A DNA stretch of 64,000 nucleotides, taken from NCBI RefSeq assembly GCF_006345805.1, contig NC_043004.1, positions 64,046,001 to 64,110,000 of the forward strand, written 5' to 3'. Below are positions 1-64,000 of this stretch, piece after piece; within the stretch, counting starts at the first letter, position 1; every line of letters begins with the position of its first letter. The translations under genes were made by a program, and so were the position numbers. The notes below the pieces were generated by a model that searched no databases, had not been told where the DNA came from, and saw only the letters and a program-made list of their open reading frames with translations. Source of the stretch: Octopus sinensis (taxonomy: Eukaryota).

Positions 1-585
1 AGTGGCTTGGTAAAAGGGAAAAAGCTCAACTACAACTGAAAAAGGTTCTTCTCTCTATCTGGTGGGATTGCAAAGGAGTAATTCACTTTGAATTGTTACC
101 ACCTAATGCAATAATCAATCTTCGATTCTAATGTCAGGAATTAGAGCGCTTGAACCAAGGTTTGAAGAAAAAAAGACCCGCTTTAGTGAATCGGAAAGGA
201 GTGATGTTTCATCAGGACAATGCGCAACCGATACTGCAAAAATTACATTACAGAAGATCGAAGTGCTTCGTTGAGAAAAATTTCCTCATCCACCTTATTC
301 TCCCGACCTTGCTCCTTCAGACAACCATTTGTTTCGTAGTTTACAGAATCATTTGGGCGACATAACTTTTGCAAGCCAGGAGGTCGAAACTCACATTTCA
401 GAGTTCTTCGGTTTGAAACCAAATGAGATATACATTGATGGAATTAAAATGCTTGTAAATAGATGGAAGGAAGTCATAGATAATCAGGGAAAGTACATTG
501 ATGATTAAATTTCAATTAAATATAACATTTGATCACTTGTTTTCTTTATTCAAAATTCGGACAGAACTTATGGGATGATCTGATA
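1..585 (+). mobile_element. Decayed mariner transposon, 3' part of transposase plus right TIR
   Basis: Reads KKVLLSIWWDCKGVIHFELLP..., VMFHQDNAQP, then after a frameshift PHPPYSPDLAPSDNHLFRSLQNHL (mariner YSPDLAPSD motif). Stop near 508. TIR-like CGGACAGAACTTATGGGATGATCTGATA ends at ~585, followed by TA. Confidence 0.93.
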
Positions 586-649
586 TATTACACTGTTGTT
601 TCTGAATGTGGCTCCAATGTTAATAGCGTGATACTCATCTCTATAAATG

Positions 650-687
<38 letters not shown>

Positions 688-689
<2 letters not shown>

Positions 690-1090
690 CGCAGGAGTGG
701 CTGTGTGGCAAGTAGCTTGTTTACCAGCCACATGGTTCCGGGTTCAGTCCCACTGCGTGGCACCTTGGGCAAGTGTCTTCTACTATAGCCTCGGGCCGAC
801 CAAAGACTTGTGAGTGGATTTGGTAGACGGAAACTGAAGAAGCCCGTCGTATATATGTATATATATATGTGCATGTATGTTTGTATGTCTGTGTTTGTCC
901 CCCAACATCGCTTGGCAACCGATGCTGGTGTGTTTATGTCCCCGTTACTTAGCGGTTCGGCAAAAGAGACCGATAGAATAAGTACTGGGCTTACAAAGAA
1001 TAAGTCCCGGGGTCGAGTTGATCGATTAAAAAGGCGGTGCTCCAGCATGGCCACAGTCAAATGACTGAAACAAGTAAAAGAGAGAGAGAG
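688..1090 (+). mobile_element. tRNA-derived SINE, family A, near full length
   Basis: Head GGCGCAGGAGTGGCTGTGTGG (A-box-like) and GGGTTCAGTCCC (B-box-like), CCTTGGGCAAG body, internal TA/TG tract, tail CCAGCATGGCC..GACTGAAACAAGTAAAAGAG. Near-identical copies at 9.2, 44.1 and 50.5 kb. Confidence 0.9.
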
Positions 1091-1440
1091 ATATCTATAT
1101 ATATAACATTGGGATTTCGATAACCTCTGTATGAAGATTTAATGTTTGTTCATGCAAAACATGGAATTACATAGAATATTGGATTTGACTAGATAAGTGT
1201 AAAGGAATACAAATTTTCATAGGACTTTGAACTTTCAACACTATTTTCAGTGGTGACCGTACCCTCCAATCTTTTCTTGTCTTTGCCATCCTACTTCTTA
1301 AATGTGACATCTTGAAGGGTCTTACAAATATATTGATAGGTGTACAACGGGAAGCAAAAAAAAAGAAAAGAAAATTCTTTGTGATGAAATTTCAATGCAT
1401 TGATCACAACAAATAAAAAAGAAACCTCTCGCTCTCTCTC

Positions 1441-1521
<81 letters not shown>

Positions 1522-1570
1522 CTGTCTACCTATCTCTGTCTATCTATTTATCTATCTAGTTATCTATCTA
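1441..1570. repeat. (TATC)n microsatellite
   Basis: Direct reading of the sequence. Confidence 0.95.
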
Positions 1571-2071
1571 TTTAGCTAACTACATATCTATCCTTTAATG
1601 TATCCTGAAAACCTTTTCTCTCCCTCTCTCTCTATTTCACCCCCTCTTTACCTTTCTTTCTCTCTTTCCCCTATTTTCCAAGAAAAACAAAAACCTTTTC
1701 TCCTCTTCTAAACGAAGCAAGAAAGCATCCGATTCATATAAATGAACAACGAAACGTTCTGTTTTAACATTTTGACTTAGATATGATCTTGAGGAATTCG
1801 ATAAACGAACAAAAGAATTATCCAAGATTCAAAAACTAAAAACTAAAATTTAGACCGCCTCTTTTTTCACAATATACAATAACTGTACACCTCTTCACGG
1901 TTATTTTCAATATTTTTCTCGTTGTATAGCGTGATCGTTCCTTTTTTGCATCTTTTTTTATTTTATTTTTGATCTTATATGTAAATAAAAATGTTTCCCA
2001 CGTTTTGATGCTTTTCCTTCTATCAAATGAGCAGATACATTGCGGATCTGTGATTTTAATGAGTTGTGCCT

Positions 2072-2180
2072 ATCACTCGATGTGACACATCTTCTGCACC
2101 GCCGGATGCTCCTGAACAAGTTGTTGAGTGTCCGATCGTTGAGGGATCGATGGTAGAGGTGTCGAAACGATTGTCGTGAT
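2072..2180 (+). ncRNA. Degenerate type I hammerhead ribozyme fold, core mutated
   Basis: ATCAC [TCGATGT in place of CTGATGA] GACAC...GTGTC GAAA CGATTG TC GTGAT. Stem I ATCAC/GTGAT and stem II base GACAC/GTGTC pair perfectly; stem III is near-palindromic. Confidence 0.6.
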
Positions 2181-2218
2181 TAAGAATAAATTCTTGTATA
2201 TTTCATCTTCCATTTACC

Positions 2219-2263
<45 letters not shown>

Positions 2264-3038
2264 TGTGTGTTTGTGTGTGTATATATGTATGCATGTATGT
2301 TTGTATATACACACACAATATATGTATATATAAATATACACAAAATACAAACAGATACATATATGTGTGTGTGTTTGTATATACAGTTGTATATATCTAT
2401 CTATCAATCTCTCTGTTTGCCTTTGTGTATATATATATGTAAAAAATACAAACACACACACACACATACACACACATATATATGTGTGTGTGTGTGTGTC
2501 TGTCTGTCTGTATATATATTTGTTTATATCTGTCTATCAATCCCTCTCTCTTTTTAATCTTTGTGTGTGTATGTATATATATATACGCATTCATACATAC
2601 ACAAATACACACAATTTTATTAAGCACGATTAACATTAGCACAATTTTGAGATGGAAAAGAGACAGAAAATAAATAACGTGGCTCATATTCCAGAAAAAT
2701 CGCTAATCTACCAACTAGAAGACGTATTACATAAGAGAGCGTCTGCTCACATCTCTCGGTCTAATTATGTATTTGAATCTTTATTATTCTTTTTTTCCCC
2801 AATTTCTTTTGTACTCTGCAATTTTTATCTTTGCAAGATAATTGCTCGGGTACATGACTTAGCAAGAAATGTTGAACTCCGTATAGAAATATTTCAAATT
2901 ATATAGACTAATCTCCGAAGTCGGACATAACAAAAAGATGCCATTAAAATCATCATATATACACACATACATATGTAGGTATATAAATGCATCTACATAT
3001 ATTATAAACGCATGTATATGTATATATATATTATATAT

Positions 3039-3072
<34 letters not shown>

Positions 3073-3284
3073 ATATATAATATATATATATATATTATAT
3101 ACATTATATATATACATATACTTATATATATAAATGGATAATACATGCATGTACATATACATATGCACATGCATATGTAGAGACACACAGACACAAACTT
3201 ATACACATACACATAAATATGTGTGTGTGTATTATATATATACATATATATATATATACTGCATATATTGACATATATAAAATA

Positions 3285-3355
<71 letters not shown>

Positions 3356-3833
3356 TATATAAGATATATAAAATTCATATGCAATTTGTGCGAGTGGTGA
3401 GTTATTTTTCATTTATATAATTTTCTGTCTGTGCTGGTGGTTATGAAGACCTACATGTGTTAGTAGCTTTGTGTGTATGTTTTCGTTTCGAACATAATAC
3501 CTATGAATACGTTCTGTAAATGCTATATTGTACAGCGAAATTTGAAGTGGTCATTAGTTATATCCAAAGTGTAATGCGATATTCAGAAGTAATTTTCCAT
3601 ACATGTTCAGAACCACTATAACATATTAAGGAAAATGGTGTTATTGGGAAAAGTAATGTCGATCGATCTATCGTCTTACTCATTTTTTTCAATGGTCCTT
3701 CTCTTAAGTTTCTCTATGTATGTATATATGTCTATAAATGTATCCGTGTGTATGTGTATGTCTGCCCAGGGAGGAAAATATTCATCCATATATATATCAA
3801 TATAATATATACATAAGTATGTATGTATATATC

Positions 3834-3884
<51 letters not shown>

Positions 3885-5176
3885 CTTGGAACAAGATGGG
3901 TGACGTTCAATCATATAATAATATAATTAATATATGTATACACATGCATATATACATACGTATATGTACTTAATCTATACGTATATATATATATATATAT
4001 ATGCATATGTGAGTACAGCACGTCACGAAACGTGTACAACAAAAACGTACGAAATACACAAATGGAAAACAAAACAAGCAACATTAAAAAAATGACCCTT
4101 CATCAGTTGTTGACTGTTTTGTTCTCCATATTTGTTCTTCGTTCTTCGAAAGAATAGTTCATGTTCCATGTACTCGTGCTTCGTACTTTTTGCTGTACGC
4201 GTTCCGTACAACACCGCCGACTCCGCCTCTATCACGACTACAGCTCATACTATTTATGTCACTGCATTATTACCATCATTGTTCAGTACGTTAGTTCGGT
4301 ATGCTGGCTTAGTATTCAGTACCTCTTTCTCTCCCATATCCCCCTTTATCTCTCTCTTATTATTATTCCAATTATCACCATCTACACTACTACTTTTAAT
4401 AAAACATCCTTAGCTCTCACTAAATTACTTTGTCCTTCTCTCCCTCTCTTTTTCTTTCTCTTTCTCTCTATATCTGTCTTTGCCACCGCTCTCACCATCT
4501 TTATGCCTACTATTACTCTCACCCCAGCACGAGGAATAGTAGATGTGTCATTGAGTAGTGACAGAGGGGATCACTAACACACAAATTAGTTTTTGCATTT
4601 ACTATGTTAGTGTGTGTGTGTGTGTGTGAGATGAGATCCAGAGATTCTCAGTATAGAAGACACTTAGTAGTGCTCAAAAGATACGAATTTAGATTCTGAC
4701 GTCTTTACCGAGGATCGATTCCGCAAGGTAAAAAAATGGCTGTAAAAGAGAATATAGAGACAATTATGTGGATACACAAATTAAGTACATTAATTGTATT
4801 AAATATCTTAAATTATAATATTTAGGGTATGAAATATGAAATATGTATATATGTATACACGCAAAACAAAATGATGAACTTATAAGTATAAATGTATATT
4901 TATATTAATAGGTCCAACTTACTCAGAGTACAAATGACAGAAAAAATTGAAGAAAGGTGTTACAAGTTCAACAGCTGTTACTGAGAGGCTCGAAGATTCA
5001 TAATAATTTTGGTATGTGTAGTTCATCAAAATATGCAGCCGGCAATATTCCTGATGTTTTTTGTTTGTTTTTGTTTTTTTACATATCTAATCTTATCAGA
5101 GAACCCCTATTGTAATACCTGCCTCGTTGTAATACCTGCCTGGACCCATGAAATCATTTTCATCAAAAGATAACAC

Positions 5177-5362
5177 CGCAGGAGTGGCTGTGTTGTAAGT
5201 AGCTTGCTAACCAACCACATGGTTCCGGGTTCACTCCCACTGCGTGGCATCTTGGGCAAGTGTCTTCTGCTATAACCCCGGGCCGACCAATGCCTTGTGA
5301 ATGGATTTGGTAGACGGAAACTGAAAGAAGCCTGTTGTATATATGTATATATATATGTGTGT

Positions 5363-5411
<49 letters not shown>

Positions 5412-5473
5412 CGTGTGTTTGTCCCCCTAGCATTGTTTGACAACCGATGCTGGTGTGTTTATGTCCCCGTCAC
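5177..5473 (+). mobile_element. SINE family A, 3'-truncated
   Basis: Matches 688-1090 from CGCAGGAGTGGCTG to TGTCCCCGT. Confidence 0.9.
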
Positions 5474-5884
5474 TTTTTCAGTTAAATCTTTTTCAGGGTA
5501 AAAGCAGTTTCATCATTAAGATTATGGTATAACTAAGTACACATAACTCTAGCTCGCCTGGGCTAATCAGTCTACATTCAGGGCTACTCTATGATCCTTC
5601 AACGTTATAAAAGGTGGCCGGGGTACTAGGGGTATCATCTAATTTCCGTTTTTTCAGCTAACTCCTAAGCTTCTAGATTTATAGACCTATGAACTGCATT
5701 TTTAAATTTCCTATAAGTATTTGTTTTCGCACGTGTCACCAACAAAGATTTTTGAACGAAAAAACATACGGATAATAGTTTCCTTCAAAAATCGTGGTCT
5801 TCAATAGAAGACCACGCTAGGTTTACCAGATGATGACCGAAAACAAGCAAATCTGAGTATTGGAAATCGGAGCCTTTAAGTTAT

Positions 5885-5915
<31 letters not shown>

Positions 5916-6806
5916 ACATGCACACATATATATACAAATATATATGTGTGTGTATATATACATATATATAGATGTACCTACATATATACATATAAATAAA
6001 TATATATATATATATTTATATCACCTTGATCACCTTGACCGACTAGTCCGTCAGGCGTCCATTTGACACCGCTGGTCACAGCACGCTGTCCACTCCTCTC
6101 TGGATACTTTATAATAAAGCATATTACTCTACCTCTGGTATTTGAGTACTCTTTTTTCCACCTTGTTTCACATTTATGTGTTTTAGTCCGGTATACATAT
6201 ATACATATATATATATATCTATATATATTATATATATATATAACACTCGCACACATCAACGCATGAAATATGTGTATGGATATATATATATACGCACATC
6301 TATATTCAAATCATGCAAATATGTGTATGTATGTGTGTATGTATATGTATATATATACGTGTATGTGTATGAGCATATTTACGGAAGCATGTAAGTAGAT
6401 TTGTAGCTATAATTGGAAGTGCGTTGGCATGGAATTCAAAGCACATGAGTCACATCTGCAGCTACCCACCTAAATGATATCTATCTATCTATCCATCTAT
6501 ATATATATATATATATACATATATATACATATATACATACACACATACATATATACACATATATGTGTGTATGCATGTATGTACGCTTATGTATATAATT
6601 TTTTTATATACCACAAATATTACAAGTGGACGTACACATGCATATACATGTAACTCCTGCTCATTCTCTTCTTCGGTATATACGTGCACACATATATACT
6701 CGCCAAAAACGTGTATAGGCCATACACGCACACAGCACGCCCATGTGTATATGGAGATAACATGATAAATGTAATATACACACACATATAATGTATGCAT
6801 GTTCAT

Positions 6807-6893
<87 letters not shown>

Positions 6894-6931
6894 ATATATA
6901 TATATATATATGTGTGCATATATTATATATA

Positions 6932-7002
<71 letters not shown>

Positions 7003-7219
7003 CGTGTTTGTTTCCTCGGTCATCTAAGCATCTTGCCTTCATCGATTCAAGTTTGTTATCAATCCCCACTATCTAATTCTACATCTATTTATCTCGCAGT
7101 TTCGCTATATTTTCTATTCAACTTTTCTTTCTGTTTAACAAAGTACTTTACCATTCACACTCTTCCATTACATTTCCTTCTCCAGCTCTCTCGTTCTCTC
7201 CCTCTCTGTATCTTTCTCA

Positions 7220-7253
<34 letters not shown>

Positions 7254-7411
7254 GTCTCTCTCTCTCTCTCTCTCGCTCTCTACCTCTTTCTCTGTCACTA
7301 TCTTTCTATCCATCTCTATCTGTGTCTCTCAATGCGCCTTTCTTTATATGTCTATATATTTCACAATCTTTCTCTCACTCTCTCTTTTTGTTTCTCTCGC
7401 GTTCTCTCTCT

Positions 7412-7486
<75 letters not shown>

Positions 7487-7539
7487 GTTAATTCATATAT
7501 TTCTTCCTGTAGTTCCTGTTTTAATCTGGTGCTTGTTTC

Positions 7540-7791
7540 TATCATCATCATCATCGTCGTCGTCGCCATCACAGCAATGGTCGTAGCCACGATCGACGTC
7601 GTTGTCTTCGACATCTCAGCCACCGTCGCCGGAACTATCGTCATGGTTGTCGTTATATTATCATCCCATGATCACCATCTTATCGTTTTCATCATCATTA
7701 TCATCGACAGCCCCACCACCATCAACAACACCATCACCACCACCACCACAACCACAACCATCACCACCCGCACTACCATCACCACTTTCAA

Positions 7792-7831
<40 letters not shown>

Positions 7832-7847
7832 GTCGTCGTCGTCGTCG

Positions 7848-7878
<31 letters not shown>

Positions 7879-7983
7879 TCATCACCAACACAACAAACAC
7901 CACCGCCACAATCACAATCAACACCACCCGCACTACCATCACTGCCACCATCACCACTTTCAACATCATCATCATCATCATCA

Positions 7984-8040
<57 letters not shown>

Positions 8041-8105
8041 TCATCACCAACACAACAAACACCACCGCCACCATACACAATCAACACCACCATCGCCACC
8101 ATCGT
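7540..8105. repeat. Mosaic trinucleotide tract (CAT/CGT/CAC) with ~160-bp internal duplication
   Basis: CACCCGCACTACCATCAC at ~7765 and ~7926; CATCACCAACACAACAAACACCACCGCCA at ~7880 and ~8042. Confidence 0.85.
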
Positions 8106-8537
8106 CTTTGTTTCTTTTTCTCCTATTACCTATCCTGTTTTTCCCCTCCAGCAAATCTCTTCGATTCTCTTCTGTTCTGTTTATATCTTCATCTTGTTCT
8201 CTTGTTTGATTTTACAGTATCTTAACCAAGATTCTAAGGATTTCAGCAGAAGATTGTGTTGTTGTGACCATATCTGTTATTTCTTCAATCTTTTGAAGAG
8301 CGTCGACATTTGATAATACTCTTTGCAAAATAGAATCATAAGATTATGTTCTAAAAATATAGGAAATGGGAGTGTGCACACATATATACATATATTCATA
8401 GTCATATGTATGTACACATACACATACTCACGCACAAATAATCACACACCACACCACACACACATATATATATTGATATAATATATATATATAATATATA
8501 AGATATATATATATATATATGTATATATATTCATATA

Positions 8538-8589
<52 letters not shown>

Positions 8590-8766
8590 ATATATATATA
8601 TATATACATACTGCACACACACACACATATATGTGTATATATGTATGTATATATGTGTGTATACGTATATGTCTGTGCATACGTGCGCATGCGTGTATTT
8701 GTTGCGTGTGTTTGTTGCGTGTGTAAGTGTATGTGTGTAGGTCTAGATATGCGTGTAACTATTTTT

Positions 8767-8810
<44 letters not shown>

Positions 8811-8953
8811 ATGTATATATATATATAATATATATACGTATGTGTGTCTACGTATTTATTTTTTATATACAATATATACATTTTTTATAATATATATGTG
8901 TGTGTATATTTATCTATGAATTTATACATATATCTATGCTCGTCAGTAAAGTG

Positions 8954-8984
<31 letters not shown>

Positions 8985-9224
8985 TGTGTGTGTGTGTGTG
9001 CGCGTGTGTGAGCGTGGCTATGTATTTATCAATATCAGCTCGAAGATTTTCAAGATTTAAGAATGTGTATTTGTGTATATGCCTGTGGGTGTGTGCAGTA
9101 CGGGAAAGTTGGGTGGGAGAAAAAAAGGGAGAAAACAAGCGACGCAAGAAACAACAATATATTTCTTTGCGCCGCATTTCTGAGTTCAAATCACGACTGT
9201 GTTTTTCAAACTCTAATTACGTAG

Positions 9225-9637
9225 TAGAGTGGCTCTGTGGTAAGTAGCTTGTTTACTAACCACATGGTTCCGGGTTCAGTCCCACTGCGTGGCACCTTGG
9301 GCAAGTGTCTTCTACTATAGCCTCAGGCCGACCAATGCCTTGTGAGTGGATTTGGTAGACAGAAACTGAAAGAAGCCCGTCGTATGTATGTATATATATA
9401 TATATATGTGCATGTATGTTTGTATGTCTGTGTTTGACCCCCAACATCGCTTGACAACCGCTGCTGGTGTGTTTATGTCCCCGTTACTTAGCGGTTCGGC
9501 AAAAGAGACCGATAGAATAAGTACTGGGCTTACAAAGAATAAGTCCCGGGGTCGAGTTGCTCGATTAAAGGCGGTGCTCCAGCATGGCCGCAGTCGAATG
9601 ACTGAAACAAGTAAAAGAGTAAAAGAGTAAAAGAGAG
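9225..9637 (+). mobile_element. SINE family A, near full length
   Basis: Colinear with 688-1090; ends in (GTAAAAGA)n. Confidence 0.92.
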
Positions 9638-10152
9638 TTGTCGTCATCATTTTTAAATGGTTGGCAATGTATTGATGGAGATGCCGACACCACAGTCCAA
9701 AAATACCCCAGAACTCCCATATATCGAATATATGTAAAGACACGGTATGAAGTTATTTATTATTTCCATTTTTATTGAATAGTAGCGGGAGCCAGGGCAA
9801 CAAATGTACCTTTTGTCAGGGCTTCTAAGAATTGGGAGAGAAGGAAGGGGACCTATTTTAAGAGCGGAAAGACGTAAAAGTTTTCAATGGAGTGTACTCC
9901 ATTAAAAGTACCAAAAAAGACAGTGAGGTAGTCTGTCACAAAAGAACGGACTTCCACGAACTGAGATTCCACGCTTTCCATTTATAAATTTCACGCAATT
10001 AATTTCACTCGACTCGATTCTATATTAGAAGTAGTTGCCATGGTGTTCCGCTGCTGGGTCAAATCTGATACTAAGATATAGCAAAACAAATTTCTTAAGC
10101 ACACAATCATGCCAGCACCATAGTCCCAGATGAAATTGAAGTGGTACGTAAA

Positions 10153-10564
10153 CAGGCGAGCTGGCAGAAACGTTAGCACGCCGGGCGAAATGTTTAGCGG
10201 TATTTCGTCTGCGTTACGTTGTGAGTTCAAATTCCGCCGAGGTTGACTTTGCCTTTCATCCTTTCGGGGTCGATAAATTAAGTACCAGTTACGCACTGGG
10301 GTCGATGTAATCGACTTAATACCTACGTCTGTCCTTGTTTGTCCCCTCTGTGTTTAGCCCCTTGTGGGTAGTAAAGAAATAGGTATTTCGTCTGCGTTAC
10401 GTTCTGAGTTCAAATTCCGCCGAGGTCGACTTTGCCTTTCATCCTTTCCGGTTCGATAAATTAAGTACCAGTTAAGCACTGGGATCGATGTAATCGACTT
10501 AATACCTATGTCTGTCCTTGTTTGTCCCCTCTGTGTTTAGCCCCTTCTGGGTAGTAAAGAAATA
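10153..10564 (+). mobile_element. tRNA-derived SINE family B (Meta-domain-like), duplicated body, 10-bp TSD
   Basis: Head GGCGAGCTGGCAGAAACGTTAG, B-box GAGTTCAAATTCC, central GCCTTTCATCCTTTCGGGGTCGATAAATTAAGTACCAG (resembles the Meta-SINE domain, from memory). Body occurs twice. GGTACGTAAA flanks both sides (10143-10152, 10565-10574). Confidence 0.9.
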
Positions 10565-10727
10565 GGTACGTAAAGAGGAAAAAAAAAAGAAAAATCTGTC
10601 CTTTGTAGCAATGAATGTTTAATAAATTCTCGTTCCAGATAACAAGTGTTAATGCTTTAGAATTTAAATGGTCACTTGGTGCTAGACTGTTGTGACTGAT
10701 TTGGATCTTTTAACTTTTATACCATAC

Positions 10728-10900
10728 TTGTATCAATCGTTAGGCTGCGGCCATACTGGGCCACCGCGTTGAAGTATTTTTACTCGAATGAATCGACCCT
10801 GGTACTTATGCACTTTTTAAGCCTGGTACTTATTCAATCAAATTTTTGCCAAACTGCTCTAAGTTACGGAGGCATAAACACCAACACCGGTTATCAAACC
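10728..10900 (-). mobile_element. Diverged 3' fragment of SINE family A
   Basis: GCTGCGGCCATACTGG..., TCGACCC, GGTACTTATTC and TAAACACCAACACCGGTT match the reverse complement of the family A 3' half. Confidence 0.7.
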
Positions 10901-10903
10901 GGT

Positions 10904-10968
<65 letters not shown>

Positions 10969-10991
10969 TGTGTTGTGTGTGCGTGTGCGTG

Positions 10992-11024
<33 letters not shown>

Positions 11025-11978
11025 CTATTTATATTTATTTATGTATACCCTCTTATAATGATTGTACTTATTGTATTGTATTACTCATTCATGTACGCTG
11101 TGTTGTTATATATTTTTATGTTTAACCCTAATGTTCTTATGCAGTGGTTTAATAAAGTATGTGATTGGGTATTATCTGGTAGTTGATAAATGATTTAGAT
11201 GTATTTCTCCATTTTCTTATTTTGTATATATATATATATATATATATATTCAACGGGATCTTTTCAGATTCGATATCATTGTAGTTATTTGTAGTTAGTT
11301 AACAATTCAGTAACAGACATTAATCTCGACGTCTGAAATTACTGACCATGACAATATTAACTAAATTCACTCATAATTCAAAGAGAGGTTTATACAGCTT
11401 TGTAAGAAGACAAAATATATAAGATCCTGAGTTCAATGCCGACCAGGTTATCTACACTTTTCTCTTAAAAGAATGGAAAATAAGAAAGAGACCCAACATA
11501 AGTGTATACAAATTCATCTAAACTTCTAAACTTCTAGGTATAATTTACATCCTAAAGATCCTAGGAAGAGAGATAGATGAAATAGTTTAGTCCCGTACTC
11601 TTATCGAAGAGTTGAAATATAATAGCACATCTTAAGTTTTATAATACACATGCACATAAATATAAACACACACATAGACACCATACGCACGCACACACAC
11701 ATGCACACGTACGCTCGCACATACAAACACACACACACACACATATTAGAAATTTCTGTACAAATAGATGTAGGACTGGTAAAGCGATACTTTGTGTGTG
11801 TGTCTATGTGTATTTGTGTGTGTGTGTGTGTGTGTTTAATTTTAGGTCTTGGTGGTGTATAAACATAATGTATTTGCAGAGAAGCACTCAACTCGAATAC
11901 TAGGCTATCAACACTGTCGGGTTCCAGATCAATGCCGGAATTATTCAAGTATACAAAATCCTGGTATCACTAACCAAC

Positions 11979-12032
<54 letters not shown>

Positions 12033-12068
12033 TATATATATAGTATGTATGTATTATTATAATATATT

Positions 12069-12117
<49 letters not shown>

Positions 12118-12402
12118 GGTGTCCCCAAAAAATGTATGCATACTTTAACTGCTTTTTGCACTTCACAATGCATTTTCACACTTCAAATTCTTCAAATACT
12201 GACGGACCACGGATAGTGTGGTCTATAGCCAGCTGGAGGAGATATCTCCTGGGGCTACAACTACAGTAGCATCCACCCTTATGGGTTAGCCATATTCAAA
12301 TGGCAAATATGCTACACGATGTGTTACCGCTACTGTTTATAACTCGCTCTGAGATTTATCATTGTTATATATATATATATATTATATATATTATATATAT
12401 AT

Positions 12403-12450
<48 letters not shown>

Positions 12451-12527
12451 GATGGAGAAGAGCAGTTAAAAAACTTATCTTCCATGCGTATTGAATGATT
12501 GATGTTTATAATCTATATATGTATATG

Positions 12528-13272
12528 AGGGTGTACCCAAAAGAAACAAGAATTTCGCAATATTATTTTGTTCCCTTAGTTTGACATTTTTACACTTGTA
12601 TTGCTTTCACAGTATTCACCATTTGAAGCAATGCTCCGGTCCATACGCGTTTTCCACTGTTCGAAGCAATGCTGGAACTCTTGCAGAGTGATGCCTTTTA
12701 ACGCCTCCGTCGTTTTTTCTTCTCTTACACATCTGCAAATTTCGTAGCATCAGATTTTGACACCAGTGATGACCTTCAAAACAGGTCCGGTACAACTTAC
12801 AGCTGTTTTTTTCATTTCAAGACATGCATTCAGTCGTGACTGCTTATGAGCTTCCGTGAGCAAATGAGCCACAAAGTTTGCTACCCCTCTCTTCATTTGT
12901 AATTCATCGCTCAAAATTCGTTGGCAGGAGCTCAGGGACACACCGGTCATATAAACAAGTTCGTCAATTGTTCAGTGACGGTCCTCGAAGATAAGTTCAT
13001 GTATTTTTATGTTTTCATTCGTTCGAGAGGTCGTCGGACGCCATAAACGAGGTTGGTCTTCAAGCGTCTAGTGACCATTAAGAAAGCGTGAAAATCACTA
13101 ATAAATTTGTGTTTTGCTCATGGCAACGCCCTTGTAATCTATTAGAAGCATGACAATTGTTTCAGCCGCCATTTTCCCCAGCAGAAAACAGAATTTTGCG
13201 GAATCATGCTTTCCGTCGTTTCAAGAATCGCAAAGATCGACGAACAGGGACGAAGCACTGCAAAGTAAGGAA
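12528..13272 (-). mobile_element. Internally deleted mariner transposon
   Basis: Minus strand reads KFCFLLGKMAAETIVML...LEDQPR.WRPTTSRTNEN, SCQRILSDELQMKRGVANFVAHLLT...VITG, and C-terminal FQHCFEQWKTRMDRSIASNGEY. TIR-like GAGGGTGTACCCAAAAG at ~12527. Confidence 0.88.
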
Positions 13273-13274
13273 TA

Positions 13275-14223
13275 CATAGACATGACAGAAGTAAATAGAC
13301 CACCCATAGAACATCGTTTTATGTTTATTTTAACTTGAAAACGTTTATGTTTTTTATTAATTGACATTCTTTTTCAGGTGCTATATGTGACTGTCTAATA
13401 CAAGTACGAATTTCAAAGAGGCCATATTGTGGGTCAATCTGAAGATGGACTTAATCAGAGTAGAATCGCAGGAAAACTTGGGATCCCGCTTTCTACAGTT
13501 AGTAGAGTGATAGAGCAATTCACCAGAGAGGAAGAAGAGTCAACATCACTTCGCCCATGTTTACCAGAGCCGTCTGACAAGACCCTTCACTTTTTTAAGA
13601 GAAGTGTAGAGGATAATCCTCGTCTCAATGCCTTTGACATAGCAAAACAATTTGATGTTAGTCCCAGAGCAGTTATCAGATATCTCCATAGACTTGGTTA
13701 CTATGGTAGAGCTGCAAGAAGGAAGCAACATCTCCGAACTACCAATATCAAGCGGTGAATAGATTGGGCCAGTGAGATAGAGAGAAACATAGATTCAGAC
13801 AAATATGTGTTCACATTGCAGAAGGATTCCTTCCAATCTTCTGCGGTGAAATGATTAAAAAAGACTCTTTATTTATGGAAGATAGGAATCCTTGTCAAAC
13901 GGCTAAAACGACCCAAGATTGGCTGGCAGAGAATGGCATTAAAAAGCTTCCATGCTTAAGCCAGTTACCAGATATTGAACATCTCTGGGGCATAATGAAC
14001 AGAACACTTCGTAAAAAGAACAAGAAAGCATTCCCATAGCCAGATCTTTTGAGATTACTGCTTGAACCCAGGCTAGAAATTCCTCAATACAATGTTCGTC
14101 AACTGATCAGTAGCTTGCCTAATAGAATCCTTGCATTGAAAATGGAAAAGGGTAAATCTACTAAACATTAAAGGGTAAATATAATGATTATAATGGTATC
14201 TATTTACTTCTGTCATTTTTGTG
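13275..14223 (+). mobile_element. Internally deleted Tc1-like transposon with both TIRs and TA TSD
   Basis: Ends CATAGACATGACAGAAGTAAATAGACC and GGTATCTATTTACTTCTGTCATTTTTGTG, each flanked by TA. HTH region [22 protein letters not shown]...YYGRAARRK; decayed catalytic end FMEDRNPCQTAK...SQLPDIEHLWGIM. Confidence 0.9.
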
Positions 14224-14394
14224 TATATATATTTCGCCATACTCTCCTTGCTTTTCGATGAACTTCTTCCAGCGGTCCACATGCTTTCTTATTCTATCGA
14301 TGAGATAAACTTTTGGCTGGTCGCTCAGTCATTTGAGCCGCTTCCGGTGTTTCTTCTTACCAAGAGATGATATTCGGATGTGCCCCGTGGACGT

Positions 14395-14600
14395 GTTCTT
14401 TGTCAGCCTGCTACTTATTTTATCGGTGTCTTTGCCGAACCACTAATTTACGGGGACGTAATCACACAAAGATCAGTTGAAAAGCGATGGTGGGTGGGGA
14501 ACAAACTCAGACACACATAAATATATATACACAATACATACATATACGAACCCGAATCTATAAGATTGGGAGGCAAGCATCTTACCACACAGCCACGCCT
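14395..14600 (-). mobile_element. Degraded SINE family A remnant
   Basis: TATCGGTGTCTTTGCCGAACC..ACGGGGACGTAA and TTACCACACAGCCAC match family A reverse complement, with an internal deletion. Confidence 0.7.
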
Positions 14601-14625
14601 ATCCTAATATATATATATATATATA

Positions 14626-14667
<42 letters not shown>

Positions 14668-14745
14668 ATATATACATACATACTACCATACATACATACA
14701 TACATACATCATAATACATACAACATACATACATACATACATACA

Positions 14746-16350
14746 TATTGTTGTGTCTGGGGAGAGTCATTCTCTTTTAGTGCCTTATTATTTAACACAC
14801 TCAATGCGGTGAGCTGGTAAAATCGTTAGCACGCCAGCCGAAATGTTGAGCGGTATTTCTTCTGCTTCTACGTTCTGAGTTCGAATTCCGCCGAGGTCGA
14901 CTTTGCCTTTCATCCTTTTGGGGTCGATTAAATAAGTACCAGTTACGCACTGGAGTAGATATAATCGAGTTAATCCGTTTGTCTGTCATTGTTTGTCTTC
15001 TCTGTGTTTAGCCCCTTGTGGATAGTAAAGAAATAGGTATTTTGCCTGTCGCAACGTTTTGAGTTCAAATTCCGCTGAGGTCGACCTTGCCTTCCGTCAT
15101 TTCGGGGTCAATAAATTATGTACCAGTAAAACACTGCGATCGATGTAATCGATTACCCCCTCCCCCAAATTTCAGGTTTTGTGCCTATAGTATAAAAGAT
15201 TATTTAACACACTCACCGGTAAAGTTTCCACTCACTTACTTTTGTAGCTCTACGGTTAATGCCAGGGTTAATCCTACATTCGATGCAGTTATCATTGGTA
15301 CATATGGTATTCCCAAAGGAGTACGTCCTACATAGTTGTGATCTGATGGAGTTCCTTGGCTTTTAAACAATCTTAATGTTGATTTTGGTCTCCTTCAGAG
15401 CTTTCCTAAATCTACGAGCTAGTTCTCCGTGGGCTGTGGCCTCTTCAAACATCACGCTTGATATTTATCGATTTTGTAGCACGTGTCACCCTGTTTGCTT
15501 TGTCACAAGCTCTTTGTATTCTAGTCCAGCTATTGCTCCTACATCTAGGGCATGTACCACAGGATTCATTACATATAATGTTATCTAACGTCTTTCTAGC
15601 ACCCCTGTATACTCGAAGTTCTGTACAGTATCTTTCGTTCCATATGATTTGCATAGTGGCGACACGTTGTTCATTATGTTAACTAAATCTGCTATCAGTA
15701 AGTTGCATGGTGTGACGAAGCTGAGTTCTTGTGAACAACATATTTCGAAGCTATGGGTTTCATGTAATAGGACTGGAGGAGCTTCACTCTGTTGTTCACA
15801 GTCTCTAACCACAGTTCAGTACCAAGAAAGGGGAGTCTATTGTTGGGGTGCCTAGTGGGGTAATCTATAGTTACCCTGTTACTTTGCTCTCTATTATGAT
15901 CCTCTCATAATGCTCTCCATTATGAGCCTCTCAGTTTCTACGTTACCGTTACTAGAGTTGGTCTTAACTAAGATATTAATGTCGTCTACATACGTACTGT
16001 AAAGTAAAAGAGTTGTGGAATGTTCTGCCTAGGGTTGCTTAAGTTTTCTGTCCCACCAGGTCACAAAGAGGCTGGCCACATCTCCAGCTATACTGACAAT
16101 AATGGCTTCACCATGAACTTGTATGTATAGTTTCGGGTTAAACTTTATTATGTGGGTCTTCAAGGTGGCTCTTACGTTGCCTATATGGGATGTGCAATCA
16201 TTCCTTTCACTTGATTGTTGTTCTCAGGGTCCTGGGTAGGTACGGTCCAGCCACTCCAGAGCACAGCGGTGCTTTTCTTTACTGCTGAGGTGATGGTGGG
16301 TGGTCTTCCCCTCTGTGGCCTGGTGCGGCGGAATCTACTGAATTTATATA
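14746..16350 (-). mobile_element. Penelope-like retroelement relic (RT pseudogene), interrupted by a SINE
   Basis: Minus strand reads RRTRPQRGRPPTIT..., ATLKTHIIKFNPKLYIQVHGEAIIVSIAGDVASLFVTWWD (RT motif B region), LYSTYVDDINI (catalytic YVDD), YYMKPIASKYVVHKNSALS, LIADLVNIMNNVSP, VMFEEATAHGELARRFRKAL. Contains stops and frameshifts; no GIY-YIG domain retained. Confidence 0.85.
14804..15198 (+). mobile_element. SINE family B chimeric dimer with 17-bp TSD
   Basis: ATTATTTAACACACTCA at 14787-14803 and 15199-15215. Two family B bodies lie between, with different 3' tails. Confidence 0.9.
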
Positions 16351-16446
16351 TACATGTGTGTGTGGCGTGTGCGTGTGGTGTGTGTGTATATGTATGTATA
16401 TATATATGTATATATATATACATATATACATATATATATATGTGTG

Positions 16447-16483
<37 letters not shown>

Positions 16484-16773
16484 CTTAAAGTCAGTCTTTT
16501 ATACGCTAGGCCACTGGTGTTTAACTTGACGTTATTAAATTAATATCCAATTTTTTCACCCTCATTTTGACTTTAATTATAAATTAATATGTTCTCAAAC
16601 CGGCGTAAACTACTGCAGTAAATTACTTATGCAGTATTTATTTCCGTTAATTTAGAGCGCCAGAACGAGGGCATTTGAATGTAACTGTGAAATTAATCGG
16701 CCGAACTGTTCGTCTCTCTGACCTCGTGTTAATAGTTGGCGTGCAGTTCGACAAATTATATTTTTTATGACGT

Positions 16774-16849
16774 ACTCCACTGATGATCTGAGGATAGTTA
16801 TGTAAGTAAAATTACATAATGTATTAACGGTGAAACAATTGTATAGAGT
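16774..16849 (+). ncRNA. Type I hammerhead ribozyme fold (PLE/retrozyme type)
   Basis: ACTCCA CTGATGA [45-nt stem II containing TTATGTAA/TTACATAA] GAAA CAATTG TA TAGAGT. Intact core, palindromic stem III, 5 of 6 stem I pairs. Confidence 0.75.
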
Positions 16850-17001
16850 TAATCTATATTTTCGTTATTTTTCATTTATCCTGCTCGCTTACGTTCTTGG
16901 TGTGTTGAATTATTTCTTGAGAACAATTCTTAGTGGTTGAGTCCCTTTGCGGATCTATATCCAGCGTAAGAGCGTCCATATAGTGGATTCTCTCTCATAG
17001 T

Positions 17002-17044
<43 letters not shown>

Positions 17045-18646
17045 GACAGAGGAAAAGAGACAGTGGGAGACAGAGGTAAGGGCGAAGGGAAACAGGGAAA
17101 TAATTAATTAAATGAAACACAAATACCACCCCTCATACACACACACATCATCATCAAGATCCATATAATTATCAAATGTAAAGTGATAGAGGATGCGGAG
17201 AATACACTGAAAATTTTGGGTTGTGTATAGGAAGTCTTTCGGAAATCAAGAAATCATTATTACAAAAAGATACAGCCAGGTCGTGCGTTTCGTTGACAAA
17301 ATGACCGTCCCTAAATAGTAATATTTGGCATTAGTATATGGCGAAAAGCACTATGAATATATGTAGCAAACTTACATGCACATGCATATACAAACACGCA
17401 CGCACAGTCACACGCACGTACACACACACACACACAAACACGCATTGTGTATATATATATATATATATATATCGCACTCAGATGCGCACATGTGTATGCA
17501 TTTATGTGTGTACCTAGATTTGAGTGTATGTGTACGTGCATGCGTGCATATGTATCTATGTATATATGTGTATTTGATATTTGTGAGCAAATGTCTGTCT
17601 CCTCATGCGTATTTGAAAGTGTCTATATATAATATGACTAGATAGGCGTAAAAAAAATTTATAAAGCTTATAATAAACTTGCAATAGTGAGTTTTACATT
17701 GTATTCATGTTGATTGTATTTTTTTATATTAGTTCTGTTTTTTCTTACTGTTGCTGCAAGTGGTTGTGGTGGTGGAGTTGGTAGTAGTGTTACTGCTGCG
17801 GCTGCGGCTGCTGCTGCTACTGCTTCCAATGTTGCTGTTGTTCTTGTTACCGCAAAGATTATCTCCTTGGAGTGAAAAGACGAAAATAAACTTCATCATA
17901 TCTTAAGCCAATAAGAAGACTAAAGATTACGCACACGCACACGCATGCACACATATAATAGGTGTGTGTGTGTATATATATACACATATATATATATACT
18001 CATATATATATATACATACACATATATAATATATATATATATACTCATATATATATATATATATACATATATACACACACATATATGTATATGTAAATAA
18101 ATATATATACGCTTATACAGAAAATACATATATTGAAATGCGTATCTATCTATCTACCTATCTATCTATATGTGTGTGTGCCTGTGTGTATGTATTTATA
18201 TGTATATATAGAGACAAACAGAGTGATAAACATGTATACACATAAATATAAATACATACATACTCACACACACACATGTTTAAATATATGTGTGTGTATC
18301 TGTGTGTCTATGTGCCTGTGTGTGTATGCATGCATGTATATATGTGTCCGTTTCTATGTCAGCAGCTATATTTGTAAATATATATAAAAAAGACAAAAGG
18401 AAGTGCGCGTGTTTTTATGTGGTGTGTGTGTGTGTGTGTGTGTATTTATGGAATTGTATGTTATTGCATTTTTCTGGACTATGTTCAACACATAATTATG
18501 ATTTTTATATTGCCATATACATAAAAGAACCTGTCAAGAAATCCAATAACATGTATGTTCTCATACTTTGTATCTGAGTGCGTATAAGTGTATTTGTGTG
18601 TGCAAGAGTGTATGTATATGTGTATAAGCATACCTATATATATTTG

Positions 18647-18678
<32 letters not shown>

Positions 18679-18763
18679 GCGTGGTGTCGTGTGGTGTGTG
18701 TGTGTGTGTTGTGTGTGTGTGTGTGTGTGTGCGTGTGTGTGTGTATGTGTATGTGTGTATATG

Positions 18764-18834
<71 letters not shown>

Positions 18835-19130
18835 TACATATATATATACACACACTTGTATGCTTACGTAGCGATAAAAGTCACTACTGGTAGTAACAAA
18901 ATAGCCATTATCGAATATAATGTACTCAATGCGCGACTAATGTAGAGTAAACTTTTCTTTTATTCGATAAACATCGACATTCTCATGAGTATTTACGAAG
19001 CGGCAGTATGTTCCGGTAAATATCACTCCATCAAAAATAACTTATTTTATGTATAAACGTACCTTTTGTGTATATTGCATGTATGTATGCTTGTAAGTAT
19101 ATGATATGAATGTATTATGCCTATACGTGT

Positions 19131-19195
<65 letters not shown>

Positions 19196-19250
19196 ACATA
19201 TATGTAATATATATATATATATATATTTTTATATATATATATACATACAT

Positions 19251-19286
<36 letters not shown>

Positions 19287-19340
19287 TAATATATACTCAC
19301 ATATATATACATATATATATACATACACATATATATACAT

Positions 19341-20222
19341 AAGAGGGGTGTTCATTAAAGATTTCTCCTGACCCACTTCTGGTTGTTGCAGGAAATATAA
19401 CTTGTACAGGTATAATTATACATGCATGTATATGTCACATTGTGAATTACAGCTTTCCACTAGTATTCGTTTGTCTTCTACGGCTGCTGAAGTGTCTTCA
19501 GGTGTGATAATGGAGGTAGTTGAATTCAGATCAGTGAACAGGTTCTTATACTTGAAAGGTCGTACAACAAAAGAGACTTTCGATGAGATGAAAGTTTGTT
19601 GTCACGATGCACCATCGTACGACATCGCCAGTTTAAATATGGTCAGACTTCGGTGGAAACTGCTCCTATTCCTGGACGACTACATTCAGCCATTGATGAC
19701 GATAACATGTATAAAGTGGAAGTTGCCATTTTGGAGGATCGCCGCATTACTATTTATCAACTAGCCCAAGAACTGAAGATAAGTGTAGGTTCCGTGCAAA
19801 AAACCAAAAAAATTATTCACGACCATTTGCACATACAGAAGTTGTCTGCACGATGGACTCCCCGGATGTTCAGTCATTTGCTCCTAGGTTCTTTTGGCAA
19901 TATGCGAAGAAAACGCGGACTCTTTCAACAGACTTATCACACCGGATGAAACAGGAGTCCATCGCTATGATCCTGAGACTAAAGTACCGTCAAAGCAATG
20001 GAAGCATGATAAATCACCACCTACAAAGCAGGATCGTGTCCAACCCCTAGCGAGCAAAGTGAGGCTCACTGTCTTTTGGGACCAGCGTGAGGTAGTGATG
20101 ATAAATTTTCTGGCAAAGGGCACCACAATTAACGCAGCGTATTATGCTACCCTGCTGCAGAAATTGCAGAACACCATCAAAGCAGAGAGGCGTGGCAGAG
20201 AGGTAAAGCCGTGGCCCCTGAC
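19341..20222 (+). mobile_element. Mariner transposon, 5' TIR and 3'-truncated transposase pseudogene (copy 1)
   Basis: TIR-like AGAGGGGTGTTCATTAAAG; EFRSVNRFLYLKG, EDRRITIYQLAQELKISVGSV, KLSARWTPRM (WVPR motif), LITPDETGVHRYDPETK, KVRLTVFWD, GTTINAAYY; frameshifted. Confidence 0.93.
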
Positions 20223-20229
20223 GCATACA

Positions 20230-22246
20230 CATGTATGTATGTATGCATGTATGTATGTATGTATGTATGTATGTATGTATGTATGTATGTTGTATGTATG
20301 TATGTATGTATGTATGTATGTATGTTTGTATGTATGTATGTATGTATGTATGTATGTATGTAGTATGTAAGTATGTTATGTATGTATGTATGTATGTATG
20401 TATGTATGTATGTATGTTATGTAGTATGTATGTATGTGTGTATGATGTAGTATGTTTTGTATGTATGTTGGTATGTGATGTATGTATGTATGTATGTATG
20501 TATGTTGGTATGTATGTTTATGTATGTATGTATGTATGTATGATGTATGTATATATTATGTAGTATGTATGTATTATGTATGTATGTATGTATGTATGTA
20601 TGTATGTATGTATGTATGTATTGTATGTATGTTGTATGTTTGTATGTATTTTGATGTATGTATGTATGTTATGTATGTATGTATGTATGTATGTATGTAG
20701 TATGTTTTGTATGTATGTATGATGTATGTATGTATGTATGTATGTATGTATGTTTGTATGTATGTATGATGTATGTATGTATGTATGTTTGTATGTATGA
20801 TTATGTATGTATGTATGTATGTATGTGTGTATGTATGTATGTATGTGTGTATGTATGTATGTATGTGTGTATGTATGTATGTATGTGTGTATGTATGTGT
20901 ATGTATGTATGATGTATGTTGTATGTATGTATGTATGTATGTATGTGTGTATGTATGTATGTATGTGTGTATGTATGTATGTGTGGTAGTAGGTTGTATG
21001 TATGTGGTATGTATGTATGTATGTATGTTGTATGTATGTGGTATGTATGTATGTATGTTGTATGTATGTATGTATGTAGTATGTATGTATGTTGTAGTGT
21101 ATGTATGTATGTTTGTATGTATGTATGTATGTATGTATGTTTGTATGTATGTATGTATGTTTGTATGTATGTATGTATGTATGTAGTTAGTATGTATGTA
21201 TGTATGTATGTTGTATGTATGTTGTATGTATGTATGTATGTATGTAGTATGTATGTTGTATGTATGTATGTATGGTGTATGTATGTATGTATGTATGTAT
21301 GTGATGTATGTATGTATGTATGTTGTAGTATTGTATGTATGTTTGTAGTATGTATTAGTATGTATGTATGTTGTTTGTAGTATGTAGTATGTATGTATGT
21401 ATGTATGTATGTATGTATGTAGTATGTAGGTATGGGTAAGTATGTATGTATGTTTGTAGTATTTGTATGTATGTATGTATGTATGTATGTATGTTTGTAT
21501 GTATGTATGTATGTTTGTATGTATGTATGTATGTATGTATGTATGTATGTATGTATGTAGGTATGTATGTATGTATGTATGTATGTATGTGTATGTATGA
21601 TGTGTTGTTGTATGTATGTATGTATGTATGTATGTATGTATGTTTGTATGTATGTATGTATGTATGTATGTATGTATGTATGTTTGTATGTATGATGTAT
21701 GTATGTATGTATGTATGTATGTATGTATGTTGTATGTTTGTATGTATGTATGTATGTATGTATGTAGTATGTATGTATGTATGTATGTGGGTATGATGTA
21801 TGTATGTATGTATGTATGTATGTATGTATGTTATGTATGTATGATGTTTGTATGTATGTATGTATGGTATGTATGTATGTATGTATGTATGTATGTATGT
21901 ATGTATGTATGTTTGTATGTATGTATGTATGTATGTATGTATGTATGTTTGTATGTATGTATGTATGTATGTATGTATGTATGTATGGTATATGTATGTA
22001 TGTATGTATGTTGTATGTATGTATGTATGTATGTATGTTGTATGTGTAGTTGTATGTATGTATGTTGTATGTATGTATGTTTGTATGTATGTATGTATGT
22101 ATGTGTGTATGTATGTTTGTATGTATGTATGTATGTATGTATGTATGTATGTATGTATGTATGTATGTATGTGTATATGTTGTATGTATGTATGTATGTA
22201 TGTATGTATGTTATGTATGTATGTATGTCGTATGTATGTATGTATG

Positions 22247-22277
<31 letters not shown>

Positions 22278-23070
22278 TGTTTTATGTATGTATGTATGTT
22301 TGTATGTATGTATTATGATGTATGTATGTGGTATGTATGTATGTTTGTATGTATGTATGATGTATGTATGTATGTATGTATGTATGTATGTTTGTATGTA
22401 GTATGTATGTATGTATGTATGTTTGTATGTATGTATGTATGTGATGTATGTATGTATGTATGTATGTGTATATGTTTGTATGTATGTATGTATGTATGTA
22501 TGTATGTTTGTATTATGTATGTATGTATGTATGTATGTATGTATGTTGTATGTTATGTATGTATGTAGTTATGTATGTATGTAGTATGTATGTATGTATG
22601 TTGGTATGTATGTATGTATGTTTGTATGTATGTATGTATGTATGTATGTATGTATGTATGTTTGTTATGTATGTATGTATGTATGTATGTATGTATGTAT
22701 GTATGTATGTATGTATGTTGTATGTTGTATGTATGTATGTATGTATGTATGTATGTATGTATGTATGTATGTATGTATGTATGTATGTATGTTTGTATGT
22801 ATGTATGTATGCATGTATGTATGTATGTTTGTATGTATGTATGTATGTATGTATGTATGTTTGTATGTATGTATGTATGTATGTATGTATGTATGTATGT
22901 ATGTATGTATGTGTGTATGTGTGTATGTATGTATGTATGTTTGTATGTATGTATGTATGTATGTATGTATGTATGTTTGTATGTTTGTATGTATGTATGT
23001 ATGTATGTTTGTATGTATGTATGTATGTATGTATGTATGTATGTATGTATGTGTGTATGTATGTATGTAT
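20230..23070. repeat. ~2.8 kb imperfect (TATG)n array, copy 1
   Basis: Direct reading; source of the MYVC-repeat ORFs. Confidence 0.97.
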
Positions 23071-23235
23071 TAGATCATTCCATAAACAATGCGGTTTTTT
23101 TAAATTGCATGAACTCAAAGTCGGAGGGGAACTGGATAAACTACTTGCATCAACTTGCTATCAAAGCAGGTATTCATTTTAACTTGTACTTATTCTTAGT
23201 ATAAGTTTTGAAGCGTGCTGTTCGATTTTAACAGA
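23068..23235 (+). mobile_element. Probable mariner 5' terminus fragment, repeated at 27101-27270
   Basis: Starts TATTAGATCATTCCATAAACAATGCGGTTTT, resembling a mariner TIR and the reverse complement of the TIR at 558-585. Confidence 0.55.
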
Positions 23236-23240
23236 CATAC

Positions 23241-23273
<33 letters not shown>

Positions 23274-23309
23274 TTAGATATATATATATATTATACAACA
23301 TACACACAC

Positions 23310-23350
<41 letters not shown>

Positions 23351-23395
23351 CTCACCAATTATTACATATATATATACATACACATATATATACAT

Positions 23396-24281
23396 AAGAG
23401 GGGTGTTCATTAAAGATTTCTCCTGACCCACTTCTGGTTGTTGCAGGAAATATAACTTGTACAGGTTATAAATACATGCATGTATATGTCACATTGTGAA
23501 TTACAGCTTTCCACTAGTATTCGTTTGTCTTCTACGGCTGCTGAAGTCGTCTTCAGGTGTGATAATGGAGGTAGTTGAATTCAGATCAGTGAAACAGGTT
23601 CTTATACTTGAAAGGTTCGTACAACAAAAGAGACTTTCGATGAGATGAAAGTTTGTTGTCACGATGCACCATCGTACGACTCGCCAGTTTAAATATGGTT
23701 CAGACTTCGGTGGAAACTGCTCCTATTCCTGGACGACTACATTCAGCCATTGATGACGATAACATGTATAAAGTGGAAGTTGCCAGTTTGGAGGATCGCC
23801 GCATTACTATTTATCACTAGCCCAAGAACTGAAGATAAGTGTAGGTTCCGTGGCAAAAAAACCAAAAAAATTATTCACGACCATTTGCACATACAGAAGT
23901 TGTCTGCACGATGGACTCCCCGGATGTTCAGTCATTTGCTCCTAGGTTCTTTGGGCATATGCGGAAAACGAAAACGCGGACTCTTCAACAGACTTATCAC
24001 ACCGGATGAAACAGGAGTCCATCGCTATGATCCTGAGACTAAAGTACCGTCAAGCAATGGAAGCATGATAAATCACCACCTACAAAGCAGGATCGTGTCC
24101 AAACCCTAGCGAGCAAAGTGAGGCTCACTGTCTTTTGGGACCAGCGTGAGGTAGTGATGATAAATTTTCTGGCAAAGGGCACCACAATTAACGCAGCGTA
24201 TTATGCTACCCTGCTGCAGAAATTGCAGAACACCATCAAAGCAGAGAGGCGTGGCAGAGAGGTAAAGCCGTGGCCCCTGAC
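23396..24281 (+). mobile_element. Mariner transposon pseudogene (copy 2 of 19341-20222)
   Basis: Near-identical to copy 1, including the truncation point; differs mainly by single-base indels. Confidence 0.93.
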
Positions 24282-24289
24282 GCATACAC

Positions 24290-24300
24290 ATGTATGTATG

Positions 24301-24332
<32 letters not shown>

Positions 24333-24386
24333 TGTATGTATGTATGTTTGTATGTATGTATGTATAGATGTATGTATGTTTGTATG

Positions 24387-24417
<31 letters not shown>

Positions 24418-26057
24418 TGTAAGTATGTAAGTATGTTATGTATGTATGTATGTATTAAGTATGTATGTATGTATGTATGTATGTATGTGTGTATGTATGT
24501 ATGTATGTTTGTATGTATGTTTGTATGTATGTATGTATGTATGTATGTATGTATGTATGTATGTTTGTATGTAGTATGTATGTATGTATGTATGTATGTA
24601 TGTATATATATATGATGTATGTATGTATGTATGTATGTATGTATGTAGTATGTATGTATGTATGTATGTATGTATGTATGTATGTATGTTTGTAGGTTTG
24701 TATTATGTATTATGTATGTATGTATGTTTGTATGTATGTATGTATGTATGTGATGTATGTATGTATGTTGTATTGATGTATGTATGTATGTATGTATGTA
24801 TGTATGTATGTATGTGGTATGTATGTATGGATGTATGTATGTCTGTATGTTTGTATGTATGTATGTATGTATGTATGTATGTATGTATGTGTGTATGATT
24901 GTATGTATGTGTGTTGTATATGTATGTATGTGTGTAGTATGTATGTAATGTATGTGTATGTATGTATGTATGTATGTAGTATGTATGTATGTATGTATGT
25001 GTATGTATGTATGTTGTATGTAGTATGTATGTGTGTATGTAGTAGTATGTGTGTATGTATGTATGTATGTTGTGTGTAGGTATGTAGTAGTATGTATGTA
25101 TGTATGTATGTATGTAGATGTATGTATGTTTTGTATGTATGTATGTATGTATGTATTATGTATGTTTGTATGTATGTATGTTGTTTGTATGTATGTATGT
25201 ATGATGGATGTTGTCTGTATGTATGTATGTTTGTAGTATGTTGTATGTTATGTATGTTGTATGTATGTATGTATGTATGTTTGTATGTATGTATGTATGG
25301 ATGTATGTATGTTGTATGTTGTATGTATGTATGTATGTTTGTATGTATGTATGTATGTAGTATGGATGTATGTATGTAATGTTTGTATTGGTGTATGTAT
25401 GTATGTATGTAGTATGTATGTATGTTATGTATGTCTGTATGTATGTATGTATGTATGTATGTATGTAGGTATGTATGTAGTAGTATGTATGTATGTATGT
25501 ATGTAGGTATGTAAGTATGTATGTATGTATGTATGTAGTATGTATGTATGTATGTATGTTTTATTGTATGCTGTATTTGTTTGTATGTATGTATGTATTG
25601 TATGTATGTATGTATGTATGTATGTATGTAGTATGTATGTATGTATGTATGTATGTATGTATGGTATGTTTTGTATGTATGTTGTATGTATGTATGTATG
25701 TATGTATGTTTGTATGAGTATGTTGTATGTATGTAGTATGTATGTTTGTAGTATGATGTATGTATGGTATGTATGTATGTATGTATGTATGTTGTTTGTA
25801 TGTTGTATGTATGTATGTTGTATGTATGTATGTATGTATGTATGTATGTATGTGTGTATGTATGTATGTATGTATGTATGTATGTATGTATGTTGTATGT
25901 ATGTATGTATGTTTGTATGTATGTATGTTGTTTGTATGTATGTATGTATGTATGTATGTATGTATGTATGTAGTATGTTTTTGTATGTATGTATGTATGT
26001 ATGTAGTGTAGTGTGTATGTATGTATGTATGTATGTATGTATGTATGTATGTATGTG

Positions 26058-26089
<32 letters not shown>

Positions 26090-26198
26090 GTATGTATGTA
26101 TGTATGTTTGTATGTATGTATGTATGTATGTATGTATGTATGTATGTATGTTGTATGTAGTATGTATGTATTGTATGTATGTGTTGTATGTATGTATG

Positions 26199-26230
<32 letters not shown>

Positions 26231-27100
26231 TGGATGTGTATATGTGTATGTGTATGTATGTATGTATGTTGTTTGTATGTATGTATGTATGTATGTATGT
26301 ATGTATTAGTATGTATGTATGTATGTATGTATGTATGTTTGTATGTATGTATGTATGTTTGTATGTATGTATGTATGTATGTATGTAGTATGTATGTATG
26401 TATGTTTGTATGTAGTATGTATGTATGTATGTATGTATGTATGTATGTATGTTGTATGTCTGTATGTATGTATGATGTATGTTTGTTGTATGTATGTATG
26501 TATGTATGTATGTATGTATGTATGTGTATATGTTTGTATGTATGTATGTATGTATGTATGTATGTTTGTATGTATGTATTGTATGTATGTTGTATGTATG
26601 TGATGTGTATGTATGTATGTATGTATGTATGTATGTATGTATGTATGTATGTATGTATGTTTGTATGATTATGTATGTTTGTATGTATGTATGTATGTAT
26701 GTATGTATGTATGTATGTTGTGTATGTATATGTATGTATGTTATGTATGTATGTATGTATGTATGTATGTATGTTTGTATGTATGATGTATGTATGTATG
26801 TTGTATGTATGTATGTATGTATGTATGTATGTATGTATGTTTGTATGTATGATGTATGCATGTATGTATGTATGTTTGTATGTATGTATGTATGTATGTA
26901 TGTATGTTTGTAGTATGTATGTATGTATGTATGTATGTATGTATGTATGTATGTAGTGTGTATGTGATGTATGTATGTATGTGTATGTATGTATTGTATG
27001 TATGTATGTATGTTTGTATGTTTGTATGTATGTATGTATGATGTTTGTATGTATGTATGTATGTATGTATGTATGTATGTATGTAGTGTATGTATGTATG
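24290..27100. repeat. ~2.8 kb imperfect (TATG)n array, copy 2
   Basis: Direct reading. Confidence 0.97.
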
Positions 27101-27274
27101 TATTAGATCATTCCATAAACAATGCGGTTTTTTAAATTGCATGAACTCAAAGTCGGAGGGGAACGGATAATAAACTACTTGCATCAACTTGCTATCAAAG
27201 CAGGTATTCATTTTAACTTGTACTTATTCTTAGTATAAGTTTTGAAGCGTGCTGTTCGATTTTAACAGACATAC

Positions 27275-27314
<40 letters not shown>

Positions 27315-28774
27315 GAGGGATGTTGTTTGCCGCTCGCAGTCCCTTTGAACATATCATGAGTCTCGTGATATTTGTGTGGCTATTCTAGTTATATTTTTAG
27401 CTCTTATTTCTAGCAATTGTAGGTGCTATTTTGTACCCTTAATTATGTATTCTAATTTAATTTTAATTGCTTTAGCCACCTATATTATAACTTATTAAAT
27501 ATATCATATATTAATTTATCGTTATATCTTATTGTATGTATGTAAGTATGTATGTATGTATGTTATGTATGTATGTATGTATGCATGTATGCATGTATGT
27601 ATGTACGTACATATGTACGTATGTGTGTATGTATGTATGTATGTATGTTGTATGTATGTATGTATGCATGTATGCATGTATGTATGTATGTATGTATGTA
27701 TGTATATACTCGACTATATTCAATTTTCATCATTATATTATTTTTCATCAACGAAGTTTCTATCGGAAATAATGCAAAAGAGAGTATACGTTTACTTTTT
27801 AGCAGACACAGGCCTTTAAAATTCCACATTTAATAAGTTTTTTTCTTCCTCCTTATTGTAGGCAAACAATAGGTTCCATGCAGATGCAAGGTACCATATT
27901 CAAGTCCTTATCTTTAGAAAAGGACTTGAATATGAGTGATGGCTATCTGAGGCCAACAGAAAGCAAACCCTTGTTTACTAAAAGCACATTGGTTTATAAG
28001 TCAGTACAGTCGGTACAGAATTGTTGTGTTTACGTCCCCAGATGATGAAGTGGGCTAGCCCAGTACGTAGATATAGAGGGAGAATTCTGGACGTCAGAGT
28101 TGAGTAGAGGTTATGCGAACGTGCGATATAACAAGAATGATGAGAAACTTTAACGGGGAGTATACCTGCCCTGAAAACAAACAAATCGCGCAGTGGGGAA
28201 GAATCAATAATGAACAGTGATATGAATGGCCAGTGAGTGATTGAAATGACTCACGCGGACAGGCGAGTCATAAATACTGTATTTACTTTGTAGGTGAACT
28301 GTTATAACAATGCATAACAGATGACGAAAACCTTTCGGGTATCGGGAATTATTACACTCCCCTACACACCATATATACATTGCAGTACAATTTTATGTTG
28401 CCTAAAATATGTCGTGACCAATTATCTGGAATCATTTCGTGTGCAAAGATGCAACTCTCCAAGACTCAAAAATATTTAAATAAATATGTTAAATATATTA
28501 AAAAAGAGTAATTAAGAAACTTATTTGTAATAAAAATCTTAACTACAAATCCCTGAAACCATCTATAGTTAAGAGTGCGGTAGCGAATGCTTATAAATGC
28601 TTATTAACATGTTTTCGTCCCTGTTTGATTTGGTCCCTAGAATCATAATTATAATTCGTTCGTGGTTTTTAATTTATCTCTTGTCATATCCTTCACTGGC
28701 TATTCATTTGTGAGGGAGGGAATTGTTTGACCAGAGATCAATAGTATCATTTATCTTTTACATTTTATCTCTTA

Positions 28775-29170
28775 CTAGCAGTATCGCCCGGCGTTGCTCG
28801 GGTTTGTAAGGGAAATAACTATATAAGCATTTTTAGAGATGTAAAGTATAATAGCCATCTCAATATGGCTAACCACAAAGGGGGGGGGGTTACTGTAGCT
28901 TTTTACGTTCTGAGATTTAATAATAAATTTTTAGAGAGTTACTTCCCTTATATATGCCAACAATGCATTAAAAATGGGAAAAATTGATGGTAATTTTTTT
29001 TTAAATCGTAGAATCATCGTAGACGCGCGCTAATACCCAGAAGGGCTCCATATGAATCACGACTATAAGATACCCGGTTTTGGTTAAACTGCACCGCAAA
29101 ATGTGGGAGTAGTTAGGAATCTAAATCGTAGGAGACAGACAGCACACAACCTCACTTTTATATAAAAAGA
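28775..29170 (-). mobile_element. Non-autonomous Helitron, ~396 bp
   Basis: Minus strand starts TCTTTTTATATAAAAGTGAGG..GCTGTCTGTC and ends with a subterminal hairpin CCCGAGCAACGCCGGG followed by CTAG then T. No TSD. Confidence 0.85.
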
Positions 29171-29530
29171 ATTCAGTCATTGGGCTGTGGCCATGCTTAA
29201 GCACCACCTTTAATGGTCTTAATTCAACAAGTCAACCCCGATAGATATATTTTAAGTCTGATACCTATTATATCAAACAGTCATGACGAAGTGCGAAGTT
29301 AGAGGTACGTAATTAAACCAACGTCGGTTGTCAAGCGGTGTGCGGGGACAAATACAGACACATACACATACATATTTACAACAGGCTTCAAGAGAATTTC
29401 CCTCAAGCTAATGCAATCACAAGGCATTAGCCGACCCGGGGCTATAGTAGAAGACACTTGCCCAAGGTGCCGTGCAATGTGACTGAACTCGGAACCATAT
29501 GGTTGCAAAGCGAGTTTCTTAACGACACAG
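29171..29530 (-). mobile_element. Diverged SINE family A whose tail is split by the Helitron
   Basis: TTCAGTCATTGGGCTGTGGCCATGC...AGAAGACACTTGCCCAAGGTGCC...; a tail-like TTTATCTTTTAC lies left of 28775. Confidence 0.8.
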
Positions 29531-29689
29531 CTGTATCTTTACGCTTTATATTATTTTCAATTTCTTCATGTCATCTCCTTTCATTTTCTTTGCGTTTGTT
29601 GTCTTTCCGGCAACAATTTTCGTTAACATTATTTCCAGCAAACTCTGAGAAAATCGAGAAATTCTCTTTTGGTTGTCTTTAAATTCACA

Positions 29690-29735
29690 TTAGACGTCAC
29701 TATGACGTCAGCCGTTCAATATGGTTGCCAATCAC
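29690..29735. promoter_or_regulatory. Candidate CRE + CCAAT-box cluster
   Basis: GACGTCA (29693-29699), perfect TGACGTCA (29703-29710) and GCCAATCA (29727-29734) within 45 bp of unique-looking sequence. Confidence 0.3.
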
Positions 29736-30289
29736 ATCTGTGTTCGGCCAAATAAATGATACTTAAGTTAACGCAAGCAAACAAATGAACGATTGAAAGG
29801 AAGAAAAGAGCGAAAACACTTGCAACAAATCAAGAAACAAAACAAGAAAATACTAAATACCCTCTTGGCACACAACAAAACGAAAGGAGAGAATACAATT
29901 TTTATAAACTTTTAGCGCATTTATTTTTGTTTATTTCATTTCTTCTTACTTTTAATAAGTTTTCCTTTGGTTTTATTTATTCGTTTTCTTGTTTTGCTTC
30001 CATGTATTTTGTTTGTTTTTTCTTCTCTTTTTTTGTTTCTTTAAACGAAAATATAAAGACAATAGCAAAGAATAATAACAAGATTAACAACTTCAACTGT
30101 GATTGTTCCAAATTGTTGTTGTGGCTATTGTTGATGTTGTTGTTGTGGTGGTGGTTGTTGCGTTGTTGTTGTTGTTTGTGTCCGAATGAAGAGGAGAGGC
30201 AAGATGCAATGCAATAATTCATTAAAACCTATTGATTAGCAACAATCGCCTTGAATTGATTTGTATATATATATATATATATAAATATA

Positions 30290-30353
<64 letters not shown>

Positions 30354-30550
30354 GTATGTATTATATATATATATATTATATATATATATACACACATATA
30401 TACATATACATATACACATGCAAATACTTATTTGTTTACACACACATACACAAGCACGCACGCACACACGTATGTTTATATATATATATATGTTTGTGTG
30501 TGCGTGCCTGTGTGTGTGTGTGTGTGTGCGTGTGTATGTGTGTGTGTGTG

Positions 30551-30634
<84 letters not shown>

Positions 30635-31584
30635 CGCATATTGATTAGAGGAATTAAATGCTTGAAGAGTGAATACCTCGAGGTCTGCTTTCAGAACAAA
30701 AGATATTTGTTGAGTTAAAAATTCCAATAGAATTATCACGTGATTATTTCTACGATTTTCTTGAGTATTTCCATCAAGGATGCAGTAACACATTAATTAT
30801 AATAGTTTCATATTCAGTTGTTCTCTGTGCTGCAGATGTTGATGTGTAGGCGTTTGGCGGCGGGGTGGGAGAGGTAGTATAGTATAAGCAGTAACTAAAG
30901 CTATTTTGAAACTAAGACGACATCGTGTAGATGTGGATATTCTCGTAGATTTAATTACTTTAGTTCTGTCATAATAATTAAGTGTAGCCTGAAAGAGGTT
31001 TTATATCTGGTCTCCCTGAGCATCTGTGTACACTCATATATCTTCTATCTCGGATTTAAATTAGTTTCCTCTTCACTGAACGTCTTACCCGCTGGCAGCT
31101 AACAAAGAAAGAATATTAAATATTTCCACTAAATTCTTCAACGATTGTCCAACAAATATGAACACGTTAATAAAGGAAACAAACTTTGGACAGTTCTTAA
31201 AACTTCCATGCTTTCTGCCAAACATCTCACTTGATATTTCCGGTATATTTTCCCCTTAAGCAGCGAACTGCCACTATCGGCAGAGCTTCGGATACACAGC
31301 TTCGCTGTATATATTCTGAATCCCTCTGAATCCCTCTGAATCCCTCTGTGCCTTTCATCCTTTCTGGTCGATAACAAATACCAACCCAGAGTGGTGGCTT
31401 AGCAGAAATCTAGTGGCATTTGTTCCGACAATTCGAATTCTGAGTTTAAATTTCTCCAAAGTCCCTAAAGGCACACTCGCCAACCAGTGGGCCTACCAGG
31501 ATGAGTGATTTCTGCACCAAATAGATGATGCTGGGCAGAATTGAGAGAGGGTCTGCTCCAGTTGGAGCGATATGTGCCCTGGAA

Positions 31585-32408
31585 GATGAATGAATTAATG
31601 AATGAATAAATGAATGAATAATGAATGAATGAATGAATGAATGAACAGAAGGGAGGAAGGAAGGAAGGAAGGAAGGAAGGAAGGCCCGAACAAACGAACG
31701 AATAAATGAATGAATGAATGAATAAATGAATGAATGAATGAACAGAAGGAAGGAAGGAAGGAAGGAAGGAAGGAAGGAAGGAAGGAAGGAAGGCCCGAAC
31801 AAACGAACGAATGAATGATTGAATAAATAAATGAATGAATGAATGAACAGAAGGAAGGAAGGAAGGAAGGAAGGAAGGTCCGAACAAACGAACGAATGAA
31901 TAAATGAATGAACGAATGAATGAACAGAAGGAAGGAAGGAAGGAAGGGAGGAAGGAAGGAAGGAAGGAAGGTCCGAACAAACGAACGAATGAATAAATGA
32001 ATGAACGAATGAATGAACAGAAGGAAGGAAGGAAGGAAGGAAGGAAGGCCCGAACAAACGAACGAATGAATGATTGAATAAATAAATGAATGAATGAATG
32101 AACAGAAGGAAGGAAGAAGGTCCGAACAACGAACGAATGAATAAATGAATGAATGATGAATGAACAGAAGGAAGGAAGGAAGGAAGGAAGGAAGGAGGTC
32201 CGAACAAACGAACGAATGAATAAATGAATGAACGAATGAATGAACAGAAGGAAGGAAGGAAGGAAGGAAGGTCCGAACAAACGAACGAATGAATGAATGA
32301 ATGAATGAATGAATGAATGAATGAACAGAAGGAAGGAAGGAAGGAAGGTCCGAACAAACGAACGAACGAACGAATGGATGGATGGATGGATGGATGGATT
32401 TGGATGGA
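31585..32408. repeat. Compound minisatellite: (GAAT)n-GAACA-(GAAG)n-G[C/T]CCGAACAAACGAAC, about 9 units
   Basis: Anchor CCGAACAA at ~31686, 31795, 31880, 31973, 32050, 32122, 32200, 32273, 32350. Confidence 0.92.
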
Positions 32409-33487
32409 TACGACTTCAACTATATCTTAATTTCAGAGAGATAGTTGGAAAACGACGTCGCTCCGATAAAGTTGAACATATGTTTTTGTTATACAAATCT
32501 ACCGATATCTTGTCAGAAGTCCATAAGTATTTCTCATGTCTTCTGTAGTTTTAACTATATTAATATGGAGCTAACACACAATTCCCATAAGAAGGTGAGG
32601 TGTGTTTCCTATATTTCTTTTATGCTCGTTTGATTTTGTGTGAATTTCTTTCATTGTCTTCCATTTAGTTTCCATCGTTGTGACTTATGATTTATCAATG
32701 TCTCTATATTCGTGTAGATTTGTGGTCAAAATTCGATTTTTTTTCTTCTTTTATTCGGATATTTTATCTCAAGCAGTTTCTGACAAGTAACGTCTCATAA
32801 GTAATATCTTTGAGAGATTCTGTCACAGTTTGCTATAATCTGATTAATATATTCAATCTTAGCTCAGCAGTTCTCCATCTGCTGTCATTGCGTTTCCATC
32901 TATTTTTTTTTTATTTTGTTGTTTTCAGTTTTTCCTTATGGTTTTCTGGAAAGAGATATTAATTTGGGATTTCTTGTTGCCATTCTGCATGAAGATAACC
33001 TTTAAGGTGAGAAGTGAATCTATAAATGATTCTTGCCAAAATACTTATGTTACTAAGAGAAGTGAAATGTGACAGAACTGTTAGAGCATTGGGTAAAATG
33101 TCTTGCAGTAACTAGTTCCGGCCTTTTATCCTTTTACGATTTGAGATCAAATCATACCGTTAATCCTTCCGGAATCAATTAAACTATTTACTTTCAAGTA
33201 TTGTGCTCGATTTAATCGACTATAATCTCCATCAAATCGTTTGGTCAATCGCCAATTTTAGAAATCAATATATGCAGGTAAACTTAAGGGCGTTGAATTG
33301 TCAGAAATCGTTGGACCAAATGCCTTACAGTATTTAGAAATCAATATGTATGTTACCTTATGTATTATTTTCCCCTAACATTACAATTGTAACCAATAAT
33401 CGGTAAATAAGCCTTTTTTTCTGGTGGATGACAAACAGAATCAGTTTAATGACATTTTGGAGTGTATGGTACAATTGAAACCCTGTA

Positions 33488-33703
33488 CGTGGGAATGCTG
33501 AAAAATTCCTGGCTTTAACGGCATCGCGAACGGGCTGGGTGGAGGCCCAATCTTCCGAGTTCTTTTACGGGCTTAGAAAAACTGAAGGGTCGCTGCAATA
33601 AGAGTGTGAATCTGAGAGGAGAATATGTTGAATAAAATCATAATTAACGGATCCGCCAGTATTTTCTTTTATCCCAAACCAGGAACTTTTCAGCACCCCC
33701 TCG
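33488..33703 (+). mobile_element. Mariner-derived MITE (~216 bp)
   Basis: Ends CGTGGGAATGCTGAAAAATTCCTGG and CCAGGAACTTTTCAGCACCCCCTCG are imperfect inverted repeats; retains the transposase end RCNKSVNLRGEYVE*. Confidence 0.85.
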
Positions 33704-35721
33704 AACATAAAAGCATACTAGAATGTAGACTAGTGAAGCTAGTCTACATTGTTTTCTCTATCTAACGTGGTGACCTAAGTTTCTATATATTGACACTGGT
33801 TAGACATATTTAGTCTTCACACCCTTCAGGGAATAGATAACTGTTGAAATTATTTAAGACTACGTGAATTCAATATGATCATAGAATTCAACATGCTAAA
33901 ATGATGTTAAGAATCATTATTTGTTCCCGCTCTTTATATACTGACTTTAAATCATGTCAATGCCAACCATCCTTTTGTCACTAAGGGTCGATAAAACAAA
34001 GTACCAATGTGTGCCAAAATTAGAAACAATATATTCCTCTATCTTGCAAAAACGTCGTCCCTGCAACCGCATGTGATTTCTTAAGCACTGATCCTGTCAT
34101 AACATATCAGGTGGTTTCAACTTAAATTTCGTCCCTCAGTTCGCTCGTATTACTCCGGAAACGTACTACATAACTTTTTTCCAACGGTTTATGCGTGCGA
34201 GTGATGATCCAATTCATACGCGACAAACACAGCAATTTAAGAATAAGAGTCATTCATTGCCACTGTTTTCTCTCTATTCCTCTAATTTAATAATGCCCCA
34301 AATCAATAATCCCGAGTGCGACTATAAACGCTGCCTATCCTTCTACCAAATATTAAATTCCTTCTACAGTTTTCTGTGTCGTTTACTACGTTCACCATTA
34401 CAGGAGATCGGTTCCTTTCAGAAGCTAAAAGAATCTTACCTTAGTAGGAGCTTAATCTTTATCCGCCTTCCCGAGAGGTTAAGGAACCTTTTCAATGGAA
34501 ACGCCGATAATGAGATTTACTTCTTTCTCACCTAACAAAAAGTCTTCTTTCATATAAGAATTTTGGAAACTATGACGAAAATATTTTTTCTTTGCCAATA
34601 TCAAAATATATCATTAACCTTACAAATATCTATCGATCTATTTATCAGTGACCATTTCTACATTTTTAGTATCTCAAGTTTAAAAAAGAAACGAACAAAT
34701 GTTTAAAACTTTGCCCATCTGAAGGATCATTAAACATTTCGACAAAAGCAGTTCGGTTTGCTTTGATCCATTCTCCTTTACAAGCAACAAGTACTTCACC
34801 AACACAGCGATATTTAACCCCACTATCACCAATCACGTTGTACCACACATACACTAATATGTACTCCATTGAAATAATCTACAAACCCAACAACTCCGGT
34901 GACACTATCGCCTACGATATAGCTACTTACAGAACACTTCACCGGACCACTTGATATGGTGCTTTAATCTCAAATCGTTGGTTTGTCAACATACATTAAT
35001 GGAACCAACCTTGAGCACTGTAATCCCTTAAGCACTATCAACTCTCCGGCACAATCAGCCCTTCGGCACAATCAGCCCTTAAGAACTTTTTAGATTTCTA
35101 CCTTTCATCTATATCTAACACCAAACTTCCATCGCCCTTTCGCCCTTCTTCCTAGATGCTTCTCCTTTTCTGATATGTTTTAAAACAAATAAACAAGTTT
35201 CTTATAAGTACTAAAATAGGCCCAAATTACGCAAACCCCTTCCCATGCTAAACTAAGACAGAGATGTTTCCCTGCAGCGCAGTTGAAACTACAATGTGCT
35301 TGTGCAACTGAGTTTTTAACCACACGATTATGTCTGATATATTCTTAATCTACACAAGAAAGACAATACGTAAAGCTGAACAGGCCAGGATCTGAACTTA
35401 TAACAAAGGGGATTGCAGTGCAACCAAATTTTGTAAACCGTTCTCCTCAGCTCCATCTACATAATTAATTCTATACCTATTCTCTCTGGTGCTCTATCAC
35501 CGAAATTAATTCTTTACACATTTATAGGCATTCTCTTCGGCGTTTCACTATCATCATTAATTCTATACAGATTTATGGGCATTCTCTTCTCCGTTCCACA
35601 ACCATAATTAATTCTATACACATCTATATATTCAATATATTTCGTTACAATATTCACTCTTTAGAATTTATTCAACCAAGTCTGAAAGTACTTCAGCAGG
35701 CACAATCGAATGACATCTAAT

Positions 35722-35764
<43 letters not shown>

Positions 35765-36363
35765 CACACCCACATACACAAATACACACACACACGCACA
35801 GACATACGCGCATGTACTCATACACTGCACCGTAACCAATCATCAGATATAGCGTGTCACATTAGATAAGTCTTTCCACTTACTAACAAGAGAAAAGCCA
35901 GCCCCTCACCAACACCACCATTACCATTGTGTACCGACCGCCATTGTCGTTACGTCACATGGAATCTACCAGAAGTAGAAGACTAACAATAATCTAGCCA
36001 ACTATTGTACATCCTCCGTTATTCCACCCTCTGTGGCTGTGCATTATGTTGGCCTAAAGGAGGTGGGGAACCTTTTATCGGCTTTAAATGTCTATTAATG
36101 ACTGCACACTTTCTCGTTCGAATTCTGTATGTATGCATGTATGCATGTATGTATGTATCTATCAACATATGAGCATGTGTGTGTATACATACATACACCT
36201 ATATATATATGTGTGTGTGTGTGTGTGTATTTATATATATATGTAGGTATGTAATGTATATATAACGATTTCCTTTATTAAATGTACTGCGTGTATGTAC
36301 ACACACCTATGCAAGTTTGTGTGTGCATCTATCTATTTATCTCTCTCTCTCTCTCTCTCTATG

Positions 36364-36419
<56 letters not shown>

Positions 36420-37520
36420 TACATACATACATATATGCATACATAAATATATAGATAGATAGATATAGATATACATATATGTATGTGCGTAGCATATGTG
36501 GTTGTGATTGCTTACGCGTGCCTAAATATGCGTGTATGGGTACAGTGCTGATGTAATCGCGTGCGGTATGTGTGTACTCGGATATCTGTTTGTAAGTCTA
36601 CGCATGTGTGTTTATATGCATATGCGTATACATAAGTATGCGGTAGTGGGGGTGTCTGATGATGTGCATCCTTCCATGCATGAGTATGGCTGTCTGGTCA
36701 AAGTGTCAATAGTTAAATTGCCTATGTGATTCTGAGTGTTGCATGTGAGGAAATATAACCTAGGGATGCGCTCTGCATATAAACTACAGTCATGTTAAGT
36801 TGTCACATATGTAATATATTGAGTAAAAGAAAAAAACCCTCCGTCATCTGAAATTATCTATGTGGGTTACTTTGTTGTTGCTGCTGCTGTTATATTTGTT
36901 TTTTGTTGTTGAGGTTGTTTTTATGGTTCTTACTGTTGAATTCTTTGTTGTTAATATTTAAATTTTTGCTTCCCTTGTTATAGTTTTTTCGTATTTTTGT
37001 TTCTGCTCTAATAAGTGATAAGTGGTGGGGGTGGAGGGGGAGTAGTGGTGTTAGTGAGCTCCGGGTCAATCTTTATCATGAAGTTTTGTGATCAAAGACG
37101 TCTTGTCACTGACCATCTTGTGCATATTTTACAGTCTTCGTGCATCTAAGGGTACATTATCCAATACATCTTTCCTAAGGAGGTGCTTTGATTGCAACAC
37201 AACCTGGCTTATATATATATATTATATGTAGAAAAATACAAACTGGGACAAGAACGTAAAACATTTAGAAGACGATACAAAAAACACGGACGGGACATTC
37301 GAAGCCTTCAATCTTCAGTCAAGAACCAGATCATCCTAGCAATTTCGGCTGATTAATCTTGAGATCGCTCCGATCCGGCCAGCCCCAAGGAAAAACTAAG
37401 CTACGAGCATTAGATTTCTTGGAAAAAGGATTGAATGTATACGAAACAAGGACAGAAAAACGGACGATGCCACACGAATATAAATACAAAAAACAATAAT
37501 AGTAATAACAGGACAATATA

Positions 37521-38476
37521 CTAGCAGTATAACCCGGCCTTGCTCGGGACTAAGTTACGATTATTAAGCTAATCAAGTTCTTTACTTCAAACCAAACTGA
37601 GTAATATAGACGTCAAATTTGGGCGAAATCAGTTGAAATTAGTTATATTATATATATTATATATATTATATATTATATATATATAATATAATATAAATAT
37701 ATGTAGGCAACAGACACGAACACACATACACACACGTACATACGTACACCTATTGCATGTTTTATGGACGCATACATGTTCATAAACAGAAATGAATGAA
37801 AAAAATGTTGTTAAATTTGTAGATTAACACTCGCACGATTTTCACTAAAGTATATATACTATGATTATAAAATATAGTGTCTTTCAAAAACCAAAAAACA
37901 AAACATTTTACATTTTATTTTTTTTGAACGTCATAACTTTCTCTCTCTCCCACTTTCACTCTTTCTTTCCCGTGAAACTCTCTGCCTCCTTCTTCCACTT
38001 TTCTTTATCTTTTTTTTTTTTGTTAGACGCTGGCAAAAAAGCTAAGGCTGTTTATTAACGTCATTTAATCTCTGTCTCTCCCTCTCTCACTTTTTCTTTT
38101 CCGTGAAACTCTCTGCCTCCTGCTTCCACTTTTCTTTATCTTATTTTTTTTGTTAGACGCTGGCAAGAACGTTGTCATTTACTCTCTGTCTCTCCCTCTC
38201 TCACTTTTTCTTTCCCGTGAAACTCTCTGCCTCCTTCTTCCAATTTTCTTTATCTCATTTTTTTTTGTTAGACGCCATAAAAAAGCCAAGGCTGATATCT
38301 TTCGTGGTTAAAAGCTATGTCTGAAAATAGATATTTACGCTACCCACGGGTGCCTCGGAGAAAAAAATAAGTTGACAAGACCCAGATAGGATGTTGACAA
38401 ATGTCCTCCTAAAATTTCAGCGACATGCGTGCTAATTTGTGGACGTGCATAAATTACAATCACGCACACACACACA

Positions 38477-38517
<41 letters not shown>

Positions 38518-38540
38518 CATCCTCCCTTTTATAGATATGA
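37521..38540 (-). mobile_element. Non-autonomous Helitron (~1 kb) carrying an internal tandem repeat
   Basis: 3' end CCCGAGCAAGGCCGGGTTATACTGCTAG then T resembles the 28775 element. Probable 5' end A then TCATATCTATAAAAGGGAGG(GT)n at 38540; this boundary is less certain. Confidence 0.72.
37927..38295. repeat. Three-copy tandem repeat, 114-131 bp period
   Basis: CGTGAAACTCTCTGCCTCC at 37971, 38102 and 38216, each followed by TTGTTAGACGC. Confidence 0.92.
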
Positions 38541-38574
38541 TGTGTGTGTGTGTAAATGTATATATATATATATA

Positions 38575-39140
38575 TTGATTTGTCCGGAAAGTTCGTGCCG
38601 ATTTTCAAAGGAAAGAGAAAGGTCAATAAATACTTGCCATTACATTTTTAATCAACCAAATATGAAACATTTTGTTGGACAATTCGTCTCCATCTTTCCT
38701 TTAACTTGAACACACCCTCTTCCCAGAATTTAGGTGGTTTCATGGCAAAGAATTTATCAAGGTATCTTTTTACGTCATCCAAAGAATTGAAATCTTTACC
38801 ATTAAGTCTATTCTGCAGAGACCTGAATAAGTGGAAATCCGAAGGAGCAATCTTTGGGGAATATGGTGGGTGGGGTATCAGATCCCAGCCGAGCTGCAGC
38901 AATTTTCGTTTGGTTCCCAAAGTATCGAGTGCCAAAAATGAACTTTCTTATCTTCCATTTTAAAGGGTTACAGAATTAGCAAAGGTTATAGGAACATAAA
39001 CCTTCTTCCACGAAAAGATAGCTTCAACTGTGCTTTAAATGGAGGTGTAGTCAAATCCTATTTTATGGACTCAACCATGTTCTAAATTAAGTCGAAAGGT
39101 AAGCTACTATAAATCGGCACGAACTTGCCGGACAACCCAA
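38575..39140 (-). mobile_element. Internally deleted mariner with both TIRs and TA TSD
   Basis: TIRs TTGATTTGTCCGGAAAGTTCGTGCCGATTT and AAATCGGCACGAACTTGCCGGACAACCCAA. N-terminal MEDKKVHF is joined to LGWDLIPHPPYSPKIAPSDFHLFRSLQN...WEEGVFKLKERWRRIVQQN. Confidence 0.95.
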
Positions 39141-39229
39141 TATATATATATATATATATATGTAGGTCCCGGGTTGATTCGGGGTTAACCACAGTAAATA
39201 GGTACTCAATACATAGCAGAGTAAAATTA

Positions 39230-39551
39230 ATTTATTATATAGAAGGAGCTTCTACAGGACTAGAACTGTTTCATTCAGAGAAATCTTCAGGAAGCTAGTT
39301 AACAAGAATTGTATTGGCATTATACATTTAGGCAGGTTTAACGGGTGTTGGTGGGGGACTTTTTTGGGGGTAGGCATAGCACAAAATATCATACTTCATA
39401 TTATGCCTACCCCAAAAAAGTCCCCCACCAACACCCGTTAAACCTGCCTAAATGTATAAATGCCAATACAATTCTTGTTAACTAGCTTCCTGAAGATTTC
39501 TCTTGAATGAAACAGTTCTAGTCCTGTAGAAGCTCCTTCTATATAATAAAT
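39230..39551. repeat. Foldback inverted repeat (~149-bp arms, ~23-bp spacer), PLE-terminus-like
   Basis: 39230-39378 is the near-perfect reverse complement of 39402-39551. Confidence 0.95.
39484..39534 (+). ncRNA. Minimal type I hammerhead fold (mirror copy on the minus strand at ~39247-39298)
   Basis: AGCTTC CTGAAGA TTTCTCTTGAAT GAAA CAG-TTCTAGTC-CTG TA GAAGCT. 6-bp stem I, intact core, weak stem II (TTC/GAA), 3-bp stem III. Confidence 0.72.
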
Positions 39552-40076
39552 ATATATATATATATATATATATTTGTATATATATATATACAAGTATCCG
39601 TGCTGACGAGCGTATGAATCTGTGGCTGTACAATTGTAACGGTGCTTGCATACGTCTTTTACAGTGTGCGTGGTGCGTGTATTCATGTGTTTGCGTCAGC
39701 GTCATTGTTTCTTATCAAAATGTGTGTCTGCACGAAAATATATATATGGATTTCCATTGGGTGTGTTTATGACTGCACATGAGTGAAAATGAGAGCCTTA
39801 TCTATCTCTCTATCTATCTATCTATTTATCTATCTATCAGCCTATCTACCTACCTATATTTCTATCTATCTATCTATCTATCTCCATTTTCTTGGAAAAC
39901 AAAAACAATGTTCTCTTCTAAACACTACCCCTAAAAAGCATCCGTTTTATATAAATGAACAAGCTGTTTGTACATTCACAAAATTCTATTTGACAATTTC
40001 AAGAGGAGACCGAAAGCGCTAATAATAATAAGGAAATAAAAGGATTTTTTTCCAAAATTCTGACGACTTTTTTCTC

Positions 40077-40124
<48 letters not shown>

Positions 40125-40475
40125 ATGTATATGTATGTATGTATGTATGTATGTGTATGTATGTAGTATGTATGTATGATGTATGTATGTGTTGTGTGGT
40201 TGGTGTGTATATATAACTATTTCGTCTTAATTGTTCCCGTCATTAATCGTAGCCATGCTGGATCCACATTAAAGGGGTTCGTCAAATAAATGAGACTTCT
40301 GCACTTAATCTTTTAGTCTAATATTCACTCCATAGGTAATCTTTGCTGAACCACTAAATGACGGGAAGTAGACAAACAAAAACAAATTCTCAAGAGTGGT
40401 GTGGACGAACGTAGACATACGACACAGAGATATAAATATATATGTGTGTGTGCATATATACATGTATATATGATG

Positions 40476-40507
<32 letters not shown>

Positions 40508-40535
40508 CGTGTGTGTGTGTGTGTGTATGTATGTG

Positions 40536-40567
<32 letters not shown>

Positions 40568-41101
40568 GAAACGTATCCCATAAAACTCAACGAATTTGTT
40601 AAGTGTGGAGAAGAGAAGATATTAAAACTTAAGAGAATTTTAGTTGATGCATGCGATCGTTTCACACAGCGATATTAAAACATGCAAATTCATGGTTGAA
40701 TAGAAATAATTAAATCAATTTGATTAAATTAAATTCATTATATATCACTGTTCTCCTCAGCGCAACAGTTGTAGTTTATACCTAGCTGGACTCTGATTCT
40801 TTTTTATGATGCTCGTATTTCTCATAAGGATAAATATGAATATCCAAAATCATTCTCTGCCATTTCATTTATCATGTCTTCTATAATAACTTTTTGTTTA
40901 TACTTCTTGCACTGAGGAGAACAGTGATATATAATTAATTTAATTTAATCAAACTAATTTAATTATTTCTATTCAACCATGAATTTGCATGTTTTAATAA
41001 CGCTGTTTGAAATGATCGTATGCATGAATTAAGATTCTCTTAAATTTTAACATCTCTTCTCCATTTTTAACAAATTTGTTGAGTTTTGTGGGATACCTTT
41101 C
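40568..41101. repeat. Foldback inverted repeat (~195-bp diverged arms, ~140-bp spacer)
   Basis: 40568-40765 is the reverse complement of 40907-41101, with scattered substitutions. Confidence 0.93.
40908..41024 (+). ncRNA. Type I hammerhead fold with 90-nt stem II (mirror copy on the minus strand at ~40648-40764)
   Basis: TGCA CTGAGGA GAACAGTG...CGCTGTTT GAAA TGATCG TA TGCA. The 8-bp stem II base pairs fully (two G:U); the mirror copy has a perfect CGATCG stem III. Confidence 0.75.
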
Positions 41102-41248
41102 CATAAATTCACGTAACACACCATATTCTAGTATTATTTGCATATTTGCAAACTTACGCCAGTAAGCTACCAGCAGAATATGAAGAATCTATATTAGAAA
41201 TCGCTTTTTGGAGTCCTTCAAATTAAAGGACAAAATATAACTCAAACT

Positions 41249-41309
<61 letters not shown>

Positions 41310-41312
<3 letters not shown>

Positions 41313-41493
41313 CATTACTACCCACAAGAAGCTAAACGTAGAGGGGACAAACAAGGACAGGCAAAGGGTTTAAGCCGATTACATCGACCCAGTGCGGAAC
41401 TGGTACTTTAATTATCGACCCCGAGAGGATGAGAGGCAAAGTCGACCTCGGCGGAATTTGAACTCAGAACGTAACGACAGACGAAATACCGCC
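41310..41493 (-). mobile_element. SINE family B, 5'-truncated
   Basis: Reverse complement of the family B body: TGGTACTTTAATTATCGACCCCGAGAGGATGAGAGGCAAAGTCGACCTCGGCGGAATTTGAACTC. Confidence 0.88.
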
Positions 41494-41666
41494 ATATATG
41501 CACATACGTATACGATGGGTAGCCACATATTTTTCATCTACGAAATTCATTCAAGAGGCATTGGTCCGTCCGGAGTTATAGGAGAAGACACTTGGGACTG
41601 AACACAGAGTTATGTGGTTGCAAGGCGAGATTCCAGACATTCGCATTTGTTTATGCATATACAACA

Positions 41667-41728
<62 letters not shown>

Positions 41729-42327
41729 AACACACAAACACATGTGTGTGCGTGTGAATATATATATATATATATATATACAGATAAAGAGGAGAGATTA
41801 AAAGAGAAACAAGCATACTTACATGACTACATACATACATACATACATACATACATACATTCATACATACATTCATACATACATACATACATTCATACAT
41901 ATATACGTACGTACATGTTTAATATAATTTAATATATACATATGTACATACATACATACGTACGTACATACATACATACATACATACATACATACATACA
42001 TACATACATACATACATACATACATACATTCATACATACATACATATGCTTAGTTACACTCTTCATCGTAGAATTTAAGCTGGTCACTAACGACGTGACA
42101 ACTTCTTCGTTTGCATGAACACAGTTCTAGAGATTTGGATTTTCTCCAAGTTAAGTATGTTTTATGCATTTATTTATTTAGATATTGCATTCATGCAAAG
42201 AAGGGAAGCATTTTTCTCTGCCGTTTTTAAGACTTCTCTTAATGGCAGAGGTCTGTATGTCTTTGGTATAGCATTCCTTTCGCGAAAAGACGACGATGTG
42301 GACTGGACTTCACCTTAATTTTCTGCA

Positions 42328-42402
<75 letters not shown>

Positions 42403-42413
<11 letters not shown>

Positions 42414-42925
42414 CATTAAAAGGCTTCCAAATAAAGAAGCGAGTGCTAGATACACACACTGGTAATAATAATTTATTTTTATTACCCTATTTACTATGTT
42501 TAAATATTGCTCGATAAATTTTTACCGGCATCCTCTCTGTCGCCGGGTATGATTTGCGTCTGCGCTCTAATCTGAAAAGTTAGGGTATATAGATCGTTAG
42601 ATTTGCACGTGCTTCTAACGGTATGTACATCTCGGATTACAAAGGCTTCCTGCTGATGATTCTGGCCTTGGCAGATAAATTCTATTCATTTGCAAAAAAA
42701 AAATGATGAAACCGCGGTACAGGATTAGCTGAGTTGGTAAACGTTTTTGATTTTCATCCCTTTCATGAATGTATCCCCTTTTTGTGTAATTAGCACTCGC
42801 TTCTTTATTTGGAGGCCTTTTAATGTATTTATATATGAATAACATATAGTCTAACGACTAATTCGTCTTTTGTGCTAGACCACTGTAATAATAATTTATT
42901 TTTATTACCCTATTTACTATGTTTA
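42403..42925 (+). mobile_element. Retrozyme/PLE pseudo-LTR-like non-coding element in a (TA)n tract
   Basis: 41-bp direct repeat at 42462-42502 and 42885-42925 (423-bp period). 42403-42448 is an inverted copy of 42791-42836. Central hammerhead; (TA)n on both sides. Confidence 0.75.
42648..42724 (+). ncRNA. Type I hammerhead ribozyme fold
   Basis: TCCTG CTGATGA [48-nt stem II region] GAAA CCGCGG TA CAGGA. Perfect stem I, intact core, palindromic stem III, predicted GUA cleavage site. Confidence 0.8.
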
Positions 42926-42963
42926 TAGAAATATATATATATATATTATATATATATATACAT

Positions 42964-43002
<39 letters not shown>

Positions 43003-43079
43003 CAAATATATATATATATATAATATATATATATACAACGCGTGCGCACACCCACACACATGTGCTCACATGTATGTAG

Positions 43080-43113
<34 letters not shown>

Positions 43114-43394
43114 TTATGTATATGTATGTTAGTTTACATGTATGCATTTGCATATTCATGTATATACACCTTGTGTATCTACGTATGTAAACCTTCATGC
43201 AAATATGCCTGCATGTAGGTATGTATGTGTACGTGAGTGAGTATCCACGTGCGTGTCTACATAAATTTGTGCGTCTGTATCTGTGTGGGGGGGCGTGTGT
43301 GTGCGTGTGTGTATGTGTGTGTATGTGTGTGTGTGCGTGTGTGTGTATGTGTGTGTATGTGTGTGTGTGTGTGTTTGTCTGTGTGTGTACATGA

Positions 43395-43620
43395 TTGAAT
43401 CTCCCGTGAAGACAACGTAAGAACGTTCAGTTTCTTTCTGAACGACCTGCACAAATGAGTCGCTTTTGAACAGATGGTGTAACACACAAGCGTCAAAATG
43501 GTTGCAGAACAATGTGAGGTGAAGTGTTTTGCTCCACAACATAAAAAATCATCAGGTCCAGGAATAGAAAACGCAATCTCGGAAGCCTGAGTTCAACAAC
43601 ACAACCACAGAGCCATGCGA
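43395..43620 (-). mobile_element. Old diverged tRNA-derived SINE
   Basis: GAGGTGAAGTGTTTTGCTCCACAAC...CCAGGAATAGAAAACGCAATCTC...AACCACAGAGCCATGCG resembles a reverse-complemented SINE head and body. Confidence 0.55.
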
Positions 43621-44094
43621 TCTCAGACACACACAGGCACACAACTATGAGTGTGGTTGCGCGTGTGTGTATGCGTGTGTGTGTTTGCGAGTGTGTTTGT
43701 GCGTGCTTGTGCGTGTGTGTGCTCGTGTGACAGCGTGCGTGTATGTGCGTTTGTGCGTGCGTGTGTGTGTGTGTGTTTGTGCGCTCAGATGTGTGTGTGT
43801 GTGTGTATGAGTGTGGTCTGGTGTGTATTTGAGGTATAGCATAATGCAGTTATGGTTTTGGTCGATATGATTCCGAGTCCCTTGAAAGTTCAAATTTTCT
43901 CTATGAATGTTTTGTGATATTAGTTATCTGCCCTTAGGATATTTGTTCTAGAACACTATTTCTTGGCATTAGATTCAGCTTTCTGCTTTGAAGCAGATAT
44001 TCATGAATCGTAGAATCTTTAAATTCCCTACTGCTTTGTCCTCCACCTGACCCACATTTGTAACTATTTCGCTAAAAAAAAGAACTTTGCATTA

Positions 44095-44500
44095 TTTACT
44101 CTTTACTCTTTTACTCTTTTACTTGTTTCAGTCATTTGACTGCGGCCATGCTGGAGCACCGCCTTTAATCGAGCAACTCGACCCAGGGACTTATTCTTTG
44201 TAAGCCCAGTACTTATTCTATCGGTCTCTTTTGCCGAACCGCTAAATAACGGGGACATAAACACACCAGCATCGGTTGTCAAGCAATGCTAGGGGGACAA
44301 ACACAGACACACAAACACACACACGCATATATATACATATACAGGACGGGCTTTCAGTTTCCGTCTACCAAATCCAGTCACAAGGCTTTGGTCGGCCCGA
44401 GGCTGTAGTAGAAGACACTTGCCCAAGGTGCCACGCAGTGGGACTGAACCTGGTACCATGTGGTTGGTAAACAAGCTACTTACCACACAGCCACTCCTGC
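44095..44500 (-). mobile_element. SINE family A, near full length
   Basis: Reverse complement of 688-1090. Confidence 0.93.
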
Positions 44501-45067
44501 TGTTAATATTTTTCCTCTATACCTGACTTAATCTCTCGTAATTACTTCTTGTTATTTTGTTTAAATTAAAGATAGTGACTCCCTTAATTTATGTTCAGCG
44601 CTTTATCTTAAATGATATGAGGATGTTCATATATGTTTGTTTTGTTTCGTCTTTTGCTATAATAAAAAAGCTGCAGTATATCTTTACTCTGATGTTTACC
44701 TTTTACCGACCAAATCAATGTAATCCATACATTGTATATACAGTGTATTTTTAGTGTATATCTAGAATTGAATTGTTGATATAACCATGATGCTCCCGTG
44801 GTCTTACGTTGTAGCTTTCAGTATTTGCATTAATATGAGAATATACAATTATATCGAATAATGCCAAGCAGACATTAAAGCAAACGCCGATGCATAATTT
44901 CTTGTATATTGTTTTTTTCTGGATTTTCATTTACATGGACACTTTACATAACACTACTTTGTAAATGATTAATACATAGACTGACAGTCGAGTCCGTACG
45001 GGGACCTGATATGATAACCGCATGATTCTCTCAATCTATTTCTTATACTATTCATTTATATACATAT

Positions 45068-45098
<31 letters not shown>

Positions 45099-45180
45099 AT
45101 ATATATATATATTATATATATATATATATTATATATATATATATATAATCACACACGCGCTCATGAACACACATACACAC

Positions 45181-45212
<32 letters not shown>

Positions 45213-45885
45213 GGCCAACAGATATGTATATACTTGTATGTATTTATGTACGTCTCGGTATGTGCTTATCTATGTTCTGCATTTATGTATGTTTTTCAGA
45301 TTGATAAATTTTTTCATAATTCTTCTCCAGGAGGGAAAGAACCAGTTAATGAAACAAGGCTGCGTCATAGGAATTTAGCCATTAAATATGTACATGCGTA
45401 TATGCATACATATATGTAAGAATAGACGTATATACGTAGACATATAATGCATATATATGTGCACACGCATTTATAGGTATCATTATATAATGTATTGACC
45501 AATCTATTGACCAATTTTCCTTTGCCTACATATATATATGTTTGCAGTCTACACGTGTGTGTCTGCAGTTATTACATACTGAACTTCAAGGATGTTTTTT
45601 TTATGTTTTATCACAACCTGTATTGGCATGTAGCTGTAATCTAATTAAGTATGTTCTTAATGAGTTTGTGAAAAGTAACTTTTCAAGACTGAAATAAGGC
45701 GGAAAGTTACGCAAACAAATGTTTGGATAATTATACACAGACACCTAAATGTGTAGCGCGGATGGACATTTAATAAGCATGTTGAGGCTCGATTTATGAC
45801 AGTGATATGACTGACTGTAGGGTGAATGGTGTCGCACTTATTGTAAAATTCGAAGTGAGAAAACGTATTACAGGCGCGTTTTACT

Positions 45886-46520
45886 TGGACGGACAGACGG
45901 ATGGATAAATGGATGGATGGATGGATGGATGGATGGATGGATGGATGGATAAATGGATGGATGGATGGATGGATGGATGGATGGATAAATGGATGGATGG
46001 ATGGATGGATGGATGGATGGATGGATGGATAAATGGATGGATGGATGGATGGATGGATGGATGGATGGATGGGTACATGGATAGATGGATGTATGGGTAC
46101 ATGGACGGACAGACGGATGGATAAATGGATGGATGGATGGATGGATGGATGGATGGGTACATGGATAGATGGATGTATGGGTACATGGATGGATAGATGG
46201 ATGGATGGATGAATAGATGGATGGATGGATGGATGGATGGATGGATGGATGGATAGATGGATGGATGGATGGATGGATGGATGAATGGATGGATGTATGG
46301 GTACATGGATGGTTAGATGGATGGATGGAGAGATGGATGGATGGATGGATGGATAGATGGATGGATGGATAGATGGATGGATGGGTAGATGGATGAATGG
46401 ATGGATGGGTACATGGATGGATAGATGGATGGATGGGTACATGGATGGATGGATGGATGGGTACATGGATGGATAGATGGATGGATGGATGGATGCATGA
46501 ATGCATGCATGGACGGACGG
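45886..46520. repeat. (GGAT)n array with recurring GGGTACAT variant units
   Basis: Direct reading; source of the PSIH/MDGW ORFs. Confidence 0.95.
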
Positions 46521-46679
46521 ACATATTGTTGGAAGATATATTGGTAGTTTGTGGTGTGTGTAAGATACACCAAGCTTTTGCTAATTATTTTGGGCGCCTC
46601 TGGAGTTGCAAAGTGTTATAGTCAAGCTCTCGGACGCCATAACTTTGACCCAGCTGAACATCTAGCATGTTACATCTGG

Positions 46680-47095
46680 AAAGTTAGAGAGTCGCACATG
46701 TAACCAACTGGAAATAATTTACATCTGAATCGACTGAGGAACAAAAATTAAAGAATCTTGCTCAAGGGCACAACGCACAATCTGGTTAAAGAATTGAACT
46801 TAGAACCTTTATGCTCATGCGCCGAACATCTCTAACCCGTAAGTTAGGCACCTTAACAATTATATTAAATTATAATTGTCCCTAACTTAGTGGAAAAAAC
46901 AGCAACTTTTAGGGGAACGAATTAGTTGATACCATGGAAGTTAATACTTGACTGCAACTTTATTTTATCGAGCCCAGAAGAATCGAAAGGCAAAGTGGAA
47001 GACGGCATGATTCGAACTCACAACATGAAGAGCTGGAATAAATACCGCAAGACATTTTCTTCAACATTTTAACGATCCTGCCAGCACACCGTCTT
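46680..47095 (-). mobile_element. Two adjacent degraded SINE remnants
   Basis: TCTTGCTCAAGGGCACAAC..GAATTGAACT at ~46760-46850; family B-like TTTTATCGAGCCCAGAAG..AAGGCAAAGT..TTCGAACTC..CTGCCAGC at ~46915-47095. Confidence 0.65.
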
Positions 47096-47699
47096 CTTAT
47101 ATTAAATTATAATATTAGCACTTACACAATCATCACAAGTAACATCAATATCAAATCCATTATAACATCTTCACCACCAACACCACTACTTCCACTACTA
47201 TCAACACCACCACCACCACTATGTTCTTACAGAGTGATAAACGGGTTTATCTGGAAGAACCGAGCTCTGTTGAATGACAAGCTATTTAAGGACTGGGCTG
47301 ACTATATCGATATAGTCGACAGATGGAATTGGAAAGATTAATGGTAAATCTTTAATAGATTAGGATATCGATAAGTTTCAATCTAAGTCTTTTAATAATG
47401 GGATCCTGTTTGGTGCGTATTAGGGTAGGGGAGAACGAGTAGGAGGGAGAGGGATAGTCGATGGTGATGAGGTCGTGTAGTGTAGTCAGTGGTGATATCG
47501 GAGGGAGGGGGAGGATGCGGAGGGGGAAGATATGTGATGGCAATGTGGTGTTGTTAGGCAGACAATAGTGGAGAAGGGTTAGGGCGGTGGTGTGGCGGGG
47601 GTGTGCTGCCGTGTAGCCGATGGGCATACGTTGGGGAATCTTATCTGAGGAATTAATTAAAATATCTTTGCTATAGACAGTTATGCGTAACTAAACTAC

Positions 47700-48210
47700 T
47701 GTGACTGATGATGACGATGACGACAACGAAATCTATGATGCTGACGATGAGGTTGTTGATCATCGTCATCATCAGCGTCATGATGACGATGACGACGGTG
47801 ACAGTGATGATGATGATGATGATGAGGAGGAGGAGGAGGAGGAGGAAGAGGAAATGGTTGACGATGATAACGATAATGACTTAGTACACGATGATAACGA
47901 TGATGCTACTGATGATGATGACGATGATGATGATGATGACAACGACCATCAGAATGAAGATGTTGATAATGATGGTAATGAGGATTTTGATAACGACGAC
48001 GACGTCGGCTATGAGGATGATGAGGACGATGACGATGACGACGATGACGACGACGGCGGCCACGGCGATGACGACAAATATGATGATGAAAACGATGATG
48101 ATGAGGGGAAGGATGAAGATAGAAAGAGGAGGAAGATAGGAGTAGGAAGAAGATAGGAGGAGAAGGAGGAGGGGTGGAGGAGGCGGCGAGAAGGAGAAGG
48201 AAGAGGACAA
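47700..48210. repeat. Mosaic (GAT/GAC/GAG)n low-complexity tract
   Basis: Direct reading. Confidence 0.9.
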
Positions 48211-48714
48211 TGCTAGCGTGGACGGTTCAGTACGATGACGAGAATGACGTGAGCCTTGCCTTTCATCCTCCCGGAATCGACAAAATTACACTCCAGCATG
48301 GTCGGTTGCTAGAATTGTTCGAGTGATGGACTAGATTACTTGTGGTATTTATTCAGGAATTTTCTGGTTTCAGTTCAAATCTTACCAAGATCAATTTGGC
48401 CTATCATCTTTCGGGTGCTGAGAAAATAATGTAGTAAATAAAATCTACTAATACAGAGCGATGGATTAGAGGAATTTGATAGGGCGTCAAACAAATGAGT
48501 TGCGGTATTTGATTCGTCTGTTTATATTCTGAATACATAGGCAGGTGTAACTTGGTACTTATTAAGATATTAAATATTGTGTCTGCAAATAACCAACAAG
48601 ATGGTATAATGTTAAAAACAAAAAGGCTACATCAAGAAATTCCTTTGTGTACAACCATGAAAAATTCATAGCAGTTATTTAATATTTGTGAAGGGACACA
48701 CCAGGGGTTAGTTC

Positions 48715-49075
48715 ATAGATGTGGAAGCACTCCATCGGTAACGACGATGAGGGTTCCGGTTGATTCGAATCAACGGAACAGCCTGCTCGTGAAATTAACG
48801 CGTAAGTGGCTGAGCACTCCACAGACACGTGCACCCTTAACGTCATTCTCGGGGATATTCAGCGTGACACAGAGAGTGACAAGGCCGGCCCCTTGAAATA
48901 CAGGTACAACAGAAACAGGAAATAAGAGTGAGAGAAAGTTGTGGTGAAAGAGTACAGCAGGGATCACCACCATCCCCTGCCGGAGCCTCCTGGAGCTTTA
49001 GGTGTTTTCGCTCAATAAACGCTCACAACGCCCGGTCTGGGAATCGAAACCACGATCCTATGACCGCGAGTCCAT
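48715..49075 (-). mobile_element. tRNA-derived SINE, third family
   Basis: Minus strand starts GGACTCGCGGTCATAGGATCGTGGTTTCGATTCCCAGACCGG (B-box-like) and ends GCAGGCTGTTCCGTTGATTCGAATCAACCGGAACCCTCATCGTCG. Confidence 0.75.
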
Positions 49076-49129
49076 TGCGCCTCCACAGTATGACGGTGCT
49101 GAAAGGAAAGAAATGATCGACAACATTGC

Positions 49130-49492
49130 ATTCAGTAAATGGTTTCTTTACTACTGACGCATGAAGACTTAAAAGCAACGCTGACCTCCAATGAAATTTG
49201 AACTCAGAACTTAGGCTGGATGTAACTAAACACCATGAGGCGTTTTGTACGTCCCTTCGACTTCTGCCATTTTAATGCCAAAGAATAATAATATAAAAGT
49301 GCGAGATCAGAAAATTCAAGGAGGGGTTGATCGATTAAACCGAAATCTTGGCTTGACTGGTTCTTCATTTTTCGACCCTGAAAGGAATGACTGGCACAGT
49401 TGGATTGGAACTCAGATCGTAAAGAACTCGAAAACAAAAACCCACAAGGCATTTTGAGCAAATTGCTACTGAATCTGCCAATTCACTGCCCT
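49130..49492 (-). mobile_element. Degraded family B SINE pieces
   Basis: AATTTGAACTCAGAAC, TTTTCGACCCTGAAAGGAATGA and CTGCCAATTCACTGCC match the family B reverse complement. Confidence 0.6.
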
Positions 49493-49499
49493 TACTGCT

Positions 49500-49711
49500 T
49501 AGTAATAATGCAGTAGTAGTAGAAGTAGTAGTAGTAGTGGTGGTGGTGGTGGTGGTGGTGGTAAGCTGGTGGTGGTGGTGGTGGTAAGCTGGTGGTGGTG
49601 GTGGTGGTAAGCTGGTGGTGGTGGTGGTGTGTGGTGGTGGTGGTGGTGGTGGTGGTAAGCTGGTGGTGGTGGTGGTTGTGGTGGTGGTGGTGGTGGTGGT
49701 TGGTGGTGGTG

Positions 49712-49767
<56 letters not shown>

Positions 49768-49800
49768 GGTGGTGGTGGTGGTGGTAACAGCAGCAGCAGC
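49500..49800. repeat. (GGT)n/(AGT)n tract with periodic AAGCT interruptions
   Basis: Direct reading. Confidence 0.92.
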
Positions 49801-50452
49801 AATGTAAGCAAGAGAAATTGGAGCAGCAGCAACTGCTGTATGATCCGATTTGTAGGGCACAGTCCATAGTTTTAAACCTTGTTTCATGAAATTTCACATA
49901 GTTGGAGCGCATATTTTCAAAGGAAAGTTAAGAGAAATTGACTTTTCCTTAGAAAATCATATTTATTAGTAATGAAGACTATATTTTTATAATATAAGAA
50001 AACTGTTTATGCAATGAAGATGGAAAGAGACAAAGAAATTTAGAATAAGCGAGGAGATAAGTTGTGGCTGATTAAAAACAATTGCAATCAGTCGTATTCT
50101 ACATAGATATTCACTTCTCATCGATGTGCCTATATATAAACATTCATGTGTAAAAAAAGGATATTTTTTATGAAGAAAAATTAATTTCCTAAATAAAAAA
50201 TATCGTAAATAATATTAAAAGAAACCTACCTTCGAAGTTTGAATAGTCTGTATTTAAACGCGATATACAGAAAAACAAACAAAAAAATCTTTTTATTATG
50301 CATAATATAAATGTTAAATTCACTTCATTTGGTATGTCTACAACAGACTTCACAATACATGCATACATACACACGGGCACACACACACACACACGTGTAT
50401 CTATATATATACACACATATACACCCCACACACGCGCGCGCGCGCACATATT

Positions 50453-50489
<37 letters not shown>

Positions 50490-50492
<3 letters not shown>

Positions 50493-50889
50493 TTTACTCT
50501 TTTACTTGTTTCAGTCATTTGACTGCGGCCATGCTGGAGCACCGCCTTTAGTCGAGCAACTCGACCCCGGGACTTATTATTTGTAAGCCCAGTACTTATT
50601 CTATCGGTCTCTTTTGCCGAACCGCTAGGTGACGAGGACGTAAACACACACCAGCATCGGTTGTCAATCAATGCTAGGGAGACAAACACAGACACATAAA
50701 CACACACACACATACATATATATACATATATACATATATACGACAGGCTTCTTTCAGTTTCCGTCTACCAAATGCACTCACAAGGCATTGGTCGGCCCGG
50801 GGCTATAGCAGTGGACACTTGCCCAAGATGCCACGCAGTGGGATTGAACCCAGAACCATGTGGTTGGTTAGCAAGCTACTTACCACACA

Positions 50890-50893
<4 letters not shown>
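50490..50893 (-). mobile_element. SINE family A, near full length
   Basis: Reverse complement of 688-1090; embedded between (TA)n tracts. Confidence 0.93.
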
Positions 50894-50930
<37 letters not shown>

Positions 50931-51034
50931 GGCTATCTGTTTCTCTTGGTTTAATGAAGTGATGGAGATATCAGTGAGAAGACTACAATAAGGGGCGGAG
51001 ACTGATTAAGACTCATTATTTAAGACTCAATCTA

Positions 51035-51640
51035 CAAGGTGGCCATAAAGTCATGCACCATCCTGCAATATGTGAAATTGCTAACATTCCCTTTTTCTAT
51101 CTCCTTTCAAAACTGCCGATATTACTCACAAACCTATCCTCATTGGATCGAAATAGATAATCAATAAGCCGGAGGCCAGGTAATGTTGTGGGATTTGGCA
51201 CAATCAAGTAATTGGACCATTTTATTTTGTGGGCTCTGTGACAGGTGATTCGTATCTGGACATGCTTGGCAACAAGATGATGCCTAACGTGCATTCACTT
51301 GGAAGCGGGATCTTGTTTGGTTTCAGCAGGATGGAGATCCGCCCCCATTATGCATTTCAGGTTCGTGATTTTCTGAATGGTACCTGGCTCGGTCGTTGTG
51401 GGCCGATCGACTGTGCACCACTTTCACCAGATTTATCTTTCTTCTGGGGCTACATTAAAACCCTTGTGTATTCTGAAATGATTCGGGACGAAGGAAATCT
51501 TCTGCAAAGAATTGTTGAAGCTTGTGAACAAATCAACGAGAAAGAAGAGCTATTTAAGGGGGTTCATCGCAATTTCAAATTCCGCATGAACACTTATTTA
51601 GCGCGACTTCGTGAACACTTCGAACATTTGTAATGGATTA
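51035..51640 (+). mobile_element. Decayed Tc1/mariner-superfamily element, DD41D (rosa)-like transposase C-terminus
   Basis: TA-CAAGGTGGCCATAAAGTC TIR-like start; IGPFYF.GSVTGDSYLDML, FQQDG (frameshift) PHYAFQVRDFLN, WLGRCGPIDCAPLSPDLSFFWGYIKTLVY, ending HFEHL*. Family assignment is by motif memory. Confidence 0.82.
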
Positions 51641-51904
51641 CCTACTTCATTGCTAATAAAGCATACTTGTGTGCGTGTGTGAGTGTGTGTGTGTATGTGT
51701 GTGTGTGCGTGCGTGCGTGCGTGCGTGTGTGTTGAAAGTCTACAGTACTTTCTTTATAAATTCTTACCTGTTGTGGAGCCGGGATTTCTACAGAGCACCT
51801 ATATACAACGTTATTACGCAAACAGGAACCGGCAACGGACACAACTCCTTTAATCAACAATTACATGTCTCCCCGCCCCCGCATATATATATATATGATT
51901 GCCA

Positions 51905-52545
51905 TCCACATGTGACCGAGGAAGACCATTGCTTACCTTTAGGAACATTGGGAGCTCTAGGACTAACTTATATTTTGCATTTGCGGCTCCAGAGGTAGCT
52001 AATGAGCTCTGCTCTTGACAAGCATACACAACTGCAACCCTTGCAAACAAACCTTTCCCCATTCACTACGCTAGCAGTGCGCTTTCTAGCAGCATGCTTA
52101 AATTCTTCATGAAGAATACATGCTCTTTTAAAGGTATCGACCCCTCCTTAACCTGCTTCCTCCATGTGTGGCGATGACAGGCATTGCTCTCTCAGGCGGT
52201 CTCTTGCATATCACAGGCCGTCACAATCTTAAATCGCAGTCTTGGTTTTTGCTGGGATCTCTTTCCACTAACAAATTACCCGTACACCATCTGTTTAGGG
52301 ATCCTACTATTCTTCTTTCTAATAAGGTGCCCAGTCCAACGTAACCGCTGCTTGTGCACCATCGCCTCAAAACTCAAGAAATCAGCTTTCCTCAAGACCT
52401 GTGTATCTAGAGTTTTTACGGTCGAGCCAGCATTCAGAATGTGTCTCAAATATCTCTGATGAAAGTGTTAAAGTATCTTTACACGAGGTTTGTAAGGGGT
52501 CCGTGCCCAACATGAGTAAGGTAGCGATGTCAGTATACATGCACG
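51905..52545 (-). mobile_element. RTE-clade LINE 3' fragment
   Basis: Minus strand reads EAMVHKQRLRWTGHLIRKKNSRIPKQMVYG*FVSGKRSQQKPRLRFK, CHRHTWRKQVKEG, KHAARK, and C-terminal FVCKGCSCVCLSRAELISY (decayed RTE zinc finger). Confidence 0.85.
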
Positions 52546-52589
52546 GTACACAGCAATTTTTGTTTACATGCATAGAGATAGATAGATAC

Positions 52590-52677
<88 letters not shown>

Positions 52678-53624
52678 TTCTACACTTACACACATATAAA
52701 TATGTATGTATGTATGGATGGATAGATGGATGGATGGATGGATGGATGGATGGATGGATGGATGGATGATGGATGGATGTACGCATGTACGTATGTATGT
52801 ATTTGTGTATATGCATATTATTGGTGAATATACACTGTTAAATGGTTAAGCTATTGCTATAACGGTTTTATTTAGCTGGAGTTTATTGGAGAATAAAGAC
52901 TGCTAACTGTTCAATCTTTTACTACTGCCATTGTTGTTGCTGCTGCTATTGTTGCTGTTGCTGTCTCTAGAATTAGCAACAATATATTGGTGAATAAAGA
53001 CTGTAAAATTCTTGGTTATGGTTAAAGTTGTTGTTGTTGTTGTTGTTGTTATTGTTGTTGTTGCTGTTCTTGTTCTTGCCGTTGCAGCTGCTGCTAGTGC
53101 TGCTGCTGTTTCTGCTGCTTTATATCTGAAGACTTAACCACAATATATATTGATGAATAGTGTTGAGTGGAAATAATGTTATTTTCCAATATTAGATTTC
53201 CCTGGCGTTTCGTTTCTTTGTTTTGTTTTGTGTTTTGTGCAGAAGGTATTTATTTTTTTCTTCTGTTGCAGTAAAAGTTTGTTATAGGACAGGTCTGTGT
53301 GTTTATCCTGATTTTATTACCCACACTACTTCTTCTTCTTTTTCTTCTTCTTTTTCTTCTTCTTTTTCTTCCTCTTCTTCTTCTTCTCCTCCTCCTCCTT
53401 CTCCCCCTCCTCCACCTTTTTCTTATTATTCTTATTATTCTTTAACCACTTCTACTGTTTTGTTTTCTTCTTTTTCTTCATCTTCTTCACTTGTGCCTCT
53501 ATTACTTCATATTGTCTCCTTCACCAATTCATTTTTCTCCATTGTCATCGTTTTTCTTCATTTCTTCTTTTTTCTTTTCTTCATTTCTTCTTCTTCTTCT
53601 CTTCTCTTTCCTCTTCCTACAAAA

Positions 53625-53687
<63 letters not shown>

Positions 53688-53936
53688 GCTTCTTCTTCTT
53701 CTTCCATTCTTTGTGTAGCAATTTTCCTTTGTTGTCGTTCTTATCCTTCTCTTAACTATTATTTCCATGTAATTATCATTTCCCTTCCTCATTCCCTTCT
53801 TCTAGCTCTAATTCTAAATCATCATCTCTTTTTCTAATTCTTCTTCCATTTGTCACTTCAATTTCTTCTATTTATAATTATTCTCCGCGTCTTTCTTCGA
53901 CTTCGTCTTCTTATTATATTTATCATTGTTATTAAG

Positions 53937-54310
53937 ACGGCGAGCTGGCAGAATCGTTAGCACACCAGGCGAAATGCAGAGCGGTATTTTGCCCATCACT
54001 ACGTTCTGAATTCAAATTCCGCCGAGTGCGGCTTTGAATTTCATCTTTACGGGGTCAATAAAATAAGTACCAGTTGAACACTAAAATTGCTGCCCTTGTA
54101 ACAAAATTTGAAACTAATAAACTAATATTATAATTAGCTGAATCGTCAGCACACCGGGTATAATGCTCAGCAGCATTCCGTCCGTCCGTCCTCACATTCT
54201 CAGTTCAAGGTCCACTGGGGTGGAGTTTGCCTTTCCGTCTTTCGGGGTCGACATAATAAGTACCAGTTGCTTACCCTCCCAAAACTGCTACCCACGTGCC
54301 TTTAGTAGAG
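53937..54310 (+). mobile_element. Two tandem diverged family B SINEs
   Basis: GGCGAGCTGGCAGAATCGTTAGCAC..GAATTCAAATTCCGCCGAG..GGGGTCAATAAAATAAGTACCAG, then a second copy from ~54135. Confidence 0.85.
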
Positions 54311-54314
54311 AGGG

Positions 54315-54335
54315 TTATTATTATTATAATATTAA

Positions 54336-54404
<69 letters not shown>

Positions 54405-54488
54405 CATCATCATCATCATCATCATTATTATTATTATTATTATTATTATCATTATTATCATCATCATCATCATCATCATCATCAACAC

Positions 54489-54521
<33 letters not shown>

Positions 54522-54560
54522 TATTATTATTATTATTATTATTAATAGTAATATTATTAA

Positions 54561-54599
<39 letters not shown>

Positions 54600-54621
54600 C
54601 ATTATTATTATTATTATTATT

Positions 54622-54656
<35 letters not shown>

Positions 54657-54698
54657 TATTATTATTATCATCATCATCATCATCATCATCATCAACAA

Positions 54699-54773
<75 letters not shown>
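54315..54773. repeat. (ATT)n/(ATC)n mosaic expanded from the SINE tail
   Basis: Direct reading; starts immediately after the SINE 3' end. Confidence 0.92.
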
Positions 54774-56389
54774 CGGACATGTTTCGCTTCGGCCCCAAAA
54801 TGCTAGTTTGACTTTTTTCGGAAATACGTTATTCTATAAGAACTTTCACGAACGTTTCCTTAAATAAATATTATTATTTCACCGTGTCTAGAAGGTAGCA
54901 GTACGTGTGGATGTTAAGGATTACATCTCTTGCAACAAAAAGTTTCACCATATCATAATTTTAAAGTATTTTAATCAAAGCAACATCAAACACGCGTCCA
55001 TTGAACTGTGTGAAGTGGTAGGATGGGAGAGTGTTCCGCGGGGCAACGACGTTTTGGAGCTGCGGTTACTCTTGTCTCAACTCAAATATCACCTGGCATA
55101 CTACTACCGGTGTCAGTTTTAGTTATGGAGCAAGCCTAATAGACGAATACGATAACTAAAAATAGTGGGACAGCAATTACGACACAGCAGCAACAGCCTA
55201 ACATTGACAAAAGTAAGAAGACCAACTGCAGCCGCAGCAAAAGTAACAACTGCAACATGAGCGACGACAAGCACAACGACGGCAGCAACGAACGCAGCAA
55301 CACCGACAGAGTACAAAACAATATCACTACCTCCAAACATATGAATGATTCGAACAGCAATAATAGCAAGCCTGAAGGCTGTTCGATATTGCTTCGCTAC
55401 TATCCGTTAGAAATACGTCACCTGGAAACAGCTACGAAGATACAAGTACAGCTTTCCATGATGTATAGCAGGACCATCACCATATCTGTAGAGTAAGACC
55501 CTTCTGCGAAGTTGAAGTCTTGTTTGAGACTGAGACCTCACAGAAAAACCCTCAGTGGTCGCTCGTAGCGATGGCTTCTCTCTCTTCCCTACTTATTTTG
55601 GAAGATGGGTGGTAAAAGTATAATTACCGGGAGTGGGGTCAACAGAGCTAGATCTCTGAAATAATTACCTAGGATTACATTATTTAAAGTGGTGCATCAT
55701 TTTTGTTAAAGACGGTATAACGTGGTTGAGTGGGATTTGGCTTGTTACTTCGAGGGGGCGAATCAGGGACGTAGGTACAGCCTCACTGGCTCATGAGAAT
55801 GTTATTTCGTAGAGTAGTTTTATCTTCATATCAAACGTAGTAGAAGAGCTCTGTATTATAGGTGGTCTAATTGTGACCATAATGTCTGCCTTGGTCTGCG
55901 TATGTTAGCAAGGCCGAGCTCTTCCATTGGCGATATTGATGATGATGACTATGACGATGATTCTGCTGTTAATGATGAAGATAATGATGATGATGATGAT
56001 GATTATCATCATCATCCCCACCACCATCTCCAGCAACACTAGTAACCCCAACACCATCATCTTCGACATTGTCATCGTCGTTGGCGTCAGCAGCAGAAAC
56101 ACTGAATACGAGCCAGCACATGTATCCAAAATTAGTGTCAGAATATTTTAGTGCTTCACTGTTTCCGCAATCGAAAAAGACGACAAAAAAACACTGTGTT
56201 TCAATGCAGAAATTGGAACATTTTAGAAAATGTCAGTTTGTTGCAAATTGTCTGATTTTGCATCTGAAATCGGATGGATCAACGCTGAAGGAAAGAAAAA
56301 CATGCATCTGCTGTTGATAATGAACGCGCTAACATGGACATTCCATCAACGTTAAAAGAATGTGTCTGTTTGTCGTTTATTTTTTAAAT

Positions 56390-56645
56390 GGTTCAGTCAT
56401 TGAACGGTGGCCATGTTGGCGCACTGTGTTTGGATTTAGTCGAACAAATCGACAACCAGTTGTCGATGGTGGCGGGGAACAAACAGACTCAATAACACAC
56501 ACAAACGAGTACGCACGCATAAACATACACATACACACACAAAAATACATACATGCATACCTACGTGTATATTTATATATATATATACATATATATATAT
56601 TTATATATATATATATGACATGCTTCTTTTAGTCCAATATATATA

Positions 56646-56740
<95 letters not shown>

Positions 56741-56852
56741 CATATATATACATATATATATATCCATACATACATATATAAATATATATATATATATATA
56801 TAGGTGGTGCTATTAAGTTAGACATGGCCGAAACCTATCAAAGTATCAAAGT

Positions 56853-56886
<34 letters not shown>

Positions 56887-57066
56887 CGACATGCTTCTTT
56901 TAGTTTCTCTCTAGCAAATCCACTTGCAAGACTTTAGTCACCCTCAAGCTGCAATAGAAGGCACTTGCCGAAGGTGCCATGCCATGTAGCGGAACTTGTC
57001 AAAGGTTCCTCTACATGGCATGGCACTATGTGGCTGATAACCACGCTTCTTACACACAGCCACCCT
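56390..57066 (-). mobile_element. Old SINE family A with expanded internal (TA)n
   Basis: TTCAGTCATTGAACGGTGGCCATG at the left; AAATCCACTTGCAAGACTTTAGTC..CACTTGCCGAAGGTGCC..ACACAGCCAC at the right. Confidence 0.7.
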
Positions 57067-58173
57067 ACCATTATATATATTTAGAACCTTACAGAGACTC
57101 CATATAAATCTTTTTCAAAGGTGGAAGACGAACTAAATAACGCCTTCAATAACATCGTGTAAATATTGGAGATTAAATAAATCCTAAGATAGAAAAATGT
57201 TGATGCTATTGCTGTAGATGATGTTATGGCTATTTTTATTGTTGTTGCTGTTGTCGTTATTGCTTGTGATAATGTAATTCTAACTTATCTCAGATTCAGC
57301 CGAACTGAAGATATTGCATTTGAGACTGGCTTGTCTTCTCTATTTAGCCATCTGGTATCCAGGCTCTAATCAATATGAAACTTTCTCTAAACAGCACCGT
57401 CCGATGTGGGAAAGATTTGACTGCTATTCCTTGCAAGTCGAGATTTCTTCTTTAGTGCTGTCCATAATGCCGATGATGGTGCTGGTGGTGGTACTGGTGG
57501 TGGAGGCGGTGGTGGTGCTGGTGGTGGTGCTGGTGGTGCTGGTGGTGCTAGTGGTGGTGTGGCGCTGCTGCTGGTGGTGGTGATGGTGCCTAAGTTGTTG
57601 GAATTGGTGTTTGGTACAAGGTAATCTCTGATCTGACAGTTCATTAATTTAAAATACTGAATTTATAATAATTTTGCAATTTTTTTCTTCATTTCAGCCA
57701 TTAGTCAAGAATCACCTTCTACAGTGTAGCATTACTTTCATTTTTTAAGAACCTGCTGTAGTTGATAAGAAGATCTGATTCATATAACCTTCAACATGAG
57801 GTTCCTTCAACCGAAGGACAGCACCAACTTTCCCCATATTGATAGTTCTCGTATAAACCACACTAATTTACATTTATGTAAAGTTGTCCTTATTTTATTT
57901 AATTATTTGAATAAATTTAATATTTGGTTAATTTAGTGAGTGTTGGCCAAGGTAACCACACCTGTTTCGGAAAAAATCGGTTACTCGAAAAAGGCTTTGG
58001 AACCAAAGGTTCCGCGAGATCGACACTGTACCTATATTGATAGCCTTGGTGTCTTAGTTGTTTTCTATTAGATTATCACCGACTGAGAAAACCTATGGAA
58101 TTAAGAACTTGTGACTATGACTACCCCGTACTTTCGTCTCTCAGGTATACGTGTCATTATCAATGTGACAAAG

Positions 58174-58380
58174 CCAGCAAGCTGGCAGAATTGTTAGCAC
58201 GCTAGATAAAATGCTTAGCGGCATTTCCTTCCGGTTTCACATTCTGTGGTCAACTTGCTCCTAGTTCAACTATGCCTTTCACTCTTTCGTGCCTGATGAA
58301 TTAAGTACCAGGCGAGTACTGGGGTCGATGTAATCGACAAACTTCCTCCCATCAAAATGTGCTATAGTATAAAATTTCTT
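58174..58380 (+). mobile_element. Diverged family B SINE
   Basis: GCTGGCAGAATTGTTAGCACGC..GCCTTTCAC..AATTAAGTACCAG..CTGGGGTCGATGTAATCGAC. Confidence 0.8.
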
Positions 58381-59844
58381 ATAGGCTTTCTTAAGGAAGT
58401 GCAGTACGATATGAAGCAAACTTGGATATTATTTCCAACAGGTCAATACCCGCACAATAGCAATTCTGAAGGCGTTTATATAATTTTTCGTCTGTTGGTT
58501 TTTGTTTTCTTCTATTATGCATTTTTTTTTTTCGCATGGGGATTTTAAAAAAAACTTGTAATTGTTTAGCTCAAAGGATATTTCAATGTTATCGACGAAA
58601 TATAAAGGTTCCTTATAATGGGTAGCGGTTTGGGGGTAAGGAAAAGAAACCTATTGATGCCATTGATAGGAACATAGAAATGAATTCACATATAAAGATG
58701 AACATGTTCATACACACATTCATAGATAAACGCATGTGCACACGTACGAATGCAACTCATATTACTCTGACACAGACATATACTCACACATATACACCCA
58801 TACATATACACACATATGTATGTGAGAATATAATATAAATGTATATTTATATTTATTTGCATTTATATTCATATATATGGATTAGTAATTTATTATTACA
58901 TATATATATATATATATATAGAAGTACATACAGCTACACTTCACATAATCAAGGATAAACCAACGACATGTACTGCCCCCACATACACACATTAACACAT
59001 AAGCTTATACAATGTTGTGTTCGTACACATATACACGCATAAGAATCATAGAATGTTAGCGGTTTCCAATATTTAGAGTAGCCATACTAAAAGAAAAAGA
59101 CAAAGATGTCAAGTAAAAACCTTTGATAAAAACAGGAATAAAATTTCAAATATAAATATAAAGGAAATCAATGGCAAAAATTGTAACTAAAACAGTCACA
59201 GATTTAAAGAATTAAGTTCAGATTTAACTGCTTTCTGATGTTCGATTTTGATACAATCAATGAAAAAATAAGCCGAGAAAAGCTGCGAGAAATCTTATCC
59301 AAAGACCTCTATATTGGCAATTCCTGCGTTCATTATATTCCATAACAGATGGTTTGGTTATCAGGAATGAAAAATGGACGAACGCTTATATCGAAAAGTA
59401 AAATATGCATATGTATGCATGCATGGGCTGTTTCTGTCTGTGTTTGTGTGTGAGTACGTTTATGTGTGAGTGTGCGTACGTATGTGCTTCTGTATGGAGA
59501 GAGCGCTTTGTGTGTGTGTATTTGCATGTTTGTGCGTATAAACATACATAAGTGTGTGCAAGTATATATATATATATATATATATGCATAGATTCAGAAA
59601 TATAGTTTATATATATGTGCATGTATATATATATATATACATGCATATATATATAGATATATACATGCATATATATAGATATATACGCATAAATAAATGA
59701 AAATGTAAGAATATTGGGAGATATGCATAGTTATATATACATATATATATGCGTGTGTGTGAGAGTATTTATATATTCACATACATATATATATACATAT
59801 ATGCGTACATACATATATATCCATATATATAAGTAGATACATAT

Positions 59845-59877
<33 letters not shown>

Positions 59878-60215
59878 TATACATATACATACATATATAT
59901 ACATGTATATACAATTAGTAAATAAATAGAAATATTTCACAGCGTTCGATTAAAAAAAATATAGGATTTTTAGACGTGGTGGAATAAAAAAATCATTTTT
60001 TAATGGAAGTAATAAAAATAATTTACCAAGAATCTTTATATATAAGAAGCATTATTGAATTGTCAAAGAAAATAAAGAAAAAAAAACTTGATTTCTTTAG
60101 CTTGTGTATGTGATAAAGAATGAAACATCGAATTCTTCTCCAATTTTTTATGGTCGACTACTGCTTCTAACTCTTGCTCTCTTACTTCCATATCCCTCTT
60201 TCTGTATCTCTGAAC

Positions 60216-60288
<73 letters not shown>

Positions 60289-60298
60289 TGCGTGTGCA

Positions 60299-60329
<31 letters not shown>

Positions 60330-60567
60330 GTGTGTGTATACACATTATACGTACCCTCATATATGCACATTTATATATATATATATATATACACACACAC
60401 ATATATATATATATACTCTTACTAATTTTCTTACGGTTACCGTTATTTACATATGTATATATGTATACATATAGGTACACACGTATGCCTATATATGCGT
60501 ATACATAATGTCATTTTTACGATAAAATACTATTGTCTTCAATTAAAATAATGCAAGATAGTATATT

Positions 60568-60609
<42 letters not shown>

Positions 60610-60808
60610 CTCTATGTATGTATATATATATATATCTATATATGTGGGGAAGTGAATATATATATATATATAGATATATATAGATAGATATATATATATA
60701 TATATGTGTGTGTATATATATATATATATGTCTGTATGTCTGCATATGCAACTACGTTAATTACAAGTACACATAACGAAAATATATACGTGTGCATATA
60801 CATAAATA

Positions 60809-60840
<32 letters not shown>

Positions 60841-61358
60841 CATATATACATATATACATGCGTACACACGCGTGCTTGCAAGCACACACCGACACGCATT
60901 TACACACACACACACATATATACACGATTCATCATTTCAACCTGGACGACAATGATTTACGTTGGTAGCTCCGTGCCTTGCCAGATTGTTTTACATTCAG
61001 CGGGCTTTTTCTAAAGGCTGTAAAGAAATATGAGGGAAGAGAGGAAGAAACCAAATAACAACAGACGGAGTTCTCTGATTGATTTTTCACAATCTCGAAG
61101 CAGGAGGTAGAAGAAGATGTTTGTAAAGGAAGTTCCTCTTATCTCCATGGATAGAACCTTTTTCTCTGGAATTGCTGCAAAATCGCTTCTTATGTAATGC
61201 AGTACATAGATTGTAATGGACCTGTGAAATAAATTAATTATATATTAAATTAATGTTTCAAATGAGACCGTGTATATTGCTGAGAGTTAAATATTTCTAG
61301 CCACCTATGATATATACATGCATACATACATACATACATACATACATACATACATACA

Positions 61359-61390
<32 letters not shown>

Positions 61391-61450
61391 CATACATACA
61401 TACATACATATATATGTATGTATGTATGTATACACACACACATATATATA

Positions 61451-61682
61451 TATATAAGAAAAATAAAAACGGAAAATACGCACACTTACATGGTTATAGT
61501 ATAATTTTTAATGTATCGACCGGTTTCATGAAACAATGTTTAATTTATATGAAAATATATTTTTTCTTAAGAAGAAAATGGGTCCATGTTGTTGAAACCG
61601 GTATCGAAACCGGTCGATACATTAAAAATTATACTATAACCATGTAAGTGTGCGTATTTTCCATTTTTATTTTTCTTATATA
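61451..61682. repeat. Foldback inverted repeat (~77-bp arms) beginning at a hammerhead 3' half
   Basis: 61451-61527 is the reverse complement of 61606-61682 (one mismatch); the right arm begins GAAA CCGG TC GATAC. Confidence 0.9.
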
Positions 61683-61734
61683 CATTACAATCCACCACGT
61701 GGGGACAACCGAAATTCCTCTTTTCTGTTACTAC

Positions 61735-61789
<55 letters not shown>

Positions 61790-61821
61790 ATATATATATA
61801 TTCAGTATTTCACAGAAGTAT

Positions 61822-62770
61822 GTACACTCTAAAGGAAATTTGCTATATTCAATATTTTATCCCCTTTTTTAATAAATTCAGATATTGCTGATAATTTCAA
61901 TTCTAATAAAGTATTTCGCCTGGCACTTTTGCACCGGTCATTGTTATTGTATCTGCAGTAATTCTGATTTGTGTACCGTGGTGAAAATCTTCTTCATTTT
62001 TATTAAAATGACACCAAAAGGAATAGAATTCTCTGAAGATTTGAAGAGAATTATTTTCAAATTGCACAAGAATGGTTTAGGATGCAAGTTAATTACCAAA
62101 TGAATACATATTAGCGTAAACAAAGTTGCCAAGGTAATTCAGAAGTACAAAGCTGCTGGATGGTTAAGCAATTAACATCGTTCAGGTCGCCCTTCTATTT
62201 TAACTGCGCATGATATTCGCCACATCCAACGTTGCGTGATGGATGACGGGCGTCGTACCGCTTCATCTTTGTCTCAAGAAGTGCCTTTTGTTAGTGGAAA
62301 GCGTGTATCCTCCCAAACAGTTCGCCGAAGTTTCAACCAGAGTGGCATAAATCAAGTTGTCTTTCTTTTGCCGATACTTATTTGAGTAAGAGGAAGGAGT
62401 TTGGGAATAAAATTCTCTATTCTGACGAAACTAAAGACAACTTGTTTGGGTTCCATGGTATTGAATGAGTATGGCAACGACTAGATGAAGATAAAAGCGA
62501 GAAATGTACCGTTTACCGTGAAACACGGCAGCGGAAGTGTTATCCCTTGGGGATACATCAGTGTAGCTGGTGTGTATGTGTATGGTGGTGGGCTCACATT
62601 TTTTGAGAGAAGATGGATTCAAGGCTTTATTATGACATTTTGCAGAAAACAATGTTAAAAAGCATCAAGGAACTAAGAAGACATTCCATGTTCGAATATG
62701 ATAATGACGCTAGACACACTTCAAATATGGCGACTAAATTTTTATCAGATAAAACGGCAAAGGTCCCCTG
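61822..62770 (+). mobile_element. Decayed Tc1-like transposon, 3'-truncated
   Basis: MTPKGIEFSEDLKRIIFKLHKNGLG, RSGRPSILTAHDIRHI, VSSQTVRR, KILYSDETK, TVKHGSGSV..WG, FEYDNDARHTS (Tc1 DD motifs), with stops and frameshifts. Confidence 0.9.
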
Positions 62771-62854
62771 CATTCCGTAAAGCTATTCTTCTATATGATA
62801 TAGCTATCTTTCTACCTTCATTCACGTTCAAACTTAATCTTTCAATTCTCCTTC

Positions 62855-63450
62855 TTCAATTATTACATGTTTTTTAAGAACCATACTTTCACATGGCCAA
62901 CCTTATGTAGAAGCATCAGGTGTGGGACTAAAAGCAAATCTTTTTGTTTATGCACCGTGAAATAAAACAAAAAACATTGTTTATAAAGAAATATTCACTC
63001 TTACTGCAACATGAATACTTCAATTACTTAATTTGTCATTACTATCATCACATTCAAGAGTGACTAAATTACGTATTTAAATGAGCTGCATTATATAATT
63101 GCCATTACTGTATTGACAAATAAAATAACACATACAACTCATTATTATTGTCATATAATAAACAAACAGATGTTCGTGTATAAAAATCCATCTCATTTCT
63201 AATTCAATTATTACATGTTTTTCTCTTATAAAATACACATATACAGGAGGAATGAATCTAAATCTGTAATGGTAGTCTCACCCTGATTCAGATTCGAAAC
63301 TTTATGTTGGAGCATCACGGGTGGGAGTAAAAGAAAATCTTTTTGCTTATGCACCCCGAAATAATAAAAAAGAACATTGTTTATAAAGAAATATTCACTC
63401 TTAACGCAACATGAATACTCCAATAACTATTACTATCATTACACTCAAGA
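62855..63450 (+). mobile_element. Two tandem copies of a Helitron helicase C-terminus relic
   Basis: SHGQPYVEASGVG..LFVYAP*NKTKNIVYKEIF (~62889-63000) and YVGASRVG..LFAYAPRNNKKNIVYKEIF (~63303-63400) match the Pif1-like Helitron end FSHGQLYVAxSRV...TxNIVYxE. Confidence 0.8.
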
Positions 63451-63480
63451 ATGAAATCGATCTTTCTTCTACTTCAATTA

Positions 63481-64000
63481 TTGGGTTGGCAACTAAGTTC
63501 CCGCCTTTTTTTTTTAATTTTGGAATTCATTGCGCTTTTAAATTTTGGAATTTATTTTTTCGAGAATTCTATTTTTGAATAATTTTGGAATATATTTTGT
63601 TTTGTTTTTTTTCTCATTAATTGTAGTTAATTTTTGTTTATTTCAGATCATTAAAATGGAAGGTAAAGTTAAGAAAATCGAGCATTTTCGACACCTTCTT
63701 TTTGCTTTCAATCACGGTTCTAAGGTCGCAAAAGCTGCTCTCGACATTTATGCTGTGTATGGAGAGGGTGCCATACTGAAAGGACCGCTTGTGATTGGTA
63801 TGCCAAGTTCAAAAATGGAAATTTTGACCTCAAAGACGCACCTCGTTCTGGCCGGCTAGTTGAGTTCGATGAAGAGCGATTAAACCAACTTTTGCACGAA
63901 AATTCCCGTCAAACGACAATGGAAATGGCAGAGAAAATGGAATGCTCCCACACTGCTGGTTTGCTTGCTCGTCACCGCTCAGCTCATGGACACAAGCAAC
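63481..64000 (+). mobile_element. Mariner transposon 5' part, runs off the window
   Basis: TA-TTGGGTTGGCAACTAAGTTC TIR; EHFRHLLFAFNHGSKVAKAALDIYAVYGEGAI, then after a frameshift WYAKFKNGNFDLKDAPRSGRLVEFDEERLNQLL. Confidence 0.93.

Follow-up and report, generated by a model that had tools for sequence, protein, structure and literature searches.

Hammerhead motifs beside (TA)n tracts in Octopus sinensis: probable ends and small derivatives of Penelope-like elements

Hammerhead motifs in the window

The window, a stretch of 64,000 nucleotides of Octopus sinensis contig NC_043004.1, carries a series of hammerhead motifs, the relic of a Penelope-like element (PLE) reverse transcriptase (RT) and several non-coding repeats (Table 1). 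A descriptor search for the exact order CTGANGA...GAAA...TH with complementary stems I and III retrieves loci 16774, 39484, 40908 and 42648. The preliminary description listed five loci of this type I order, of which these four have the exact core, but the fifth, at 2072, reads TCGATGT in place of the canonical CTGANGA ascribed to it. Locus 2072 has stems I (5 bp), II and III as well as a properly placed cleavage triplet; its core differs at three of seven positions, and the locus is retrieved solely under a relaxed core that was widened after sight of it, was applied without shuffles and yields four chance-looking matches among ten. The half motif described at 61606 proves to be a 3′ half only, made up of GAAA, a palindromic stem III, the cleavage triplet and one strand of stem I, with no CTGANGA upstream.

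Both strands of the window together hold four motifs when no stem I mismatch is accepted and five when one is allowed; these counts include an inverted second copy at 39290 and correspond to three and four independent loci, respectively. Dinucleotide shuffles contain 0.12–0.33 motifs on average, and none of 100 shuffles attains the observed count in any of the six settings, which excludes the equal motif frequency in shuffled sequence that had been named as a refutation. In all six motifs that were folded, the hammerhead fold lies 1.2–7.2 kcal/mol above the minimum-energy fold. Rfam at the gathering score gives no match in the whole window, and at E ≤ 10 it gives neither hammerhead nor twister at loci 42648 and 2072; among the best 150 of 315 matches of the E-value scan, matches of microsatellites to miRNA models dominate. 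A tRNA gene search of the window found none.

The minus-strand copies at 39290 and 40760, the second half motif at 61527 and the decayed candidate at 39603 are absent from the preliminary description, which also overlooked the head-to-head inverted repeats at 39484, 40908, 42648 and 61606. The 39603 candidate escaped the motif descriptor. A 100-nt segment lies upstream of the motif at 2072, and its partner lies downstream of the motif in its own region. A hammerhead-like 3′ half at 13163 on the minus strand, a short way upstream of a Tc1-like ORF, has no 5′ core and was set aside.

Table 1. Positions of the features in the window
Feature	Position	Strand	Remarks
Segment shared with 39863-39962	1649..1749	+	100 nt; 73%, E 3.5e-8
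Hammerhead-shaped motif, non-canonical core	2072..2180	+	80-nt branched stem II; activity doubtful
Distinct repeat	14804-15198		17-nt target duplication
Broken PLE RT-thumb-linker relic, Neptune-like	15258..16351	-
Non-coding island	16484..17003	+	520 nt; flush with TA tracts at both ends; no inverted arm
Shared head motif opening the 16774 island	16494-16516	+
Type I hammerhead	16774..16849	+	45-nt stem II; U.U base; one stem I mismatch
Inverted pair of ~150-nt PLE-like 3′ ends	39162..39549	.	148/153 columns identical; 68-nt tail on left arm
Second copy of 39484 hammerhead, inverted arm	39247..39296	-	descriptor
Compact type I hammerhead	39484..39534	+	12-nt stem II region; 4-bp stem III
Decayed hammerhead candidate	39596..39751	+	exact CTGACGA; 7-bp stem I; 124-nt stem II region; poor stem III
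Head-to-head pair of ~197-nt ends	40568..41254	.	176/198 identical; 141-nt spacer; ~150-nt tail on right arm
Second 40908-type copy, inverted arm	40648..40764	-	A15.1-U16.1 pair broken
Type I hammerhead	40908..41024	+	90-nt branched stem II
Non-coding hammerhead element	42410..42930	+	TA tracts at both ends; self-comparison and contig copies
Inverted 47-nt arm of 42648 element	42410-42456	-
424-nt unit of 42648 element	42457-42880	+
Type I hammerhead	42648..42724	+	48-nt two-helix stem II; palindromic stem III; predicted cut after 42719
Head motif common to 42648 element and 16774 island	42865..42885	+
Tail of 42648 element (unit restarting)	42881-42925	+
Inverted pair of 73-nt ends	61457..61740	.	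72/73 identical; ~60-nt tail

The 424-nt non-coding unit and the 16774 island

The element at 42648 is the one locus that was compared with other copies. The contigs aligned to its unit number 77, 387, 215 and 72 in the four sequencing runs and bear species labels A, B and C; segment 42826–42879 has the deepest coverage in all four runs. The sequence beyond the 3′ end of the unit is a repeat of the first part of the body, 424 nt upstream, and the loose ends found before 42457 in X1, X4 and X10 match the unit's own end. The presence of this end directly before 42457 in other copies, combined with the 424-nt repeat, indicates a closed non-coding loop. Record 1 of X1 runs from the unit's end to 42550, beyond the 46-nt internal repeat. 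The 46-nt repeat within the window suffices to explain the joint that goes back 424 nt in X10, a run that may be RNA. None of the aligned contigs covers the whole unit, and the head-to-tail junction is found in short contigs only. The longest stop-free stretch has 37 codons on the ribozyme strand and 80 codons on the opposite strand. A circular fold of the unit is only mildly stable: against 25 shuffles apiece, z is -2.05 for the unit and -1.78 for an unrelated repeat.

Among the 40 of 72 substitution rows listed, 16 lie in the 77-nt hammerhead, none of them at the 11 core positions, an absence that is not significant by itself (P=0.063). In contigs of three species labels, stems I, II and III of the hammerhead together display four compensatory pairs with changes on both sides (simulation P=2.5e-5, with related subfamilies counted as independent sites), and one X1 contig seems to bear both stem I changes (equal depth, consistent offsets). 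The helix covariation expected earlier is thus borne out at this locus, and for the predicted ribozyme at 42648 these changes already refute a chance match. A reading of all motifs as chance matches in AT-rich repetitive DNA could call on the relaxed-core matches and the lack of an Rfam hammerhead, and is individually possible for 2072 and 39603; against the shuffle counts and the compensatory changes, it is scarcely credible for the set.

Judged from its sequence, the 42648 family, which exists in multiple variants, is non-autonomous and retrozyme-like. The 16774 island is plausibly non-autonomous as well: it is 520 nt long with TA at both ends, and opens with the same head motif as the 42648 unit. 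The two show no likeness outside this motif (208 of 300 shuffles score as high). The head motif has no match in viral contigs. Its five matches in metagenome contigs are regarded as chance (42–66% GC, no TA tract, no convincing hammerhead), and it was not found in the supplement of PMC8557442, where line breaks could mask a match.

Inverted arms, TA tracts and the RT relic

Head-to-head inverted arms with a one-sided tail are present at four of the six listed loci (39484, 40908, 42648 and 61606) and absent at 2072 and 16774. The differences between the two arms of 40908 include one two-sided, compensatory change. At 61606 both arms begin inside the hammerhead and carry its 3′ halves, at 61606 (+) and 61527 (−). 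Inverted arms and tails are the PLE insertion structure described in PMC8557442 and PMC3846280, and one-sided tails have been ascribed to internal RT start sites (PMC11167929); the connection to PLEs drawn in the preliminary description stands. Loci 39484, 40908 and 61606 may be just heavily 5′-truncated PLE ends in inverted pairs, from templates that may have been autonomous or non-autonomous. Of the several non-autonomous families proposed earlier, 42648 (a head-to-tail, ORF-less unit) remains and 16774 is plausible, but these three loci resemble truncated PLE ends.

It could be argued that every locus is such a 5′-truncated end (pLTR) of an autonomous PLE and that there is no non-autonomous family. 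Thousands of solo minimal hammerheads, with opposite-strand pairs 100–700 bp apart, have been described as truncated PLEs (PMC4209133), and 39484, 40908 and 61606 fit this pattern exactly. The closed non-coding loop of 42648 does not fit it, and a profile of the PLE endonuclease end has no significant match across the window (best E 0.27) and none at the islands. We regard this explanation as improbable when applied to all loci. No autonomous element bearing these ends was found.

There are 123 (TA)6+ tracts in the window, and for 44.5% of non-repeat positions the nearest tract is no more than 300 nt away. Because the tracts are so dense, closeness to TA is weak evidence; six random positions are as near to TA as the loci with P=0.012. 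The ends of the short inverted arms are more telling, as all four end 1 nt from a TA tract, vs ~1.8% of positions within 5 nt. In all four cases the longer copy carries a TA-like run at the point where the short arm breaks off. The TA association claimed for these loci thus holds for arm ends flush with tracts but is weak as plain proximity. Hydra and Naiad PLEs, among them octopus families, have been reported to insert into (TA)n (PMC8557442); TA targeting is real and already in the literature.

The TA tracts would be incidental if the loci were hammerhead satellites or retrozyme circles that multiply by RNA-level replication or local amplification without a PLE endonuclease. The 424-nt size and type I hammerhead suit non-LTR retrozymes (PMC7229834), TA tracts are dense, and three of nine copies of another repeat family also have an end no more than 5 nt from TA. 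The 42648 copy, however, is dispersed and not part of an array, both of its ends abut TA, and an inverted truncated arm with a tail is PLE-specific in the published descriptions consulted. Such an origin is accordingly very improbable.

The RT relic is real, but it spans less than the 14.7–16.3 kb first assigned to it, since the repeat on one side is a different one. An exhaustive protein search with it yields 207 relatives at E ≤ 0.001, while a word-indexed search finds none among 1011 candidates and Pfam has no match to the relic. Its linker has a C-x4-C-x2-C pattern that fits the CX2-5CxxC of the Neptune clade, in which GIY-YIG is C-terminal, and 10 of the 57 relatives of at least 300 aa contain the linker and the endonuclease start. 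By linker and relatives, the relic is probably a Neptune-like PLE, with Nematis as a possible alternative. A tblastn search with the 57 PLE relatives matches the window at the relic only. The earlier suggestion that this nearby RT mobilised the hammerhead elements is not supported: the relic lies on the opposite strand, a microsatellite intervenes, and self-comparison reveals no shared sequence.

Relation to known elements and proposed mechanism

Minimal type I hammerheads are known from PLE pseudo-LTRs, with solo and opposite-strand copies derived from truncated PLEs (Cervera and de la Pena 2014, PMC4209133). The window motifs share with them the type I order, the short palindromic stem III, the occurrence as solo copies or opposite-strand pairs and the marked sequence diversity among families of a single genome. 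The published descriptor calls for a stem II helix of 3–7 bp with a loop of 3–10 nt, whereas five of the six window motifs have stem II regions of 45–124 nt; a stem III of the 4-bp type is a further difference. That descriptor has no match in the 64-kb window.

Hydra-clade PLEs (Craig et al. 2021, PMC8557442) also insert into (TA)n. In their hammerheads (supplement File S2), stem II has an additional U.U or G-C at its base, and stem III is of the ACAG...CTGT type. The loci of the window have no ORF that could display the RT motifs (RWK, DKT) or the CxCX5C linker of this clade. By eye, the hammerhead style of the window, with U.U or G-C at the stem II base, resembles that of this clade, and 39484 shares both features; the Hydra-1_Obim hammerhead, in contrast, matches no window motif. 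U10.1.U11.1 is a tolerated natural variant (PMC3088659; PMC7229834). The Naiad PLEs of cephalopods insert into (TA)n too, but are described as having no canonical hammerheads (PMC8557442). Short motifs of the Naiad_Obim and Naiad_Ovul 3′ UTRs recur by eye, in order, at 2084–2168 of the window, and the likeness to 2072 is limited to these short words. A permuted hammerhead in cephalopod Naiad 3′ UTRs appears possible by eye in Naiad_Obim and Naiad_Ovul, but was rejected, as the order of parts is lost in Naiad_Esco.

Non-LTR retrozymes, like the 42648 unit, are non-coding head-to-tail units of 150–450 nt with a type I hammerhead; they have been proposed to be non-autonomous PLE derivatives, and dispersed monomers are known (PMC7229834; bioRxiv 10.64898/2026.07.22.740005). 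The 42648 copy differs in comprising ~1.1 units flush with (TA)n, in its PLE-type inverted arm and tail, and in a minimal, PLE-type hammerhead whose stem II is long.

The loci are likely to derive from PLEs that carry an endonuclease and insert into (TA)n, either as ends of such elements or as small derivatives. A unit of the 424-nt type would be transcribed as a multimer or circle, and an autonomous PLE would supply in trans the RT-GIY-YIG protein that binds this RNA. This protein would nick (TA)n and reverse-transcribe from internal start sites, leaving slightly more than one unit and an inverted truncated copy; 39484, 40908 and 61606 could result from the identical process halted early. Because stem III is short and palindromic, cleavage is expected to take place in the dimer, and a single copy in the genome is probably a weak ribozyme or a silent one.

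A bolder joint reading is rather unlikely. It would have several independent families of small circular-RNA retroelements, whose long and branched stem II domains escape standard searches, borrow a PLE protein whose RT would be primed by an internal UA-rich stretch pairing with nicked (TA)n. Locus 2072 would then represent a family related to Naiad in which a core not seen before (U3, C4, U9) is functional, and the compensatory difference between the 40908 arms would mark a switch between two template RNAs.

The concept itself is already published, namely truncated-PLE hammerheads, TA-targeting PLE clades and retrozymes as non-autonomous PLE derivatives, and the loci define no new class of element. 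New with respect to the literature are the long stem II regions missed by the published descriptor and the PLE insertion signature on a non-coding unit. The former suggest that genomic hammerhead counts are underestimated. The mobility of animal retrozymes has so far been deduced from co-occurrence and pLTR homology, and the life-cycle evidence of the 2026 preprint (10.64898/2026.07.22.740005) is by its own account limited and concerns mostly vertebrates. A non-coding hammerhead unit with the footprint of an inverted arm plus tail is direct structural evidence of mobilisation by a PLE protein.

Hammerhead motifs in the window

The window has a GC content of 34.8% and very abundant microsatellites. 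A type I hammerhead descriptor that permits stem II regions of up to ~120 nt finds exact-core motifs at 39490, 40912, 42653 and, on the minus strand, 39290 (a second copy of the motif at locus 39484); permitting one stem I mismatch adds 16780. These motifs exceed chance: in dinucleotide-preserving shuffles of either 200-nt blocks or the whole window, the mean was 0.00–0.33 motifs, and the observed count was reached in 0/100 shuffles in each of six settings. The order CTGANGA-GAAA-TH, which the preliminary description assigned to five loci, is present at 16774 (with the stem I mismatch), 39484, 40908 and 42648 but not at 2072, and locus 61606 is, as proposed, a half motif, the 3' half of a hammerhead. 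For the decayed candidate 39603, the minimum-energy fold buries the core in a ~100-nt near-perfect hairpin (39601–39701) and is more stable than the hammerhead fold by 7 kcal/mol. Two short palindromes in the window carry no hammerhead.

The stem II regions are 80 nt long at 2072, 45 at 16774, 90 at 40908, 48 at 42648 and 124 at 39603. This range of 45–124 nt sets the motifs, except 39484 with just 12 nt, apart from the minimal PLE (Penelope-like element) hammerheads described in PMC4209133, whose published descriptor gives no matches in the window. Loops of ~35 nt are listed in PMC8557442 for two spike-moss PLEs. Compared by eye, the window motifs share with the Hydra PLE hammerheads of that source a U.U or G-C at the base of stem II.

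Features of the window and their positions
Feature	Position	Description
Two-sided compensatory pair	42650/42722	stem I
Two-sided compensatory pair	42652/42720	stem I
Two-sided compensatory pair	42660/42707	U.U in window, G-C in many copies
Two-sided compensatory pair	42713/42716	stem III, palindrome retained
Hammerhead-shaped motif	2072	core TCGATGT; stem I 5 bp, stem II, short stem III, triplet in register
Hammerhead candidate	39603	core exact, stem I 7 bp, stem II region 124 nt, stem III decayed
Inverted arms	39484	identity 148/153 columns
Inverted arms	40908	identity 176/198 columns
Inverted arms	42648	identity 44/47 columns
Inverted arms	61606	identity 72/73 columns
~395-nt repeat	14804–15198	inserted in PLE relic (span 14787–15215), 17-nt target duplication
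~395-nt repeat, other members	10155, 41308, 46960, 53938, 58157	
~400-nt dispersed repeat	691–1090, 5177, 9227, 10725, 14383, 29172, 44106, 50474, 56868	9 copies or fragments
Tc1/mariner-like transposase fragments	13399–13755, 19372–20050, 23500–24100, 63542–63856	HTH Pfam matches at 3
Short palindromes	27895–27934, 56974–57026	

Covariation and structure of the 42648 unit

Contigs from four public sequencing runs, picked from 24 listed and carrying species labels A, B and C, were aligned to 42412–42928 (X1, 77 contigs; X3, 387; X4, 215; X10, 72). They hold numerous variants per position, and depth there does not equal copy number. The 77-nt hammerhead takes 16 of the 40 substitutions listed (40 of 72 rows). 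The helix covariation claimed earlier is borne out in this, the one family compared, by four two-sided compensatory pairs (P = 2.5e-5 under random placement of the substitutions listed). The stem III pair could reflect CpG transitions; the three outside stem III are at non-CpG sites. Also among the substitutions listed are one-sided repairs at 42704, 42690 and 42694 and one change, 42688, that breaks a pair, while the 11 core positions have none (P = 0.063).

The tail (42881–42925) repeats the start of the body (42457–42880) 424 nt upstream, and in three runs the loose ends of contigs before 42457 agree with the unit's own end; the unit is therefore arranged head to tail. This closed unit is non-coding, all stop-free stretches on the ribozyme strand being ≤37 codons.

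The start of the 16774 island (520 nt, flanked by TA on each side) shares a head motif with the 42648 unit, beyond which the two are unrelated. A 100-nt segment is common to loci 2072 and 39603, but its order relative to the motif is permuted between them, an arrangement suggestive of tandem or circular templates. Short words of 2084–2168 recur by eye, in order, in the Naiad_Obim and Naiad_Ovul 3' UTRs (PMC8557442 supplement, where Naiad_Ovul is labeled 'HHR_half_core'), and 2072 may be a Naiad-related end.

Inverted arms, TA tracts and the reverse transcriptase relic

Self-comparison of the window places 39484, 40908, 42648 and 61606 each within a head-to-head inverted repeat. In all four, with ends placed by inspection, the short arm halts 1 nt away from a (TA)6+ tract, and its partner extends ~60–150 nt further to a microsatellite. 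These are PLE-type junctions: a truncated inverted copy with a one-sided tail is described for PLE insertions (PMC8557442; PMC3846280), the tail being attributed to internal RT start sites (PMC11167929). Since the microsatellite itself defines the tail ends, only the short-arm ends are independent; for a given side, ~1.8% of non-repeat positions have a (TA)6+ tract within 5 nt. The closeness of the loci to TA is by itself a weak argument (P = 0.012), and unrelated repeat families have one end ≤5 nt from TA in 3/9 and 1/6 copies. At every short-arm end the longer copy carries a TA-like run, a hint of microhomology. The arms at 40568–41101 are merely 89% identical, with a two-sided C-G/G-C difference in outer stem I. 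Such divergence is beyond expectation for twin copies of a single template; the insertion may be old, or two different template RNAs may have been used.

The PLE reverse transcriptase relic reported at 14.7–16.3 kb is present at 15258–16351 on the minus strand (top tblastn E 4e-39), but 14804–15198 is a different repeat. Relatives of the relic have the layout described for Neptune, in which RT precedes a CX2-5CxxC linker and then GIY-YIG, with Pfam matches under curated cut-offs. A role of the relic as the mobiliser is not supported: its sole tie to the hammerhead loci is that PLE proteins were once present in the lineage. Among neighboring repeats, the ~400-nt dispersed family is SINE-like by appearance, and the Tc1/mariner-like fragments at 19.4–20.0 kb and 23.5–24.1 kb look like near-identical copies.

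Relation to known elements

Minimal hammerheads of truncated PLEs, solo and on opposite strands, were published in 2014 (PMC4209133), Hydra and Naiad families, including octopus ones, are listed with a (TA)n preference (PMC8557442), and non-LTR retrozymes and their origin from pseudo-LTRs (pLTRs) are in print (PMC7229834; 10.64898/2026.07.22.740005). Besides the long stem II regions, what differs from known systems is that the PLE footprint is borne by a non-coding unit. We found no published account of these families in the literature on octopus or cephalopod hammerheads, retrozymes, Penelope elements and non-autonomous PLEs. The 2026 O. vulgaris annotation reports 31 recently active Penelope-like families, with ribozymes absent from its main text (PMC13282606); the present families may be catalogued in that library, Dfam or Repbase.

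The unit would be transcribed as a multimer or circle and cleaved by the hammerhead as a dimer, and a TA-preferring PLE would supply target-primed reverse transcription in trans; a rotifer offers a precedent for trans mobilisation by way of pLTR sequence (PMC3846280). Ribozyme activity is not to be assumed, because in vitro cleavage by PLE hammerheads is poor (PMC4209133), insertion proceeded without need for one in an in vitro system (PMC11167929), and 8/9 Xenopus dimers assayed showed no cleavage (10.64898/2026.07.22.740005). The loci are real and mostly explained, in a variant form, as PLE pLTR hammerheads together with one or more non-autonomous families that resemble retrozymes.

What the first reader, a model, noticed from the sequence alone, without database searches (positions are those of the whole stretch)
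40568..41190. Older foldback with a hammerhead whose stem II is ~90 nt
Seen: CTGAGGA and GAAA are 90 nt apart but closed by an 8-bp helix (GAACAGTG/CGCTGTTT). The arms complement each other's defects: the right arm has the TA cleavage site but TGATCG, the left has CGATCG but CA. The ancestor would be GAAA-CGATCG-TA. Inference: hammerheads with such long stem II would be missed by searches that cap helix length, so this class may be under-annotated.
Basis: partly seen in the sequence, partly recalled or inferred. Interest (0 to 1): 0.7.

Follow-up and report, generated by a model that had tools for sequence, protein, structure and literature searches.

The report
Long-armed hammerhead ribozyme in jumping genes
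This is a worn, head-to-head remnant of a known kind of animal jumping gene; its family carries a likely self-cutting RNA with one arm three to four times the published length, a design found thousands of times in this genome and too long for a published search pattern.

Summary
Observation confirmed. The foldback is a 5'-truncated 3' end of a Hydra-clade Penelope-like retrotransposon (40767-41255, +) with a shorter inverted copy at its 5' end (40765-40568, -), inserted in microsatellite. This is the published insertion pattern.

The ancestral motif needs no reconstruction: 133 genomic copies carry the exact core with a 60-119 nt spacer (reversed control 0). The base of helix II covaries across subfamilies. 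A young sister family with an intact 960-codon frame keeps an unrelated 85-nt arm. One loop-III type has 2,256 long-arm against 2,232 short-arm hits. Published Hydra-clade arms are 10-24 nt, and a published descriptor allows about 25 nt, so under-annotation is plausible. Rfam, however, misses short copies too.

The arms' 'complementary' defects are independent decay. Read-through RNA is predicted to bury the ribozyme in a ~200-bp hairpin. Cleavage is untested. The scan noted this class before in other genomes. Verdict: new variant of a known kind.

The parts
40767..41255 (+). 5'-truncated 3' end (end of 3' UTR plus pseudo-LTR with tail) of a Hydra-clade Penelope-like element
   Evidence: 90.9% identical to the family consensus over 559 nt. 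Longer copies run 5' into endonuclease and RT frames. The 3' end matches the family's +235 end class.
40568..40765 (-). Inverted, shorter 5'-truncated copy directly abutting the 5' end of the main copy (left arm of the foldback)
   Evidence: 92.2% identical to consensus over 205 nt. Ends at about +91 from the cut site, near the family's +100-117 end class.
40904..40911 (+). Right hammerhead, helix I 5' strand (pairs with 41021-41028: 4 bp, a U-U mismatch, 3 bp)
   Evidence: MFE fold; per-position pairing in 50 copies
40912..40918 (+). Right hammerhead, core CUGAGGA
40919..41008 (+). 90-nt helix II domain: ~12-bp basal helix, variable AT-rich hairpin, small CATG...CATG hairpin
   Evidence: The CATG hairpin is exact in 26 of 50 copies.
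41009..41020 (+). GAAA, decayed palindrome TGATCG (family CGATCG) and predicted cut site after GUA at 41020
   Evidence: CGATCG in 20 of 35 unselected copies, with departures mostly at CpG sites.
40652..40760 (-). Left hammerhead: intact core and palindrome, but C in place of the U before the cut site and an A-G mismatch in helix II
41130..41255 (+). One-sided 'tail' of about 125 nt, present on the main copy only
   Evidence: Family 3' ends are bimodal, at about +100-117 and +235 or beyond
40550..40567 (.). (TA)n microsatellite flank, left (target; no target duplication can be read)
41252..41310 (.). (CA)n(TA)n microsatellite flank, right

Best explanation
The stretch is a decayed, 5'-truncated insertion of a Hydra-clade Penelope-like retrotransposon with an inverted shorter copy at its 5' end, and each copy carries the family's type I hammerhead motif, which likely cut the parent element's RNA, probably as a dimer paired through the palindrome, despite a 60-100 nt helix II arm. 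Shown: element identity, insertion anatomy, core conservation, covariation of the basal helix, and abundance. Inferred: in full-length tandem elements (pLTR-ORF-pLTR) two hammerheads pair via ACGAUCGU and cleave after GUA/GUC, trimming read-through transcripts. The distal arm is most likely tolerated, self-paired filler, selected only to close the helix next to the core. Cleavage must be slow or followed by re-ligation, because copies extend about 110 or 235 nt past the cut site. This particular locus is predicted to be inactive in vivo.
For: Anatomy; it matches the published 'inverted 5'-truncated copy' and one-sided tail (PMC8557442 passages). Clade: long family copies carry RT and endonuclease pieces similar to the intact sister frame (tblastn E to 2e-23). 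That frame has RWR, DKT, CxCX5C, CxxC..E and CxH and lacks GxKF and DKG, as described for Hydra. Core: 133 exact copies, control 0. Covariation in 50 copies: pair 2 A-U 20 / U-A 26; pair 4 C-G 37 / U-A 7; pair 5 A-U 29 / G-C 10; pair 8 G-C 20 / A-U 16. 339 of 400 cells pair, against 293 +/- 6 (maximum 317) in 5,000 shuffles; variants sort by supported clades. RNAalifold predicts only this helix, with 4 of 5 pairs compensatory. An intact copy folds as a dimeric hammerhead, 10.4 kcal/mol better than two monomers (L084). The young sister family keeps an unrelated 85-nt rod. The arm interior varies from 60 to 100 nt.
Against: No cleavage data. Pfam gave no hit for the 960-aa frame and only a sub-threshold GIY-YIG hit in one family copy (E 0.002); the PDB sequence search found nothing. 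The clade call therefore rests on motif matching to one paper. Only 7 of 35 unselected copies keep all four core motifs. MFE folds of several copies do not give the hammerhead; one of three cofold tests (L081) paired helix II between molecules instead, and L066 formed the stem III duplex without helix I. Helix I of the young family is only 2-3 bp. A 2-bp helix III with a tetraloop may allow monomer cleavage (PMC7761336 and PMC7229834 passages), so 'dimer' is not obligatory. In a lizard PLE, hammerhead cleavage was not needed for insertion in vitro (PMC11167929). The shuffle test does not remove relatedness; the compensatory changes amount to about four events, not 50.
Confidence: 0.72

Rival explanations
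1. Same element, but the long arm is itself a selected module: a folding brake that delays cleavage until the RNA has been copied, or a docking site for the element's protein or a host factor.
For: Long arms occur in two endonuclease lineages only ~41% identical and in about half of the CAGCTG-type hits. In the young lineages the whole arm is a stable rod (z -4.7 and -5.6). Copies extend past the cut site. A small CATG hairpin persists in two forms across subfamilies.
Against: No sequence is shared between the arms of different families. Length drifts freely with AT-rich repeats. Related Hydra-type elements in the same genome have 22-, 45- and 53-nt arms.
Confidence: 0.18
2. The motif is a catalytically dead hammerhead-shaped structure, kept as an RNA fold or promoter-region element of the retrotransposon.
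For: All copies run across the cut site. PLE hammerheads show low activity in vitro. No reads began or ended at the site in the lizard element.
Against: Every catalytic nucleotide and an H at the cut site are kept in unrelated families while the stems change completely.
Confidence: 0.08
3. The conserved letters belong to an antisense coding exon and splice acceptor (the core's reverse complement resembles a pyrimidine tract plus CAG), and the foldback is a MITE-like DNA element.
For: The minus strand shows a nearly open ~85-codon frame in this copy.
Against: The longest minus-strand frame in the consensus is 65 aa, matched by 54 of 1,000 shuffles. It does not explain the helix covariation, the palindrome or the link to an RT-endonuclease frame. 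The arms are unequal and truncation points vary among copies.
Confidence: 0.02

Closest known systems
Hydra clade of C-terminal-endonuclease Penelope-like elements (Craig et al. 2021, PMC8557442; e.g. Hydra-1_Obim)
   Same: RWK-like, DKT, CxCX5C, CxxC and CxH motifs; C-terminal GIY-YIG-type endonuclease; (TA)n targets; sense-strand type I hammerhead near the 3' end; inverted 5'-truncated copies.
   Different: Published helix II domains are 10-24 nt in 26 Hydra rows; here they are 60-100 nt. Published elements are mostly under 3 kb; the young sister unit is about 5.6 kb with a ~2.1-kb UTR before the hammerhead. The tail is about 125 nt rather than 30-40 bp.
PLE hammerheads with small palindromic helix III (Cervera and de la Pena 2014, PMC4209133; dimer cleavage per Lunse et al. 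2017, seen only as cited)
   Same: Type I topology, short helix I, palindromic helix III, location in pseudo-LTRs, opposite-strand pairs 100-700 bp apart.
   Different: Their 'larger than usual' helix II is 7-8 bp; here it is a ~12-bp helix plus 40-75 nt of further structure.
PLE-X1_sMoe hammerhead (spike moss; Craig et al. File S2)
   Same: PLE hammerhead with an enlarged loop 2, about 53 nt core to core; flagged there as non-canonical.
   Different: Plant, endonuclease-less element; shorter arm; listed for single families only.
Discontinuous Clec2 hammerhead of rodents (Martick et al. 2008, as reviewed in PMC2950038)
   Same: Precedent that large insertions hide hammerheads from pattern searches.
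   Different: That search reasoned from insertions in loop 1 or 3; the hits are in host 3' UTRs, not mobile elements.

Membership tests
Penelope-like elements (endonuclease-bearing) | RT followed by C-terminal GIY-YIG endonuclease in one frame | tested here: met
   Not in the window copy (truncated). Family copies carry RT and endonuclease fragments in this order, homologous to an intact 960-aa sister frame. Pfam support is weak.
Penelope-like elements (endonuclease-bearing) | Partial tandem forming pseudo-LTRs; inverted 5'-truncated copy at the 5' end; one-sided tail | tested here: met
   Inversion and tail in the window; pLTR-ORF-pLTR tandem in sister locus L066.
Hydra clade | RWK and DKT motifs; no GxKF/DKG; CxCX5C linker; CxxC and CxH around the catalytic E and N | tested here: met
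   Sister frame: RWR (not RWK), DKT, CNCRNKNKC, CSLCINE, CIH; GxKF and DKG absent. The finding's own family shows the CxCX5C linker and CxxC (L043); its RT N-terminus was not recovered.
Hydra clade | Insertion into (TA)n | tested here: met
   Both flanks are microsatellite with (TA)n; the same holds for many copies.
Hydra clade | Placement in the clade on an RT tree with reference sequences | not tested
   Only a within-genome endonuclease tree was built.
Hammerhead ribozyme, type I | Core CUGANGA, GAAA and NUH around three helices, with helix I open | tested here: met
   The right arm has all core nucleotides; the left arm lacks the U of NUH; 133 exact family copies.
Hammerhead ribozyme, type I | Helix II closed next to the core, with covariation | tested here: met
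Hammerhead ribozyme, type I | Match to an Rfam hammerhead model | tested here: not met
   No hammerhead hit in 5 long-arm loci or 3 short-arm loci, so the miss does not discriminate. None among the 150 of 315 window matches shown.
Hammerhead ribozyme, type I | Loop I-loop II tertiary contact of fast canonical hammerheads | not tested
   Reported as lacking in PLE hammerheads.
Hammerhead ribozyme, type I | Site-specific self-cleavage | not testable with these tools
   Contig coverage was uninformative.
Non-LTR retrozymes | Short head-to-tail non-coding tandem repeats, each with a hammerhead | tested here: not met
   Copies are dispersed, head-to-head or single, and link to an ORF.

The most novel reading that the evidence does not exclude
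Long-arm hammerheads are a distinct and very abundant ribozyme class (thousands of copies in one genome, invisible to capped descriptors). In this reading the extra helix II domain is a working module that times cleavage or docks the retrotransposon's protein, which would explain how Penelope-like elements keep a ribozyme yet copy RNA that runs across its cut site.
Probability: 0.2. Interest if true: 0.72.

Novelty: new variant of a known kind. Interest (0 to 1): 0.44.

Why it matters
What hammerheads do in Penelope-like elements is an open question. This genome offers a natural series within one clade, with helix II arms of 22, 45, 53, 72, 85 and 90-96 nt, including a near-identical young family with an intact frame. 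That makes the effect of arm length on cleavage, dimer dependence and reverse transcription directly testable. It also suggests that counts from capped descriptors could miss about half of some hammerhead types in such genomes. The locus itself is an ordinary dead insertion.

Tried and rejected
Rfam scans gave only microsatellite-driven miRNA noise or nothing.

The antisense reading frame and splice-acceptor idea was not significant against shuffles.

An intron inside the arm was rejected by inspection: no AG acceptor in the consensus arm.

Functional complementation between the arms: a heterodimer could on paper form one canonical site (from the sequence). But it needs both strands transcribed, and a read-through RNA folds into one ~200-bp hairpin (-266 kcal/mol, z -30). 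Rejected as biologically unlikely.

Expression: no RNA holder was on record for the young family. Of four runs laid on part of it (three guessed RNA, one unlabelled; contigs only), one had a gap over the cut-site bin, one had no cover upstream, and one had a contig bridging the site. This is no evidence either way.

Single versus repeated origin of long arms: the endonuclease tree (43 of 52 rows; 9 under 100 aa left out) has an unresolved base.

Pfam and PDB searches of the intact frame were blank.

A relaxed search across other mollusc genomes could not be done: no relatives are held.

Two key papers (Lunse 2017, Arkhipova 2017) could not be read.

Full report
1. Observation. The sequence holds an inverted repeat with arms at 40561-40765 and 40907-41108, 88.3% identical over 205 nt. 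On the + strand the right arm reads helix I, CTGAGGA (40912), a 90-nt spacer closed by 8 consecutive pairs, GAAA, TGATCG, TA, TGCA. The left arm, on the - strand, reads CTGAGGA, 90 nt, GAAA, CGATCG, CA.

2. The family. A DNA search of G000 (2.72 Gb) gave 46 matches from 40 scored of 954 candidates. In 35 motif-spanning copies from 28 loci not selected for the motif, CTGANGA was intact in 27, GAAA in 29, CGATCG in 20 (departures mostly at CpG) and UH in 32; all four were intact in 7. Exact-pattern counts: CTGANGA-N60-89-GAAACGATCGTHTGCA 106 hits and N90-119 27 hits, reversed controls 0. So the 'ancestor' exists in real copies. Against the family consensus the two arms share no change (181 columns identical, 16 left-private, 8 right-private). 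The complementary defects are therefore independent decay.

3. The carrier. Homology ends sharply at the 3' side in microsatellite and is ragged at the 5' side. Long copies extend through a ~1.8-kb UTR into an endonuclease frame and RT fragments. In the window, the main copy covers 40767 to about 41255 and the inverted copy starts 2 nt away at 40765. Family 3' ends fall at about +100-117 or at +235 and beyond from the predicted cut site, and foldbacks typically have one of each. Craig et al. (PMC8557442; passages, section 11, supplement part 2 and supplement passages seen) describe this inverted 5'-truncated copy and one-sided tail for Penelope-like elements.

A protein search found a sister family, ~41-43% identical in the endonuclease, with intact 960-codon frames and 98-99% identical copies in pLTR-ORF-pLTR tandem. 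Its motifs (RWR, DKT, CxCX5C, CxxC..E, CxH; no GxKF or DKG) fit the Hydra clade description and resemble by eye the Hydra-1_Obim text in the supplement. Against this, Pfam and PDB gave no hit for this frame, and no tree with reference elements was made. The host is not told; a cephalopod is my guess.

4. Is the long helix real? I took 50 exact-core copies: rows 2-42 in genome order except row 23 (already held), plus the 10 loci, out of 133. I paired the spacer ends without alignment. Positions 1-12 pair in 30-49 of 50 copies. Two-sided changes occur at pair 2 (A-U 20, U-A 26), pair 4 (C-G 37, U-A 7), pair 5 (A-U 29, G-C 10) and pair 8 (G-C 20, A-U 16). 339 of 400 cells pair at positions 1-8, against 293 +/- 6 (maximum 317) in 5,000 partner shuffles. 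Slid registers give 82-184 of 400, against 332. The variants follow supported clades, so they are a handful of events in master elements, not 50 independent ones, and the tree included the motif columns. Positions 6-7 are mismatched in one large subfamily. RNAalifold on these 50 plus both arms predicted only the basal helix II, with 4 of 5 pairs compensatory. The interior is 60-100 nt of AT-rich hairpin plus a CATG hairpin (26 of 50).

5. How general. The young family has an unrelated, GC-richer 85-nt arm that folds as one rod (z -4.7 for L069), with palindrome CAGCTG and a GUC site. CTGANGA-N70-99-GAAACAGCTGTH has 2,256 hits (control 3), against 2,232 for N6-35 (control 1). Short-arm CGATCG motifs number 620 (control 2; a looser pattern than the long-arm one). 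Spacers of 34-59 nt (CGATCG) and of 36-69 and over 99 nt (CAGCTG) were not counted, and a few hits are nested in both lists. Of 14 long CAGCTG hits folded, 11 close a helix within 1 nt of both cores. Arm lengths tied to Hydra-type endonucleases are 22, 45, 53, 72, 85, 93 and 96 nt, plus 90 nt for the finding's family; 45, 72 and 96 come from inverted copies beside the frame. Long arms sit in two lineages; one origin is neither shown nor excluded.

6. Mechanism. Shown: the anatomy above. Inferred: as for other PLE hammerheads (PMC4209133, parts 1-2 of 4 read), two motifs pair through the palindrome to give an 8-bp helix III and cut after GUA/GUC. An intact copy cofolds in just this way (-10.4 kcal/mol against two monomers); a second copy did not, and the young copy formed only the stem III duplex. 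Monomer cleavage through a 2-bp helix III is possible (passages). Because the copies extend beyond the cut site, the template RNA was uncut or re-ligated there. This agrees with in vitro work on a lizard PLE, where uncleaved RNA was the main substrate (PMC11167929 passages). The simplest reading of the long arm is tolerated, self-paired filler on a helix that needs only its base; a regulatory role is the live alternative. At this locus a transcript crossing both arms is predicted to form a single long hairpin that buries the ribozyme, and the left arm lacks the U of NUH (its requirement is recalled knowledge), so the locus is probably inert.

7. Literature. In Craig's File S2, 26 Hydra rows have helix II domains of 10-24 nt; the longest of any row is about 53 nt, in a spike-moss element marked non-canonical. 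The example descriptor of Cervera and de la Pena allows stem II 3-7 bp, loop 2 3-10 nt and only 2 nt between GAAA and UH (one supplement file not searchable). Craig's core search used a 7-17 nt spacer, with unspecified relaxed versions. Eight searches and passages of PMC13725137, PMC7229834, PMC7761336, PMC3088659, PMC7936874, PMC2950038 and bioRxiv 10.64898/2026.07.22.740005 (also part 1 of 5) showed no report of 60-100 nt helix II arms in animal PLEs. Lunse 2017 and Arkhipova 2017 could not be read, bioRxiv supplements were not seen, and subscription papers are not covered, so absence from print is not established. Rfam misses both long and short copies, which weakens arm length as the sole cause of under-annotation. 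Earlier notes of this scan describe the same class in other genomes; my reading was fixed before that look-up, and the notes are not counted as evidence.

8. Verdict. A real feature in an ordinary dead insertion of a known clade. The ribozyme architecture, its covariation and its abundance make it a new variant of a known kind. Activity and any role for the arm remain untested. Interest 0.44.

Noticed in passing
window 42390-42925; hammerhead 42653-42719 (+): A second PLE-like foldback/tandem from another repeat family (78 matches from 40 scored of 1,216 candidates). Its hammerhead has a 44-48 nt helix II domain that seems to hold two hairpins with a weak closing stem, and the palindrome switches between CTGCAG and CCGCGG among copies. 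One copy lies beside a Hydra-like endonuclease fragment.
   Followed up: partly
L066:1-7270 (G000:C26:1190500..) and L065: Young, apparently recently active Hydra-type family: intact 960-codon frame, 5.6-kb unit, tandem pseudo-LTRs, and 3' ends in two classes about 180-190 nt apart. The best substrate for biochemistry.
   Followed up: partly
L074:322-1866 (-): A separate Penelope-like element with RVT_1 and weak GIY-YIG hits, a CX4CxxC linker (Neptune-like by the published description) and a GAAA-CCGG-TC motif in inverted repeats.
   Followed up: no
window 19372-20367 and 23693-24106 (+): Broken mariner-type transposase pieces in two similar copies; Transposase_1 hit E 1.4e-18 for 19888-20250, none for the other pieces.
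   Followed up: partly
window 51184-51630 (+): A 149-aa frame that looks by eye like a Tc1/mariner transposase C-terminal piece; no Pfam hit at E 0.01.
   Followed up: partly
window 40994-41231 (-): Nearly open ~85-codon antisense frame over the pseudo-LTR; not significant against shuffles in the consensus.
   Followed up: yes
L008:165-263, L073:1675-1765, L155, L157: Further hammerhead-like motifs with 52-69 nt arms and other palindromes (CGATCG, CGCGCG, CATATG), met by chance in flanks. They suggest a continuum of arm lengths.
   Followed up: no
window 38000-38284: Tandem repeat of about 115-130 nt units, 80-95% alike.
   Followed up: no
window 20001-28000: Strong GC and AT skew over 8 kb, probably from simple-repeat tracts.
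   Followed up: no

Follow-up and report, generated by a model that had tools for sequence, protein, structure and literature searches.

The element and its neighbourhood

The element considered here lies in a window (the whole stretch of DNA that was analysed, 64,000 nucleotides long) of microsatellite-rich DNA with about 35% GC and mariner/Tc1 relics. The DNA has the look of an animal genome, and its style of repeats suggests an octopus. The parts of the element are collected in Table 1. A first-pass annotation, made from the letters alone, had described one unit with an exact terminal redundancy of 41 bp and (TA)n on both sides, and both descriptions are confirmed: exact 41-bp direct repeats (42462-42502 and 42885-42925) are spaced by 423 bp, and both flanks are (TA)n. 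Around the exact core the redundancy extends to 42457-42502 and 42881-42925 (46 and 45 bp, with one gap), and the chance of finding it, from the composition, is about 10^-21 per site. An inverted copy at the 5' end had also been described; it is present, but it is 54 bp long rather than about 46 bp, with 51 of 54 positions (42403-42456 against 42836-42783) identical. This inverted piece abuts the direct part, the two arms meeting head to head at 42456/42457, and its outer 7 nt are common to the (TA)n tract. The inverted arm ends at a TATA-like word (42836), while the direct arm runs 89 nt further, to 42925. A second copy of the element is not found within the 64-kb window.

Table 1. Positions and strands of the parts of the element, its ribozyme and its flanks
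Positions	Strand	Feature	Basis or remark
42327-42402	.	Left (TA)n target tract	Pattern A(AT)10 T (AT)11 AC, echoed on the right flank; possible slipped target duplication
42403-42456	-	Inverted 54-bp piece, equivalent to unit 42783-42836	Self-comparison; relatives' letters
42457-42502	+	First copy of the terminal redundancy, 46 bp	Exact core 42462-42502
42462-42884	+	One 423-bp unit, non-coding, 35% GC	Tiled by relatives' contigs
42645-42729	+	Type I hammerhead: stem I of 5 bp, bulge and 3 bp; long decayed helix II; 2-bp helix III with palindromic loop	
42728-42781	+	Block after the predicted cut, with raised summed contig depth, also behind other upstream sequences	5' splice-like GT at 42737
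42818-42889	+	Block of highest summed depth	TATA-like word 42830-42836; branch-point-like and pyrimidine-AG words ending at 42879
42837-42925	+	Tail-like 89-nt extension past the short-arm end	Holds the second redundancy copy, 42881-42925
42926-43035	.	Four unassigned bases, then the right (TA)n tract	Pattern A(AT)8 T (AT)6 AC...

The flank pattern A(AT)n T (AT)m AC occurs seven times, on both strands, among the 82 long AT tracts of the window, and two of the seven are the flanks of the element. This echo is a weak hint of a slipped target duplication at insertion.

The first-pass annotation had seen no convincing coding capacity, which is borne out: the element has no stop-free frame of more than 80 codons, and two of its frames compared with Pfam give no match. 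Around it, between 36 and 50 kb, none of the 64 frames of at least 45 codons that pass the complexity filter has a Pfam match, and no open reading frame with reverse transcriptase and GIY-YIG domains is found. The locus thus lacks the adjoining Penelope-like element (PLE) frame that the annotation had named as a case against its own reading.

Two unrelated hammerhead-bearing insertions lie less than 4 kb upstream (about 39165-39551, and 40561 onward), and both have the same build as the element: the short arm is inverted and its end is joined to (TA)n, and the second arm is longer. The insertion at 39165-39551 is palindromic and (TA)n-flanked; its arms are 95% alike over 325 bp, each with a hammerhead core (39490 on the plus strand, 39290 on the minus strand). 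It carries a 65-nt extension on one side, its short arm ends at a TATA-like word as in the element, and it looks like a head-to-head PLE end. In the other insertion (40561-41108 and onward) the inverted arms are 88% alike over 205 bp with a 141-nt spacer, and the hammerhead core at 40912 has a helix II region of 90 nt with an 8-bp base. At 42908-42924 the extension of the element has 15 of 17 bases in common with that of the first neighbour (39165-39229, minus strand), a score reached in 23 of 5000 shuffles; two other pairings are not significant. This common word is a possible signal near the outer start site.

Farther off in the window, Tc1/mariner transposase relics (Pfam HTH and Transposase_1 matches) are found at 13399-13755, 19372-20370 (again near 23556-24417) and 63542-63856, one of them being present twice, inside a 6.9-kb (ATGT)n tract (20231-27103) and at the edge of that tract. 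A 183-bp unit forms a tandem dimer (95% matches) at 10199-10568, and similar words recur at about 41367-41495 and 58293, which hints at a SINE-like repeat.

The hammerhead ribozyme of this copy

The hammerhead has CTGATGA at 42653-42659 and GAAA at 42708-42711, with all 11 core bases present, so that the invariant core (CUGA-GA, GAAA, UH) and helices I and III are all found. Helix III carries the 8-nt palindrome ACCGCGGT (42711-42718), and the cut is predicted at 42719/42720. Stem I has 5 bp, with 3 bp more possible past the bulge. A strict hammerhead descriptor matches once in the window, against 0.02 matches per simulated 64 kb, and no match with a palindromic helix III occurs in 100 simulated sequences. 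Rfam gives no match in the window at gathering score, and at E up to 10 no hammerhead but four weak matches, all unrelated; the 48-nt helix II region may have defeated the Rfam models. At the base of helix II (10.1-11.1) this copy has U.U at two of four positions, where the common letters of the relatives give G.U and U-A. The earlier description of this hammerhead as the best preserved in the window thus calls for a reservation about the base of helix II with its two U.U mismatches; the core is intact.

The best fold of the monomer (-18.7 kcal/mol) buries the ribozyme core. In the computed fold of the dimer (-48.1 kcal/mol, against 2 x -18.7) the helix III palindromes and stem I are predicted to pair between the copies. 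A palindromic helix III should lead to cutting in multimers and leave a monomer circle intact. The unit of this diverged copy is not better folded than its shuffles (z = -1.21, 12/100), and 60% of it is paired when it is folded as a circle.

Relatives in public sequencing runs

The search of public runs lists 24, of which 20, under four organism labels, contain part of the stretch, the best word share being 0.28. As relatives we take the contigs of four of these 24 runs that fit the element at 80% or more (79, 218, 75 and 14 contigs); none of the listed runs is labelled RNA, and for X10 and X11 an RNA origin is only a guess. A 19-base ribozyme pattern also occurs in metagenome contigs at six loci with 51-68% GC, which align to the element over at most 28 bases and are read as chance matches.

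The pieces from different runs overlap over the entire unit (42457-42550, 42529-42632, 42571-42693 and 42623-42844), with no depth gap in 42458-42727 and no single listed piece spanning the unit. Before 42457, contigs of each of the four runs carry letters that match the unit end (9 to 30 letters shown, among the 24 of 95 loose ends listed), and one X10 contig has a joint going back 424 positions, from 42880 to 42457. In X11 a contig of 390 nt spans 42457-42562; the letters ahead of this stretch are those of the unit end, and those behind it match the unit at 42726 over 29 letters. Judged from the length of that contig, a deletion between 42562 and 42726 is less likely than a diverged ribozyme region. 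The listed pieces follow head-to-tail paths, none with two hammerheads (this locus has one), although contigs are graph products in which a repeat of at least 31 nt can yield such a path without a tandem molecule. Read as contig paths of four runs, they indicate that the family is multicopy and head-to-tail continuous with a unit of about 420 bp, the organisation that the first-pass annotation had proposed to look for by aligning copies.

The relatives' contigs have the 41 bp in unit context, which rules out duplicated host target DNA, a possibility that the annotation had held against itself. A classic PLE tail is dropped as well, since the short arm stops 89 nt before the long arm. The inverted piece has the relatives' letters at the positions equivalent to 42789-42790, and a mosaic or microhomology junction at 42443-42456 is rejected in favour of this simpler account. 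Over about 100 compared positions of the duplicated stretches four differ, and at three of the four the 5' pieces agree with the relatives.

Over 42591-42687 the window has an identical counterpart in one X1 contig, and the helix II mismatches at 42660 and 42687 are therefore probably not assembly errors. Every covering X1 contig differs from the window at 12 of the 40 variant rows listed (93 in all). By these comparisons this copy is a diverged one, or a member of a minor subfamily.

Two further (AT)n junctions appear in the contigs, each in a single one. An X11 contig ends at 42836 and continues in (AT)n, exactly the point where, in the window, (TA)n borders the inverted piece; another contig begins near 42617, preceded by (AT)n. 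An alternative reading makes the locus a fragment of a hammerhead satellite array that reached a microsatellite break through repair or recombination of DNA, with no RNA step. The head-to-tail continuity of the relatives would suit such an array, and unequal crossover can spread tandem hammerhead repeats, as the available part of a 2026 preprint has it (bioRxiv 10.64898/2026.07.22.740005). A second contig with the same short-arm end beside (AT)n, two unrelated neighbours of the same inverted-arm build and the possible target duplication all argue the other way, and we regard this origin as very improbable.

The summed contig depth, which is not taken as copy number, is several-fold higher in the blocks 42728-42781 and 42818-42889, which other upstream sequences also adjoin. 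The two blocks are candidate cis-signals. An intron joint between 42737 and 42879 is not among the joints listed for the contigs of the four runs. Just before 42735-42736, differing upstream sequences of other families meet the same block, including a different hammerhead with the same palindrome. The raised depth and the other upstream joins imply that longer or different elements have these blocks, as they would if an internal deletion, at this locus only, had fused the 5' start of an autonomous PLE to its 3' end and left a one-off relic, and if the contigs of the relatives were the ends of full-length PLEs. Against such a relic stand the overlap of the contigs across the internal unit without a depth gap and the lack of any Pfam match in the frames surrounding the locus; we consider it improbable, though less so than the satellite origin.

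Signs of selection on the ribozyme of the family

Among the variant rows listed (40 of 93), 16 positions fall in the ribozyme (42648-42724). None is on the 11 core positions, which alone has P = 0.06; two occupy positions 7 and 17, which tolerate change, three lie in an internal loop and 11 in helices. Pairing is kept or restored by 10 of the 11 helix variants, and 42648 T>C breaks stem I as listed. The changes 42713 C>T and 42716 G>A together keep the palindrome, at equal depths in X1 and X10, at 383 and 398 in X4 and at 13.1 and 16 in X11. For 42652 G>A with 42720 C>T the depths are equal in X1 and X11 and unequal in X4 and X10. With 42660 T>G and 42704 T>A the base of helix II becomes paired. 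These variants are unphased, and the distal helix II was drawn with the variants already known. On this footing helices I and III appear to covary in the relatives, and helix II appears paired, unlike in this copy; the ribozyme of the family is probably under selection.

Class of the element and how this copy may have been made

The element is likely an animal non-LTR retrozyme, that is, a slightly decayed, dispersed copy of a non-autonomous PLE of about 420 bp. Its features are those of a retrozyme (a non-coding unit of a few hundred bp with one hammerhead and less than 50% GC, in a family that is multicopy in all four runs) and those of a PLE insertion (an inverted 5'-truncated copy, a partial tandem, and a (TA)n target with the two (AT)n junctions in contigs). 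The two are not rival classes if, as the 2026 preprint argues, retrozyme and PLE derivative are the same kind (Li, Clavereau and Pollet, bioRxiv 10.64898/2026.07.22.740005, available in part). The class itself is already known, and the element adds a well-resolved example. By analogy with known insertions, the inverted piece, together with arms that end differently, suggests integration by the PLE machinery, which strengthens the option of a PLE partial tandem with an inverted 5' end that the first-pass annotation had left beside its own.

Both ends lie downstream of the predicted cut, by 117 nt (42836) and 206 nt (42925). Given these positions and a copy that reads through the cut site, a linear monomer released by cleavage is excluded as the template. 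What was copied is either an uncleaved multimer or a ligated circle, since copying passed a ribozyme site that had not been cut and went on for more than one unit. The four differences in about 100 overlapping positions fit both. Between the two we lean slightly towards the multimer.

The following course of events would account for the locus. Multimeric transcripts would self-cleave through dimer hammerheads, by way of the palindromic helix III. The (TA)n tract would be cut by the reverse transcriptase/GIY-YIG endonuclease of a PLE acting in trans, and cDNA would be primed on both strands at internal sites of the RNA, whether this is an uncleaved multimer or a ligated circle. One cDNA would start at 42925 and run for 1.1 units across an intact ribozyme site, the other would start at the TATA-like word (42836) and run for 54 nt, and the two would be joined head to head at 42456/42457. 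Alternatively, twin priming on one RNA, as in the L1-style model, would fit too. As to the helper, our guess is a Neptune-like PLE; Naiads target (TA)n but are without hammerheads.

The sub-case of a circular template, in which the PLE reverse transcriptase starts internally on a ribozyme-made RNA circle of about 423 nt and makes 1.1 turns, is possible rather than probable. The positions of the two ends, which leave no room for a cleaved linear monomer, and the predicted sparing of the monomer circle by the palindromic helix III are in its favour. Retrozymes of coral, mussel and axolotl accumulate as circles (PMC7229834, in the accessible text), and internal initiation means that no RNA 3' end is needed (PMC11167929, likewise in part). 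The same partial source, on the other hand, has the one PLE studied in vitro using mainly uncleaved RNA, with ribozyme mutants still inserted. More than one turn would presumably require strand displacement, the unit is not unusually self-paired, the differences between the overlaps also fit heterogeneous tandem units or later mutation, and an uncleaved tandem transcript accounts equally well for a copy of 1.1 units.

Still more tentative is the claim that the locus is the footprint of a PLE reverse transcriptase copying such a circle from fixed internal start sites. If true, it would join two published and so far unconnected facts, the circles of retrozymes and internal initiation by the PLE reverse transcriptase. 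The family would then be a natural substrate for tests of circle-templated retrotransposition, offering a hammerhead that cuts dimers only and spares the monomer circle, together with the short common signal near the outer start site. For such tests the positions are exact: a predicted cut at 42719/42720 and candidate starts at 42836 and 42925.

Comparison with known systems

The literature is cited here from sources that were in part accessible, most subscription papers being outside the search. Within this scope no report of cephalopod retrozymes is found, and none that brings together three of the four subjects retrozyme, Penelope, internal initiation and circular template; the giant squid genome paper, in its accessible part, gives 235 hammerhead matches as a count only (PMC6962438). 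This literature leaves open by what machinery animal retrozymes are mobilised and whether their circles serve as templates.

In the available text on animal non-LTR retrozymes (Cervera and de la Pena 2020, PMC7229834), tandem type I hammerhead units give linear and circular RNA, and PLEs are proposed as helpers. The element is like them in its non-coding unit of a few hundred bp (about 350-390 bp in mussel), its GC below 50%, its single type I hammerhead, and the head-to-tail organisation and many sequence variants of its family; an axolotl family described there also has U.U at the base of helix II. It differs in being a dispersed 1.1-mer with an inverted 5' piece, in a helix II prolonged by a long hairpin, and in its 423 nt, slightly longer than the invertebrate units of about 170-400 nt given in the same source. 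Small palindromic helices III and dimer cleavage are described for metazoan hammerheads in the accessible parts of PMC4209133, PMC6155905 and PMC6765202.

PLE insertions offer the second comparison (Arkhipova 2013, PMC3846280; Craig 2021, PMC8557442; Frangieh 2024, PMC11167929; each in the part available). They often have an inverted 5'-truncated copy, a tail of 30-40 bp and a microsatellite bias (PMC8557442), a rotifer pLTR contains a TATA-like word (PMC3846280), and in a lizard PLE the protein cleaves AT-rich DNA on both strands and initiates cDNA at two sites within the RNA, mostly on uncleaved RNA (PMC11167929). The element shares with them the partial tandem, the inverted 5'-truncated copy, the extension of one arm, the TATA-like word in the repeat, the (TA)n or AT-rich target and a hammerhead with a small palindromic helix III. 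It has no open reading frame, and three observations speak against the PLE reading: no autonomous partner is found in the sequence analysed, the extension is 89 nt against the published 30-40, and the inverted piece is no mirror of the adjacent direct part, unlike in the typical Penelope junctions described in PMC3846280. The non-autonomous Chlamys PLEs, e.g. MRC1, are likewise short ORF-less PLE derivatives with pLTRs and head-to-tail insertions, but they are green algal and, as far as the accessible text of PMC8557442 goes, mostly without hammerheads.

The closest frame is that of the 2026 preprint (bioRxiv 10.64898/2026.07.22.740005), whose available part derives retrozymes from PLE pLTRs and reports cleavage of one of nine tested dimers. 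The dispersed monomer copies, the units of 51-972 bp and the proposed link with PLE pLTRs agree with what we find here. In that work the link consists of co-occurrence and pLTR homology, mainly in vertebrates, whereas here it lies in the anatomy of the insertion, the inverted arm, the two ends and the (TA)n target offering junction-level evidence for mobilisation by PLEs.
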